A stretch of 64,000 bases of DNA. Origin: Malacoraja senta. Its lineage: Eukaryota. Where the stretch lies: contig CM075990.1 in NCBI GenBank assembly GCA_038087875.1, positions 7,938,001 through 8,002,000 on the forward strand, written 5' to 3'. The position numbers were made by a program, and so were the translations under genes. Positions 1-64,000 of this stretch are shown one piece after another (within the stretch, counting starts at the first letter, position 1; each line of letters starts with the position of its first letter). Under the pieces are notes generated by a model. The model ran no database searches, was not told the origin of the DNA, and saw only the letters and a list, made by a program, of their open reading frames with translations.

Positions 1-1147
1 ACTATATAGACTTGGTGATATTATGTTTACACTATTATTGTCAATTTGTCTTTATTTATTTATTTGCTGAACTTTTGTCATTTATTACGGGTTTTACAGG
101 GTACTGTGTTTACATATCTGTTGTGCTGCTGCCAGACAGAATTTCATTGTTCCATTTCTGGGCATATGACAATAAAACATTCCTGACTAAGTTCTGACCT
201 GAAAAGCAATGCTCACATCCATGAATGAATAAAAAATATATACATAGATTGAACTAGATATTCTACATCTGTAGAGAATTTGCCATCTATGCCTCTCAGA
301 AGAAAATAATTAATTGATTTTGAGCCTGAAGTGATTTAGTTATTCCCAGTCTTAGGATTGTTATTTATTTTGTCAACTGCAAAAACTGAATTTGAGCAGT
401 GTGGTTGCAGCTGCCTGACTAAATCTCCACAGATCACTGTTTTCTGTTAAGATGTCTTGCAAAGGCCATGGGATTGATGGAGAAATTCGCGATTCACAAA
501 ATGCTGTTGAATTTAGAACTTGATGTGGAACCCAAGTGTTAACACGGCACCTCCACCAACTGCAGCCTCCAAATATGCTCCCCGGTTGTTGTGTGGCATC
601 CAATATATTGCCCTTAGGAATCTACATTTTAAATTCTAACTAAACCGATACTCAAATGATGAATTCATTTCACAGTGCTGTCTCCAACCTCTTCAGTTAG
701 TCTTTTCTTCCTCCATGGCATGGACTTTGTTCCTTTCTCTGCACTTTTAGCATCATCTTCAATTGCTTGTTCTTCTCTTCCCCACAATTCAGCAGCCGTT
801 GTCACTTGATGTAGGAGGATTGTGGAGACCTCTTGCCTGCAGAATCATAAAGCTAAACAGCAGGGAAACAGGCTCTTTGGTCATACCTGTCCATGCCAAC
901 CAAGTCATTTGCCCCATATCCCTTCATAATAAATATCTGTTTAAATGTATTTTCAGACATAATTGTATCTGCTTCAAGGTTTCAAAGTCACGGTTTCAAG
1001 GTCAGTTTATTGTCACATGTACCAATTAAGTTACAGTGAAATTTGAGTTTTAGATATGGCTACCTTCTGTGAGGAAAAAGGTGTCCTTGAGTTCCCACTT
1101 AAATCTCCCCCTTCTCATCTAAAGGGAAAGGAAGTATCTCAAAAGCA

Positions 1148-1367
1148 TTTAAGAAGGAACTGCAGATGCTGGAAAATCGAAGGTAGACAAAAGTGCCGGA
1201 GAAACTCAGCGGGTGCAGCTGCATCTATGAAGCGAAGGAAATAGGCAACGTTTCGGGCCGAAACCCTTCTTCAGACTCAAGAAGGGTTTCGGCCCGAAAC
1301 GTTGCCTATTTCCTTCGCTCAATAGATGCTGCTGCACCCGCTGAGTTTCTCCAGCACTTTTGTCTAC
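1148..1367. mobile_element. Penelope-derived fold-back element with hammerhead motif
   Basis: Inverted arms centred at ~1276; flanking direct repeat tatctcaaaagca (1135-1147) / tatctaaaaagca (1368-1380). Confidence 0.8.
1244..1276 (-). ncRNA. Minimal type-I hammerhead ribozyme motif
   Basis: Minus strand gtCTGAAGAaGGGT-TTCG-GCCC-GAAACGTTgcc: CUGANGA core, stem II, GAAA, palindromic ACGU stem III, UH site. Confidence 0.7.
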
Positions 1368-1631
1368 TATCTAAAAAGCAGCCCCATGACTGATTCATGA
1401 GGCTTTATTTATTTGGATGATGATGGTAATTCTGATCTGGTTGACATCTGTTGCCTAATTGTGGGTTCCGGGCTTGATATTGGCCCTATCCTTGAAGTGT
1501 TGTCGTCTGTGCCACAGGATCCCTTCAGTGTATCGCTCAGATTTGATGTTGTTACCATAATGCTATTTGTATTGATTTTCTTTGGCGGGTTAATGCATTA
1601 GCTGATCGTGAAGAATTACTTTGTGTTGCTT

Positions 1632-1832
1632 TGTAGATTGGTTACTTACTAACCAATGTAGTGCTTTATTATTAGAAGCTCCGCCTATTACATTGTTCAT
1701 ATTATCGCAACCCAACTTGTGCTGGCAGACCATGCAGCTATACAGCAGAAGCAACATGCTGTAGTGTGTTATATGCGTTTTTCAATAAATACTGTTGTAC
1801 CATGTTCGTGAGTATGACTGGGTCATTCGACA
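1632..1832 (+). mobile_element. Solo LTR (Gypsy-like), 201 bp
   Basis: TGTAGA...TCGACA termini, exact 4-bp TSD GCTT (1628-1631 / 1833-1836), internal AATAAA at 1784. Confidence 0.7.
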
Positions 1833-3022
1833 GCTTCATCTTGTAGATTGCACACAATGCAGTCGCAGTTTTCTGGTTGAGGAAAGGATAGATGGAGTAC
1901 AGTAGTATTGAAACTGCGTGTTGTCATCAGGCCAGTTGAGTATGGCAGCCTATTCCTAATAAGTTATATGGTGGAATGGCTCGAAGATGTCTGCAGGTGA
2001 GCTGGATGTCAGGGTGCTCAGACTGCTTTTGTGCCTGAACAGGTTCAGTAACTGATCAGTAAACACCACAATTCACCTTTTCATATCAGGGTGCAATGTC
2101 TTTCGTCTTTCAATGCCTGGTACTTGGTATGTGATGATAGCAGTGAAAACTTGATTATGCAAAGTTCTAAACTTATTATCCTCCGTGGCATTATTAGAGA
2201 GACCTGAGAAGCTAGGCATGTTCAAGCTGAGAACATTAAATGGAGACATAATGGAATTGATCAAAATCATGAATGATTTTCAGTGAATAAGAAGAAACTG
2301 TTTTCCACAGTGCTAAAATGATTGACCACAGAGCACAGGATAAGCAACATAAGAATCAGCAGAGAGATGTTATAATATGGAATTCACTGCTTGAAAATAT
2401 GCTGGAAGTTTCAATATTAACATTGCAAAGGAAATTAGATAAATGTATGACAATGAAAAAATTGCAAGGGTGTGGGATAAGATCATAGAAATACAACTGA
2501 GTGGATAGCTCATTCAAAGTGCTGCCTGTGCTAACTACACTGGGTATCAACCTTCTCATTATTATTGTGTGTCAGGCATTTATTCTGAAGCTACAGTGCT
2601 TTGTGCAGTTTGTCGTTTCCTATTGGGGAAAGAAATGTGCAATTATCAAGAATGTCCTGGGTGTGTTGGTAGTCGGGTAATTCAGAGACAGAGTCGAGTG
2701 ATCTGGACACATAGGTTCATGCCACCACTGTTGCAGGCTCATTTAAATTCACCAAATTAAACCTTGGGTAAAAACTAGTCTCAATTTTTGAAACTAGAAA
2801 GCTGAGGTTATCTCAAACTTATTTACTTGAGTTCAAGTAAATAACTAATCGGTTAAGTAACTGTGCTGTTCTTTCATGGTCCAACCAAAATGCGATTCCA
2901 TTTCCTCAGCAAACCTCAGAAAACACTTAACTCACCAAGAGATCACCCTTCGGTGTAACGCCAGATTATACCCGTCATTTTCAAGAGCCATTTTATCACA
3001 ACCTGCCTGGGGACAATTAATG

Positions 3023-3557
3023 AAGGCACAAGAGAGTGCAGATGCTAGAAAAACAAAGTGCTGTTGCAACACAATGGGTCAGGCAGCATCTATGGAAGGA
3101 TGGAGTAGGGGGAGAAAGGCGAGGGGGTGGGGTGCAGCCTGGTAAAGATGCAGCTGAGGGGGGAGTGATTGGGAAATGGGTGGAGATGGTGACAAAGCCT
3201 AGAGGTGAAAAGGAGACGCAAGGTATTAGGTAAGGAGAGAAGAGGTGGAATGAAATGTGAAGCCAGAAAGAGGGATATAGTGGAAGGTAACGGAGGAGGT
3301 GAGCATAAATAGGGAAAAGGAGTAGGGTGGTTGAGGAAATGTGTGCGTCCAGGGGATAGAGGTGGTAATATTTGTGATTGGAAATTTCAGTGTTCATTCC
3401 ATTAGATTTTGGGCTACTCGAGCAGTATATAAAGAGCAGTTCTTCCAGTTTCTCCCCCTATTCCATCAGTCTGAAGAAGGGTCGTGACCAAAACATTGTC
3501 CATTCACTCCACAGGTGCTATCTGACCCGCTGAGTTCCTCGCCGCACTGTTTTTTGC
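3023..3557 (-). mobile_element. Degenerate 5'-truncated Penelope element with inverted terminal-repeat arm
   Basis: Minus strand near 3370-3452 reads KLEELLFIYCSSSPKSNGMNTEISNHK (decayed GIY-YIG C-terminus). It is followed by a + strand arm starting cagtCTGAAGAAGGG at ~3467. Confidence 0.65.
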
Positions 3558-5380
3558 TGTGGACAATTAGTGCTCATCTTGTTAGTTGCGTCCACATCTG
3601 GATGCCTGGTGTGAATCCTTTATATTTCTAGATGCAAATTTGTTGCAATATTTTCTGTTTCCTTCCCTCCTCCCTTCCTTTTCTTTGGCATGCCCATCTG
3701 TACACATTTGTTCAATTACCCTGGAGGAATGCTTCCAGTTTTTTCTGTGTGTAACGCTGGCTTCTATGGAAGTGAACAGTTTCAGTTCAGCTCAACAGCC
3801 ATGTGCAATGTGGAGTCATGGCCATTTGCTCAGTGGCCAGCTGTCAAGTATAGATACACCGATGAGCAACAGGCATGACAGTCACATTGTTAGCTTACCC
3901 TGCACTTTATTTCATTCTTGCAGAATTGTAGCAAACCTTATCTGCAAGTGCTTTATATTTAACAGGATGCATTCATTTGAGGACAGCTTGGTGTTAGCAC
4001 TGGTCAACATGTATCTGTGGATATCATTTATAATTCCCCTGGATCCAAGAATAACTATCTGCATATTTCGACTCCTGTGGTAGTAGAACTCTGATCTGAT
4101 ACCTGGTTACATGTACATAGGCCAGCAATCCCAAATTCTGCATCTGTGACTGAATTTTGATGAACCAAAGCTATACCAGTGCCAACCAAATAACACAAGA
4201 GAAAAGTGAAAGTTGTGGCTGCAAGCTGAATTTTGCAATAACCCAGTAAGTATAGTACTCAGGGCTTAACTCAAAACCTGAACTTCAATGTCCTCCATAT
4301 GTGGTATTGGCTTCTTTCAGGCTTACCACAACCGAAATGCCTCCGTCATCATTTAATTTCTAAATCATGGCTCCAGCCTTTAGATTTCGTGCATGCATTG
4401 ATATTTTCTTAACGTATGAAAGGTAAACGCTATTATATTGGTTAATGTTTTCCTACACTGGAGTGGCAGAGAATGCAGTGTTTGGAGTATCCAGGAATAG
4501 CCATACATTGTGGAAACTGCTCAGCTGCTGTGCTTGCCCTGTTACTCACTTGGTCTGGTACATACTAATTATGCCTTGGCACATCTTCCATTTCTCATTA
4601 CTCGATGGGTTATGAATGGTTTAAAGGGTAGTGACTGCGACAGAACCCAATGTTGCATTTCTTGTAATTGAAACGTGGCATTGACAAACATCTGTTGGTG
4701 TTTGTGAAAATCCAATTGCCTGCTCATTAACAAACCCAGAATGTGGCCAGCACATTTACTTTATGGCTCAACGCCTGTGGTTTTATAGGTTTTGATTCTT
4801 GACCATTCTTGATGTGTTTGCATCCTGTGACTGTGGGCAGATGGTTGCTGAAACAATTGGTCTTCAAGCTTGGCCTGGAGTCGGTGCATTTTCTGTATGT
4901 TGTGACATTGAAACTGGTGTCTGGATTACTTGGTGCTCTCTCCAGGTACGCAGGGCAAGGTGGTTCAGTTCATTGTTGCAATTAAGCTGTAGTGAACAAA
5001 TATCTTTCAATAATGCAAGGGTTAAGATTGCCAGGTTGGATAATCTATCTGGCTCAAGGTCTGCTTGAAATAAATATATTTAAAGAGTGGACACAAATAC
5101 TTAAACTATTTAATCAGCTCATTAATCGGAGGAACTTAATTGAAAATATTTTGTGTAATGGAATGAAAAGTGAGTTGACTTTGCACCACACGTTTGCTTG
5201 TCTTTGGTATTTTGTCAATTGACAAAATTGTCAGATTTGTGGTATGTCAGGTTTAAATTTTGGCTTTTAAAGTTTTCAAAAAGCATAAATCTGATGTAAG
5301 GAGCAAATGAAAAGGGTGCTAAGTGTGATTCTGAACACACTGAGTTCCTGGGGGGTTTTCTGGCCTTCCATGGGTTCGTA

Positions 5381-5606
5381 CAGGGATTCCCAACCTTTTT
5401 CGTCCCGTTTACCCTAGGCAACTTTAATAGCACATAACAATGTTATTTCACTTATTTATGAACAACTAATGATAAACAGATACCAGAACCAAACACAGTC
5501 AGTCAATGAGAAAAAATATGTACAAATCCTGAATCAACTAATTTACCCACAGGGTAGGTGAAATTTAGCCACTGGGGGTAAATTTACCTCAGGTTGGGAA
5601 CCCTTG
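5381..5606. mobile_element. hAT (Charlie-like) MITE
   Basis: TIRs CAGGGATTCCCAACC / GGTTGGGAACCCTTG; imperfect 8-bp TSD ggttcgta / ggttagaa (6/8). Confidence 0.75.
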
Positions 5607-6859
5607 GGTTAGAAAGTTGAAGGTTGCAAAACAAAGTTAGCCACAACCACTCTGGTACGCCTGCAACAGCTGATTATAAGGAAACACCAGTTACTTCAAT
5701 TGTAGATGTAGGAAAATGCAACTGTAAATTTACTTGCTACTTGGGCGGTACCTTGGCCCCACTACGATATTATCAGTTCTCTGGTGGTTAATGCAGCCAA
5801 TGTTGGAATCCAGACCTCCGACGTACCTGGTGGAAAAGTTGTGTGGGTATTTTGTAAGGTTGTGCCCTCCGTTTGTCATTTAATGCAGGACTTCTGTGTG
5901 CTCCTGGTGCATGAGCTCAAGATCTCAATACCGTTGAATGCTGTTCGGAGGCAAACCAGGCCAGCGATTCCCAGAAGCTTTGAGGAAGCTTATATATAAT
6001 TTGACAAGTAATGGAAGATTGTAAGAAGGTTATAATAATTGTGGATGACTTGATTTGTCTAATGTTTATCAAGATGAAGTTGATAAAGGCATCCTTGAAG
6101 AAGAGTTCATAATGAATTCCGGTCTCAGAACAATAAATTGTGGAATCAACCAGATTGCAGGCTCTTTTAAATCTTGCCATGTGTAACAAGATGGGATTAA
6201 TTAATGATCGCATGATAAAAGATTCTCTGGGAAGCGTGGTAACATGGTACCATTACGCATTTTTAGTATCAGAGTGAGAAATAAAAATAACTAACTCTTG
6301 CCCCAAGTTAAGTAAGTTAAACAGTTATGATTGTAGAGGTGGCTAAAATAGAAAAGGAAAATAGATTGAGGAAAGATGGTAGATTAGCAGTGGCAGACAA
6401 TTAGAGGTAGTTAATCATTCTCAGTAGGCATTCCATTGAGATATAAAGACAATGAAAATCATCATTCATCTGTGGTTTACTAAAAAACACCCAATTATAA
6501 AATATTTGGATATGGAGAATAAGTGAAATCCCATTTTACAGTGAGCTGATGAAAGCACGGCTGGAGTGCTGCGTACAATTTTAGTTTCCAAATTCAAGGC
6601 TAGTGTGTTTCCTTTAGAGGCAGTACATGGGAATACATTGATTCATGGGATAAAGTTGATGTATGAAGAAATACAGAACAAGTTGAGGTAATTCTTATTT
6701 CAGTTCTGAGGAATGACTGGTGTTCTTATTTAAATATCTAAAATTCGGAGATAGGGTTGTCAGGGTGGAATTTGGGAGAATCTTTTACTTTGCTAGGTCA
6801 ACAACTTGGGGGCAACACTTTCAGAATAAGAGGTTGTCCATTTTACATGGATATGAAGG

Positions 6860-8200
6860 GTAGAGCTGCTGCCTCACAGCACCTAAGACTCGAGTTCAAT
6901 CCTGACCTCAGATGCTGTATGTGTGGAGTTGCACAATCTTCCTGTGACAGTGTGGGTTTCCTCCGAGTGCTCCAATTTCCTCCCACATCCCCAAGACGTG
7001 GGTTTGTAGGCTAATGGGCCTGTCCCACTTGGCCGTCATTTGCACGCCATTTACGCGACCTCGCCGTCGCGTTGAGACGCACGGGTAGCGTGTGGGCGGC
7101 AATGGACGGTCTCATGGAGAAGCGCGGAGGGGTATGGAGTTGTGCGCGGTATCGCACGGCGCTCCAGGATTTTGTAGTGCACAAAACTTTCGTTGTGACA
7201 TATCGCGTACGCACGCGGACGTATTGCGGTTGCACGCTGTCGTCCTGACCTCGTACGTGCAGTATGTACTATCACGAATCAACTATCACGAATATTTTGA
7301 TTGTACATGCTTTTGATGGTGGAATGTAGGTGCATTTTGCGATGGAGTTTGAAATCAGAAAGTCCCCAGAGAATAAGTCATCTCTATTGAGTCATTTGCC
7401 TGTATACATGTAGGTGACATATTGCGGTCGGCAGATCTGCGACGTTTGATGCTGATGATGATTCATTAAAAATTGCGAATATTCAGACACTTGACACTCT
7501 TATAGAGTTTAAAACATTTTGTTCAACGGGCAGCTGCACCGATAATTGAGTTCGCGGCGCAAGGTTCAATGTTAATGCAAGGTCAGGAAGTCAAAGAACA
7601 ATATTTGGTATTTTGCTTATACGCTGAGTCGGCTCTGATTATTTTACCTGTTCATTTATTTTTTGTTCCAGCTTCACTCACAACGTGTCAAGTTCTCGTC
7701 ATTTCGAACCCCTATCCCACACCCCCAAGGGAACGTGCAAAAGTCCCTTAATTACCATTTCCTCAGTGCGGGGTGCCATCCATCCGCAATACAGCGATTG
7801 GAACCAATACCATTTGTACTGAGCACGGAGCAAACGTGTATATTCCGTGGGGGGGAAGGGGAGGGGAGGATGAAAACATAACCCAAAGCAACCAATTTTC
7901 TGAATTACACCATAATTCGAAAGAGAATACAGTATTATGCACTAAACAACTTTCCACTGGGTATTCAAATGACGTCACGCGCTCCAGACGGCTGTGCTGA
8001 CGCATGAAGACGCGCGTGACAGTCCAGCGTCAGTCACTATCGATCTGTCGCGTAAATGACAGCCAAGTGGGACAGGCCCTTAAATGACCTCTGCAAATTG
8101 CCCCTTGTATGTAGGGAGTGGATGAGAATCTGGGATAGCATAGAACTAGTGTGACCAGGAGATCGACAGTCAGTATGGACTCAGTGGGTTAAACGGACTA
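6860..8200 (+). mobile_element. tRNA-derived V-SINE/HE1-like element split by a Harbinger insertion
   Basis: Head tagagctgctgcctcacagc...gagttcaatcc and V-domain tgtgggtttcctccg...cctcccacatccc before 7014. SINE resumes at 8084 through the CR1-like tail ggactcagtgggttaaacgg. Confidence 0.75.
7015..8080. mobile_element. Non-autonomous PIF/Harbinger-type DNA transposon (1066 bp)
   Basis: TIRs gggcctgtcccacttggc / gccaagtgggacaggccct; TAA TSD at 7012-7014 and 8081-8083; CpG-rich subterminal regions. Confidence 0.85.
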
Positions 8201-8596
8201 TTTTTTTCAAATTAACACTTTCTTTCCTCTGGATTGTAACCTCTCGGAATTCTATATTGTGGGGAACAGGCCACAGAATATAGCTGAAGTCACAATCGTG
8301 TTGAACAGGGAAATAAACTCAAGGTGCAAGATAGCCAACTCCTTTTTCCAATTAATATTCACTACCCAAAAAAGCAGCGGCTTTTAAACTTTCCTGGTAT
8401 TTTTCCTTTCGAACAAAATGGTATTTCCATACTACTTGATCGTCACATTTAATTTTCTCATTTCTAAGTACTGCAGACTGCAATATTTGTTAAATCATTT
8501 CATTGCAATCTGATTTGTTGTATTGTTGAAGCAGATTTGCATGGACCAGTGCACGGCCCTTCCTCCTGATATCTTGTTGATGTGCTTCATCTGCAG

Positions 8597-8772
8597 GGCG
8601 TTACGACATTGTGAGCAGTTGATCACACGGTATAATCGGGAAGACAGCAAGATCTGCCTAGCAAACAGCAATTCTCTTCCTGGGTACAATGCCTCATGTT
8701 ATATTGGCAAAGCAGTAGAGGACTGCATGAGAGCCATCTTTGGTGTTCTGCTAAACTTGACCAATGACAATG
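8597..8772 (+). CDS. WAPL: WAPL internal coding exon (first one visible; upstream exons lie outside the window)
   Basis: Acceptor ctgcag|G, donor G|gtaagt; 176 nt (1+58x3+1). Encodes [58 protein letters not shown], matching the vertebrate WAPL motif [21 protein letters not shown]. Confidence 0.96.
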
Positions 8773-10481
8773 GTAAGTTTCGTCGGAACAATGCCTGTTC
8801 CCTGCCATCTGCGTTAAGGCGTTAAGTTAATAGTGCATAAAATATTAAAGTTTGAGACCAAATGTGTCTTTCGTAGTGGATTGTAGTAAACTGCTGTGGT
8901 GCATTATTAAGCCAGAAAAACCACAAGTTGTTGCACGTACTTCTAAATTCCTCCAAGTTCAACAAGTTACTCATTACTGGCCCTTTGCTTCAGTCTTTAA
9001 ATTGAAAGCGCATTGCCTGAAAATCGACCTAGCTTCCCAACAATGAATGATCAAAGAATTTGTATGCTCAGTACCTCGGCAAGTCTGCCATATTCCGTGT
9101 CGCTCTATAAATATCACTTTACAATAATTGTAGCAACTGCCAACACCAGAACTCAGCCACCCTGTTGTTGTTCTGTTCATTTCAACATGGTGCTACCTGT
9201 TACCGGCCCGTAAAGTTAATAGAGCAGGTTCCTGATAGTGGAGTTTTACCGAAACAATCTGGTAGCATTTAACAATGTGCTTTCAATAAAACTACTTCCT
9301 CTTCTTTGCAAATTTCAACTTACTCATTAGGGAAGGTTAAGTTTTCAGTCAGTGACCAGTTGCACTGCTCTCCCATAAATTGTGATGGTGGAAATGTATC
9401 CAGACTTTATCTCTAAAGAGTACTGTTACTTTGAGAGACACATTTCCAGCTTAATTGTGTTTGTGGGCAATTATTCTGCTGCTTCCCTCCATCTGTGATG
9501 TTCAATTAGATTTTACGCACAGCTAACAAAAGGCAAGCATGACTTAAAATTGAGAAAAATCAACGTGCCGATTCTGGAATACAAAACAAAAACGGAAATG
9601 AAGACAAACAGCATCCGTAGAAAGAGAAACTAGTTAATGCCTCAGATCGAAGATCCTTCATCAGAATTTAAGGTTCCCCATTAAGTTAAATAATTCTGTT
9701 CAGTTCCAGGATTTTATAACGTTGCTTTTATCTGATAGCTAATTTTGAGGGAACTTAAAATCTCCACTCTTAATTGATTAAAATCTCCATTCTTAATAAT
9801 TAATTAAAAGTATTCAGGTGAAGGTCTTGGACCTTAAACATTAGCTCTGCTTCTCTTTCCACAGGTGCTGCCTGATCTACTGAGTGTTTCCAATGTGTTT
9901 TATTTCAGATTTGCAGCACCTGCGTTTGTTTTTGTATTTGCATCGATTGTTAGCTTGTTATCTGCAGCTGTTTGTCTTTCCTTCTCACTGGGCTGCAAAG
10001 TACGGTGAAATAATTCTTTACTGCATTGAGCCATGCATTGGAAGCACCAGGGTTCAGCAACCTTCAAATACCACTCTGTCAGGCACCTGTTCCATCTGTG
10101 CAAGTACCTGTGGGTCCTGCATTGTCCTTCTTAGTAACCTCAGTCCCACAAAGCAAGAGTAGAAACAAGTCATCCTTGAATCCGAAGAAGAAGTTGTTCA
10201 ACACCGATGCAGGCCTGTTTCTCCATAAGGGTCACGTGGTAGTCATTCCTACTGTCATGTATTAAATATCTGCCATGGGATTGGTTAAGGTGAGGGTGAA
10301 TTAAGATATATTTATGGCTTATTTTGGTACGCCCAGCAGAGTCTTGCAGTGAAGAGCAATTGCTTCTTTCAATTTTTCTCAACTGGGCCATTTAATGCAG
10401 AGGAGCCCCCATGTATCAGCAGAGAGAGGAGAGCTTTCTGTTGTTGGTGGGATTGAATGCACCCAGGGTTTGTGATGACTG

Positions 10482-11018
10482 GTATACGATACGATAGAAC
10501 TTTATTTATTCCAGGAGGGAAATTGATCTGCCAACAGTCATAAAAACACAAAATACATGAAATTAAAGTGTCGAGTGGAAAGGTTGGGGGGAGGGGAGTC
10601 AGTCTAAGATGACCCCACGACAGAAGGGGGAAGAGTTGAACAGTTTGATAGCCGCAGGGAAGAAAGATCTCCTGCGGTGTTCTGCCCTGCATCTTGGTAG
10701 AACCAGTCTATTGCTGAAGGTGATCCTTAGGTTGATCAGTGTGTCGTTGGTGGGTGGGGTGAGCTGTATTGTCCAGGATGCTCTGTAGTTTGAGGAGGAT
10801 TCTCTCCTCCAAGACCTCCTCCCATGAATCCAACTCCGCTCCCAGGACGGAGCCAGCCTTCCTGATGAGTTTGTTAATCCTATCGGCATCTGCGGCCTTT
10901 GCCCTGCTGCCCCAGCACACAACAGCGAAGAAGATGGCACTGGCTGAACATCCGCAGCATCTTACTGCAGACGTTGAAGGAGCGTAGCCTTCTCAAAAAG
11001 TACAGCCGGCTCTGTCCG
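10482..11018 (-). mobile_element. Rex1/Babar-like LINE 3' fragment
   Basis: Frameshifted peptide WGSRAKAADADRINKLIRKAGSVLG...LQSILDNTAHP / FSNRLVLPRCRAEHRRRSFFPAAIKLFN; tail aataaagttctatcgtatcgta. Confidence 0.8.
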
Positions 11019-11249
11019 TTAGCATTCTGCCAAGTATAAATCTGCGAGTATGACTATCTCGAGCTGTCACGAAACAAACTGTAGTTCAACTCTCCCTTTT
11101 AAATCAAGAGTTGCGAGGGTTTTTGGTGAGGTTAACTGCTGGATGCAATATTGCAATGTTTGAGATCGGTGAGTTTGTGTTCTTTTCAGCAGTTACAATG
11201 GAACTAAATTATACACTGAAAATTCACAGAACATTTCAGAGCAGTGAGC

Positions 11250-11682
11250 AGAGGGAACTCACTTGGGATGCCTGAAGTCACAGGTCAGACTGGGAAGGGA
11301 CAGGAAACTTTCTCCACCAACAGCCATCAGTGAATCAGATCGTGTTTTTACCAGAATCTGGTAGCTTCATGATTAGAATTAGTGGCCCCAACATTGGTTT
11401 AAACGTTTCAGATTTATTTAATTACTTAAATTTAAAATCCCGACCGCCATGTTAAATTTAAAGTCCTCACCTGCCTGTCTGGACCAGTGCTCATGAGGAT
11501 AGAGGCTGAAGAAGGGTCTCGACCCGAAACGTCACCCATTCCTTCTCTTCAGAGATGCTGCCTGACCCGCTGAGTTACTCCAGCATTTTGTGTCTATCTT
11601 TGGTTTAAACCAGAATTGCAGTTCCTTCCTACACACTCAATGCTCAGGAGGTCTGGCTTCTGGCCGATAACCTACCCTCTAC
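11250..11682 (-). mobile_element. Old SacSINE1/DeuSINE-like SINE interrupted by a Penelope terminal repeat
   Basis: Minus strand catgaagctaccagattctggtaaaaacacgatctgattcactgatgg...gtgacttcag resembles the shark Deu-domain SINE as I recall it; head fragment at ~11640-11682. Confidence 0.55.
11506..11634 (+). mobile_element. Single Penelope terminal repeat beginning with a hammerhead core
   Basis: CTGAAGAAGGGTCTCGACCCGAAACGTCacc...agatgctgcctgacccgctgagttactccagcattttgtgtc...gcagttccttcctacac. Confidence 0.8.
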
Positions 11683-11802
11683 ATTTCTGTGGGTATCCAA
11701 CGATGTCTCGCTTATTATTGATGCCATTTATTTGAGAAGTAAACATTGCTCATTTTTCAGTTTGTTCAACTATTCATTACATTGTTCTTTTGTCTTTTTT
11801 AG

Positions 11803-11918
11803 AGTGGGGCAGCACCAAGACTGGTGAGCAAGACAACCTCATCAGTACAACCATGAATTGTGTGCTTCAGGTGCCGCAATACATACCTCAGGAACAGAGA
11901 TTTGATATTCGAGTACTG
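11803..11918 (+). CDS. WAPL: WAPL coding exon
   Basis: Acceptor ttttttag|AG, donor CTG|gtaaga; 116 nt, phase fits the previous exon (G|AG = E). Encodes [39 protein letters not shown]. Not in the ORF track. Confidence 0.96.
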
Positions 11919-12734
11919 GTAAGAAAATGACATTATTTCCAGCCCAGCTTCTCTCCTAACATGATAAATAGAATTGTATTTACCAGCTCAATGCCTCTTT
12001 CAATGTGAATATAATCAACTTCTTTGAACCGGATAATCGGTTGCCTCTGTGGCATACATTTCGCTCTGTGTGAAGACCAGCAGCACCAGTGCTTTGCATT
12101 GATCTCTAAGGAACATAACATGGCAGATTGGACACCTGATAGTGATTTAGTCAGTTGAGGTATTGTGCTGATTTGAGTTATTAGATAACGTGAAGGCAGG
12201 TCCGATGAAGGGTCTCAACCTGAAATGTCCCCTTTTCCTTCTCTCCAGAAATGCTGCCTGTCCCACTGAGTTACTCCAGCTTTTTGTGTCTCTTCGGTAC
12301 TGATTCTGGATGATCAGCCATGATCATATTAAATGGTGGTGCTGGCTCAAAGGGCCAAATGGCCTACTCCTTCACCAATTTTCTATGTTTCTCTATGGTA
12401 GGCAAGTTAACTATTATTCAGCTACCCACTACACCCTTTAACATGAGAATCACTGATTTTTCTGGCATGCTTTCTGCTCATCGTCTTCACTGAGCCAGCC
12501 TAGTGATAAAGGTGCACAGTGGTATAATTCAGCTAAGGCCACGGTGTGTAACTAATGTGTAATTAGTTGGTGTCTATTAAGAATTACAACCAAGATTTGT
12601 TTGTTTAGCCTGGTGATGTATAATCTCTCAATAATGCTCAATTTAAATGTGTGAACAAAAGATCTCCAGCCAATATAAGTTAAAGATTCCAAGCCCTAAC
12701 TATTAAGAACACATTTTTCCTTGTTTTTGTGATG

Positions 12735-12894
12735 ACAATACTCGCAGCATTGTCGTAGGTAGGTCGTAGCGGGCCGTGATGCTAGTCGTAGGTACTCGTG
12801 GCATCAAGTAGGTCGGGGCATTTTTCTAGCCTGATGAAAAATGTCCACGAGTAAAAAAGGTCATGAATTAGGTCGTGAAAGTGGGACAGGCCCT
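12735..12894. mobile_element. Truncated Harbinger-type MITE (one end)
   Basis: Ends gaaagtgggacaggccct|TAA; internal atgtccacgagtaaaaaa is the reverse complement of the interior of the 50155-50463 MITE. Confidence 0.65.
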
Positions 12895-14099
12895 TAAAGA
12901 TGCACAGTTTAAGATAGAAAAAACCCTGTTTTATTTCATATCCAGCATTTACATTATTTTGCTTTTGTGTAATAAAAACAACCATTGTAAGATGATTGGT
13001 ACATAATTCAGTGCATTGCCTGAAATGGTCTAAAAATGAATAACCAGGAAATCTTAATATCTAGACTGAGCATCCGTCAGTGATAGAAAGACATGGCTAG
13101 GTGCAACCTGCAGACCAGGGGCAGCCTCCTGCTGCCTCAGTCTCTGACACCTTTTTTTCTTGCACTCGATTTTCTTCTGATCTCACCTCTTTTCATAATT
13201 TTACCTTCCTTTATTTCACTAGTCCTTCTGACTTCATCCTAATCCCTAGCAATCCGTTCCCCTTGCATCCCATCTCAATTAATTTTAATCCCAGTATATT
13301 GTGCAGCCTTTCCCTCTTCATCTTCTTCTGTGGTCAAATGCACTGGGCCACATAGTGGACGTGGTCCCACCTTTGCAATTCTGGATCTACCTGCATCCCT
13401 GAGGATTCCTTGGGGGCAGATCCTCAATGAGTTTTGACTTTCATGGGTCTTGGTTTCAATGGGTCTTGGCTTTTATCATCTATGGAAGTGCCTGACCAGC
13501 GATGGCACTGCTCTGTATGAGGCACTTAGACTCCTAGCCGGGTTAGTATTTTAGTCACAGTGGGGCTGTTGCCCAGAGCCACTCATTCCATCGCTGTGTT
13601 ATCAGAATTATGCAGAGATAATTTTCCATGTTAAATGGAGCTGATCTTGCCAGTAAATTGGATTTTTAAAAAATAATTATCTTACAGTATCTGTGCTGTG
13701 AAATGAGCTTTGGTGTGTGGGAGGGGGAGTGGATGGAAAGAGATGTCTGTTAACAGAAGGCCAGTGACTCAGTGGTGTTAGCTCGAGCTCAGGGAACAGC
13801 CTACTGAAGCATAAGCAGCACTGATTCATTCAGTCCCCACGCAGTGGGATGTTCATACCAGCCCAAGGGTGAAAACTGCCTACACACTGTTAAAGGAAAT
13901 AAAATACTTAAGGTCATCAGATAGGTTGCATTCTCTTCCTCCTGGACCTTGGCTTTTGTTCTCTAACTAGCAGTAGATCTCAATTGTCATCTACATTGAG
14001 AAGAACATTTCTCAGATGATTTTTCCCAGCCACGAACACGATACTAGTGGCTGATGGCTTTTGGTTTAATATTTTATAGTGTCATAACTACTTTCCAGG

Positions 14100-14665
14100 C
14101 TCCAGTTCTAACATATGTACCATAGAAAGCATTTTATCAGGATGCATCACAGCTTGGTTTGAAAACAGCACCATCCAAGACAGCAAGAAATTGTAGTGAA
14201 TTGTGGATGCAGCCCAGACCATCACACAAACCAGCCTCCCTTCTGTTGACTCCATTTATATCTCACACTGCCTCGGCTAGGCCAGCAGCATAATAAAGGG
14301 CGAATCGCACCCTGGCCACTCCCTATTCTCCCCTCTCCCATCAGGCAAAAGATATAGAAGTGTGAAAACGCACATCTCCAGATTCAGGGACAGTTTCTTC
14401 CCAGCTGTTATCAGGCAACTGATCCATGCTACCACAACCAGAAAGCAGTGCTGAACTACTATCTACCTCCTTGGTGACCCTCGGACTATCCTTGATCGGA
14501 CTTTGCTGGCTTTATCTTGCACTAATCGTTATTCCCGTATCATGCGTCTATACACAGTAAATGGCTTGATTGTAATCATGTATTGTCTTTCTGCTGACTG
14601 GGTAGCACGCAACAATAACAAAAGCTTTTCACTGTATCTCGGTACACGTGAGAAACTAAACTGTA
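14100..14665 (+). mobile_element. Rex1/Babar-like LINE 3' fragment
   Basis: Decayed peptide CTIESILSGCITAWF...AAQTITQTSLPSVDSIY...HPGHSLFSPLPSGKRYRSVKTHISRFRDSFFPAVIRQL, plus the family 3' tail. Confidence 0.8.
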
Positions 14666-14724
14666 ATACATCTTTCTTGCATGTTTGGAAATTTGAATCA
14701 TGCATCAGACTGCACAGGACTAAA

Positions 14725-15375
14725 GACAGCAGTAAAGAAAGCAAACTCAATGCTAGCATTTATTTCAAGAGGGCTTGTATACAAAAACAGGGATGTAATG
14801 CTGAGGCTCTAAGGTGCTGGTAAGGCCGCATTTGGAATACTGTGGGCAATTTTGGGTACCGTATCTGAGGAAGGATGCGCTGGATCTGGAGAGGGTCCAG
14901 AGAAGGTTTGCAATAGTCCCAGGGATAAGTAGGTTAACCTATGATGAGTTCGGAACTGGGTCTGTACTTGCTGGAGTTTAGAAGGATGAGGGGGGATCTC
15001 ATTGGAACATACCGAATAGTGAAAGGCTTAGATAGAGTGGATGTGGAGAGGATGTTTCCACTAGTGGGAGAATCTAGGACTAGCCTGGGAATTAAAGGAC
15101 GTTCTTTTAGGAAGGAGATAAGGAGAAATGTCTTTTGTCAGAGGGTGGTGAATCTGTGGAATTTATTTGCCACAGAAGGCCGTGGAAGCCAAGTCAGTGG
15201 ATATTTTTAAGGCAGAGATAGATGTATTCTTGATTTGTACAGGTGTCAGAGGTTATGGGAGAAGGCAGGAGAATGGGGTTAGGAAGGAGAGATAGATCAG
15301 CCATGATTGAATGGTGGAGTAGATTTGATGTGCCAAATGGCCTAATTTTTACTCCTATCACTTATGACCTTATGA
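14725..15375 (+). mobile_element. CR1 LINE 3' fragment
   Basis: LGLYLLEFRRMRGDLIGTYRIVKGLDRVDVERMFPLVGESRT...FCQRVVNLWN and the CR1 3' tail. Confidence 0.85.
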
Positions 15376-16134
15376 CTCATTAAAGCTTGGGGCGGTACAA
15401 CGCTGGCAGTATTCTTCCACACCTATCTGTTCAATGAGTATTTGCTGCACTTACTGAAGCTTTATAGTGTGTCTTTTATATCGGATATGATTGAGACACA
15501 AGATTATTGCTTCATTGCTGCTTCAAAACTTTAAAATCTATACTGTGACCCGACAGCGTTGCTTAGTGGTGTATCTGTCTCTCACCTCGAAGCTCCCCTC
15601 CACTGCTGTCTGTGCTGAGTTTGCATGTTCTCTCCATGATTGTCTGGGTTTCCGCTGGGTGCTTCGGTTTCCTTGCACGTCTCCGACACGTGCTGCTTAG
15701 GTTAACAGCATTGTAAATTATCTCTGCTGTCAGAGAATCAGAGGGATGCTAATCAGTTTGTCACAGAGGTTTCAGGCTCAACTGGCCAAATGAAAATATG
15801 AAAGGAATAATAGGTGAAGAAAATGTAATTACATGAGCTGCCTTCTCAAGATAACTTGGTAACAAATGTACCCAGGTCTTATGAGCAAAGTAATAGAAAT
15901 ACATATTGTAGTTTTACTATGAAAGTATTTTACACCACATATTCTGGTACCTTGGCCTTTACTGGTTCACACACTGTTACTGCTGGCAAAAAAAAACAAC
16001 CAAACTGCTAGAAGATCTCAGCAGGTCAGGCAGCATCTTTAGAGGGAAATGGACAGATGAAGTATCAGGTTGTGATTTCAGGTTAGGATCCTTCATACTG
16101 TTTACTCAGAATGTCATGTGTTTGTGTTCTGCAG

Positions 16135-16296
16135 GGTCTAGGCCTGCTGATTAATCTGGTCGAGCACAGTGCTCGCAATAGGCACTGTCTTGTTGACATG
16201 GAAACGCCTTGCTCCTTTGATTCATTCTGTGCTGTGGATGGAAACGATAGCTTGCAGATGGAAGGACAGGTGGGAGCTATCGAGGCCTTGGTGCAG
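16135..16296 (+). CDS. WAPL: WAPL coding exon
   Basis: ctgcag|GGT ... CAG|gtgggt; 162 nt; [54 protein letters not shown]. Confidence 0.96.
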
Positions 16297-17507
16297 GTGG
16301 GTGTCTGTTATATAAAGATTTCTCTAAGTATGCCATTTGATGAAGTACAATGTGACTTTTTCCATATTATGCAAGTGTGGATATGAATAAGCCAGGATCA
16401 CTTATCCTGATCAGGACTTAAGACAATCAATACTGTCCCTGTCAAGTAATTTGTCTTGCCTTTCCTGTACAGGTGAAATGTACCTGCTGGCATGATCTGC
16501 AGCCCTGTACTGCTTTCTCCAACTTATTCCCCACTGACCAAGGGTCTTGGTTACAAGAGGAGAAAAAGGAAAGAGGTTCACCTGGAGTATAAACAACATC
16601 GTTGATCCAAATGATCTAATTTACAAGCTGTATTTTCTATATTATGCTCTTTTGGGTTATGCAAGGTTGGTTTAGTTCATATCTGTACATGACCAGCTTT
16701 CTAGATTTGCTGATTAAAAACGTGAAGGAAGTGTCGACATTTTGTTCACAGAAATCAGTAAGCTTGGATCTGTCAGCCCAGGATCTATGCTCCATATTTG
16801 CAGATTAATAAACCGCATTTCATCTCATCCTGTAGTATAGGGTCTCAATTCTGTTGCTTCTAATTGCTTCTTGTATTGAATCTCTTCAGTTAACCTTATA
16901 GAGATGGTCTGGAGCACAATAGTCAACTTAATGGCAGGAACTATCTGACTATAGTTACTATACACTCGCGTTAGATTTACAACACATCAGATACTTTTCA
17001 AATGCAGTGAGTTTTTTCTCAGCCACTCTTTCAGGCCTGTGGAACTGTTCTGCAAACAGCTTTCCAGTCACCAAAATATCTTTCAGCCTCTGCTTCCTGC
17101 CATCTGATGATGATTGCGTTCAATCCCTTGAATCAGACTGTTTAGCGTAGCCTTGCTAAAATCCATGTTGACTGCTTTGTCCCCTGACTGATTAGCCCCT
17201 CAAAAAATAATTATGTTGACTTTCCAAAATTAAGGAATGGTGAGTATCTTTAGATTTCATTTTAACTTGCTTTTTTAAATTGAATTTCAGCGTTTTGAAA
17301 ACTGATAATTATTTGCTATTCCTTTGTGTCGGAACTCGAGCTGTTACATTGAAGTGCACCAAATTTTCCTAGGTTGTTATCTGCATCTGTGTGATAAGTT
17401 GGCATGTTATACGCTCGTAATGAGCCACTGACTCATCTTTAATCAACTTTTGCTTCATACATTTTGGTTGGTTGACTAAAGTTTGATTAATTATTTTGCT
17501 CTTCCAG

Positions 17508-17715
17508 TTGTTTCTGCAGCGGCAACGAGCTGCCCGACTGGCAGAGACTGAGACTGATGATTTCATCAAAGACACACCAACACCACCTCAGGATCAGAGT
17601 GGCCAGTGGCAGGAGACTGCCGGGTCATTGGAATGGGTGCAATCAGAAAATTGCACCAAGAATGATAATGAAAAGAAGAAGGAGGAGGAGGATGAAGAGA
17701 TCGACTTGAATAAAG
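17508..17715 (+). CDS. WAPL: WAPL coding exon
   Basis: ttccag|TTG ... AAAG|gtatga; 208 nt; LFLQRQRAARLAETETDDFIKD...KKKEEEDEEIDLNK. Confidence 0.96.
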
Positions 17716-18463
17716 GTATGAAAGAGGCATTTCACCAAACAGATGCCTTATCAAAGTGTGACCTCTTCCTCTTCCACAATATTGTTTTTTTTAGAATTGT
17801 TTCATGTTTCAAATACTTGTTTGCTATAACTCATTAATTGGATTAGGGCACGGGTGCGCACATGATATTGTCAAAGCATCTTCACAAAGGTTTATAATTG
17901 TTAGCACATTTTTGCTTGCCGTTTGTTCAGAATTTATTTCAGTGTTACATTTGTGGAAGGAACACGTCAGTCTTTACTAATGGTGGCCATGAATCACCTT
18001 CGCTAACTGGCAGTTATTGTGATGCTGCGCTCCAGTATATTTCTGTGAGGTTAGAAGGCTTTATTAAGTTGTTATACGAGATGCAACACGCAAAACAAAA
18101 ATCAGCAGGTTTTTGGGGGTTCTTTGGGTTGGCTCTAATTTCACAATTTCATCCTGTTTATCCCAGTGATTGTACTCCACTGCATATGGGTTTTGCCATG
18201 TTTGTCTTGCGAATAACACACAGCAACTTTATAAAAAGTTTGCAAACTTCAAAGTGCTACTTTTTCAAGGATGTGCAACTCGCTTGCCCTCTTTTAAATG
18301 GATGTATACGACCTATAAAAGCCCACTGGACCCCTTTCCAGCTGTGGCTGCTTTCCGACCTCTTCCCGCTGCGGTTATTAGAGCCATTTTTTGCTGAGTC
18401 GTCTAATCAGCAGTTGGTTAACAACGCAGTGTGATAGACGTGTAACAGTGAGGTGGAAACTAA

Positions 18464-18927
18464 AGGGCCTGTCCCACTTACGCGACCTTGGCTCGCAAAT
18501 TACGCGACCTCGTGGTCACTTGAGGCGTACGGGCACCGTATGGCCGCGCGGGGCCAGTCCCACTTAGAAGCGCGGAGGGCTATGGAGTTGTACGGGGCTG
18601 GTCCCGACATCGCGCGGGGCTCCGAAATTCTTGCAGTGACCGAAATCTTCGCGCGCCAACGGCCTATCGGCCCAGCGTACGCACGCAGGCGCATTACGGT
18701 CGTACGCAGCGTCTTGACGGCGTTCGCCTAGCGCGTGACGCTGAGTGATGACGTCACCGCCCGACGCCATGCGACGCCCAAATTCAGTCGGCCCGCCTCC
18801 TGCCCAGCTGATTTGTAAGCATGACATAAATGACGTCACGCTTGAACTTAGCGCAAACTTAGCGCGACCTCCGCTTCCGGTTGGTCGCGCCAAACGCACG
18901 CACTCGCATGCAAGTGGGACAAGCCCT
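18464..18927. mobile_element. Harbinger-type MITE (464 bp)
   Basis: TAA|agggcctgtcccactt ... aagtgggacaagccct|TAA; CpG-rich. Confidence 0.88.
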
Positions 18928-19034
18928 TAAGTCCAATTTTTGCCAGTTTAAACTGCATCAAGCAGAAGAGGGTTTGAACGCCACCTTTTTTCATGCTCAT
19001 TCCACGTAAGCCTGACCAGGGGCTCTGCATCTGA

Positions 19035-19290
19035 GGGAACTGCAGATGCTGGTTTAAAGCGAAGATAGACACAAAATGCTGGAGTAACTCAGCAGGACGG
19101 GCAGCATCTCTGTAGAGAAGGAATGGATGACGTTTCGAGTCGAGACCCTTCTTCAGACTGATTGTTTCAGGTCGAGACCCTTCTTCAGACTGATCTGTTT
19201 GAAGAAGGGTCTAGACCCGAAACGTCACCCATCTCCAGAGATGCTGCCTGTCCCGCTGAGTTACTCCAGCATTTTGTGTCTATCTTCGGC
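19035..19290. mobile_element. Penelope-derived fold-back element with three hammerhead-like copies
   Basis: Inverted arms; two tandem minus-strand motifs (~19128-19158, ~19164-19190) and one + strand motif (19199-19229, C3->T). Confidence 0.75.
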
Positions 19291-20714
19291 TCTATCTGAA
19301 GCAGGCTGAGGTAGAGTTGCAGAATGTGGGAAATGTCTTGGGAGTGTAGAACAATGTGAACTATAATGATGAAATCTGGAGTAAAAAAGCAATCTGCTGG
19401 AGGAAGTTAGCAAGTCAGGCAGCATCTGTGGAGATTTGAGGTCAGGACCCTTCTTCAGACTGGATAATAATTTGTTTCTCAGATGCCTCAAACTCAAATT
19501 TGTACATTGCTGTTGAGAATTGAATCTGGCGATTCATGACAGAAACCTACAGCCAGCGGTTTTATTTATTTATGCTGCAGTTGTCAGATCCTCATTAAGT
19601 CCATGTCCAAACTGAATTGCTATGTTTTTTCAAGCATAACCGAAAGAATCCAGTCCTCCTTGATTTCTTCCTCACATCTACCTCCAAATATGAATAACTT
19701 GCACAAACACAGATTCTGACTTTTAACTGAAACTCTCAGTTTAACATTTTATTCTAATGAGATCAGATGCATGAGGCATTTTCTGCTTATTTTTGTTTTT
19801 TGTGATGAACTCTGCTTTCTGCAGTGGTGGCCATTCAGGGCAAGTGTTCATTGAACAAAGGTGCTTCTGTCTGTCGTTAATAGTGTAAATGCCCTTTCTC
19901 TGTTCTCTTGAGCTGTAATTTCTGACCCAGACACAAGATGCCATTCCTCTCTCATAATTTTGAAGTATTTGATAGAATTAAATATTTTCAGTAAAATAAG
20001 ACAAAATATCTGTCAGTCTGCAGGTTTTCAAAGTATTATTTAGCCGATAAGATGTAATGTATTTATCAAAACTGACTAAAGTGCTAGAGAGTGCACTGCT
20101 CAATTTTGACTGGGAGAATCTGACTGAATTAAGAATATTTTTTTTTGTTCTGTATCACGGCGGGGAGTTGGAAAAGAACAACGAGTAATCCTTCATTGTA
20201 CATCAATATAATCGGGGTAACCGGGGAGCTGGCGTAAGAGTTCCTAAACAAAAGACAACCCGAGTCCAGATATTTAATTATGCTTGATGCAGATAATCCT
20301 GACCAGTAACATCAGCATATGATAGGGAGTCTGGTGATATAGAATGGAAAGAGAAGCCCTTTAATCCCATGCCAACTGACCAACATCCATTTCTACACGA
20401 ATCCTATCATAATCCAATGTATCTTCCCGCATTCCCATCAACTCCTTCCCCACCAAGCTCCTTGCACCCCCAACCCCAGGCTGATTAACACACTCGGAGG
20501 ACAAGTTAGTGGCCAATTAACCTACCAGGCCTAGCTCTTTTGAGATGTGGGAGGAAATAGGAGCATCTAGTTTAAAATATCCCTGAAATTGAAATCAGTA
20601 TCCCAAACCTCCTTTCCTTTTCTACCTATCTTTCATACCTGGTCCTGTCCTCAGCCCCACCCCACTCCTCTGTCCCAATGCCCTGTTGCCAGTGATTTGT
20701 GTTTTCTTTTGCAG

Positions 20715-20803
20715 CGTTGCAGCATGCTGGAAAGCACATGGAAGATTGCATTGTAGCCTCGTACACAGCACTGCTTCTGGGCTGCCTATGTCAAGAGAGT
20801 CCG
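20715..20803 (+). CDS. WAPL: WAPL coding exon
   Basis: ttgcag|CG ... CCG|gtgagt; 89 nt; [30 protein letters not shown], a highly conserved WAPL motif. Not in the ORF track. Confidence 0.97.
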
Positions 20804-21489
20804 GTGAGTATCTTAGTCATCAAACGAAAATGTCTTTCTGAAGATTCATTTTAATCAAAGCTGGTATTATGTATGTTTTTTCAATTGCTTCACTTTACCC
20901 TGGCATAACCACTCAGTCAGATTCTCTATCTCTGCATGATCTAAGCAAAGCATATGTGAATCCATTCAATTTATCGGGGGAAGAATTATGTAATTAAACT
21001 TTCAGTCCTAAGAGCACCGTTTCCAAGGTGTTGGCAGTGCTGCAGTTCTCATTCTCTTGTCTCTGCATCGAGTGTCAATGTTTGTTGGAATACTCTTCAC
21101 TTGCCAAGATGACTGCAGCTCACAACACTCAAAGCTCAGCACCCCACAGGGTAAAGCAGCCTGTTTGAATTGCGCCACAACCACCACGATAAACATACAT
21201 CTCCTTCCTTCCCTCCTCCTACCCCCCTACTGTAACTAGTGTTTGGGACATCTGCAAAATTCATTGCAGTAACTGAGCAATGCTATTCTGAAAACGTCAC
21301 TCAAGTCCATTACCTTTGCCACCAGGAAGGACAAGAGTGCATGAGAACACCGCTATTTAACTTTCCCCTCCAATTTGCGCATTCCAGCTTGGAAACACTG
21401 CCATTCCTTCATCCTCACTGAATTCAAAATGTCAAGCACACTAAGCAGCATTTTAATGATGCTCTCAGCAGAAAGTCTTTCAGGAAGTT

Positions 21490-21770
21490 GGTTTAGTTTA
21501 TTATTGCCACGTGCACCAATGTACAGTGAAAAGCTTTTTGTTGCGTGTTATCCAGTCAAGGAAAAGATTATACACAATTATAATCAAGCCATCCACAGTG
21601 TACAGATAAAGAATAAAGGGTGCAATATTTAGTACAAGATAAAGTCTGGTAGTCTGATTAAAGATATTTAAAGGTCTCCAATGAGGTAGATGGGATATCA
21701 GGACCACACTCTGGCTGATGAGAGGACCTTTACCTGATAACAGCTGGGATGAAACTGTCCCCGAGCCTGG
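21490..21770 (-). mobile_element. Rex/Babar-like LINE 3' tail
   Basis: Reverse complement of the tail at 14385-14660 (gggacagtttcatcccagctgttatcagg...gtggcaataataaactaaac). Confidence 0.7.
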
Positions 21771-22153
21771 TTCACCACCAACATCAATTCCAACTATGGG
21801 AAATGTAAGAAGGTCATGTCCTTTATTATGTTTGCAGCATCAGTCACATCCTGAAAAATTAATGCATTAAAATATACTAATTTGCAGGATATTGCAGCTG
21901 ACGTATGCATTTTCCAACAGGGATATGCCCCATACTGGGCTTCCCACATCTCATCCACCCCGAGATGCTAATTCTATTTGTGGATGTTTAGATTGCATGC
22001 TGGCAGTGGGAAGAAGAAGGCTAAAGCTACTATCAATGTTATTGCACGTATATTGAGAATCCTGAATTGACTCATTTATACAGTGATGCCAGCTACACAA
22101 GCCGTATCCAGACTAAACACTTGGGCGCTCTTCTTTCATTCTTATTCCTTTAG

Positions 22154-22249
22154 GTGAATGTTACTACTGTGAGGGAGCTTTTACCCGAAGGAGACTTCTC
22201 CATAATGACTGAGATGTTGCAGAAGTTCTTGAATTTCATGAATCTTACA
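22154..22249 (+). CDS. WAPL: WAPL penultimate coding exon
   Basis: ctttag|GTG ... ACA|gtaagt; 96 nt; [32 protein letters not shown]. Confidence 0.97.
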
Positions 22250-22789
22250 GTAAGTGTGTCAATTGCTCATATAAAGCAAGTAGAAAATCTAATTTCAGGA
22301 CCGGTGAGTAATTACACGTATTACCCCGTGACTCGATGAAATGGAGGGATGGAATCTGTCAGGTAGCAGGTGATCATGTTAGTCAATGAATTGGGATGAG
22401 GTGGCTGGAGTAGAGGTGGGGATAGAGACACCCAGGGAAGGAAAGGCTCATCCGATGATTCCTCAAAAAGTGAGGACATGAGGAGGCTGTGAGGTTCAGT
22501 GGGAGGGGCTCAGTCAGTTACCTGTCACCACAGATTTTTTATCCCTCCCTTAAATGGGGAGTGGTGGAGCCCGTTTCCAATTGAGGGAGTGAAACAAAAT
22601 CCAGTGTCGATGTAGAGAGCAGCAGATAGTCGCTGCAAATGCAGGACTGGGGTGAAGAGAAATAATAATGACCGCAAACATCAGTGCGACAATGCTGTGA
22701 GAGTGGAAGGAGCTGAGTCAGCTTGTTCTGACAACCAGGTAGCTCGATTTCAAGCAGTATTGTAAATCAATGATAGTTCAATGGCTGAG

Positions 22790-23060
22790 TTTCTGGACTG
22801 GCAGTCCTGAGGCCTGGGTAAAAGATCTGCAGAAAATACAGAAAAAAAGATCAAATCCCAGTGTGGCACTTGTGGAATTTAAATGTGGTCAATTCAGCTA
22901 AGTCCAGTGGTGTCCATGAAACAACCAAATCAACATTAAAAACCTGTCTGGTTCATTAAAGCACATTTGGAAACAAAATCTGCTCCCTCATGTCTAACCA
23001 TAAACGTGACTCCAGACTCATGATAAAATGGTTGCCTCTAAACTCTAAACTGAAATGAGC
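22790..23060 (+). mobile_element. SacSINE1/DeuSINE-like SINE in the last WAPL intron
   Basis: tcaaatcccagtgtggca...ccatgaaacaacc...aaaaacctgtctggttcattaa...aaatctgc...gtgactccagac...tggttgcctctaaact follows the recalled shark SacSINE1 layout. Confidence 0.6.
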
Positions 23061-24355
23061 CAACATACCGATCAAGTGGAATTGGTGTTGAATCTTGCCA
23101 ATAGGCTATGGGGCTTCATTTAAAAATGAAATCGAAAAAGTGAGCACATACTATGGCTGGTATCCCATTTGGCCACATTCTGCATGGACGCACAACCATC
23201 CCGGTGAAATTTCAAACAGCAACCAGGTATGGAAAGATCACGGAAGAGCAGTTTCTCTGTAGGTTTGCTTTATGCCAGTATGTGTCGTACACCTCTGACT
23301 GGGTATTTAAAAAGTCAATGTGTTCCAGGGACAGACAGAAGTCTATCATTGGGTGTAATGAAGACGACCAACGCTGACTTCAAAATTCACACGGCTGTGC
23401 TTCGAACTAAATTTACTGCATTCCCAAATTAGCAGGAGCTGTATCTGCAAATGGAAACACCTGTTTAATTCCCCAGCTCTCAAGCAAGGCATGTTTGAGG
23501 GTGGACACAGCATATTGTGTGGGTTAATGCCCTGGCACTCGAGGAAGGAGAATTTGTGGGGTGAGGAGTGTGGAGTCTGCCAGAGAGCGCATCAGTGAAC
23601 ATGGAGAGGTTTTATTTATTTTCTGAGATGTGATGCCTTATTCATGAGTTCTGACTACATGCTTAAATGTCAAGGGTTTTTTTTTTTTAACTAAAATTTG
23701 GCATCTTCAGGGAAACTTTGTTTGAAAATTATTTTACCGAAATATTAAATGGAATCGGCATTTCACTTCTCGCAGAGGAGTTTAATGGTGTAGATTTTGT
23801 GGAAGGATTAATTTCTTTGTGGAAGGATTGTCGGTGTTCAGTTTTCATGTATAATCTGCCATTTTACTGTGAACTGTTTGGACTTGTAGATTGCTTTTAC
23901 CAGCATCCCTGGGACAAGAGTTGAAGTTGCATTGATGTGAAGCTGTATTTAGTGCAGAGAGATAAGGTTATTGACCTTGGACTGAAGACATTACTTGCAC
24001 AACCATGTCCTTGGGTGACTGATAGAGGGCTGGCTGTGGTCCAAATGCTGAAGTACACAAATACTTCCTGAGTGCAGCTTTTCAGCTAATAGCTACGAGC
24101 AACAGTCTACTAATGTATTCCTAAAAAGGATTTATCCACCTGACACCCAGTTTACCTAGCTAATGCCATATGCACACAGATGGTAGATGAGTGTAAAGTT
24201 TGTGAATTCATTTTATTGTTAAAATGACAAGTTTTAAACGTTCCACAAATATTGAGCCATAGAAGTGTTGTATTCTTACGGTGAAAATGCTTTTCCAAAA
24301 TCTGTCCAGTAGTCAGTCATCAGCAGTTGATAACCAATTTCTCTTTTGTCTCCAG

Positions 24356-24421
24356 TGTTCAGTGGGAACGACAGGACAGAAATCCATCTCTCGAGTGATT
24401 GAATACTTGGATCACTGCTAA
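24356..24421 (+). CDS. WAPL: WAPL terminal coding exon with stop codon
   Basis: ctccag|[24 protein letters not shown] then TAA at 24419-24421; matches the WAPL C-terminus. Confidence 0.97.
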
Positions 24422-27400
24422 AGGACGCCAAGCTTCTGCTCCGAGAAGCTATGTTCTGTCCTTTGGGGTTAAGTCCCCTCCCTCATCAACCAACTCATAT
24501 TGTCAAGACCTTCTCTAACCCTAAATATGGAAAGCACCAAGGGGAAGCTCACTCTCTGCTTTGTCAGTGACTGCTTCCAGAGGAGTTTATGCCCACTGTA
24601 CAGTCTGATTTTCAGGCAGCATCGTGAATGAACAGGGTGAATCTGGTTGGAGGCAGAGACAAATCTAAGGATGAATGCCATGTGCTTTAGATGTCAAGAC
24701 ACAGCTGATATTAATCATATGTTGAATTATTCCATACCCATGCAGGTATGCAAACAGCCCCAGTGTTGAGAATCTTTCCTGCAAGATCAAAATTCAGAGT
24801 TTAAAAAAAAACCGAAATGGCCTTGTGTTACTCAGCAATATTACATTGCGTCTTCACGGTCCAGCTTGTTATGGTTTAGTGTGGGTATGGAATAAATCCT
24901 GTACCACGCATGTTTATATGATTACTGAGACAAATGTCGACATTCTTGGTCTGGTAATCATTGCTCCTGAGCACAGTGCACGTGGTCGCTGGACAACTCA
25001 TTCATTTGACACCAGTAAACCATGCCACCCTCCAGAGCAGCTGCTTATTTTACTACAAGCTGAACTGATGGACTAATGTTCCATAAATAGAGTTACCTAA
25101 CACAGATATATAAGTATATGATAAGACTATTTGGTTTACTTCCCCTGATCCATTCAGCTTGCACTAAAATAAATGGCGCGAGTTAGGCAACCGACAGCTG
25201 AGATATAATTTCTTCGATGAGGGTATTTTTGTCTTAAAAAGTCTTCATCCCAAATTCTCTTGGACACCTTTTTGAATTGAGAAAACACACCAGCAGTGCT
25301 GAGGTCCCAACACGGATTTGGTTACTTGTAATTATCTCTGGGTTGAAGTCCACGGAAAACATGAGATCTGCCTATTTCAAGATAACTGAGTGTTGTTGTG
25401 AGGCTTCTTGATAAACTTCAGTACTCGATTGTTGTATTTGATTGCGACTAGTCTTTGATTTCATTTTGGGTGTTTCGGTGCTGTGGTCTGCTTTTTGAGC
25501 CCGTAACATTATGGAAAGCCATTGGGAGCACCGGGGAGTTTGAACACTGGAGTGAGACAGCGTCCATTTTCTTTGTCTTAACTTGGAAAATTATTGTCGA
25601 GACTTCTACGAAATACATTGAAATAGCTAATCAGGAGAAGAGAAAGCATCCAAGGCTTCCAAGACTCTCCATTTTAATGCATTAGTTTCTTGCTTTACTG
25701 AACATATTCTGAGTTTACCTGAGAGTAGGGCTGGATTTAAAAAAAAATCCTACCTCCAATCGATAATCATTTTTGAATTTGGAGCCATTTTCAGCATCTG
25801 TATGGGTAATTTCGGAAAGTAGAACACATGTACTGAACAGGAATAATAGTCATCAGCCTTTGCCTTCTCTCTGGCAACTCACTTCTATACTTGCTTGTAA
25901 CTAATGAGGAAAATCAGCCTGGTCTTTAATTTCTTCTTGGTATAGTAATGGTAAATGTAAGGAAGGAGGGTCCATGTTTTAAAGTCAAAGTAATTGTGTG
26001 GAATATGACCAACTGAGTCTCTCATCAAGCAACTACGTTGGAAATCTTTGCATTATACCTTTTCACTTTTCCACCTGCTCAGTGATATCTTAGAGTATGA
26101 GCAGAGTAGCAACAAGCCTGAAAATATGTTGGTGGATGTCATTTGGACTGCATCTCTATCCCATTGTGTTTCTGCAAAATTTGCAGACTGCTTTAGAAAT
26201 CATGGAATTGCAGCAGGACTAGGTAGTTATTTACTTGACCATACTAATGCCCCTTATGCTTTTAACTACAATGTGTTTTGGGAATGCTGCTTTAATATTA
26301 TTGGAAGGAGCTGGCTGCTCTGCATTAGTGATGCAGCTCTCTAGATCCAAGGTGCACCTTGTGTTTCTGTGTGGATGATTGGTATTATTTAAGTGTAGAA
26401 GACCAAATGGCTGAAGAATTAGGAAATTCTTTAGTGCCCTTGCTTTCATGTTAATTAACTGGGTTTTGCCCCACCCATGTCATTTTTAACCCCTAGATAT
26501 AATTAAGTTTCAATTTTATTTGCTGCTTTTAGTTAGACAGAGGTGTACGTGAGATTGATCCAGCCTTGCAGAACCAGTTTTGCCAATAATCTCCTGCAGC
26601 AAATTGTTTTGTGATTTATTGAGACTTTTCTATATTTTCCTAGATGGACTGTATTCGCTGATACTGAATAAGTCTTCAAAATGTGAAATCTATTGAGAGT
26701 TAGGAGGCACAAGTTTTAATCTCTGGAACCCAACTTCTTCGGGACTGGTATCTGCTGGTTGTATAATATGTTGTGAGGGATGGATTGCTGCAGCAAATGC
26801 CTTTGAGTTTAATGAGATTTGATTCTGCATTTTGCTGGATTGGTGTGCTTTCTGTCCTCCATGTTGATGCCGAAAGTGGTGTTTTATTTCCCACTCGTGC
26901 ATCTTTTCTTGACGAGCACTGGGAAATATGGTAGAGATTATTGACAATTCACCGCGTTGGGTCTGATCTGAGAGCCATTTAGTCACTAATTGCCCCCTAT
27001 GCTTTGACTTTGTCTGCTCCATCAGATCTTTGCTGTTTCAGCAATCTTCAATATCTGCTTGTTTGTCAGGCTGACCACAGGAAGCTAGCTGCTGGTCAGT
27101 AAAGTTATTTTCATTCAAGACAATAGAAACCATGCAGAGAATATATTTCAATAAAATCATTTTTTCTCCCGCTATCCCCATTGTTTCTAAGCTCTACTTT
27201 TTGATTATTCTTAAGTATTCAATGTCATTCCCTGCTGGTGTTAACATTGTTTGCTTTGATGATTGGGAGCTCTGATTACAATCCTATCCCTTTTCCCGTG
27301 GTTAAGTGCCCAGATTATCTTCATTGCTGCCTCTGCTGTCATCAGGCTGGACTAATGTTGTGAAGTTAAACGCCTTTGTTCAAGGTAAAATTTCATTTGT

Positions 27401-30400
27401 TGATGTATGTTGTTAGCTTATTCTTCCCACCAGTAGGGAGCTATTCTCATTTCTTTCTAATCTCATACACACTGCCACAGACAATAACCAAGCAATATCA
27501 ATTGTATTGGTAGATTATTGTATCCAGGAAGAGTATAGATGCTATTCCTTGCAGAATGTGGCTAAATTAGTCTTTACTTCAAGATGTACCATTCTGGCAA
27601 AGACACATATATCTCTCCAGAGGGTTTAACTCTTGCATTCTTTTGCTCAGTATGCTGCTTGATGACTGCTACGGAAGGAATATCTCCTATGAGCAACCTC
27701 CTTGGTGTTGGGTTTTCCGCACTACTGTTTGTGCCTGTTTCCCGAGAAATGTAAATCTATACTTTGTATTTTTAATTGTACAGTTGATTGAAGCCTTAGT
27801 GATTTCACCCTGACTAAATCTGGATGTGAACTCCATGGTGCCATTTTGAACACATGGGTGCAGGAGTTCTTGTGTAAAATATCAGTCACTGAGGCCAGGA
27901 CAAGTTTAATGGGGAATTAATTAAGTGTATTTTTCCAGCTGGGTTGCATTCTCTGATGGTGGTAAGTCTTCATTCATAATGTGAACTCTATTGAGAATTA
28001 AGATTTTTACCAGGTCTGTCGAAGCAGTTCCTGATTTCATTTAGTGTTTGGAAACTGGTTTTCCTAGAACTGATGATGTGTGTTAGATCAAGGTATGAAA
28101 CATATACTTTCTCAAATCCTGTCACAGGATTAGATGAGATTACAGGCCGTAATTATAGACAATCCAATGAGCATTCACCAAGTTTAGGAACATTTGAAAC
28201 AAGATTCCGTGAATTTAAAGTTTCCATTCTTTTTAAAGCTTGTTGCTGCAAGTTCAATAGACTGCTCAGTTTCCCATGTGGCTATAGAAAGCTGCCACAG
28301 TATGAGCATCGACCCTCAGTTCTTAATGGCCTGTTTTTTTTTAACTCTATGAATGATCTTACCATTTGCAATCAAGTCCAGATTTGAGATTTTAAAGCCA
28401 TGTTTTATATTTGTGAAGGTAAAGCTACTTAATATTTTTAATCAGGCGAGATTTGTTTAATTCGAGACTGCAATGCAACTTTTATCCATTCTAGTGGGGC
28501 TTGATTTTAGAAAACTCTTTGGGGTCTGGATATGGTGATGACCCAGCTCCCTGTCACTCATTTACGTAAGATTTCTATGGTTCAAATTTGAGAAGATTAC
28601 AGTTCTGATCATGGGATTCACCTTGCCCGAGGCCCGTGAAGTGGGATTGGAACAGCATGAAGGATCCAAATATATCCAAGTGTCCCACAGGTCTGCAGCA
28701 CCAAGTGTGAATCTGCTCCCATTCTTGATACATTACATTACTGCTAGACTTCTATAACTGAATATGGGGAAGACATTTGATAATATTTTAATCAACTTAG
28801 GTCCGCATGTGCAGCTACACATCCATATCATGCCACAAAAATCAATTCATTTTGAAAAGGATAGGAATGTTTGTGTTATCATGAACACTGGATAATTAGT
28901 TTTTAAATAGTCTGACCAGAGTGGGTACATTTGACTGGATATTTCCATTCTTTCTTCCCCTGTGTTGACATCTCTATCCTTTATGAAATGAACGAGTGGA
29001 GCAATTGAACTCCCATTACGGAGCTCTGTTGCATCCTGTTTGGCAGTGTATACTTCAAGCAATAACTCCCTTCCAGGGACAAGCTATCCATGCTTCACTG
29101 CTTGGGGAAGGTGAAATTGGGTGTGGCTATGCTTAAAGTAGAGCATTACTTGAATCACGACTGAAATTGTACACGGCACAAGCTTCGATCAATATTTGCT
29201 GTTGGTAGAGTTATATTAAAGCTTTTAATTCTATTGCCAGTCCTGCCAGGTGGTTGGGCACATTATCCCTTCACTTTAATTGCAACTGTGATCTGTGTTG
29301 ATTAGAATACGCTACATTGGATTTCTGGATTAAATTAGTTGAATATTTATCAGAGCATAAACAACATCTATGATGTTTCAGTAATTTGTTTAAAATGCTT
29401 TGAAACCATGCTGAACTGGATGATGGGACCTGGGGAACGCCAGATTATTTTACGCAGAAGGAAAAGTTTAATTAGGTTTATGTATTGTATGTTGTGTTTA
29501 AGGATGGAGAGTGTTGCAAAGGTTTTGTTAGTCCGCGGCTTTGTTTACGCTTTAACTTTCTCTTGCTCTTCTGCGACTTTGCAGACAATTTGACAAAAAT
29601 GTGAAACTTGTTGTGTTGGAATTAATGAGCGCAATTGGAGGACCACCCTTCATAATTTGGAAGCAGAAAACCAAGTGGCCTGGTCAGCTCTCTCCTTTAC
29701 CTTTTACACCTTATATTAGCTTTCCTTCCCCATTGCTGCAAGGTTTAGATTTTTTTAAGTAGGCTGCCCTTACAGTGAGAGATTATATTTGCCATGCATT
29801 TGTGTATTAACGGGGCTTTATGAACATCAATGCCTTAATAGGTTGGCTTTGGTTATTTATGTAAATTAGGAATATATTAAATATAAAATAAACCAAAGTG
29901 GAAAGTTTGAGTTATCAGATCTGTCCAGAGATAAGGAATGGCAAGTTGTAGTTTTCATTGTAAAATATTTTGGTTTCCATTGGTAAAACCCAAGAGAAAG
30001 TTTAACTGAAAGGTATTGGCAGGTTTGTGGTGAATGTTTTGCTTTCGAAAACCATCTTCACATCCACCAATTTGGACGTGGGGAACCTTTCATGGTTCCC
30101 CTTGTTTGCTTCCATCCAGACTGTGTGGAGGGAAAGGAACTGAAATATCCTTTCCACATTTTTTTCAGATGACAACATCCATTTATATCCTGTTCATGAA
30201 TATGCAGATTGTAACAACCCCATTTTCAATTACTTAAAAAAAAACTCTTTTGAGAATAACATTTGTGTCTCACATTCTTTACAGTGTAAAATTTAAAGAT
30301 CTAGTTAAGAAAACTATTGAGTATGCACTCAACTTAGTGCAAATTTATTGTATATACCCAACAAGTTTCATTAGTCCAAAGGCATTTGAAATGTCTATAT

Positions 30401-31970
30401 GCCTTCACCAAAGGACCATCCTGGGTGCTTTTACACTTGAGCTCTGGTCTTTATTGATCATGTTTCCATCAGATGTGGTAGGTTCTTCCTCGCCAGTCAG
30501 CAATTCTGAGAATTTGAATGAAGCCATTTAATTGGAGTTTATCAATTGGAGTGTTCAATAAGCATTCTAGTGTGGATTTTGGTAACAGATGGTTACTAAA
30601 ATCAATTGGTAACTGAGAAAGTGCCAAAAAAATGTTTCCATTAACCACATATCCTATAAATCACATCAGAAAATTTAATATACAAACAGCTCATAAACTG
30701 TGTGCAAAAATTCCATTCATCGAATATTCTTTACAGCTATCAAGCTTAGTTGGGGTATTTAATATTGTTACTCCAGGTAAAGGCATCCCTGAAATCAAGA
30801 TGGCCATACAGATACTGCCCACCTCTTCCAACTCAAGTTGATCATCTACTCATCTTTCTCCATAAATTTTTCATTGCTAACCTGTTGTGCGTTCATGTCC
30901 ACTTCAAGGCTGGCTCTGCAGAGGCAGAGTTGCTTTGCTTGCATGAATCCCACTTGGGTTGTCAATATGCGCACAGTGTGAGAATGCTGAACATTGCATG
31001 AGGTTTCTTGGTTCAGGCGGTGGGTATTTGGCGTTCTGTTGTGATGGTGCATGTTACTCCACCTGTAGCAGCTCTGGGGAGGAGGTGCATCCCAGGAAGA
31101 AAATTTGGATCTTCTGAAGTTTAGCTGCTCCAACATGAATAGACAGCATAATTTTCATATTCTCACCTAAATTGTTATCTCAGTCAAGTAATAATATTTT
31201 AAAGCCTTCATGTTCTGATGGGAGTGGTGCTTCAAACTTGGAAGAACTCGTCTCTCATGATTTTGACCCTGCATATACCTGATTCTCTGATAGGTTGGAA
31301 TGGAAGAAATGGCAAACCTTGGACTGCAAGGCTTTCCGGTTGTTGTGTAGACTTCCAATGGAACTTAAGCAGCAAATTTCTAACTTGACGAATTGTGTGG
31401 GCTTCCAAAGGTGAATTCATAAGGATTTAAGAAGTGTTTCTCCAATGCATTAAACTGTCTCATTCAGAAGCAATCCCAGTTTTAGTTACGATTTGTAGAT
31501 AAGAGATATGGCTACGTTATTTTAGAAGAAGGTTACCTCTCGTGCAGTCCTCACTTTCCTCCACGTTTCACTCTCAGCACTCGCTGTGCACTCCGTCAAT
31601 TGCTTGTGGCTTCCCCACAGGTGAAACCCATGTCTCCATTTGCAATTGTTTTCATTCCATTCCGTTGTAGCAATCACATGACTGCAAAGGGTACATGAGG
31701 GCCTGAAGAGAATGGATTTAAAATAAAATTTAAATGACTTTCTTTGTGTAAATAGTTGTGTAAATATTGGCAATTGGAAATTTAGAATGGTAGAAATACT
31801 TTTCAGATTCCGATCCTATTTTTATTTTATACATATTTCTCAGTTTCAATCTTTCAGAGTAAAAGCCAAATGGCAGGAAATAGAGTTTGTACCAGTTTCT
31901 GAAGTATGTCTTTGGTTACCTGTAAATAATTTTAACTCGAATAAAAGTTGCTACTTTCAGTACAGTTGGT
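24422..31970 (+). other. WAPL: Putative long WAPL 3' UTR (end point inferred)
   Basis: Follows the stop codon. AT-rich with no recognisable interspersed repeats for ~7.5 kb. AATAAA at 24891, 25168, 27150, 29887, 31722 and 31940. Confidence 0.6.
31940..31945 (+). terminator. Candidate distal polyadenylation signal of WAPL
   Basis: AATAAA preceded by TGTA-containing elements (31747, 31759, 31921) and followed by GT/T-rich sequence; repeat density rises shortly downstream. Confidence 0.55.
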
Positions 31971-32545
31971 TCTGTAAGTCGTTTCCTTGCATTTGTGCCC
32001 AGTTAATCGTGCACCCTTTAAATATGTTGATGTACCTGTTGAATATAAAGCCCTGATCACAGCAGCTTCATTCAGGAATACAATACACAGTTATATCTAG
32101 GGTGTAAATGCTGCCTATCATCAGCAAACCACATGCATCCAAGTGGATGTTCCATCAACTTCCTTCCAATATCCCCATCGTCAATGAACCCAGTCTTGCC
32201 AATTTGCTTCACCACATATTTTATCAAGAAACGGCAAAGAGTAATGGATTCCGCAAAGGCTCTGGAATCGGATACCATTTTGGCACTCGGTTCTGAAGAG
32301 TTTCTACAAACCACCTATACCTCTGAGCCATCCAGTGCAGCAAAACTCACCCCTGCCTAAAGCTACCTCAGTATTTTCTTCACAAATCCACTCACACTAG
32401 TTACCACCTCATCAATCTAGAAGTCATCATCAGCAAAGTGTTGGAAGTTTTCAGCAACAGTGCTGTAAAGTATCACTGATAACATCCTCACCAGTGGGTT
32501 TGGAGTTATCCAAGGCCATTTGGTTCCATACCTCCATGAAGTCTT

Positions 32546-32736
32546 TAAGAAGGAACTGCAGATGCTGGAAAATCGAAGGTACACAAAAATGCTGGAGAAA
32601 CTCAGCGGGTGCAGCAGCATCTATGAAGCGAAGGAAATAGGCAACGTCTGAAGAAGGGTTTAGGCCCGAAACGTTGCCTATTTCCTTTGCTCCATAGGTG
32701 CTACTGCACCCGCTGAATTTCTCCAGCATTTTTGTG
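32546..32736. mobile_element. Penelope-derived fold-back element
   Basis: Inverted arms centred at ~32646; perfect 17-bp direct repeat tacctccatgaagtctt at 32529-32545 and 32737-32753. Confidence 0.85.
32646..32678 (+). ncRNA. Minimal hammerhead ribozyme motif
   Basis: gtCTGAAGAaGGGT-TTAG-GCCC-GAAACGTTgcc. Confidence 0.68.
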
Positions 32737-33542
32737 TACCTCCATGAAGTCTTGATACAAACAGGCAAAAGAGCTAAATTCTGGATAGGTGAATGACTAT
32801 CCTTAATATCAGGTAACATCTGTCTAATGTGGTGAATGTAAAACTGATCTTGGTGAGAATTGAGGGGGTGCTTTGCATTGACGGGTCATGACACGTAACG
32901 ATTCTCATGTTTGGAGCTCCACCATCTCTGAGTCACTCTGCATGGAAACGGGCCTGAGTCAGCCATGCCAATCTCAACCCCATTGCAGGAGCTCCAAAGC
33001 GCAGTTGCCTGAACCTAACTGAGCTGCAGCAGCTGCACCATGTCTCCAACCAAAGGCAAGACTTTTGCTGATCACAGTTCCTCAGCAACTAGAGCAGCCC
33101 ACACATCTCTGCAGGAAGATCATATTCAGACTGGTAAGTGAAAAGTTAATGCTAGATGATGACTAAATCCATATGGAGTTTTCAGCCTTCAACATCCTGA
33201 ATATCCCCAGGTCATGCATAACTCTCTCCCTGAACATATAAGCTATCCAGATTGCATAATCAAAAGATGATGGTATATTGTCCATTTGCCCGAGTGCATA
33301 CATCTCTATTAATACAAGAACCGTGACACCAACCAACACCAAGTAGCTGCTACATTTTTGCCCTGTAATTTAATTTGTGGTTGTGTGTGCAGGCAATAGG
33401 TAGGGCCAGTTTCTGCTGCATCTACATGGTGATGAATACGCTCAATCCATTGTGCTCAAACCAGTCCTGTGCACAACGGATTCAAGAAAAAAAATCTTTA
33501 TCTGAAAAAATCCCAAATAATATGATTGGAAACAGCAAATCA

Positions 33543-33573
<31 letters not shown>
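33543..33573 (+). repeat. G31 homopolymer
   Basis: Direct count. Confidence 0.9.
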
Positions 33574-33574
<1 letters not shown>

Positions 33575-33656
33575 ACCTGTAACCAAGAGTTTACAACAAA
33601 AAAATTATTGTTTTTCTCCTCACACTGCAGAGTTATTTGAGTATTTTCTTATTGTT

Positions 33657-33807
33657 CAAGAAGGAACTGCAGATGCTGGAAAATAGAAGCTAGACAAGAC
33701 AAGTCTTCAGTCTGAAGAAGGGTTTCGGCCCGAAACGTTGCCTATTTCCTTTGCTCCATAGATGCTGCCGCACCCGCTGAGTTTCTCCAGCATTTTTGTC
33801 TACCTGA
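33657..33807. mobile_element. Penelope-derived fold-back element with intact hammerhead motif (33710-33742)
   Basis: TSD tattttcttattgtt (33642-33656) / tatgttcttattgtt (33808-33822); gtCTGAAGAaGGGT-TTCG-GCCC-GAAACGTTgcc. Confidence 0.8.
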
Positions 33808-33909
33808 TATGTTCTTATTGTTTGATCAATGAGAGCCTCTGACAACCCTCATGACATCATTATCTTGCACTGCCCCAAACTGGTCAATCTAAAGGTACGA
33901 GAAGCAACA

Positions 33910-34245
33910 AGATTAGTTCATACGTTCTAGGATCAGAACGAGGCCATTTGGCCCATAAAGTCTACTCCACCATTCAATCATGGATGATCTATTTTTCCCC
34001 CTCGGCCCCATTCTCCTGCCTTCGCCTCATAACCCCTGCCACCCGTACCAATCAAGACTCTGTGAAACTCCGCCGTAAAAATATCCATTGACTTGGCTTC
34101 CACAGCCGTCTGTGGCAATGAATTCCAGATTCAATGCCCTCTGATGAAAATTCCTCCATCTCCTTTATAAAGGTACGTCATTTTATTCTGAGACTCTGGC
34201 CTCTGATTCTAGACTCTCCCACTCGTGGAAACATCCTCTCCACAG
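33910..34245 (-). mobile_element. CR1 LINE 3' fragment
   Basis: aggccatttggcccat...attcaatcatgg...ctagactctcccactcgtggaaacatcctctccaca, reverse complement of the CR1 3' end at 15040-15350. Confidence 0.75.
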
Positions 34246-34517
34246 CATTGAAGGCTGGGAGGAGATAGGATGTGAATAAATAGATATTTTATAGGGAGCC
34301 GATGGGCTGGTTCCTGTACTTTGCAACCTACATGCTTCTAGGAAATTAAGTAAATATTTTACTCCAACTTGTTTAATAAGAACATAATCCTTTGTTCGGC
34401 CTTCTAACCCCTGGATCCGTGCACTAAATATATTGTATTGGTATAATTTTAAACTTCTGCCAGCTGATTTTGAGGTGTTCCAGGTAGTCACCGAAGTTTG
34501 GTTGTCCATCTCTGAAA

Positions 34518-35159
34518 AGGGGGGTTGCACGTAAGGTCATCGGGTCAAAGGGCGTGACGCACGGAGCAGCTCAATCCATGTGGAGGACATGGCAGCTTCC
34601 GGCACACACTGTTAACACACGGGACGCGTACCTTTTTACCTGTTAAAAACCGGTAAAATTGTCATTTTATGTGCTATAAATACTTGTGGGTGCTGTCATT
34701 GAAAGCGGGAAGGTTTGCTCTGAACCCGAGCACCAAGGTGTAAGCGGCCGAAGGAGCGCATCCCTCGGGACAGCCCCCACTCTCCCCCCCCCCCGGGTCA
34801 GCGCTGTCCGGCCACGGCTGCCCTCCGCCCCGTCTCCCTCTGTGGGCCGCACTGTCACGGGGCTGTGGGTCGGCAGCGCCCACACACGGGGCCTGGTGAA
34901 GCGGGTCCAGGCAATGTCAGCTGCAGCAGAGTTGGGGACGGTCTGCTCCCTCCACCCAGCGGCACCCCGACCTCTTCCTCCCTCCCCCACCCCTGGCCGC
35001 GAGTGTGCAACCTGTCCAGATGCTGGGCCAGAAGAAGGGCCAGCTGTGTTGGCAGCCATAGTAAATGTTTACCTGCAGTTCACCACGTGTACTCCAGTTG
35101 CCGTTGCCTGGCAACAGTACGGGTCACAGGTCGTGACCTCGACTCCGTGCAACCTCCCT
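34518..35159. mobile_element. GC-rich non-autonomous TIR element, family unassigned
   Basis: Imperfect terminal inverted repeats aggggggttgcacg / cgtgcaacctccct bracket a CpG-rich block; TSD not clear. Confidence 0.5.
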
Positions 35160-36789
35160 ATAAAGAGATCGTTTCTTTCTACCCTCAGTCTGTTCCGGGG
35201 TGTGGTGTCATTATTCTATGTCACGCCAGAATCTAGCTCCAACGGCAAGAAACTAAGCTGTTAAAATTAACACCCAATTCTTGATCTGATAATCTAGTTC
35301 CAATGGTTTGATGCGTTTTGATTATGTGCATTTGTTGAGAGTTTTCTCCCTTCCTCTCCAAATGTTGAACCCGTTATAATTGTGTTTAGTTTCAGGGCAG
35401 CTCCCTCGGCTGTGTGTCGGTATCGTTTCCTGCATTGTGTGGGGACGGCAGAGAGAGAGAGAGAGAGCCCTAACGCCCATAATGAGTGTGGACTGCAGCT
35501 GTGAGCTTATCTTTCAAGGCTAGTCCTTACGTGGAGGCACAAGAGGCTGCTGGAGATGGAATATGAAGTTAAAAAACGAAGTACTGGAGGAACTCAGCGG
35601 GTTAGGTCAAACAACATATGTGGAGCAAAATGCACAGATGATGTTTTGAGCCGGGACCCTTCAGGCAGAGAATTTAGTACCAACAATGTTCAATTTCTTG
35701 TTTTAATACAAAGCACTGGCCTGAGACGTCCTCTATCGATTTTCCTCAACAGATGCTGCCTGACCCGCTGAGATTCTCCAGCACCGTGTCCGGGTCTTAC
35801 ATTGTCTGTTTTAATACAAGAAGGACCTAGCCTGAAATGCCGCCTGTCCATCTCCCTGCACAGATGCTGCCTGACCCGCTGAGATCCATCAGCACTGTGT
35901 TTTTCACTTGCCTGCTGGGTCTGCGGGAAGCAGGAATAAATCCACAGGGAACAAGTCAGGAGACACAAGGCACTGCAGATGCGAGGAGCAAGAAAAAAAC
36001 ACAGTGTTGGAGCAATTCAGGAGTACGCCCAGCATGTTCTGCCTGTAGTTATAGAGCAGAGAAAAATAGGTGCAGGAGCAGGCCATTCGGCCCTTCGAGC
36101 CAGCACCGCCATTCAATATGATCATAGCTGATCGTCTAAAATCAGTAACCCGTTCCTGCTTTCTCCCCATATCCCTTGATTCTTTTAGCCCTCAGAGCTA
36201 AATCTAACTATCTTGAAAGTATCCAGTGAATTGGCCTCCACAGACGCCTGTGGCAGAGAATTCCACAGATTCACGATTCTCTAGGTGAAGTTTTTCCCCA
36301 TCGTGGTTTCTGCAGACTAGGAAGGATTTAGAGGTTGGTCCTAAGTCACAGATGACCAAAGCTGCTGCCCAGCCCCACCCCCCACCCCCAAGCCCTCACT
36401 CTCTGGGTTATTGCTGACCAAGCAAATTGGCGGCTGATTTCAAAAAGTGGACCGTCAATGGTTCATGTCAGGACCCTTCTATTGAACAAGAAATTGGATG
36501 ATTTTTACGACCAAATTCTCCGTCTTAAGAAGGGACCCGCCGCAAAATATTGTCTGCGGAAATAAGGAACTGCAGATACTGGTTTATTTAAAAAAGTGTT
36601 TGAGTAACTCAGCAGGTCAGGAAGTATCTCTTGAGGGCATGGATAAGCAGTGTTTCAGGTCGCAACCCTTCGTCAGTCTGACCATTTCCCTCCACAGATG
36701 CCGCCTGACCTGCTGAGTTCCTCAAGCACTTAAAAAAAAAAAAATCCAGATTCCAGCATTCTCCGTCGCTTGTGTCTCCATGTTACTGT

Positions 36790-37517
36790 AAGTAAGCAAG
36801 GATGCGTTATCTTGTGTGGTGCAGCAACAATTTGTTCTGGACCAGCCACATCGAAGCTGTGACCAAGAAAGCATCAACTCCTTACAAGGCTTAGGAAGAT
36901 CGGCATGTCCCCAACAACCCTCACGAATTAAGGACAGAGTCTCCTTTGTCCTCACCTTCCACCCCATCAGCAGTTGCATACAGCATGGAAAGCATCTTGT
37001 CAGCATACATCACAGCATAGTTTGGGAACAGCTCCATCAAAGTCCACAAGAAATTGCAGAGTTGTGGACGTAGCCCAGACCATCACGCAAACCATCCTCC
37101 CTTCCATTGACTCCATCTATACTTTCCACTGTGTCTCGGCAAAGCCACAGTACAATCAAAGACTACTCTCACCCCCCCTCTTCTCCCCTCTCCCATGAGG
37201 CAAGAGATCAGAAGTGTGAAAACGCCTACCTCCAGATTTGGGGACAGTTTCTTCCCAGCTGTTATCAGGTAACTGAACGGTCCTCTCGTCATCTAGAGTG
37301 CAGTCCTGATCTCCCATCGACCTCTTTAGAGACCTTTGAACTATCTTTGATCGGACTTTACCTTTGACCTTGCCCTAAATGTTGTACCCTGTACTCATTA
37401 TCGGTACACTGAACGGCTCGATTGTAATCATGTATAGCCTTTTCTCTGACTGGATAGCACGCGAACAGAAGCTTTACACTGTACCTCGGTACAAGTGAGT
37501 AATAAACTAAGCTAAAC
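36790..37517 (+). mobile_element. Rex1/Babar-like LINE 3' fragment with an embedded Penelope piece
   Basis: GMSPTTLTN...ESILSAYITA...VVDVAQTITQTILPSIDSIY...FGDSFFPAVIR and tail gagtaataaactaagctaaac. Confidence 0.75.
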
Positions 37518-37885
37518 AATGTCGTGAAAGAGCACATGAATATTCTCTATTCTACACTTGCTCCTATACACTATATATATATATGCCTGACACATGCGTA
37601 TGTAATTGCCACCGATGTGACACCACACTGCTGAAATCTATCCGGACCACAGTAATAATTCATTGCCGCTGCTCAGATTAGATTGCAGTTCTGTATTGTG
37701 AGGAGTGGTGCAGGGAATGGGCTCGCTGTTTGCAGGATCTGGGTGATTTGAGGGGCACAACTCAATGTGTTTGTGTAAGAAGGAACTGCAGATGCTGATT
37801 TACATCAAAGATAGACACAAAGTGCAGAAAAGGAGTAGATGCCGTTTCGGGTCTGAAGAAGGGTCTTGACCCAAAATCACCAACT

Positions 37886-39413
37886 AGAGAGGAAATTGCG
37901 GGAGCCCTGGTTACAATTTACGAGTCGTCCTTAAATACAGGAGAGGTGCCGGAAGACTGGAGGGTGGCAAATGTTGTGCCTCTTTTCAAGAAGGGCTGCG
38001 GGAAAAATGTTGGGAACTATAGGCTGGTGGGTTTAACATCTGTAGTTGGTAAGTTACTGGAGAGTATTCTGAGGGATAGGTTATACAGGCATTTGGATGG
38101 GCAAGGGCTGATTAGGGACAGTCAGCATGGTTTTGTACATGGGAGGTCGTGCCTCTCAAATCTGATTGATTTTTTTGAAGACGTGACCAAAAAGGTTGAT
38201 GAGGGCAGATCTGTAGGTGTTGTGTACATGGATTTCAGTAAGGCGTTCGACAAGGTGCCGCATGGTCGGCTGCTCTGGAAGGTTAGATCGCATGGGATCC
38301 AAGGAGAGATAGCTGAATGGATAGCAAATTGGCTCCATGGAAGGAAGCAGAGGGTGATGGTGGAAGGTTGCTTCTCAGACTGGAGGCCTGTGACTAGTGG
38401 TGTGCCTCAGAGTTCGGTGCTGGGCCTGTTACTGTTTGTCATCTACATCAATGATCTGGATGAGAACATACAGGGCAAGATTAGCAAGTTTGCTGATGAT
38501 ACAAAAGTTAGTGATTTTGCAGATAGTGAAGATGGTTGTGAAAGATTGCAGCAGGGTCTGGATCAATTGGCCAGGTGGGCGGAGGAATGGTTGATGGAAT
38601 TTAATACAGAAAAGTGTGAGGTGTTGCATTTTGGGACGTAAAACAAGGGCAGGACCTACAGTAAATGGGAACCCTCTGGGTAGTGTTGTAGAGCAGAGGG
38701 ATCGAGGAATACAGGTGCATGGTTCCTTGAAGGTTGAGTCGCAGGTATATCAGGTGGTCAAAAAGGCTTTTGGCTCTTTGGCCTTCATCAGTCAGAGTAT
38801 TGAGTATAGAAGTTGGGAGGTCATGTTGCAGTTGTATAAGACGTTGGTGAGACCGCATTTAGATTATTGTGTTCAGTTCTGGGCACCGTGTTATAGGAAA
38901 GATATTGTCAAGCTTGAAAGGAAAGATATTGTCAAGCTTGAAAGAAAAGATTTATGAGGATGTTGCCAGGACTAGAGGGTGTGAGCTATAGGGAGAGGTT
39001 GAGTTGGCTGGATCTCTATTCCATGGAGCACAGGAGGATGAGGGGTGATCTTATAGAGGTGTATAAAATCATGAGAGGAATAGATCGGGTGGATGCCCTT
39101 TTGCCCAGAGTTGGGGAATCGAGGACCAGAGGACATTGGTTCAAGGTGAAGGGGAAAAGATTTAATAGGATTCCGAGGGGTAACTTTTTCACACAAAGGG
39201 TGGTGGGTGTATGGAACAAGCTGCCAGAGGAGGTAGTTGAGGCTGGGACTATCCCATTGTTTAAGAAACAATTAGACAGGTACATGGACAGGACAGGTTT
39301 GGAGGGATATGGTCCAAGTGCAGGTAAGTGGGACTAGTGTAGCTGGGACGTTGTTGGCAGGTGTGGGCGAGTTGGGCCGAAGGGCCTGTTTCCACACTGT
39401 ATCACTATGACTC
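37886..39413 (+). mobile_element. 5'-truncated CR1 LINE with reverse transcriptase domain (disrupted)
   Basis: ORF 37946-38641 contains PEDWRVANVVPLFKKG, YMDFSKAFDKVPH, SGVPQSSVLG, YINDL and KFADD. Continues through frameshifts in ORFs 38616-38957 and 38954-39337; CR1 tail gggccgaagggcctgtttcc. Confidence 0.95.
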
Positions 39414-39414
39414 T

Positions 39415-39613
39415 AAGATAGACAGAAAATGCTGGGATAACAGCTGGTCAGGCAGCATCCCTGGAAAAAGGATTGAGACCCTTCATTCAAACGCTATTCC
39501 TGTTCTCCAGTCACCTATTGCTTTTCTCCAGAGATGCTGCCTGATCAGCTGAGTTACTCCAGCATTTTGTGTCTCTCTTCGGTGTAAACAGCATCTGCAG
39601 TTCCTTCCTACAC
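39415..39613. mobile_element. Penelope-derived fold-back element (degenerate)
   Basis: Inverted arms of the same terminal repeat, ending cagcatctgcagttccttcctacaca. Confidence 0.65.
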
Positions 39614-41029
39614 AGTTTGATCATGGATATTGCTCTCCCATTGCCTCTGGTCCTCCACACATCATAGCTTTCACATTTAGATAGTGCGCTCTTCTATACA
39701 TTTTAGACACAAACTTTAACCTCCCACATTTGACTGCAGTACAATCTATTTAACACAGTTTTGCCTCAGACATTAATCACTGTAATTTAATGCTTCCTTC
39801 CAGAGTGCTTTATCTAATACTTTCAGTATCTTTATGTCATTGGTTAACTTTGACACACAGCTCTCTACGCCATTATGTACTAATTTATACATAAGGTGAA
39901 CACTTTGTGGGGCTCCCTGAATCACATCTGGTCAACCTGTACCTTGTACCCAGCTTCTCCCTCTTCCAATTTCCGAGCACCGTAAATAACTTCTGATTCC
40001 AAGTGCATCGTCCTCAGCTCAATGTCATTGCTGAGAGCATAACCAGGTGTCTTCTGGAAACCCATATACATATCAAAAGAAATTCCCGACCCAGTATTAT
40101 TCCAGTTACTGATTTGGAAATGCGCACACATTTATCAGGCTTGACCTGCTCTTGATAAATCCACGCTGACTCTCTCTAATCATCTGAAAACGTTCAAGGT
40201 GTGCAGTTGCTTTATTCTTAATTATAGACTTTACTAATTTCCCAACAACAGATGTTGGGCTAACCACCTATTATTCCTTAATTTCATTGAGTATTTGAAC
40301 ACATTCAACAAACCTAAATGCAGTGTCCTTGACCTGAAATGTTAATCTTCTTGCTTTCCACAGATGCTACCTTCTGAGTGTTTCCAGAGTGTTTACTGTC
40401 TTTAATTTAGCAAAACCAGATTGTGCTATTTTCTGACCTGTGTCTTGTGTTGATTCCCCCCTCTTACCTTTCTTAAATATTAGAGTGACATACACAATTT
40501 TTCAAATTGGAAATTAACCTTAAACATAAATTACCTTTTAACTTCCAACTCTCTAACCTGCCGCTGAGAAGGAATTTGCCTGTCTTTCTCGAGCCCTGCC
40601 CAATGGCAAAACAGTGCCGATGTTTGAAATCTCAAATGGAAAAAAAAAATGATGGGAACGTCAGATCAGGCAGCATCTGTGGAAAGAGAGGGAGAGGGAG
40701 AGAGAGTGAAAGTCGACATTTCCAGTCGATGATGTTATTCCCTTGATCATGTATCTGTACATCGTGGATGGCTCAATTGTGATCATGTATAGTCTTTCCA
40801 CTGGCAGGATAGTTTGCAACAAAAGCTTTTCACTGTACCTTGGTACACTTGACAAACTAAACTCAATTCTCCACAGATGCTGCCTGACCTGCTGAGTGTT
40901 TCCAGCACTTTTATTCCCTTTTATTCCCGACTGCTTTCTCCTTTGAAGTGCAGGTCACAAAGTGAATATCTAATGGCGCAGTCAATTATGGTCTTAAGAG
41001 GAATTGTCGAACTGGAATGTTGAGGAGGG

Positions 41030-41284
41030 GGAGCGGATGGAGAGAGAGGGAAAGCAAGGGCTACCTGAAGCTCTCCATCCTCTCCCTCTTCCCAGTTCTC
41101 CGACCAGGCATACTGTCTCCGACCAGGCATACTCTCTGTACCACCCCGACATCAGTCTGAAGAAGGGTCTCGACCCGAAACGTCACCTATTCCTTCTCTC
41201 GAGATGCTGCCTGTCCCGCTGAGTTACACCAGCATTTTGTGTCTATCTTCGATTTAAACCAGCATTTGCGGTCCTTTCCTACAC
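41030..41284 (+). mobile_element. Penelope 3' region and terminal repeat with intact hammerhead motif (41155-41187)
   Basis: catcagtCTGAAGAAGGGTCTCGACCCGAAACGTCacc; preceded by a short inverted piece of the Penelope 3' UTR also seen at 41975-42020. Confidence 0.75.
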
Positions 41285-41689
41285 AATGAGATATCAGATT
41301 CCACATTTGATGATCCAACTTTAATTCTTCAACACTTTGGCCGTTGATGAGTAAATGGTTGTTTCCATAATGATAGGCTGTGGTTTGACCAACCTTAACA
41401 AATACAGTTTTCAAATTCTACACTTAAACATTCCTCAATCACTTCTAGGAAAAAACACATCAAAATTTAAAAGGTTAGGCTTGAATAATATTTGGTGAAA
41501 ATGGCTGCTGTTTATTTCATTGGCTGGTGTGTCTGAAAACAGTTTGGGACTATGTTACCCAATCTTTACTTAACATGACAACCTTAACCCAAATGGTTAA
41601 AATATAGAATCAAAAGATGCTAAAAATCAGAAATGTGCCCTGTCAGAGAGGTGAGATGAGATTCCTATTGTCTGCCATTTTAATTCTCC

Positions 41690-42169
41690 AAGATAGACAC
41701 AAAATGCTGGGGTAACTCAGCGGGACAGGCAGCATCTCTGGAGAGAAGGCATAGGTGACGTTTCGGGTCGAGACCCTTCTTCAGACTGATGTCAGGGGAG
41801 GTGGAGGTATATAGATAAGGAAGTGTAGATATAAGGAAGTGTAAGGTGGGATAACAGTACAAAGGGAAAGGAGATCAAGGAGCGTGTAGAATAGATCATT
41901 GTTAGTTGGGAGAAAGTAACAACAAAGCAAACAGATATAATGTCGTCGGAGACAGTAAGACTGATCGGAGAACTGGGAAGGAGGAGGGGATGGAGAGAGA
42001 GGGAAAGCAAAGGTTACTTGAAGTTCGAGAAGTCAATGTTCATACTGCTGGTGTGTAAGCTACCCAAGCGAAATGTGAGGTGCTGTTCCTCCAATTTGCG
42101 CTGGGCCTCATTCTGACAATGGGGGAGGCCCAGGACAGAACGATCAGTGTGGGAATGAGAGGGGGAGTT
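41690..42169 (-). mobile_element. 5'-truncated Penelope-like element: GIY-YIG C-terminus, 3' UTR and hammerhead-bearing terminal repeat
   Basis: 42169-42014 reads NSPSHSHTDRSVLGLPHCQNEAQRKLEEQHLTFRLGSLHTSSMNIDFSNFK* (Penelope endonuclease tail); intact hammerhead motif at 41754-41786 on the same strand. Confidence 0.88.
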
Positions 42170-42689
42170 AGTGTTTAGCAACCGTCAGTGTGGGAATGAG
42201 AATTTTAATTCTGCATCCCATTCCCCACCCCTGTAGTATCCTGCACTGTTACAACGAGGCCCAATGTCAGCTCATCTCCTCTCTGGACAAGTTGCAGCCT
42301 TCAGCACTCAGTATTGAATTCTACAAATGCAGATAACTCGCTCTGCCGGACTGCTTCAGAACTGACCATCTATGGAAAAAAAAAGTGCCCCTCTGGTCCA
42401 CGTTAAATCATTCCCCTCTCACCATAAACCTGTGCCCTCTAGTTTTAGTTTTCTTTATCTTGGGAAAAAGACTGCAGAGTTTGCCTGTCTATGCCTGGCA
42501 TCATTTTATAAACCTGTAAACCCCTCAACTTTTTTCGCTCCAAGGAAACCTGTCTCAGTCTCTCCTCATAACTTAAGCCCTCAGACCTGGCAACATCCTT
42601 GTAAATTGTTTCTGCACATTCTCAAGTCTTATCACACCCTCCAGTGTGAATGCCAGAACTTCCCACATTACTCCAAGTGCATGCGCAAA

Positions 42690-43000
42690 TTATACTGCTT
42701 GGAGGACTGCGACCTCGCAGCGCCAGAGACCTTCTCTGATCCTGATCTCAGGTCCTGATTTAGGAGTTTGCGCCTTCTCCCTGTCACTGCATTGGTTTCC
42801 TCCGGGTGCCCCAGCTTCCCACATCCCCAAAGGCATCTAGGGGTGCAGGTTAATTGGCAAGTGTAAATTGCCCCTAGTGTGCAGCGACTGAATGAGAAAA
42901 TAGGACAACATAGAGTTAATGAACAGATGCTCACATGGACTCTACTGGCCGAAGGGCCTGTTTCCATGCTGTATCTCGAAACTTAGCTAAAACTAAAGTC
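42690..43000 (+). mobile_element. V-SINE/HE1-like SINE
   Basis: ggagtttgcgccttctccctgtcactgcattggtttcctccgggtg...ggccgaagggcctgtttccatgctgtatctc. Confidence 0.75.
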
Positions 43001-43084
43001 CATTAAGAAACAACTCTCCCTCCTCCCCCCTCCATCACCACAGTCCATCCCCCCCACTTATACTAACTCAGTCATCCCGCTAGA

Positions 43085-43320
43085 TGTGGAAACAAAACAA
43101 CAGCAGATGCTGGTTCACCAAGGATAGACATAAAACGCAGGAGTAACTCAGCACGCCAGGCAGCATCGCTGGAGAACATGGATGGGTGACCTTTCGGGTA
43201 GGTCCTGACCTGAAACATCAATCCATGGTCCCCAGGGATGGGTGACAGAAGAAAGGTCTCGACCCGCAACGTCACCTGTTGCACCTCCAGAGATGCTGCC
43301 TGACCCGCTGAGTAGTTCCC
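43085..43320. mobile_element. Penelope-derived fold-back element (degenerate)
   Basis: Inverted terminal-repeat arms with decayed hammerhead-like centre (ggtctcgacccgcaacgtcacc). Confidence 0.6.
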
Positions 43321-44588
43321 GAATTAAGATCATCTAAGCCTCTGAGCGGGACTGGTAACTTCATTTGTTTTGTCAGTAATGCCGGGGCAGACAGGGGAAG
43401 GGGAGGAGGTTGTGGAGCTGAATCTTGAGCCAACCCAGACCCAGCAGTGACTGATACTGCAATCATCATGGTGACACAGGAAGGAAGCTCCACCAGAAAC
43501 TGCCTCCTACTGTTTGCAAAAAGACACAAAGAGCTGGAGCTGGACCTTCTCTCCAGCTTTTTGTCACTCCAGCTTTTTGTGTCTATCTTCTGTTTAAATC
43601 AGTATCTGCAGTTCCTGCCTACACATTTCTATTTGCACAGGGTGAGTGAGGTCTAAAGCCACGTGACTGCGCCATTTTCCAGCTCAACTATTGACAGGGT
43701 GGCTGTAAAACCCGTCCTCAAGCCGGCAATTTGATGTGCAAACATGGGGCACATTTCTGCAGCAATCCCTCTGTGTCGCCCACCTGTGCCAAGACACCCG
43801 GTGGGCGCTAGGACCCTGCAACGCCAAGAAACGCCTCAAACACCATCTGCTGGCTGAAGACGGAATTGGCCAGAAATGCCATTTAACCCTTTCGCAGAAC
43901 AGAGCTTTACATCCACACACACACCTTAAGTTGCTGTCTTCAAAAGTAATATCACATCAAACTGAGATTAAATATGTAAATAGCTTAGTTTCAAGTAGTT
44001 AGAATCTGATTGCCTTCAGAAGTAGTACACAGTGACAAATTGCAAGCTTCACAACTGACTCTGGGCACACAAAGTGATTAGGTCAATAAAATAAAATACA
44101 TGTTTCTACTGACTGGTCTTAGATTGAAAGCTACGATTTTCAGAAGGGATTGGAAAAAGTGCAGAAAGTGCTAAAGCTCCATGGTTAATTGATATTTCGA
44201 TACAAAGAACTGATTTACAACAAAAAAAGACACAGTGCTGGAGTAACTCAGCAGGTCAGGCAGCATCTCTGGAGAACATGGATAGGTGACGCTTTGGGTT
44301 TGGGTCAGTCTGAAGATGGTTCCAATCTGAAACATCACCTTTTCATGTTCCCCAGACAAGCCCAGCCTATCCAATATCTCCCCATAACTAAAGTTCTCCC
44401 ATCCAGGTAACTAATGTTTTATTCTTAATGTTGTCATGTTTTATGTTTTATTCTTAGTTGTTTACTGTATGTTGTGCTGTTACTAGTGAGCGGAGCACCA
44501 AGGCAAATTCCTTGTATGTGTGCATACTTGGCCAATAAACTTACTCATTCATCGCATTATCTCTCACTCTCTTCCTCTGTCACACATA

Positions 44589-45215
44589 ACAAGAGGAGTC
44601 GAGTACAGGAGCAAAGAGGTCCTTCTGCAGTTGTACAGGGCCCTAGTGAGACCACACCTGGAGTATTGTGTGCAGTTTTGGTCCCCTAATTTGAGGAAGG
44701 ACATTCTTGCTATTGAGGGAGCCCAGCGTAGGTTTACAAGGTTAATTCCCGGGATGGCGGGACTGTCATATGCTGAGAGAATGGAGCAGCTGGGCTTGTG
44801 CACTCTGGAGTTTAGAAGGACAAGAGGGGATCTTAATGAAACATATAAGATTGTTAAGGGCTTGGACATGCTAGAGGCAGGAAACATGTTCCCGATGTTG
44901 GGGGAGTCCAGAACCAGGGACCACAGTTTAAGAATAAGGGGTAAGCCATTTAGAACGGAGACGAGGAAACACTTTTCTCACAGAGAGTGGTGAGTCTGTG
45001 GAATTCTCTGCCTCAGAGGGCGGTGGAGGCTGGTTCTCTGGATACTTTTAAGAGAGAGCTAGATAGGGCTCTTAAAGATAGCGGAGTCAGGGGATATGGG
45101 GAGAAGGCAGGAACGGGGTACTGATTGGGGATGATCAGCCATGATCACATTGAATGGCGGTGCTAGCTCGAAGGGCAGAATGGCCTACTGCACCTATTGT
45201 CTATTGTCTATTGTC
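44589..45215 (+). mobile_element. CR1 LINE 3' fragment (young-looking)
   Basis: RGVEYRSKEVLLQLYRALVRPHLEYCVQFWSPNLRKDILAIEGAQRRFTRLIPGM...; ends in a (ctattgt)3 tandem tail. Confidence 0.92.
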
Positions 45216-46515
45216 ACATCATGTCACATTGGTCTCCTCTGCACCCTCTCCAGTGCAATCACACCTTTCATATAGTGTTGCTACCAGAACTGCACACTAT
45301 ACTCAAAGCGCGCTCTAACCAGTGTTTGGCAAAGTTGCAACATAATGGTTGAACATTTATATATTCTGGGCCTGAACCCATGAAGGTACGCGTGCCATTT
45401 GCTTTTTCACCACCCTACCCATCTTGGATAGATAGGTCTGTCTGTTCTTAAACATTCCCGCGTCATAGAGTGATACAGTGTGGAAACAGGCCGAACTTGC
45501 CCACATCGGCCAATGTCCCTATTGTTTTCTCTATATATCCTATCCCTACTTTGATTTTGCAATATGCGTCACTTTGCACTTGTCAGAATTAAATTCCATC
45601 TACCAATGCTCTGCCTGACCTTCCATCTGACCTTTATCCCACCTTGCACAACGTACCTTGCAGTCCACTGCACCACCAAGTTCGGTGTCATCCGCAAACA
45701 TGTGACTCATTTATTTGGAGTTTTCAATCACCTTCACGCTTTTAGTCTGCAGAAGGGTCCTGACCCGAAACGTCGTCAAGCCATGTTCTCCGGAGATGCT
45801 GCCTGACCTGTTGAGTTACTCCAGCACTTTGTGTCCTTTCATGCTTTCAGAGTAACGGCTCAGGTCAATGATGTCACCCGGGATCTACAGGACTAAGTCT
45901 GGTCAGATGCTTCAGGGGTGTTTGTTTATGTAAATCCTCTGTCCGGTTCCATCCCTCATTGCGGCCAAGTGTTTTCACTCAATGACTTAATGACCAAGGT
46001 CAGCCCTGTGTGAAGGTATTGTGCAGTGGTGCAAAAGTGGGTCTGTTTTGGTATTTTATTGCTCAGAATGGGTCCTTTCACTATTTAGACCACGCATTAA
46101 CTCAAACCACACTCGTGAGGAACTGACAGAGAACAAGCAGGAAGTCAGATGTGCGTAGCGTGAATGTGAGCATCTTCCGTGTCCACATGTGAGGAGATCT
46201 CAGTTTCATAAGTAGAAGGTATGTTTCATGTGTTTGGAAATCTACATCATGTGTGTGTACACGCATGTGGTCACGGATTAGCCTGTAGTCCTGTCTGTGA
46301 ACTAATTCATAGGAAATCCTCTGGTGTTATATTAAAATCGCATGCCTGCACACACAGTTGTCACACTTTGCTACACATGCAAAGCAGCTTAACATGGATA
46401 TGAGCCTTTGGTTATGAGCCTTTGGTGAGTGCAGCAGGCCAGAAATGCCACCAATTCACTTTGGCTGGATCAACATTGCGGTGATGCAGGCAATATAGTG
46501 TCCTCTAAGAACTTA

Positions 46516-46887
46516 AGGGCCTGTCCCACGAGCATGCAACTGCATGCGGCAAGCGCGACCTAGCGTGGCCGCTTGAGCCGTACGGCCTCGCGGGGCCGGT
46601 CCCACTTCGATCGCCGGAGCCGTATGGAGTTGTGCGGAGCTGGTCCCGACATCGCGCGGGGCTCCGAAAAACTGACACTTCAAAAATTCCGCGCGGCAAA
46701 GGCCTGCCGGCCCGCAGAGGCCTCAACGCCGTACGCACCGCCTCGACGCCATGCGCAGCGTCTTGACGCCGTACGTCACGCTCGACTTCGCTCAAACTTC
46801 ACGTCACTCACTCGACCTCAGCGCGGCCCCCGCTTCCGGTTTGGTCGCGCTCGCCGCATGCAGTCGCATGCTCGTGGGACCGGACCT
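46516..46887. mobile_element. Harbinger-type MITE (372 bp)
   Basis: TTA|agggcctgtcccacgagcatgc ... gcatgctcgtgggaccggacct|TTA; interior homologous to 18464-18927. Confidence 0.88.
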
Positions 46888-48199
46888 TTAGGTGTTTGGT
46901 TCTAGGTGTTTTTGGAAGGTAGATTTTGTCCATGATTCTTGAAATTCTCCTGGTTTTGCTGCAGAGGCACCATTTTTTAATCACAATAATACGTTTCCAC
47001 CAACTTAACATTAAATGCAACTCAAAAGTGAAATGCAGATGCTGCAAATGTGAAACAGAAACAACAAGTCGTGGAGACGGCCAGCAGGTCAGAGGCCATC
47101 TGTGGTCAGAAAAACAGAGTTAGTGAACATTACGGCACAAGAAACTGCAGATGCTGGAATCACCAGCAAAACATAAAGTCCTGGAGGACCAAGAGAGAGC
47201 ATCTGTGACAAGAGAGTAAACAAACACTCATTCTTTTTCTCCTTCCACAGATGCTGCCTGACCTGCTGAGTGTTTCCAGCATGTCTTAGCTTTAGGGCTA
47301 CACTAGGTGCTTTAAGCTCTGGAGTGGGGCTTGGACTGGAGCACACAAACCTCTGGTTTTGGAGGCAAGAACGCTCCCAAGCTGAGACCAAGATGTGCAG
47401 TCACTGTATGTGTAATCCTACTTTCAAGCATTGGAGTATTTTGTTGACTGCCACAGGCACAAGTACTGTGAGTTACAGGTACAATGAAATTCTTGCTTGC
47501 AGCAGCATCATAGGCAGGCCGACTCAGACAAAAACATAAATTATACATATATACAACACACACAAAAATCTGCAAGACCGTAAAAAAGTTCTCTGTGCTA
47601 AAATAAACCAAAGAAGCAGGACATTAGTGCTTGTGACTCCTTTCAAAAATATTCTTTTATTTTTGTCCATTTCCTCTCCCATTTTCCTAGTATTACAAGT
47701 AATTGGGTGCTGATGGAGGTTACCAAGGGGCTGTGCCTTGTGGGGGATTTGACTGTTGCAGTTGAACCGAGGGAACCGGCCACTGCTGGCGATTGTGTAG
47801 GTCTGGGCCCTGCTGGCAACTGAAAGGAACTGCGGGAGAATGCCGAGAAACTGCTGGAAATCCCCCCCCCCCCCAAAAAAAACCCTGTTGGAGACTACCG
47901 AGGAGCTGGGGCAGTCTGGATCAATAACGTGGAGAAAAATCTGTTGCCCCCCCTTCACTGTGAGGGGAGAAAAATTGAGTAGGACCCTGAGGGGCAACGT
48001 TTTTACACAAAGGGTGGTAGGTTGGTGGAACAAGCTGCCGGAGACTGCCATGGAACTGCTGGGGACTGCTGAGGATGTGCTGCCGTTTACCGAAGTGCAT
48101 AGTCTCTTGCCCAAAGTAGGCGAATCAAGGACCAGAGGATATACTGTTGGTTTAAGGTGAAGGGGAAAATATTTAATAGGAATCTGAGGGGTGAGACCC

Positions 48200-48433
48200 A
48201 GGGGTTATGTTCTCCCCGTGACTGCGAGGGTTTTCTTCGAGATCTTTGATTTCCTCCCACACTCCAAAAACGTACTGGTTTGTAGGTTAATTATCTGGTA
48301 TAAGTGTAAATTGTAAATTGTCCCTGATGAGTGTGTAGGATAGTGTTAATGTGTGGGGATCACTGGATGGTGCGGACTCGGTGGGCCGAAGGGCCTGTTT
48401 CCGTGCTGTATCTCTAAACTAAACTAAACTAAA
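48200..48433 (+). mobile_element. V-SINE/HE1-like SINE (5'-truncated)
   Basis: V-domain, CR1-like tail and (taaac)n end. Confidence 0.75.
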
Positions 48434-49649
48434 CATAAGGCACAGAAACATGCCCTTCAGACAATCATGGCCATGTCACTAACCTCACTGCACTAACGGC
48501 AATAGCTCTGTGGCCTACTATGCTTTGGTTCTATTCACCAAAGTAGCTATATAGATGCTTTGTAAATGTGGAGCAGTATCTGCCTCCACCACCTCTTCAG
48601 GCAACACATTCCCAGCTCCAACCACCTTTGAGGTACAGATGTCCGTCCTCACCCCACCCCCCAATCTCTCCTAAACTTCCTACCTCTTAAACCCATGCCC
48701 TCTGGACAGATACCTCCTCCATGGTATAGAGATTTTGCCATCTAATCCACCCACCTCTGCAATGTGCACGTCCTCCCTGTGACCGTGTGGGTTTCCTCCA
48801 GCTGCGAGGGTTTCCTCCCACATCCCAAAGATGTGTGGGTTTGTAGGTTTAATGGCCTCTATAAATAGCTCCTGGTGGGTAGTGAGTGGGTGAGATAGTG
48901 GGATGGCACAGAATTAGTGGCAACATCTCTATACCATTAGTGTGAATGGGTGATCGATGGTCAGCCTGGTGGGCCGAAGGGCCTGTTTCCATGCTGAATC
49001 TCTTATCTAAACTAAATAAACTAATCTAGAGGTGGGTTGTTACGTCTCTGGTCTATTGGAAGCTCTCCAGCAAATCCCATGGTCTCCCAGTAGATCCAGG
49101 ATCTGCTCCTGCCGATGTCTGCTGGTTGTACAATCCTCCTTGTTATTCTACTCCATCCTTTAGACATTTTCCAGTGAGATACGTGCTCCACGAACACCTC
49201 ATTAAAATTCCTCATCACACCCCCTGCCGATTCAATAACGCCAATAGTTTTAATTAATGTGTCCTCTCCAAGCCCAGGAAGAAATCGAACATTCCTACTC
49301 CCGAGAACCAATGGGCCAATTGCTGATGATCAGTTGTCACACCTGTCGGACTGCAAACGGTTTTGTCCGACATTGCGAGCCACTTGGTAGCAAGTTCCTG
49401 AAACGTTCTGTGGAGATCGCCGTGCGGTGATGGATCCAAAGTCACTAACAGCTCTAATTACTGCCTCCACCCACAAATCTGTTCACCGAATCAAGGGACA
49501 AAACTAAAACACTAAACCAAGAGCAGCACAGACTCGAGATCTGAGTTTTAAGAAGAAAAAAAAAGCTGGAAAGACTAAGCAAGTCTTGCAGCATCCATGG
49601 AGAGGAGGAGAGTTAACAGGCCAGTGTCTGAATCTGCACAGAATGGATG

Positions 49650-50085
49650 CAGCCCCTTGAGCCCAACTTGCCCAGGTCAACCAAGATGCTCCATCTACAC
49701 TAATCCCACATTTAGCCCACATCCCTCTAAACCTTTCCTATCCATGTTCCTCTCCAAATGTATTTAAAATGTATTATAGCACCTTGCTTCAACTACCTCC
49801 TCTGGCAGCTCGTTCCATATGCCCACCCCCCTCTGTGTGGAAAAAGCTGTCTATTAAATGTTCCTATTAAATATTTCCCCTCTCACCTTCAACCTCTGGC
49901 CTCTAGTTCTTGATTCCCCAACTCAGGGTGAATGCACAGAGTCTTGTACCCGATCTGTTGCACTCATGATTTTAGACACGTCTGTAAGATCAAACCTCCC
50001 CCAGCCTCTTGTGCTCCAAGGAAGAAAGTCCTCGCCTGCCCAGCCTCTCCCTGCAGCTCAGGCTCTCAAGTCCCAGCAAACATCT
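49650..50085 (-). mobile_element. CR1 LINE 3' fragment
   Basis: Reverse complement of the CR1 3' region at 38970-39400. Confidence 0.75.
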
Positions 50086-50154
50086 CGCATTTACAATGAG
50101 AGCGCTTGACTGCACCACTCACTGTTGATCCCCACTCCCTGCTGGTACCTCTAA

Positions 50155-50463
50155 AGCCCCTGTCCCACTTTCCCGAATTACTCATGAATTCTCCCGAGTT
50201 TTCCCCTTGATTCAAACTCGGAGATGCCAGCCGTAGGTACTCGGGGCTATTTTTTTTACTCGTGGACATTTTTTATCAGGTTGAAAAAACGTCCCTACTT
50301 ACCTGTTGCCCCGAGAACCTACGGCTGGCATAACGAGCCGCTATGAATATATCCACAGACTCCGACGGCCTCCTACAGCCTCGCTACGGACATTCTCCGA
50401 GTTTGAATCAAGGGGAAATCTCGGGAGAATTCGTGAGTGACTCGGGAAAGTGGGACAGGGGCT
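50155..50463. mobile_element. Harbinger-type MITE with ~70-bp inverted termini (309 bp)
   Basis: TAA|agcccctgtcccactttcccga...ttcaaactcggaga / tctccgagtttgaa...tcgggaaagtgggacaggggct|TAA. Confidence 0.9.
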
Positions 50464-50878
50464 TAAGGAGCCACAACTGTATCCAGACCTGGCTTCAATT
50501 CTGCTCACAGTCTGTACAAATGCATATAATTGTAGGGTAGATCAATCATGCATTTATACCCACAGTTTTAGAAGAAAATTAGTGTTTAATCAATTCAGTT
50601 TAAATGAGTTTTTAATCAATTCTAATTCATATTGGAAATCTTCACAGGTTCATCAGATAGGAGCAGAATGAGGCCATTCGGCCCTACTCCGCCATCCAAT
50701 CATGGCTAATCTATCCTTCTCTCTTAACCCCCATTCCCCTGCCTTCTCCCCATAACTCCCGACAAATCTTAAACTGCCTTCAAATATACTTTTGGTGCAG
50801 TTTTATTACATTCCTTGGACTTTCTCTGCTCTGTTCTGTCGTGAAGTTTTGAAGCTAGTCTTTATTTTTATTTATGTT

Positions 50879-51082
50879 TAAGAAGGAACTGCAGATGCTG
50901 GAAAATCGAAGGTAGACAAAAATGCTGGAGAAACTCAGCGGGTGCGGCAGCATCTATAGAGCGAAGGAAATAGGCAACGTTTCGGGTCGTCTGAAGAAGG
51001 GTTTCGACCCGAAACGTTGCCTACTTCCTTCACTCCATAGATGCTGCCGCACCCGCTGAGTTTCTCCAGCATTTTTGTCTAC
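50879..51082. mobile_element. Penelope-derived fold-back element with intact hammerhead motif (50989-51021)
   Basis: Near-perfect inverted arms; flanks ctttatttttatttatgtt / ctttatttttattttgtt; gtCTGAAGAaGGGT-TTCG-ACCC-GAAACGTTgcc. Confidence 0.85.
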
Positions 51083-51526
51083 CTTTATTTTTATTTTGTT
51101 GGTTGCATCAAGAGGAAGAAGATTGGACTTTTTTGCCTTCCATCACAGTGGGGAATGTGGGGAATCCGCTGTGGTGGAAGTTTATGTTAACTTTTACGTA
51201 GTTGTGTGTCTTGTTGCTTTTTTTTCCGTATGGCTGTATGGTATCGCATATCACTGTACCTTAATTGGTACACGTGACAAAAGACCTTTGAAACCTTTGA
51301 AACCTTAATCTTGAGTTTGGTTAGAACTCAGCTCTGCATCCATGCCGATGTTGGCAACTTTCCATGAGAAGAATCTGTCAAAAATGTAATTCTTCCTTAA
51401 AAGTATTTCATAATATGTTCATAAGTTATAAGGTCCCATCAAAGTCCTAGATAATTAAAGTGCGTCTTTGTTCTTCTGCATTCAATTCCCCTTGCATCAA
51501 GCAAGAGCATTTAAACTTTCTTAACC

Positions 51527-51825
51527 GGCATGGTGGCGCAGCGGTAGAGGTGCTGCTGCCTTGCAGCGGCAGAGACCCTCGTTTAACACCACTACGGGTG
51601 CTGTCTGTACGGATTTTTTACGTTCACCACGTGACCTGTGTGGGATTTCTCCGAGATCTTCGGTTTCCGCCCACACTCCAAAGACGAACAGGCTTGTAGA
51701 TTAATTGGCTTGGTATAAATATAAAATTGTCCACGGTGTGCGTAGGGTGGTGTTATTGTGCGGGGATCGCTGGTCGGTGCCGAAGGGCCTGTTTCTGTGC
51801 TGTATCTCTAAACTAAACTAAACTG
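51527..51825 (+). mobile_element. V-SINE/HE1-like SINE
   Basis: A-box tggcgcagcgg, V-domain, CR1-like tail, (taaac)n end. Confidence 0.8.
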
Positions 51826-52621
51826 GACTAATTACTTGCTTTATCTGCATACTGGCCTTTTGTAACTTAGGAATGAGAGCACCTAGATCCCTCAGCATCG
51901 CAGAATGCTGCAATCCCTCACCATGTAGATAACATTCTGCTTTAGTTTTCATGCCAAAATAGACAATAACAACTTTTCCTACATTATTACTCATTTTCCC
52001 TCTCACTTATCCTATCTATATCCCTTCGTGGTCTCCTTTTATCCTCTTCACAATCTACACGTTGCCCTAGTCTTTGTGTCATCAGCAAATTTAGCAACTA
52101 TTTCTTGGTGCTTTCATTTACATAAGGTGTAAAACATTGACGCCTCAACATCAACTCCTGTGGCACACCACTCATTACATCTTGCCAGCCAGAAAAATAC
52201 ACCTTTATGCCCACTCTCTGTTTTCTGTTCGTCTAACTCTTCTGCCACAGCAATATGTTACCTCCCACACTGTGAGCTGCTTATATTTTTTTGCAATAAC
52301 CTTTTATCAAATGTCTTCTGGAAAATTAAATGTGAAACATTCTCTGTTTCTCATGTTAGTTCTTCACAGAACTCCAATAAATTGGTCAAATGTGATTTCC
52401 CTGACAGAAACTGTGTTGATTTGGGCTGATTAGTCCAAAAGTTCCAGCAGCAGAATTAGGCCATTCAGCCCATCATGTCTACTCTGCCATTCAATCATGG
52501 CTGATCTATGTTGCCCTCTCAACCCTATTCTCCTGCCTTCTCCCCATAACCCCTGACACCCGTACTAATCAAGAATGGATACGAGTATGGATTTTTCATA
52601 CTCTCCTACTTAATGTCGTTA

Positions 52622-52826
52622 TGTAGCGGCACCGCCTAGCGCACGCAGATATCGAACCCGCTGTTCAGAAACCGCGGTCACGTGATCCGGGAGGGGCCGT
52701 TGTTTTCGCGCGGTTTTCCCTTGGCGCGAGTTAGTTCAGTGCTGACCACCGATGTGGTCAGACGTGTTTGACAAACCTGTGTACTGCAACTTACTTTCGA
52801 ATAAAGTCGCTTCTCAAACCGCTAAA
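52622..52826 (+). mobile_element. Solo LTR (Gypsy-like), 205 bp, CpG-rich
   Basis: TGTAGCGG ... CCGCTAAA (7/8 inverted terminal match), exact 4-bp TSD GTTA (52618-52621 / 52827-52830), AATAAA at 52800. Confidence 0.7.
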
Positions 52827-53883
52827 GTTAATAATATTTCCGAACATTTTTTCGATGATAAATGTTAAGCTAACTTTGCTGAAGTTTCCTGCTTCCTGTC
52901 GCCTTCCTCTCTCTATTCCCATGCCTGTACTCAGACACAATTCCATGCACCTCAGACCACCATTGTTGGCCAAATACAGGGTGTCGATGAGTCAGACTAC
53001 AGGAAGGAGATTGCATCCCTGATACAAGAAAAAAGCAGGTTTATAGATTAATTGGCCTTGGTAACATTTAAAAATTGTCCCCAGTGTGTGTAGGATAGTG
53101 TTAGTGTGCTGGGATCGCTAGTCAGTGCAGACCAAAGGGCCTGTTTCCACACTGTATCTCTAAAGTCTAACGTGTTTCTTCAACTCCTGGGTAGTCTTGA
53201 AGTCACATGGCACAGAAACGGGCCCTTCAGCCCACCATATCTAGGCTGACCATCAAGTACCCACCGACACTAATCCCATTTACTCGCATCTAGTCCGCAG
53301 TTTTCTGTGTCTTAGCAATATAGATACATCTTAAGGGTTGTGAGAGGACCTCTTCCATAACCCTCTTGGGCACTGTGGCCCAGAGTACCGGCACCCTCTG
53401 GGTAAGAACATTTTTTTATCAGATCCCCTTTAACTTTCTTATTCCTCACCTTAAACCTATAAACCAGTGTCACTAGCTGGGAAAGGGTTCTCATGAACTG
53501 TATTCCCTGCTGTTGCATAATTCAGAATAGCACGCGCTTGCCCAGTTTCCACAGCAGTTTGGTACCTCCACGGCAGAGATGTTGGAGTACAGAAGGAGAT
53601 GCCAGGATTTCATAATACTTCTCTCCACTCACCCCCCCCCCCCCAATTCCCCCCATCCCCCACTCAACGCGAGGTCATGGAGTCATCCTCTGGTGGTCCT
53701 TCATTACTGAGCATTAAAACACATGTTGTCCCATAGACCCGGCCTGTCCCCACCCGTCAGCAGCAGAGATGGGAAGATTCCAAAGATGAAAAGGGAGTAA
53801 AGAACTTGTTCCTAACCCCCGACCACTTTGCCCCCCCCCCCCCCCGTCTCACTCACCCACAACTGTTGTCAAGCGTGAAGCTG

Positions 53884-54203
53884 GGCAGCACAATGGCACA
53901 GCGGTAGAGTTGCTGCCTTATAGTGCCAGCCACCTGAGTTCGACCCTGACTACGGGTGCCATCTTTAATGTGTTTGTACGTCCTCCCCGTGACCGGCGTG
54001 GGCTTTCTCCGCGATCTGCAGTTTCCACCCACACTCCAGAGACGTACAGATTTGTAGGTTTATTGGCTTCTGTAAAGTTGTAGATTGTCCCTAGTGTGTG
54101 TAGGATAGTGTTAGTGTGCGGAGTTTGCTGGTTGGTGCGGATTTGGTGGGCCGAAGGGCCCGTTTCCTCACTATATTAAACTAAACTAAATTAAAGTAAA
54201 CTA
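53884..54203 (+). mobile_element. V-SINE/HE1-like SINE, full length
   Basis: tggcacagcggtagagttgctgcc...gagttcgaccc (A and B boxes), V-domain, tail and taaac repeats. Confidence 0.8.
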
Positions 54204-54697
54204 AAAAAAAAACAGGGACACAAATCCAATTTTAAAATTGCTGTCTGGAAGCAAGATAATTTCTGACAAAATTAAGCAGTTTCCTTAAAAGACCTTAGTT
54301 TATACTCAATTGAACCAGTAAATTGTAGTTTCTCATCCACATAGTGTGTCTTCTCTGACTGACGTTTGTAAGGATGAAAGATGCCTTTTATGGGGAGATT
54401 TTCCAAGATGCCATTAGGAGTTTTGATTTATCAAATTGGTCTTGAAGTGATTTTCCCCAAACTGTCTGTGGTCCATTTTATCAAATCATTGATCTAGTCA
54501 ACTATTTCATGACTTCATTGTTCTAGCAGAAGCAACAAAAAAGCCTCATTGAGTGCTTTGTACATTATAAAATTAGATCAATTAGCAACTTCATACCCAA
54601 ACTGCTCATGATTGAAATTTACTTGAGGTTGGATCACACTGGTGCCCATTTCCCCTCGGGCTCTATCATGGAGGAAATGAACCAAATGTAGAACAAA

Positions 54698-54985
54698 TGG
54701 GCGGCACAGTGGTGCAGCGGTAGAGTTGCTGCCTTACAGCCCCAGAGATTTGGGTTCGATCCTGACTACGGGTGCTGTCTGTGCAGAATTTCTACCTTCT
54801 CCCAGTGATCGTGTGAGTTTTCTTTGGGTGCACCGATTTCCTCCCACACTCCAAAGACGGTCAGGTTTATTTGTTAATTGGCTTTGGTAAAAATTGTACA
54901 TTGTCCCTTATCTGTAGGACTGTGCTGGTATACGGGGTGATCGTCGGTCGGTGGGCCGAAGGGCCTGTTTCCACATGGTATCTCT
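54698..54985 (+). mobile_element. V-SINE/HE1-like SINE, full length
   Basis: gggcggcacagtggtgcagcgg...ggttcgatcc Pol III boxes; tail gtgggccgaagggcctgtttcc. Confidence 0.8.
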
Positions 54986-55189
54986 CACGTCTAAAGGAGC
55001 TATCATAAACCTTGCCTCCGGTAAGAGTCACACACCTAACAATGTCATTAGTTGCTAAGGTCATCTTTCCACCATCATGGATATAAATTAGAACACTTGG
55101 GGCCAACCTGCGTCCATTAATAAACACACATCGTGCGACTAAGATCATCCAACAATCTTGTTTCATCTGTATCTATTTAAATGCTTTAG

Positions 55190-55537
55190 GTAGAAACATA
55201 GAAAATAGGTGCAGGAGTCGGCCATTCGGCCCTTCGAGCCAGCACTGCCATTCAATATGATCATGGCTTATCATCTAAAATCAGTACCCAATTCCTGCTT
55301 TTTCCCCATATCCCTTGATTCCGTTAGCCCAAAGAGCTCAATCTTCTTCTTGTGTATGGCGTGCACAGCCTAAAGTTGTAGATCAAGGGTAGACATCCAG
55401 GCCAGGACAGCATCAGTTACTGGGTGGGTGGCTTTGATGCCCAAGCAAATAGAGCTAAATCTAACTCTCTCTTGAAAACATCCAGTGAATTGGCCTCCAC
55501 TGCCTTCTGTGGCAGAGAATTCCACCGATTCACAACT
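55190..55537 (-). mobile_element. CR1 3' end carrying a 106-bp nested insertion (55345-55450)
   Basis: Collinear with the uninterrupted copy at ~36055-36275. Insertion flanked by agagctcaatct / agagctaaatct, with a (gaa)n-type tail on the minus strand. Confidence 0.7.
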
Positions 55538-56140
55538 GGATCACTGGGTGACAGGAGTAGACAACATGCCCCCTCAAACCTGCCACACCATACCTCTACA
55601 ATCTCTACCCCTTTTCTTTTCCCCTACATCTAGACAAATTTCATCCCCTTCCACCCTGCTTATCAAGAATCTATCTCCATGTGCCTCTGCTCCCATCACC
55701 CTTTGAATTCCGAAGACTCGCGACCTGTGAGAGAGAGGGAAAAATAAGCCATTGCATCTCTGGCTTAATTGAGAGACCCATGTTAGGCATGATAATCCCT
55801 CACGTCTTCCCCTCCGCCTGCTGCACTGATCAATGAATGAAACAATGGTCCATGTATTGAAGTGGGTCACCTTAACTGTTCATGGTGGTGGGCAGGTCAT
55901 GCCCACACGGTCCGTAAGGACTGGGCATTGCTTGAGTGAGCGGGGAATTCTCACACCTGAGGAGCCCACTGGAGTCGCCTCCTATGGTGGTCCCAGTGAT
56001 CCAATATCCTCAACCCTGCTCTTTACCTCACTGATTAAAAAATGTCCATGTATCATTCTCTAAATCTGGACACCCCTCCTCTTCCCTGCAGCATCTGTAT
56101 CTCCCACAGCACATCTAGCCTGTGGTGCATCTGTTTGGCT

Positions 56141-57018
56141 CATAGAGTCATACCACGTGGAAACAGGCCCTTCGGCCCAACTTGCCCTTGCCGACTGACA
56201 TGCCCCATCTATACTAGTCCCACCTGCCTGCTTTTGGCCCATATCCCCCTTAACCTATCCGAGCAATGTACCTGCCTCAACAACCTCCTCCGGCAGCTCG
56301 TTCTATACACCTACCACCCTATGTGTAAAAAAAACAAAAACATTCCCATTAAATCTTTTCCCCCTCACCTTAAACCTCTGTTTAAAAGGTCCTCTGATTC
56401 TTGATTCCCCTACTCTGGGCAAAATACTCTATTTACCCGATCTATTCCTCTCATGATTTTGTGTAAGATCACCCCTAATCCTCCTGCACTCCAACGAAAA
56501 AAAAGCCCTAGCCTGCTCAACCTCTCCCTATCGCTCAGCCCATCGAGCCCTGGCAACATCCTGGTAAATCTTCTCTGAGCCTTTTCAAGCTTCACATCAT
56601 CTTTCCTGTAAGATGGTGACCAAAACTGAACACAGTAATCTAAATGTACCCTCGGCCAACGTCTTATATAAGGGTGGCAAGGTGGCGCAGCGGTAGAGTT
56701 GCTGCCCTACAGCGCTTGCGGTGCTGGAGACCCAGGTTTGATCCTGACTATGGGTGCTGTCTGTACGGAGTTTGTACATTCTCCCCGTGACCTGCGTGGG
56801 TTTTCTCCGAGATCTTCGATTTCCCCCCCAGACTCCCAAGACGTACAGGTTTGCAGGTTAATTGGCTTGGTATAAGTGTAAATTGTCCCTTGTGTATGTG
56901 GGGTAGCGTTAATGTGCGGGGATCGCTGGTCGGCGTGGACTCGGTGGGCCGAAGGGCCTGTTATCTCGCTGTATCTCTAAACTAAACTAAACTGAACTGT
57001 GACGTGACCTCCCAACTT
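56141..57018 (-). mobile_element. CR1 3' fragment interrupted by a + strand V-SINE (56672-56997)
   Basis: KLEKAQRRFTRMLPGLDGLSDRERLSRLGL on the minus strand; CR1 sequence resumes after the SINE (actgtgacgtgacctcccaactt). Confidence 0.8.
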
Positions 57019-57635
57019 ACCTGGGTAACAGTGTAATGAAAGGTTGCGGCACTGTTCAGATAAGTTTGCAGCGGACAGGAGATGCACCGGTCCTGTCTCA
57101 GCTCATGACTCTGGGGTTGAAGCACCACAACACTACCCTAACAAATTTTTGCCCAACTTTCTGCGAGACTTTTGATTCACTGTTAATGCTGGGGACAGCC
57201 CACTTTCAGTGCATCAAAAGAAGTGAGTGAAAAACAGTTTTGAGACATTGATTTCAATGTATTCTTTGGATCTGTCTGTCTGTGTTATACCTCATGCTGC
57301 AGCAGAATTTGAAGTCACTTGGGTCATTTAATTTTGTTCAGTACAGCTGCGAATATGGTTAAAGTGATAATATCACAACTGCTTTTATGCAGTTTCTGGT
57401 AAACTGAAGCTTGACATGACAGTTTAATCAAATACATATTCTTAGCCTTAGGCTGATCTTTCTGTAGATCTGAAGGTGTATCTGTTAAAGTAAAGGAATG
57501 GCCGTGTGTAGCATCAGATGTCAAGTCAGTCTGTGTTTGACCAGGGAACATTACAGCGGATTAAAGGAAAACCCAGTTATGTAAAGGGCTTGAGTAAAAC
57601 ACAAAGTGCTGGAGTAACTCAGTGGGGCATAAAGT

Positions 57636-57931
57636 CACACAGCGCGGAAACAGGCCCTTCTGCCCACTGAGCCCGCACCGACCAGCGATCCCAGCACATT
57701 AACACTATCCTGCACACACTAGGGACAATTTACACTTATTCCAAGCCAATTAACCTCCAAACACTTTGGAGTGTGGGGGGAAACCAAAGATCTCGGAGAC
57801 AATCCCGGGCAGGTCATGGGGAGAACGTACAAACTCCGCACAGACAGCACCCGTAGTCGGGATTGAACCCGGGTCTCTGGCGCTGCAAGCACTGCAAGCA
57901 GCAACTCTACTGCTGCGCCACCATGCCACCC
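57636..57931 (-). mobile_element. V-SINE/HE1-like SINE, full length
   Basis: Minus strand gggtggcatggtggcgcagcagtagagttgctgc...gggttcaatcccgactacgggtgctgtc. Confidence 0.8.
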
Positions 57932-58909
57932 CTTGGCCCTTCGGCCCAACTTGCCCATACTGACCATCATGTCCCATCCACACATCTCACCTGTTTGCGT
58001 GTGGCCTATATCCCTCTGAACCTATCCTATCCATGTACCTGTCCAAATAGCTACCTATCTATATATATACCTAAACTATAAACTATAAAGGAAGGAAATG
58101 CACATACTGGTTTAAACCGAAGATAGACACAAAAGGCTGGAGTAACTCAGCGGGACAGGCAGCATCTCTGGAGAGAAGGAATGGGCCGAAACCTTTCTTC
58201 AGTCGGATAAAATAAATATTCTGGCCTTGTAAACCAGCAGCTCGTTTATATCTCAGCACGTCATCATATAGTTCTACTCTCCCTTGCAATGTAGACTACG
58301 TCTGATTAACGGGAAGGTCAAGGAAGGCACTTGCAATTAATCCAGTCCGCACCCCTGCTGTCAATGGGGGAAAAGCTTGTTGTGTTGTCAAAGTTGTTGA
58401 TTCAGTGACCCAGACATCTCCCAATAAAACCACTTAAAAACAAATGAACAGCCAAAAACTGACAAAACCTCTTGTAAAGAAACACATTCTTTAAAATACT
58501 GCTGCTCAAGTCTTGAGTGGCTGTGAAGAGTGTCTGACTGCTCAGCCTTAATGCCCAGTGTTCAGTTGTTCTGATGTGTAATGCGGTGCCTGAATGGCTA
58601 TTGGAGGCTGAATCAATAGAGTGATTTACACAGGAATTAAGATCGATTCTGCCTCCAATGTCCTTCCATGCTTCAAATGGAAATGGATCAATATTTGAAA
58701 GGGAACATTTTGGAAGGCTTGGGGGATTTTGGGGCCTGTTTGGAAAGACCCACAACAAGCATTGGAGATGTATGGTGAAATCTGTAACATATGTTTTATT
58801 CACACACAAGTTATTGGAGTCGAATTAGGCCATTCAGCCCATCGAGTCAACTGCCATTCATTCATGGCTGATCTCTCCTTGTAATCCTCATATTCTCATA
58901 TACTCATAT

Positions 58910-59155
58910 TCTCTCTCTCTCCCTCTCCCTCTCCCTCTCCCTCTCCCTCTCCCACTCACACTCACACTCTCTATCGCACTCACACGCACGCACACTCTCC
59001 TACGCACGCACACACACACACACACTCTCTTACATGCACACACACACTAACTCACACACACTCACGCTCACTCACTCACACACACACAAACTCACTCGCA
59101 TATAAATTCACACACATATTCACACACAACATACACACATGCAGTTACACACACA
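58910..59155. repeat. Compound microsatellite (CT)n-(CTCTCC)n-(CA)n
   Basis: Direct inspection. Confidence 0.9.
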
Positions 59156-59417
59156 TGGCTATATATTACCATTCCGCTGCAGTTGTGTACAGAATGAAAG
59201 GCATCTCCTTTCAGCCTCATTGGACTTTGGAAGATGTTTGATCAGCCAGCAGGTAGGTTCCCAATCTGTCACGCAGTCAGGATGGCCCCAGAACAGCCCT
59301 TTATGTGGAAACAAGCATCATGATTGTTCAACAGAGTTTGTAGATTGGACCCAGAAACTCTATTCTACATTGGCAAGGGCAGAAACACGGCTCAACCAAT
59401 GATGTTATTCGGTACAC

Positions 59418-59547
59418 ACAAAATGCTGGAGTAACTCAGCGGGACAGGCAGCATCTCTGGAGAGAAGGCTGCCTGTCCCGCTGAGCTACTCCAGCATTTT
59501 GTGTCCACCTTCGATTTAAACCAGCATCTGCAGTTCTTTCCTACACA
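59418..59547. mobile_element. Short Penelope-derived fold-back element lacking the ribozyme core
   Basis: Inverted arms centred at ~59467; TSD ttattcggtacac (59405-59417) / ttatttggtacac (59548-59560). Confidence 0.75.
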
Positions 59548-60247
59548 TTATTTGGTACACTACAGATATTGGAAAAGCATTGGGTGTGCTAATGTGAATA
59601 CAAATGAAAGTCTCTGGCCCAGTTTCCTGGTGGATGTTCTAGCCCAGGTTAGATTACTTCTGGTATTGTTTGCATCTCAAATTTCTAGCTCATTAGCAGT
59701 AGAATACAGTAGGAAAATAATGATTTTACCTACTGACTTTCCTAACTGTGACGGTCTGTTCTCATTGCTCAGCGACATCGAGGTTTAAGCTCATCAGTTA
59801 TACTGTGGTTACCCGTGAGCTGAGATACCCATCAATGGGCTCTCAGTTATACAAGTGTAGATCACGAGATCTAACCCACAATAGAAGCCAGTTGATCTCT
59901 CTGTCTGAGTAAGCTTCATGGCTTGACGAAATTTAGATAGACCGTGTGACGAAACATCCCCTTTAAGATTCACTCTGATCCTGGCCACAGACAAATGAGC
60001 TACAGATGTGTCAAATTAATGGTTATTGGATCAATTAATCTGATCCTTGTAAACCCAGAGCTCCAGCCAGAGGAGGAAGCTGCTGGGATGAATTTGAGTT
60101 TGCCTGTTGCTTCTCACAAATGACCAAGGACTGCACCCCTGTTTGGTTTAGGACTTCTGGATGCCATTGTTGAAAATCCACTCCCGATTGGGTGAGTACC
60201 TCTTGGATGAGTGCTAGTGTGCTCATTGTTGTTCCGGTGTCATGAGT

Positions 60248-61110
60248 GATTAGATAGCCCTTTATTGTCATTCAGACCGAAGTCTGAACGAAATTGCAAC
60301 AGTCATACATAAAACAACAATAAACACATATTAACATCCACCACAGTGAGTCCACCCAACATCTCCTCACTGTGATGGAGGCAAAAGTCTTAGGTCTGCA
60401 GTCTCTTCCCTCCTCTTCTCCCTCTGAGCTGAGGCGATACCCCCCGGGGCGATGTTTCCCGCGGCTCAAACACCGCGGCCCGGGGTGGTCGAAGCTGCCG
60501 CCCACCAGTCCTGCAGACGCAGACGCTGGCCCTCGGCCGAACCCCGGACTCAGGCCACCACCGCCAGAACACCGTCCCAGCTACCCTCACGTGAGTACCA
60601 TGCCGTCTTCAGCCTCGGGCTGGGCCGCCCCGACATGGGCGCCGTACCTCCCCTGGGCCGGGCAGCCCCGACATGGGCGTCGCTTCTCCCTCTGGCCAGG
60701 CCGCCCCGGCTTGGGCACCGAACCTCCCTCGGGCCGGGCTGCCCCGACTTGGGCGTCGCTTCTCCCTCTGGCCGGGCCGCCCCGACTTGGGCGCTCACGG
60801 GAGCACTGTTCCAGCCCTGAGCCGGACCACCCTCACGGGAGCGAGCTTAGGGCGAGTCCTGACGGGCTCTGCCTCCGGAGCCTCGAGGTCGCCACCTCCA
60901 TTAGGCCTCAGCGCAGACGGAGGCAGAGAAGGGGAATACGACAAAAAGTCGTATTCCCCCGCAGGGAGAGACTGCAAACCCTGTTACAACCCCCCACCCC
61001 CCCAAAACACAAACTAAAAACCAAAAGCTAGACTAACCAAAACGAAATAAACAACACAAAAAACACAAACAAACAGGACTGCCGATGAGCCGCTGCAGCC
61101 AGTGCCGATA
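60248..61110 (-). mobile_element. Non-autonomous retroelement-like repeat, family unassigned
   Basis: Minus-strand end ...aatgacaataaagggctatcta; shares ttttgcctccatcacagtg with the repeat at ~51110-51307. Confidence 0.5.
60617..60796. repeat. GC-rich 38-bp minisatellite (~4.7 units)
   Basis: Units start at 60617, 60655, 60693, 60731 and 60769; shared core gccccgac(a/t)tgggc. Confidence 0.85.
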
Positions 61111-61369
61111 CGACCGTTTACAGTGCAGTGCAGTGCAGAATGGAAATAGATCCTTTGGCCCACTGAGTCCATGCAACCCTGGGGCTTTGCTGGATCGGGC
61201 ACCGCGCATTGGAACTAGAGCGCAGACTGGACTTTGAAAATGGCGCCTAAACCTGGTGCCTCTTGTATGCAGGCTTGGTAGACTATTTCTGTTCACTTTG
61301 CTAATCGGGGTTGTGCTTAGGAAATGTAATACTGTACTGGACTGTTTGTTAGAGTAGAATTTCATTGTC

Positions 61370-61992
61370 ATAAGTGATAAGAACAGCATTGGGCCATTCG
61401 TCCCATCAATTCTACTCTGCCATTCAATCATCTCTCTCCCTCCTAACCCCATTCTCCTGCCTTCTCCCCACAACCTCTGACACCTGTTCTAATTAAAAAT
61501 CTATCTCTCTGCCTTAAAAATATCAACTGCCGGCCTACACAGCCTTCTGTGGTAAAGCATTCCACAGATTCGCCATCCTCTAAATACATTTCTCCTCATC
61601 TCCTTCCTAAAGGAATGTCCTTTAATTCTGAGGTGATGACCTCTAGTCCTAGACTCTCCCACTAGTGGAAACATCCTCTCCACATCTACTCCATCCAAGC
61701 CTTTCACTATTCTGAATCCTTCCATGAGGTCCCCCCCTCATTCTTCTTAACTCCAGCGAGTACAGGCCCAGTGCTGACAAATGCTCATCATATGTTGACC
61801 TACTCATTCCTGGGATCATTCTTGTAAACCTCCTCTGGACCTTTCTTGAGCCAGCACTTCCTTCCTCAGATATGGTGCCCAAAATTGCTCGCAATGTTCC
61901 AAATGCCGCCTCAACGGTGCCTTATAGAGCTTCAACATTACATCCCTGTTTTTGTATATGAACCCTCTTGAAATAAATGCTAGCATTGAGTT
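61370..61992 (-). mobile_element. CR1 LINE 3' fragment
   Basis: KVQRRFTRMIPGM...LGLYSLELRRMRG / IVKGLDGVDVERMFPLVGESRTRGHHLRIKG; close relative of 14725-15375. Confidence 0.88.
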
Positions 61993-62529
61993 TGATTTGG
62001 GGGCAATTTACTGTGGCCAATTAACCTACTGACCTGCACGTCTTTGGATGTGGGAGGAGATGAGAGCATCTGATGGAAACTCATGCAGTCACAGGGAGGA
62101 CGTGCAAATACAACACAGACAGCACCTGAGGTCAGGGTTGAACCTTGGTCTCTGGTGCCGTGATGCAGCAGCTACCATGCTGTTTTTCTTTTAGTTTATC
62201 AGTGACTCCAGGGGCAGGTTGATCATCCCATTGATAAATCAGACTCTCGCACCACGTACCACTTTTGAATCCTGTCATGCCACAGTAATTGGTGCAGATG
62301 CTTCCCCAGTGTGGAGAGGATGTTTCCACTCGTGGGAGAGTCTAGGACTAGAGGTCATAGCCTCAGAATCAAAGGATGTTTTTTTAGAAAGGAGATGAGG
62401 AGACATTTCTTTGGTCAGAGGGTGGTGAACCTGTGGAATTATTTGCCCGTGGAGGCTGTTGTAGGTAACTAACAGAACTGGCAACGTTTTAATGTTAACT
62501 GATTAAAATTTAGTGTTTGCTACTGACTT

Positions 62530-62778
62530 TAGAAATACAGCGTGGAAACAGGCCCTTCGGCCCACCGAGTCCGCGCCAACCAGCGATCACCCCGTACACC
62601 AGCACTATCCTACACGCTAGTGACAATTTACAACTAATCAAAGCCAATTGACTTACAAACCTGCACATCTTTGGAGTGAGAGAGCAAAGGAGCTCCTGGA
62701 GAAACCCACGCGTTTACAGGGAGAATGTACAAACTCCATACAGACAGCACCTGGAGTCAGGATTGAACCCGGGTCCTG
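62530..62778 (-). mobile_element. V-SINE/HE1-like SINE
   Basis: Minus strand cccgggttcaatcctgac...V-domain...gtgggccgaagggcctgtttccacgctgtatttcta. Confidence 0.75.
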
Positions 62779-62817
62779 TTTATTTAATACATCGACGGTT
62801 GTTCCCTGATTGTACTA

Positions 62818-63173
62818 TATTAAGTAAGTTTATTGGCCAAGTATTCACATACAAAGAATTTGCCTTGGTGCTCCGCCCACAAGTAACAACATGACATACA
62901 TTGATAGTTACGAATGACTCAGAAAACACTAAACATTAATAATAATAAAACATTAATGATAAAACACCATTGATCAAGCATGTGAACCAACAAAATACCA
63001 GATCAAAGGGAGGCTACAGATTTTTGGCTGTTGAGTAGAGCAACTACTCGATGATAAAAACTGTTTTTATGTCTGGCTGTGGCAGCTTTGACAATCCGGA
63101 GTCGCCTTCCAGAGGGAAGTGATTCAAAGAGTTTGTGGCCAGGGTGAGAGGGGTCAGAGATGATCTTGCCCGC
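62818..63173 (-). mobile_element. Rex1/Babar-like LINE 3' fragment
   Basis: Minus strand AGKIISDPSHPGHKLFESLPSGRRLRIVKAATARHKNSFY; tail shared with ~44410-44550 (+). Confidence 0.8.
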
Positions 63174-64000
63174 AAGTATGGAATCGTTACTGTATAGAAG
63201 GACTTTCGGCCCGTCGAACCTGCTGACACTTTCTGCAAGAGAAAGCTGATCCTGGTTCTCGGCAGTTTGCTGCAGTTATCTTTCTCCCTCAAGAATCGAC
63301 CCAATCCCATTTTTGTTGTCAGATTTTGCAGATTTAACTACCTGTCTGAACCCAAAGTTCAAAGGGATTAAAAATGAACATCCCTGGATCACATCACGTA
63401 CGTAAACGTTGCCCATTCCTTCTCTCCAGAGATGCTGCCTGTCCCACTGAGTTACCTCAGCATTTTGTGTTTGTCTTGGGGAGTATACAAACTCCGCCCA
63501 GACCGTACCTGGCGTTTGAGGCAGCAGCACTAACTGCTGCAACAGCGTATCCTTTACCAACGAGGGTGGGTTGAAAAGGGCACGGACAAGGCGGCTGTGT
63601 ACTCCCAGCATTTTCTACTCTATTTAGCAGTGAGTGCTCTGCTTCACTTCAGCGCCAACCTCGCAACCTATTGAAGCATCAATATAACCTGACACCAGCA
63701 CACTCTGTGAATGTTGCCTTTCTCTGTGCTTCCCTAAACGCTAAAGGATGTCAAAGAAATGTTTGAAAAGTGTTATTATATCTGAATGCTTAAAAAACAA
63801 TCGGTTGAGATGTGGAAGGATATTTATAAACTGGTTTTGGAGGCGGCCAAAGCGATTTTTAAAGCTTCCATCAGCTCAGTTTGAAACGTGTGACAGGAGT
63901 GGCGAGGAAAATGATTGGATTAGATAGACAATAAAGTGTATAGAATTCAACACCTTGCAGAGCATCACAAATTTGAGATGTATTTTTTTGGAAATCCATA

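Follow-up and report, generated by a model that had tools for sequence, protein, structure and literature searches.

Short dispersed copies of a hammerhead-bearing pseudo-LTR from a young Penelope-like retrotransposon family in Malacoraja senta

Minimal hammerhead ribozymes (min-HHR) have been described in the pseudo-LTRs (pLTRs) of metazoan Penelope-like elements (Cervera and de la Pena 2014, PMC4209133), with a helix I of 2-6 bp in the published motifs, and dimer cleavage of such hammerheads was shown by Lunse et al. according to a review (PMC6765202). The use of the hammerhead to these elements is an open question (PMC8557442, PMC11167929). For PAc, a Poseidon element of the green anole, Frangieh et al. 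(2024, PMC11167929) reported two start sites of reverse transcription, a protein-assisted hammerhead and uncut RNA as the main substrate. In D. virilis Penelope, transcription begins well upstream, and the hammerhead (helix I) is where an intron ends (PMC2377424, PMC4209133). Insertions of EN+ Penelope-like elements have an inverted pLTR, a one-sided tail of 30-40 bp and a target-site duplication (PMC3846280, PMC8557442), and the inversions have been ascribed to self-priming on an antisense template (PMC3846280). Animal non-LTR retrozymes, like the family described here, carry type I hammerheads related to those of Penelope-like pLTRs (PMC7229834, bioRxiv 10.64898/2026.07.22.740005); retrozymes were found in the one chondrichthyan genome of that preprint.

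The window analysed here is a stretch of 64,000 nucleotides from Malacoraja senta (contig CM075990.1, positions 7,938,001 to 8,002,000). A descriptor of the core plus stem II has 10 matches in it, compared with a mean of 0.18 by chance (maximum 2; 100 first-order Markov resamples). The core CUGANGA, GAAA and the UH cleavage triplet stand in the right order, and eight copies have the core and stems II and III intact (Table 1). A first-pass annotation of the same DNA had called seven copies intact, and in all seven the core and stem II, the ACGU palindrome and a stem I of 2 bp are preserved; the cut that it predicted 3' of 41184 is correctly placed. Its list of decayed copies was wrong in two places, as the copy at 11506 has lost only the 5' strand of stem I, and the one at 1276 is not separate but is the 5'-truncated second arm (from 1279) of the 1244-1276 insertion. 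Hammerhead remnants at 19164-19193(-), 19364-19462(-), 36563-36681(-) and 58088-58206(-) had been overlooked. The motif is the front part of a repeat of ~95-135 bp, of which nhmmer finds 45 pieces in the window.

Table 1. Hammerhead copies and associated features, in window positions. C3 is the position of that core nucleotide.
Feature	Position	Strand	Remarks
Long-tail arm of head-to-head insertion, intact hammerhead	1141..1278	-	C3 1274, cut after 1247; starts G+AGU
Short-tail partner arm, 5'-truncated inside core	1279..1367	+	"Decayed 1276" of the first-pass annotation
13-bp duplication flanking the 1141..1367 pair	1135-1147 and 1368-1380		12/13 alike
Decayed copy	3466..3550	+	
Long-tail copy	11502..11637	+	C3 11506; core and stems II/III intact; without 5' strand of stem I
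Decayed copy, broken core	12200..12295	+	
Long-tail arm, intact hammerhead	19027..19193	-	C3 19156; own 5' half duplicated locally (19164-19193)
Short-tail partner arm, 5'-truncated core	19196..19298	+	
Long-tail arm without core	32546..32649	-	Begins a few nt before the cut site
Short-tail arm, intact hammerhead	32646..32740	+	C3 32648
13-bp duplication flanking the 32546..32740 pair	32533-32545 and 32741-32753		
Intact short-tail hammerhead copy	33649..33805	+	C3 33712; inverted long-tail fragment in front (33649-33696)
Decayed inverted pair	36563..36731	-	Overlooked in the first pass
Decayed inverted pair with internal deletion	37771..37882	+	First-pass 37851
Intact long-tail hammerhead copy	41152..41289	+	C3 41157, cut after 41184; pyrimidine-rich spacer upstream
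Intact short-tail hammerhead copy	41690..41789	-	C3 41784, cut after 41757
Pyrimidine-rich spacer, 230 nt, stop codon to hammerhead	41790..42019	-	
Last 50 codons, GIY-YIG endonuclease region	42020..42169	-	64% identical to young family, E 4e-13
Decayed inverted pair	43098..43325	.	First-pass 43250
Decayed inverted pair	44210..44361	.	First-pass 44308
Copy with broken core (A6 changed)	45742..45840	+	
Long-tail arm starting inside stem II	50879..50989	-	
Short-tail arm, intact hammerhead	50989..51083	+	C3 50991
~17-bp duplication flanking the 50879..51083 pair	50861-50878 and 51084-51100		

Helix II has 4 bp and a tetraloop and is closed by G10.1-C11.1, which is G-C in 234 and G-U in 38 of 322 sampled copies. 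Helix III is a loop-less palindromic ACGU, and a dimer can be drawn and evaluated. Helix I has only 2 bp, the third pair being A-C in 193 of the 322 copies. Helices I and II are at the short end of the published min-HHR range, and the CUGANGA-H core with an extra nucleotide between A9 and G10.1, the G10.1-C11.1 pair, the loop-less C-G palindrome in helix III, the U-rich upstream tract and the mostly single, dispersed copies from truncated elements are as published (PMC4209133). No hammerhead family is among the 20 Rfam matches listed for the window at E<=10. The microRNA-like Rfam matches in the window are inverted pairs of the repeat. A general hammerhead descriptor gave 153 matches over all the DNA examined, all of them this sequence family or its variants, so that there is no second family to provide covariation. 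Retrozymes are tandem arrays of non-coding units (PMC7229834, bioRxiv 10.64898/2026.07.22.740005), whereas the copies here are dispersed truncated ends of a coding element; the window has no tandem arrays of 150-400-nt hammerhead units, only short local duplications, and a non-LTR retrozyme was rejected.

The minimal type I hammerhead does belong to a Penelope terminal repeat, a link that the first-pass annotation had only assumed. It lies 78-235 nt 3' of the stop codon of a reverse transcriptase/zinc-finger/GIY-YIG frame (L003, L025 and others), and inside the window the end of a GIY-YIG frame (42169-42020, minus strand) lies upstream of an intact hammerhead. The order of the element is reverse transcriptase, zinc-finger linker, GIY-YIG, stop codon, pyrimidine spacer, hammerhead and tail. 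The young family is 99% identical, with open frames of up to 1,224 aa and 3.9-kb tandem units bounded by the hammerhead; all 114 matches scored (of 115,451 candidates) are free of stops and 99-100% identical. In L061 a single open frame of 1,224 aa contains a reverse transcriptase and, at its C terminus, GIY-YIG, with Pfam matches to RVT_1 (E 6.5e-6) and GIY-YIG (E 1.5e-3) that are both below the curated cut-offs and with the motifs DKG, YIDD, CX4CXXC and YIGET. Six other frames, from the window, gave nothing at the curated Pfam cut-off. The CX4CXXC motif (residues 1091-1099) is the zinc-finger linker; a CX2-5CxxC linker between the reverse transcriptase and a C-terminal endonuclease is a Neptune trait that is common to Nematis (PMC8557442), and the element likely belongs to the Neptune clade. 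PAc also has its hammerhead at the pLTR-ORF junction, but it is without such a linker, and its first AUG is inside the hammerhead whereas that of the long frame here is 136 nt behind the cut (PMC11167929). Pseudo-LTRs formed by tandem or inverted copies are seen as two hammerheads 3,891 nt apart (L073), a 387-bp direct repeat (L066) and a 2,037-bp inverted copy (L062). The same element is present in contigs of organisms A, B and C (putatively RNA) and D, with loose ends at the same boundaries. A joint that skips 115 nt from the ORF end to the hammerhead occurs in one run guessed to be RNA and also in a run that may or may not be RNA, with unknown letters between.

Taken jointly, it is probable (about 0.8) that the element is an endonuclease-bearing Penelope-like retrotransposon with a hammerhead in its pseudo-LTR, and that the short copies were inserted with duplication of the target site, the likely template being uncut RNA and the likely agent the element's enzyme; as ribozymes they are probably inactive. 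In the window the insertions measure 95-135 bp and have target-site duplications, and many are head-to-head pairs in which one tail is long and the other short. There are two preferred 3' ends, ~66 and ~101 nt behind the cut site, and 62 of 75 classified inverted pairs are long plus short (49% expected). Partial tandems, head-to-head inverted copies, a tail at one end and duplications of 9-17 bp, all found here, are shared with published EN+ elements; the differences are that the arms here are mostly minimal (95-135 bp) and that the long-plus-short rule is counted (PMC3846280, PMC8557442). The element protein may nick both DNA strands ~13 nt apart and prime reverse transcription at the two sites in the tail, as the anole element has been shown to do in vitro; depending on whether one cDNA or both are then joined in, a single or a head-to-head copy would result. 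The pair counts fit such twin priming at two sites; no report of strong-stop or twin priming in Penelope-like elements was found in the literature searched.

Exact matches to the motif number 57,420 genome-wide and 0 in the control, compared with ~4,000 in coelacanth and ~9,000 in Xenopus (PMC4209133). About 60,000 copies have an intact core and stems, and 17 were found in 540 kb of unselected DNA. The large number that the first-pass annotation had foreseen is thus supported, but not the very large ribozyme load, as the copies are 5'-truncated passengers that decay neutrally. Core G12 is changed in 61 of the 322 sampled copies, 55 of them G-to-A at CpG, and the loop G in 48; dispersed single copies lose core positions as fast as loop positions. 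Between lineages the picture is different. Among 10 hand-picked lineage representatives the mean identity is 0.85 for the hammerhead, 0.75 for the tail, 0.76 for the ORF end and 0.46 for the spacer, so the master elements keep the hammerhead while the adjacent spacer diverges. The lineage-level variants (the loop, U-A/U-G twice and C17/U17) are all tolerated ones that keep pairing. The earlier claim that variation falls in the loop or preserves pairing, and the proposal that the core should be conserved in excess of the loop, therefore hold between lineages only and fail in the sampled copies. No two-sided covariation is found in the helices, only the one-sided U-A/U-G between lineages, in a family too uniform to expect many.

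The doubt that had been raised about monomer activity is supported by folding. The minimum-energy folds of six pieces are not hammerheads, and with tertiary contacts ignored the active dimer (-6 to -7 kcal/mol) is computed to be less stable than two free monomers (-11 to -14) or the best dimer (-21 to -25). Stem II is formed in only 2-4% of the ensemble of the young subfamily, and no longer helix I was found via bulges or distal pairing. The ends of genomic copies do not pile up at the cut site. From the neutral decay of single copies, the 2-bp stem I and the disfavoured active fold it follows that the ribozyme load consists mostly of passengers. Selection acts on the hammerhead of the master elements, whose cleavage would require both dimerisation and assistance by the element protein.

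How far copies reach upstream was sampled in 107 copies. Young copies, of which the genome has roughly 31,000, were drawn chiefly from one contig's first 5.8 Mb, and five copies doubled as references. Among non-inverted young copies at risk, 28 of 53 start at -25..-33, the front edge of the hammerhead, compared with 1.8 expected from flanking intervals, the sorting of young copies into inverted and single being imperfect. Only 2 of 64 copies start at the cut site (0.9 expected). It is therefore likely that uncut RNA was the template of these copies and that copying ran off the RNA's start; the shared start point would then mark where the element RNA begins. PAc has two internal start sites of reverse transcription that define an optional tail and uncut RNA as the apparent substrate (PMC11167929), a layout that the sequence suggests here too. 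Of 50 starts at -29/-30, 26 have a G just before them (~29% expected), as do 10 of the 51 starts elsewhere. Junctions with extra bases end in G in 10 of 22 cases (p 0.049), at least 2 of which come from local duplication, and one of four single-base extras is G; after cleaning, the sign of a cap G is weak. There is about an even chance that the initiator-like TCAGTC, which precedes the core by 2-3 nt, is where transcription starts; the well-upstream start site of D. virilis Penelope speaks against this. If it is, run-off copies of 95-135 nt would arise when the tail closest to the RNA 5' end is primed, which would explain why the whole hammerhead is so often carried. Tentatively, and at slightly less than even odds, the short copies may be run-off ("strong-stop") copies of the first 95-135 nt of a capped mRNA that starts 2-3 nt before the core, with two tail sites priming from staggered nicks and a ribozyme cut that would remove a 31-nt capped leader.

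Somewhat less probable than the run-off reading, but its strongest competitor, is that the ends pile up where the reverse transcriptase stalls, either once it has unwound the hammerhead or where the pyrimidine tract ends, at splicing or poly-C proteins bound to a YAG that resembles a 3' splice site. The ends do spread over ~10 nt rather than falling on one base, an acceptor-like CAG behind a pyrimidine tract stands directly before the core in 111 of 121 long copies, and the D. virilis intron ends at helix I (PMC4209133). A stall would not explain why G is in excess just before the -29/-30 starts and not before other starts, or why 3 of the 12 joints listed have a single G before position -30; also, none of 295 copies is convincingly intronless, the 5 loose matches included. 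As to a spliceosomal intron in the pLTR, which some Penelope-like elements have, no clear GT..AG joint is among the joints listed. It has also to be asked whether a separate SINE- or retrozyme-like family, non-autonomous, amplified from its own short master and using its hammerhead, could account for the short copies. Short copies outnumber long ones (174 of 295 are without the upstream tract) and have target-site duplications of their own (at least 9 nt in 32). This seems improbable nonetheless, since short and long copies alike show both variants of the base that follows the cut, starts and junction bases vary from copy to copy, and the window is free of the tandem arrays mentioned above.

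As for the hammerhead itself, selection could favour its use as a promoter or protein-binding site rather than catalysis, given the 2-bp stem I, the A-C third pair and the lack of two-sided compensation. That it is a catalytically dead relic kept in masters only for such bases is unlikely, though the rarely formed stem II and the few copies that start at the cut also point that way. Against it are the lineage-level changes, all at tolerated positions, the published motifs with a 2-bp helix I, and the anole hammerhead, which is likewise silent alone and cuts with protein (PMC11167929). Far less likely still is an active genome-wide load of self-cleaving sites in host transcripts. The number of intact copies speaks for it, but the core decays as fast as the loop, the active fold is disfavoured and depends on another copy that faces the same way, and most paired copies are head-to-head, a form whose arms would pair with each other as a long hairpin.

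The tail, the inverted structures and the class as such are already in the literature, and what is new here is the scale and the testable detail rather than a new system. No literature report of this family in cartilaginous fish was found, although subscription papers, Repbase/Dfam or preprint supplements may list it; the searched supplement text of PMC4209133 has no entry for shark, Callorhinchus, Leucoraja or Squalus. Counts of hammerhead motifs in such genomes overstate the number of working ribozymes. In this genome a young family whose frames are intact has left a very large natural record of its insertion ends, which argues for copying of uncut RNA and allows a direct test of the transcription start and of how head-to-head copies form. 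If the run-off reading is true, tens of thousands of copies would show where transcription starts, where priming takes place at either site and how rare cleavage is in vivo, all for a vertebrate Penelope-like family that is young and has its frames intact.

The motif family is real and had been correctly identified. At each of the seven places called intact in the first-pass annotation, the motif was found by a direct check of the sequence, and it is also present, damaged or truncated, at the remaining places listed there. A descriptor of the core and helix II gave 10 matches in the window, whereas 100 Markov resamples averaged 0.18. Among the 20 Rfam matches listed for the window at E<=10, none is a hammerhead. 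The motif is the front part of a 95-135-bp repeat, of which 45 pieces lie in the window. In the 1.94-Gb genome 57,420 sites match a 28-place pattern exactly, against 0 for its reversed control, and 31,418 sites are identical to a 35-nt piece of the young subfamily's tail. Unselected DNA (540 kb: 14 stretches beside the window and 40 spaced over other places) contains 156 copies of the tail; a hammerhead can be recognised in 95 of them, and in 17 the core and helices II and III are intact. Scaled to the genome these become roughly 560,000, 340,000 and 61,000.

The assignment to a minimal hammerhead in a Penelope terminal repeat is borne out by the frame upstream, by tandem units and by the published pairing. 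In longer copies the motif lies downstream of the end of a reading frame in which RT, GIY-YIG and, between them, a CX4CXXC linker are recognised. All 114 hits scored in a genome search with that frame (from 115,451 candidates) are stop-free, with 99-100% identity. Twenty long copies were fetched, and the open frames of two of them, L061 and L062, encode 1,224 and 1,222 aa. In L073 two units stand head-to-tail and their hammerheads are spaced by 3,891 nt; the frame of L066 is flanked by a direct repeat of 387 bp; and L062 has a perfect inverted copy of 2,037 bp. The frame carries DKG, YIDD and YIGET motifs; RVT_1 and GIY-YIG were matched in Pfam, both below cut-offs. By its linker and C-terminal endonuclease the element would fit Neptune or Nematis (PMC8557442). 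In a list of 120 relatives of the element's protein, the named entries of highest identity (63-74%) come from rays and sharks, which makes a cartilaginous fish the likely host. Two ray proteins in that list, P0013 and P0078, named as kinase-domain or chitinase-domain isoforms and containing 60-72% of the element's RT-EN region, are exonised or mis-annotated Penelope copies.

The hammerhead is conserved between lineages, not within copies. Mean identity among 10 hand-picked representatives is 0.85 for the hammerhead, 0.76 for the ORF end, 0.75 for the tail and 0.46 for the spacer, whose length ranges from 73 to 230 nt. Of 549 copies anchored by their tails, 322 can still be aligned across the motif. 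Frequent variants within it lie at the first base of the loop, at C17/U17 and at two U-A/U-G pairs, one closing helix II and one in helix I; every one is tolerated and one-sided. G12 is altered in 61 of these copies, mostly by CpG decay, and the loop G in 48. Selection works on masters (full elements), not on stubs (short dispersed copies).

Because helix III has no loop, a dimer is required for cleavage. Computed energies are -6 to -7 kcal/mol for the active dimer, -11 to -14 for two free monomers and -21 to -25 for the best dimer, and the computed helix II pairing probability is ~0.6 for the older subfamily and 0.02-0.04 for the young one. Published minimal motifs cleave poorly even as dimers (PMC4209133), and an anole motif cleaves only with its protein (PMC11167929). 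Protein-assisted cleavage in master RNA is the likeliest putative activity.

Positions are given relative to the cut, with nucleotide 17 as 0 and C3 at -27. In a sample of 65 non-inverted young copies, drawn largely from the beginning of one contig, 28 of the 53 at risk begin at -25 to -33, against 1.8 predicted by the flanking intervals, while at the cut 2 of 64 begin (0.9 expected); the far ends of five copies are uninformative since these doubled as references. Among short copies from every subfamily, the 32 that have a duplication of at least 9 nt start between -27 and -33, later starts being excluded because these copies were found through the core. The clustering, with few starts at the cut, indicates a mostly uncut template and a copy that stops just past the hammerhead.

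We put at roughly 0.5 the probability that stubs are run-off copies from the RNA start. The bases at the cluster are TCAGTC, with A at -30, which we take to resemble an initiator. A stall of copying, not an RNA start, could also explain the pile-up of 5' ends and is a somewhat less probable account. In its favour, the same bases can be read as a pyrimidine tract and CAG acceptor (111/121), and in D. virilis an intron ends at this hammerhead place, with the start site farther upstream, 46 nt before that intron (PMC2377424). A stall fits less well with the distribution of a preceding G, which stands ahead of 26 of the 50 starts at -29/-30 and of 10 of the 51 elsewhere, an excess expected from a copied cap under run-off from an RNA start. 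In a cleaner set the G sign is weak (10/22; 1/4 among single extras).

The 3' ends of 107 sampled copies fall at about +66 or +101. The two ends correspond to the optional tail known for Penelope-like elements (PMC3846280, PMC8557442), and such tail ends have been matched in vitro to two RT start sites (PMC11167929). Head-to-head pairs (n=81) comprise 66 long+short, 11 short+short, 2 long+long and 2 unclassified; without 4 redundant rows, long+short pairs are 62 of 75 versus 49% expected. Exact flanking duplications of at least 8 nt surround 39 of the 81, and those of 13-17 bp around three window pairs indicate that each pair is one insertion. Two staggered nicks with priming at both tail sites would yield long+short pairs. 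Among inverted arms at risk, 22 of 36 end at -14 to -24. The near-palindrome of helix II and the GAAA core may be the annealing point of two cDNAs.

Features located in the window and in fetched genomic copies (L handles)
Feature	Location	Strand	Remarks
Hammerhead copy	window, C3 41784	-	preceded by 230-nt spacer, then last 50 endonuclease codons
Near-palindrome, helix II + GAAA core, young subfamily	L073 2573-2587; window inverted junctions, e.g. 1250-1302
Upstream frame, 41 codons	L073 2613-2738 (+23 after cut)		begins in tail, its AUG in the conserved part; overlaps first AUG of long frame (+136), out of frame
Proline/serine-rich region	L061 frame residues ~150-490		long, internally repeated; N-terminal half of element protein
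Stub multiplied passively	L122, L126 (G000:C1 ~3.87-4.03 Mb)		single stub within host tandem repeat, period ~2-2.5 kb
Broken LINE fragments	window 37799-39337, 44490-44993	+	presumably CR1-like; 37802-38638 matches RVT_1, E 3.5e-31
Second short repeat family	window 48200-57900		dense cluster (D8, D13, D14, D17); presumably SINE-like
Minisatellite	window 60607-60796		GC-rich, 38-bp unit, ~4.8 copies
Candidate host exon	window 17487-17837	+	acidic stretch; no Pfam match at cut-off

Within the material searchable, no literature was found on this hammerhead/Penelope family or on run-off copies. The pairing of a minimal hammerhead with a Penelope pLTR is the same as that in PMC4209133, with helices here at the short end of the range and a copy number several times the figures published there. 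If the window is intronic, the strand bias of intact copies becomes testable. The very large genome-wide ribozyme load that had been proposed holds for the number of exact matches but probably not for function, the copies here being mostly passengers.

Follow-up and report, generated by a model that had tools for sequence, protein, structure and literature searches.

The fold-back repeat of this stretch of skate DNA comes from a Penelope-like element (PLE), of which it forms the ribozyme-bearing end (pLTR); judged from homologous proteins, the element is probably of the Neptune clade. We propose that each fold-back unit is an abortive, ORF-less insertion of this element, primed on both target strands and copied by run-off, with the inversion made anew at every locus; we give this reading a probability of about 0.6. 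The centre of inversion lies near the ribozyme since copies in general stop there, and not as a product of inversion or of ribozyme cleavage. The fold-backs are mostly known PLE biology, and what remains of interest is where copies stop on the 5' side and how that boundary can serve to test PLE insertion.

The window is the whole stretch of DNA analysed, 64 kb in length. Its focal unit is a head-to-head repeat at 32546-32736, bounded by a perfect 17-bp direct repeat. Positions within arms are numbered from the C of CTGAAGA (C3), taken as 0, which places the predicted cleavage site at +27/+28. The features referred to below are as follows.

32529-32545, plus strand: left TSD copy, 17 bp, a perfect direct repeat with 32737-32753, single copy in relatives' contigs.
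32546-32647, minus strand: tail-bearing arm, antisense, running from the tail end at about +124 to the ACGT palindrome of hammerhead helix III at +23.
32546-32576, minus strand: the 'tail', about 30-35 nt with an approximate inner limit, placed by arm alignment and present in the tail-bearing arm only.
32646-32647: inversion junction, with 2-nt microhomology (GT).
32646-32741, plus strand: tailless arm, sense, from -2 to about +91 to +93, its last 5 nt common to the right TSD.
32648-32675, plus strand: minimal type I hammerhead motif with predicted cut after 32675, made up of CUGANGA, an extra A, a 4-bp helix II with tetraloop, GAAA, the palindromic ACGU and a GUH site; based on an alignment of 15 copies and pair counts.
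32737-32753, plus strand: right TSD copy, direct repeat with 32529-32545.
1135-1380: sister fold-back of the same young subfamily as the focal unit, both arms reaching the boundary, centred on TCAG-A-CTGA after one presumed later substitution, 13-bp TSD.
33642-33822: sister fold-back with centre TCAG-T-CTGA, tail arm with an internal deletion, 15-bp TSD.
50860-51096: sister fold-back with arm ends at +14 and -2, 14-bp TSD.
59405-59560: fold-back of an older subfamily without the ribozyme core, ends at +35 and +49, 13-bp TSD.
3007-3569: long fold-back, tail arm reaching the ORF end, tailless arm from about -16 to -23, 13-bp TSD.
11485-11651, plus strand: solo tailed copy, -3 to +128, 14-bp TSD with 2 mismatches.
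45733-45847, plus strand: solo tailless copy, -3 to +86, weak 10-bp TSD with 1 mismatch.
40995-41290: counter-example, inverted about a centre that lies some 213-242 nt upstream of the ribozyme.
41677-42212, minus strand: non-inverted, tailless, 5'-truncated copy with 3' UTR and ORF C-terminus (42017-42184), 11-bp TSD.

The palindromic units described in the earlier note are real. Inverted arms are 93-95% complementary at 1183-1367, 32577-32741, 50902-51092 and 59411-59509; the left arm of the unit at 33657 is short. Direct repeats surround all five units, as had been claimed, and measure 13-17 bp: they are perfect at 32529/32737 (17 bp) and 50860/51083 (14 bp) and carry one mismatch at 33642/33808 (15 bp), 1135/1368 (13 bp) and 59405/59548 (13 bp). 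Their scores are 17, 14, 12, 10 and 10, a level that random intervals reached once in 300 (a score of 10, none higher). Several old copies in the window show no TSD above background. Because 5 nt of the focal 17-mer (TACCT) match the element's end too, the border between element and TSD is ambiguous at the 32546 unit. The two ends of a unit differ by the tail and the TSDs are variable (10-17 bp); a cut-and-paste MITE, recognised by terminal inverted repeats extending to both ends and by a fixed short TSD, was rejected. Second arms had been said to start within a few nucleotides of the core, and they do so at 32646, 37851 and 50989 (-2) and at 33707 and 44305 (-5), but the arm near 3467 begins at about 3449-3452 (-16 to -23). 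The unit at 59418 lacks the core, as was noted earlier, and further exceptions exist at 41026, 43515 and 47030.

The 32546 unit is a lineage-specific insertion with a true TSD. In six other organisms, the large runs have 0.20-0.26 of the words of 29000-37700 in common with the window, and four of the 24 listed runs (X1, X5, X7 and X21) were compared with 32000-34300. In X1, X5 and X7 a single contig follows the left flank as far as 32545 and picks up again at 32761; 9 letters separate the two parts, against 215 in the window. An empty site would give 7 letters; the other 2 are unexplained, yet they leave no room for a second 17-mer. X21 has a same-depth contig on both sides of the unit (the second piece unlisted), consistent with an empty site. 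Flanks in the window and the relatives diverge by about 4-5.5%. The earlier reading of a single target-primed insertion, whose empty site should hold one TSD copy, is therefore borne out at 32546 in three of the four runs, the fourth being consistent. For the 33657 unit no empty site was displayed in the four relatives' runs, whose contigs end at a poly-G run. One X7 contig begins about 27 nt inside the end of this unit at single-copy depth, which suggests that X7 probably carries the 33657 insertion. By depth, 33916-34300 is another very high-copy repeat in all four relatives.

The copy at 41687-42200, on the minus strand, ties the repeat to a PLE protein. Here the pLTR with its hammerhead motif lies downstream of a stop codon and UTR, with about 230 nt of UTR upstream of it and then the ORF end, which equals the C-terminus of a GIY-YIG protein. 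The 56-aa remnant (42017-42184) matches the C-termini of 53 proteins, the named matches being from two skates, and has no Pfam match itself. Proteins that share this C-terminus carry GIY-YIG matches upstream, with E values of 0.0013-0.008 and scores short of Pfam's gathering threshold. In the 3007-3569 fold-back, the long arm ends in the same ORF terminus. No PLE-type reverse transcriptase was found within the 64-kb window. Homologue P0032 matched 0 Pfam families, and motifs that we take to be RT-like were recognised in it by eye; P0002 carries RVT_1 and looks like a fused LINE piece. In the homologues P0005, P0032 and P0050, which lie outside the window, a Cys-rich linker can be seen by eye; in longer homologues it is followed by a GIY-YIG-like domain that scores below the Pfam cut-off. 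Such a linker between RT and EN is the Neptune criterion of PMC3846280, and on this ground the homologues point to a Neptune-type PLE. Further, the arm alignments show the PLE hallmarks of inverted 5'-truncated copies and a one-sided tail of 30-40 bp. The Penelope derivation put forward earlier is thus upheld by the ORF-end link and by the GIY-YIG-type homologues.

The annotated skate proteins P0002 (a LINE RT chimera) and P0003 (a neuromedin-U receptor model) end in the element's ORF terminus, and these endings are probably gene-prediction artefacts or exonisation. A 20-nt motif of the repeat was matched 3 times in prokaryote genomes, 7 times in metagenomes and not at all (0) in viral contigs; these 10 were rejected as relatives and taken as chance, their alignments spanning only 20-33 nt. 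A non-LTR retrozyme, recognised by head-to-tail tandem units that each bear a hammerhead, was rejected: units are inverted or solo, with one 32-nt partial tandem (19132-19204). Head-to-tail micro-tandems of the ribozyme region, with a period of about 32-35 nt, occur there and, as the same type, in many contigs of all four relatives (joints 32685-32688 to 33716-33722, and 33743 to 33709). In the sense direction these joints run from about +39 to about +7, or from +31 to -3. They could supply the dimer needed by a minimal hammerhead, or record template jumps.

By eye, the motif fits the description of minimal type I hammerheads in PMC4209133 and is a predicted ribozyme. Standard pairing holds at its four helix II positions in 14/15, 15/15, 14/14 and 15/15 copies, its helix I pairs end at -2, and its core is intact in young copies. 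Covariation among the 15 copies was not above control (0.299 vs 0.308 in shuffles), and single arms fold no better than shuffles (z 0.0-0.5). Rfam returned 0 matches at gathering score over the whole window and, in 41000-41900, 49 weak matches, mostly miRNA-type hairpins on the 41026 inversion and none a hammerhead.

Past the cleavage site, at about +29 to +45, stands a pyrimidine tract ending in YAG and followed by an ATG (41185-41203 and equivalents), downstream of which the frame is open through the tail in the young subfamily. The tract looks like a 3' splice site, and the ribozyme may accordingly be intronic. For D. virilis the start site has been placed further upstream, by 46 nt plus a 75-nt intron, and the intron's end maps to the ribozyme's 5' edge. 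A spliced template with exon 1 joined at -1 was tried here and rejected, 5 of the 12 solo copies having been compared with no clear upstream match (scores 12-21).

Where copies end was read from 44 aligned arms of 28 loci (16 inverted, 12 solo), picked by eye in this one window. On the 3' side, 20 of the 44 end at +81 to +102, 18 at +115 to +138 and 6 elsewhere, and both classes are found in solo copies as well. The end described earlier as constant is the PLE tail end; the one described as variably truncated is instead a second preferred end, about 35 nt inside. On the 5' side, 15/44 arms end at -6 to -2. Among the 25 arms that reach +5, 17 stop within -7 to +5, 4 at -10 to -17 and 4 at -213 or beyond. 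For the 17 the binomial P is about 4e-14, a large excess even with a bin chosen post hoc and same-locus arms that are not independent. The boundary in old copies is possibly inflated, since other subfamilies may have upstream sequence that does not align. The inversion centre is thus non-randomly near the ribozyme, as the earlier note held. The boundary is shared at a like rate by solo (6/12) and inverted (10/16) loci (Fisher P 0.70), and the centre falls near the ribozyme because copies of both kinds stop at -6 to -2.

The boundary is not universal. At six of the 16 inverted loci neither arm ends within -7 to +5, and centres off the ribozyme lie at -213/-242 (41026), +56/+66 (43515) and +27/+31 (47030). 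Four of the 44 arms extend 200-400 nt further, and the UTR upstream is rich in pyrimidines. Arms range in length from about 30 to 430 nt, the tail arm being left or right by insertion orientation alone, and at five loci (32546, 50879, 37776, 44210 and 43100) each arm has sequence that its partner lacks. In the relatives, loose ends at 33707 number 297 and 384 records, and many copies continue past -5 into pyrimidine-rich sequence. Among the 15 joints listed of 1407, which are not frequencies, 7 are of fold-back type, 3 of them restarting at -3 to +6 and 4 at +36 to +58; centres away from the ribozyme therefore recur in relatives too.

The printed junctions all differ from one another (11/11), which bears, for these 11, on the earlier question of whether junctions recur. 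Mean junction microhomology is 2.0 vs 0.67 by chance (P about 0.002-0.004, from 8 of the 16 inverted loci), a rough estimate with breakpoints placed by eye and those of 1148 and 41026 approximate. From -5 to +3 the element reads TCAG-T-CTGA, a quasi-palindrome on which 33657 is centred with T and 1148 with A. The two would represent one annealing of two cDNAs, its central mismatch resolved either way, with one later substitution in 1148. In the young subfamily a private variant is common to both arms in 3/3 pairs (+81, +88 and +16), which suggests one source copy or later conversion between arms. On the other hand, +44T is common to the tail arms of 1148 and 32546 and absent from their partner arms, and same-locus arms are not closer overall, with 3-5 differences in 69 nt against 2-9 for arms of different loci. 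The non-CpG CC at +44/+45 is changed in 4/7 young-subfamily arms, either as a hot spot or as source-copy variants. In the relatives, one junction class (32611 to 33764) appears in 3, 8, 3 and 5 contigs (4/4 runs) at about 3-20x single-copy depth, which is not copy number.

We propose a model where the GIY-YIG endonuclease would nick both target strands 10-20 bp apart, giving rise to the TSD. The TSD and empty site are observed here, and two-strand nicking comes from in-vitro work on another PLE. Each 3'-OH would then prime RT on the element RNA, at a tail site near +126 and an internal site near +93, aided by a few nucleotides of pairing; the two end classes are the observed counterpart of these sites. 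The RNA would be uncleaved, many templates having their 5' end at -6 to -2, and the cDNA would copy the whole ribozyme and run off. The boundary is observed, and the RNA would start at TCAGTC, which we take to be Inr-like (initiator consensus). The cDNA 3' ends would anneal through 1-4 nt of microhomology or through the quasi-palindrome, followed by trimming and fill-in, to leave the junctions seen. Extension of one strand only would yield a solo copy that stops at the same 5' point.

Two-strand priming in vivo and an RNA start at the boundary are what we infer from these patterns in the DNA, and the shared stopping point may mark the start of the element RNA. Run-off from a template end fits better than cleavage or stalling at a fold because the boundary falls on the ribozyme's far, 5' side, with about 30 nt between it and the cleavage site. 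The earlier note's option of a de novo inversion with a boundary set by ribozyme structure thus stands in part: unique junctions support the inversion, but the boundary is not specific to inversion, as solo copies stop there too, and its position does not favour the ribozyme's structure. Several observations count against run-off. The 32546 unit shows 5 nt of target homology, as opposed to the homology-free initiation reported in PMC11167929; the +44T pattern of 1148 and 32546 is not simply explained; the D. virilis start lies further upstream, copies run past -5 in relatives and 6/16 inverted loci fall off-bin.

The alternative that survives best, although we consider it unlikely, is self-priming, in which a strand folds at the pLTR's 5' palindrome (TCAG-T-CTGA), is copied into a hairpin and later has its centre trimmed by deletions. 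For rotifer Penelope, self-priming has been proposed on an antisense template, and PMC3846280 reads the palindromes at inverted junctions in this way. Two of our junctions likewise lie on the quasi-palindrome, and locus-private variants are common to both arms in all three young pairs. Plain snap-back nevertheless fits the focal element poorly because each arm holds sequence that its partner lacks, as at all five such loci, and a second deletion would be needed every time. Moreover, solo copies have the same 5' boundary together with the internal 3' end, and same-locus arms are no closer overall than others.

Another possibility, rather improbable in our estimation, keeps the run-off model except that RT would drop off a longer, uncleaved RNA, at the end of helix I or on entry into the C/U-rich UTR, and not at an RNA 5' end. 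The end of the helix I pairs at -2, the pyrimidine-rich UTR upstream and the 4/44 arms that continue for 200-400 nt would all suit such a drop-off. Structure-caused RT stops are expected on the 3' side of a fold, here near +29, yet there is little excess at that point (4/36 arms), and the unit folds no better than shuffles (z 0.0-0.5).

The other option of the earlier note, a non-autonomous hairpin element that the PLE enzyme mobilises and that replicates as one unit, now seems very unlikely. The second-arm start at -2 in three insertions, +44T in two tail arms and the junction class found in all four relatives' runs speak for it. The printed junctions differ in 11/11 cases, however, both arms share locus variants that other insertions lack, arm lengths vary widely and the side of the tail arm is set only by insertion orientation. 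Hardly any weight attaches to ribozyme cleavage as what sets the centre: a few arms begin at +25 to +31 (36560, 39412 and 47030), but arms in the cleavage bin are 4/36 against 1.5 expected, the main peak at -6 to -2 is 30 nt upstream of the cleavage site at +27/28 and keeps the whole core, and ribozyme mutants were without effect on in-vitro insertion in PMC11167929.

Inverted 5'-truncated copies, a one-sided tail of 30-40 bp, TSDs and junction palindromes are published PLE traits (PMC3846280 and PMC8557442), and the tail is described in PMC8557442 and PMC11167929. The skate units resemble EN+ PLEs (Arkhipova et al. 2013, PMC3846280; Craig et al. 2021, PMC8557442) in the head-to-head inverted 5'-truncated copy, the 30-40 bp tail at one end, the TSD confirmed by an empty site and the palindromes or overlap at the inverted junction. 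They differ in being ORF-less stubs of 130-220 bp at high density (28 loci in 64 kb), in TSDs of 13-17 bp versus 8-10 bp in the rotifer cases reported there, and in the sharp 5' boundary at the ribozyme's edge.

For Poseidon of Anolis carolinensis studied in vitro (Frangieh et al. 2024, PMC11167929), the authors report two RT start sites that define the tail, both target strands cut and extended, uncleaved RNA as the main substrate, and initiation without homology to the target. On our model the skate units would be alike in two RT start sites about 30-40 nt apart and roughly 100-130 nt downstream of the hammerhead, in the nicking and extension of both strands and in the use of uncleaved RNA. 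AT-rich targets are a further likeness; ten TSDs of the window are 67% AT vs 56% in the window. Unlike Poseidon, the skate element is probably of a different clade by its homologues' linker, has no ATG at helix II and shows short target homology at some ends.

The minimal type I hammerheads described for metazoan PLEs by Cervera and De la Pena 2014 (PMC4209133) share with ours the core, the extra nucleotide after A9, G10.1-C11.1 and the palindromic 15.2-16.2; they too are mostly single dispersed motifs, with opposite-strand pairs noted. Those pairs are 100-700 bp apart, unlike the skate arrangement, and the skate helix II has 4 bp and helix I 2 bp. Non-LTR retrozymes (bioRxiv 10.64898/2026.07.22.740005) are similarly non-autonomous, pLTR-related, equipped with a type I hammerhead and present in a chondrichthyan, but they are defined as head-to-tail tandem repeats, whereas skate units are head-to-head or solo.

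In L1 twin priming, both nicked strands prime, the second primer anneals upstream on the RNA and so inverts the 5' part, and the cDNAs join by microhomology inside the TSD. In the skate units, by comparison, both primers would start near the same 3' end, so that the arms mirror each other; the 41026 locus resembles the L1 type. In the literature searched, which left aside subscription papers, supplements and Repbase/Dfam, we came across neither this batoid family nor a fixed boundary at the 5' edge of the ribozyme.

The origin of PLE inverted repeats and of the one-sided tail is called undefined in PMC8557442 and PMC11167929. A family so rich in minimal insertions, whose TSDs, two primer sites and junctions can all be read, would allow two-strand priming and self-priming to be weighed by counting. 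It is tempting to speculate, though we hold it only tentatively, that the main template is an RNA of about 135 nt from an initiator at the ribozyme's 5' edge. The unit would then be the single arm of a SINE-like non-autonomous PLE, a dimeric PLE enzyme would prime both target strands, one per RT start site, and the fold-backs would be a fossil record of this. If true, the short RNA and dimeric enzyme would offer an in-genome explanation for the inverted pLTR and one-sided tail of PLEs, testable on very many copies. In a broader context, units of this kind are easily taken for MITEs or hairpin RNA genes, and the presence or absence of single copies can serve as phylogenetic markers for these fishes.

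Other features of the window adjoin or resemble these units. A LINE fragment at 37880-39340 (RVT_1 domain, E 2.6e-31), which we take to be CR1-like, adjoins the 37771 fold-back and truncates its sense arm at about +30. Two elements at 46507-46896 and 50151-50467, with terminal inverted repeats of 54-74 nt and related termini (GGGCCTGTCCCAC-like) next to TAA/TTA, look like true MITEs by their sequence; we presume that they may belong to PIF/Harbinger. At 60613-60794, a GC-rich 38-nt tandem repeat of about 4.8 copies lies within three overlapping open frames of 130-235 aa.
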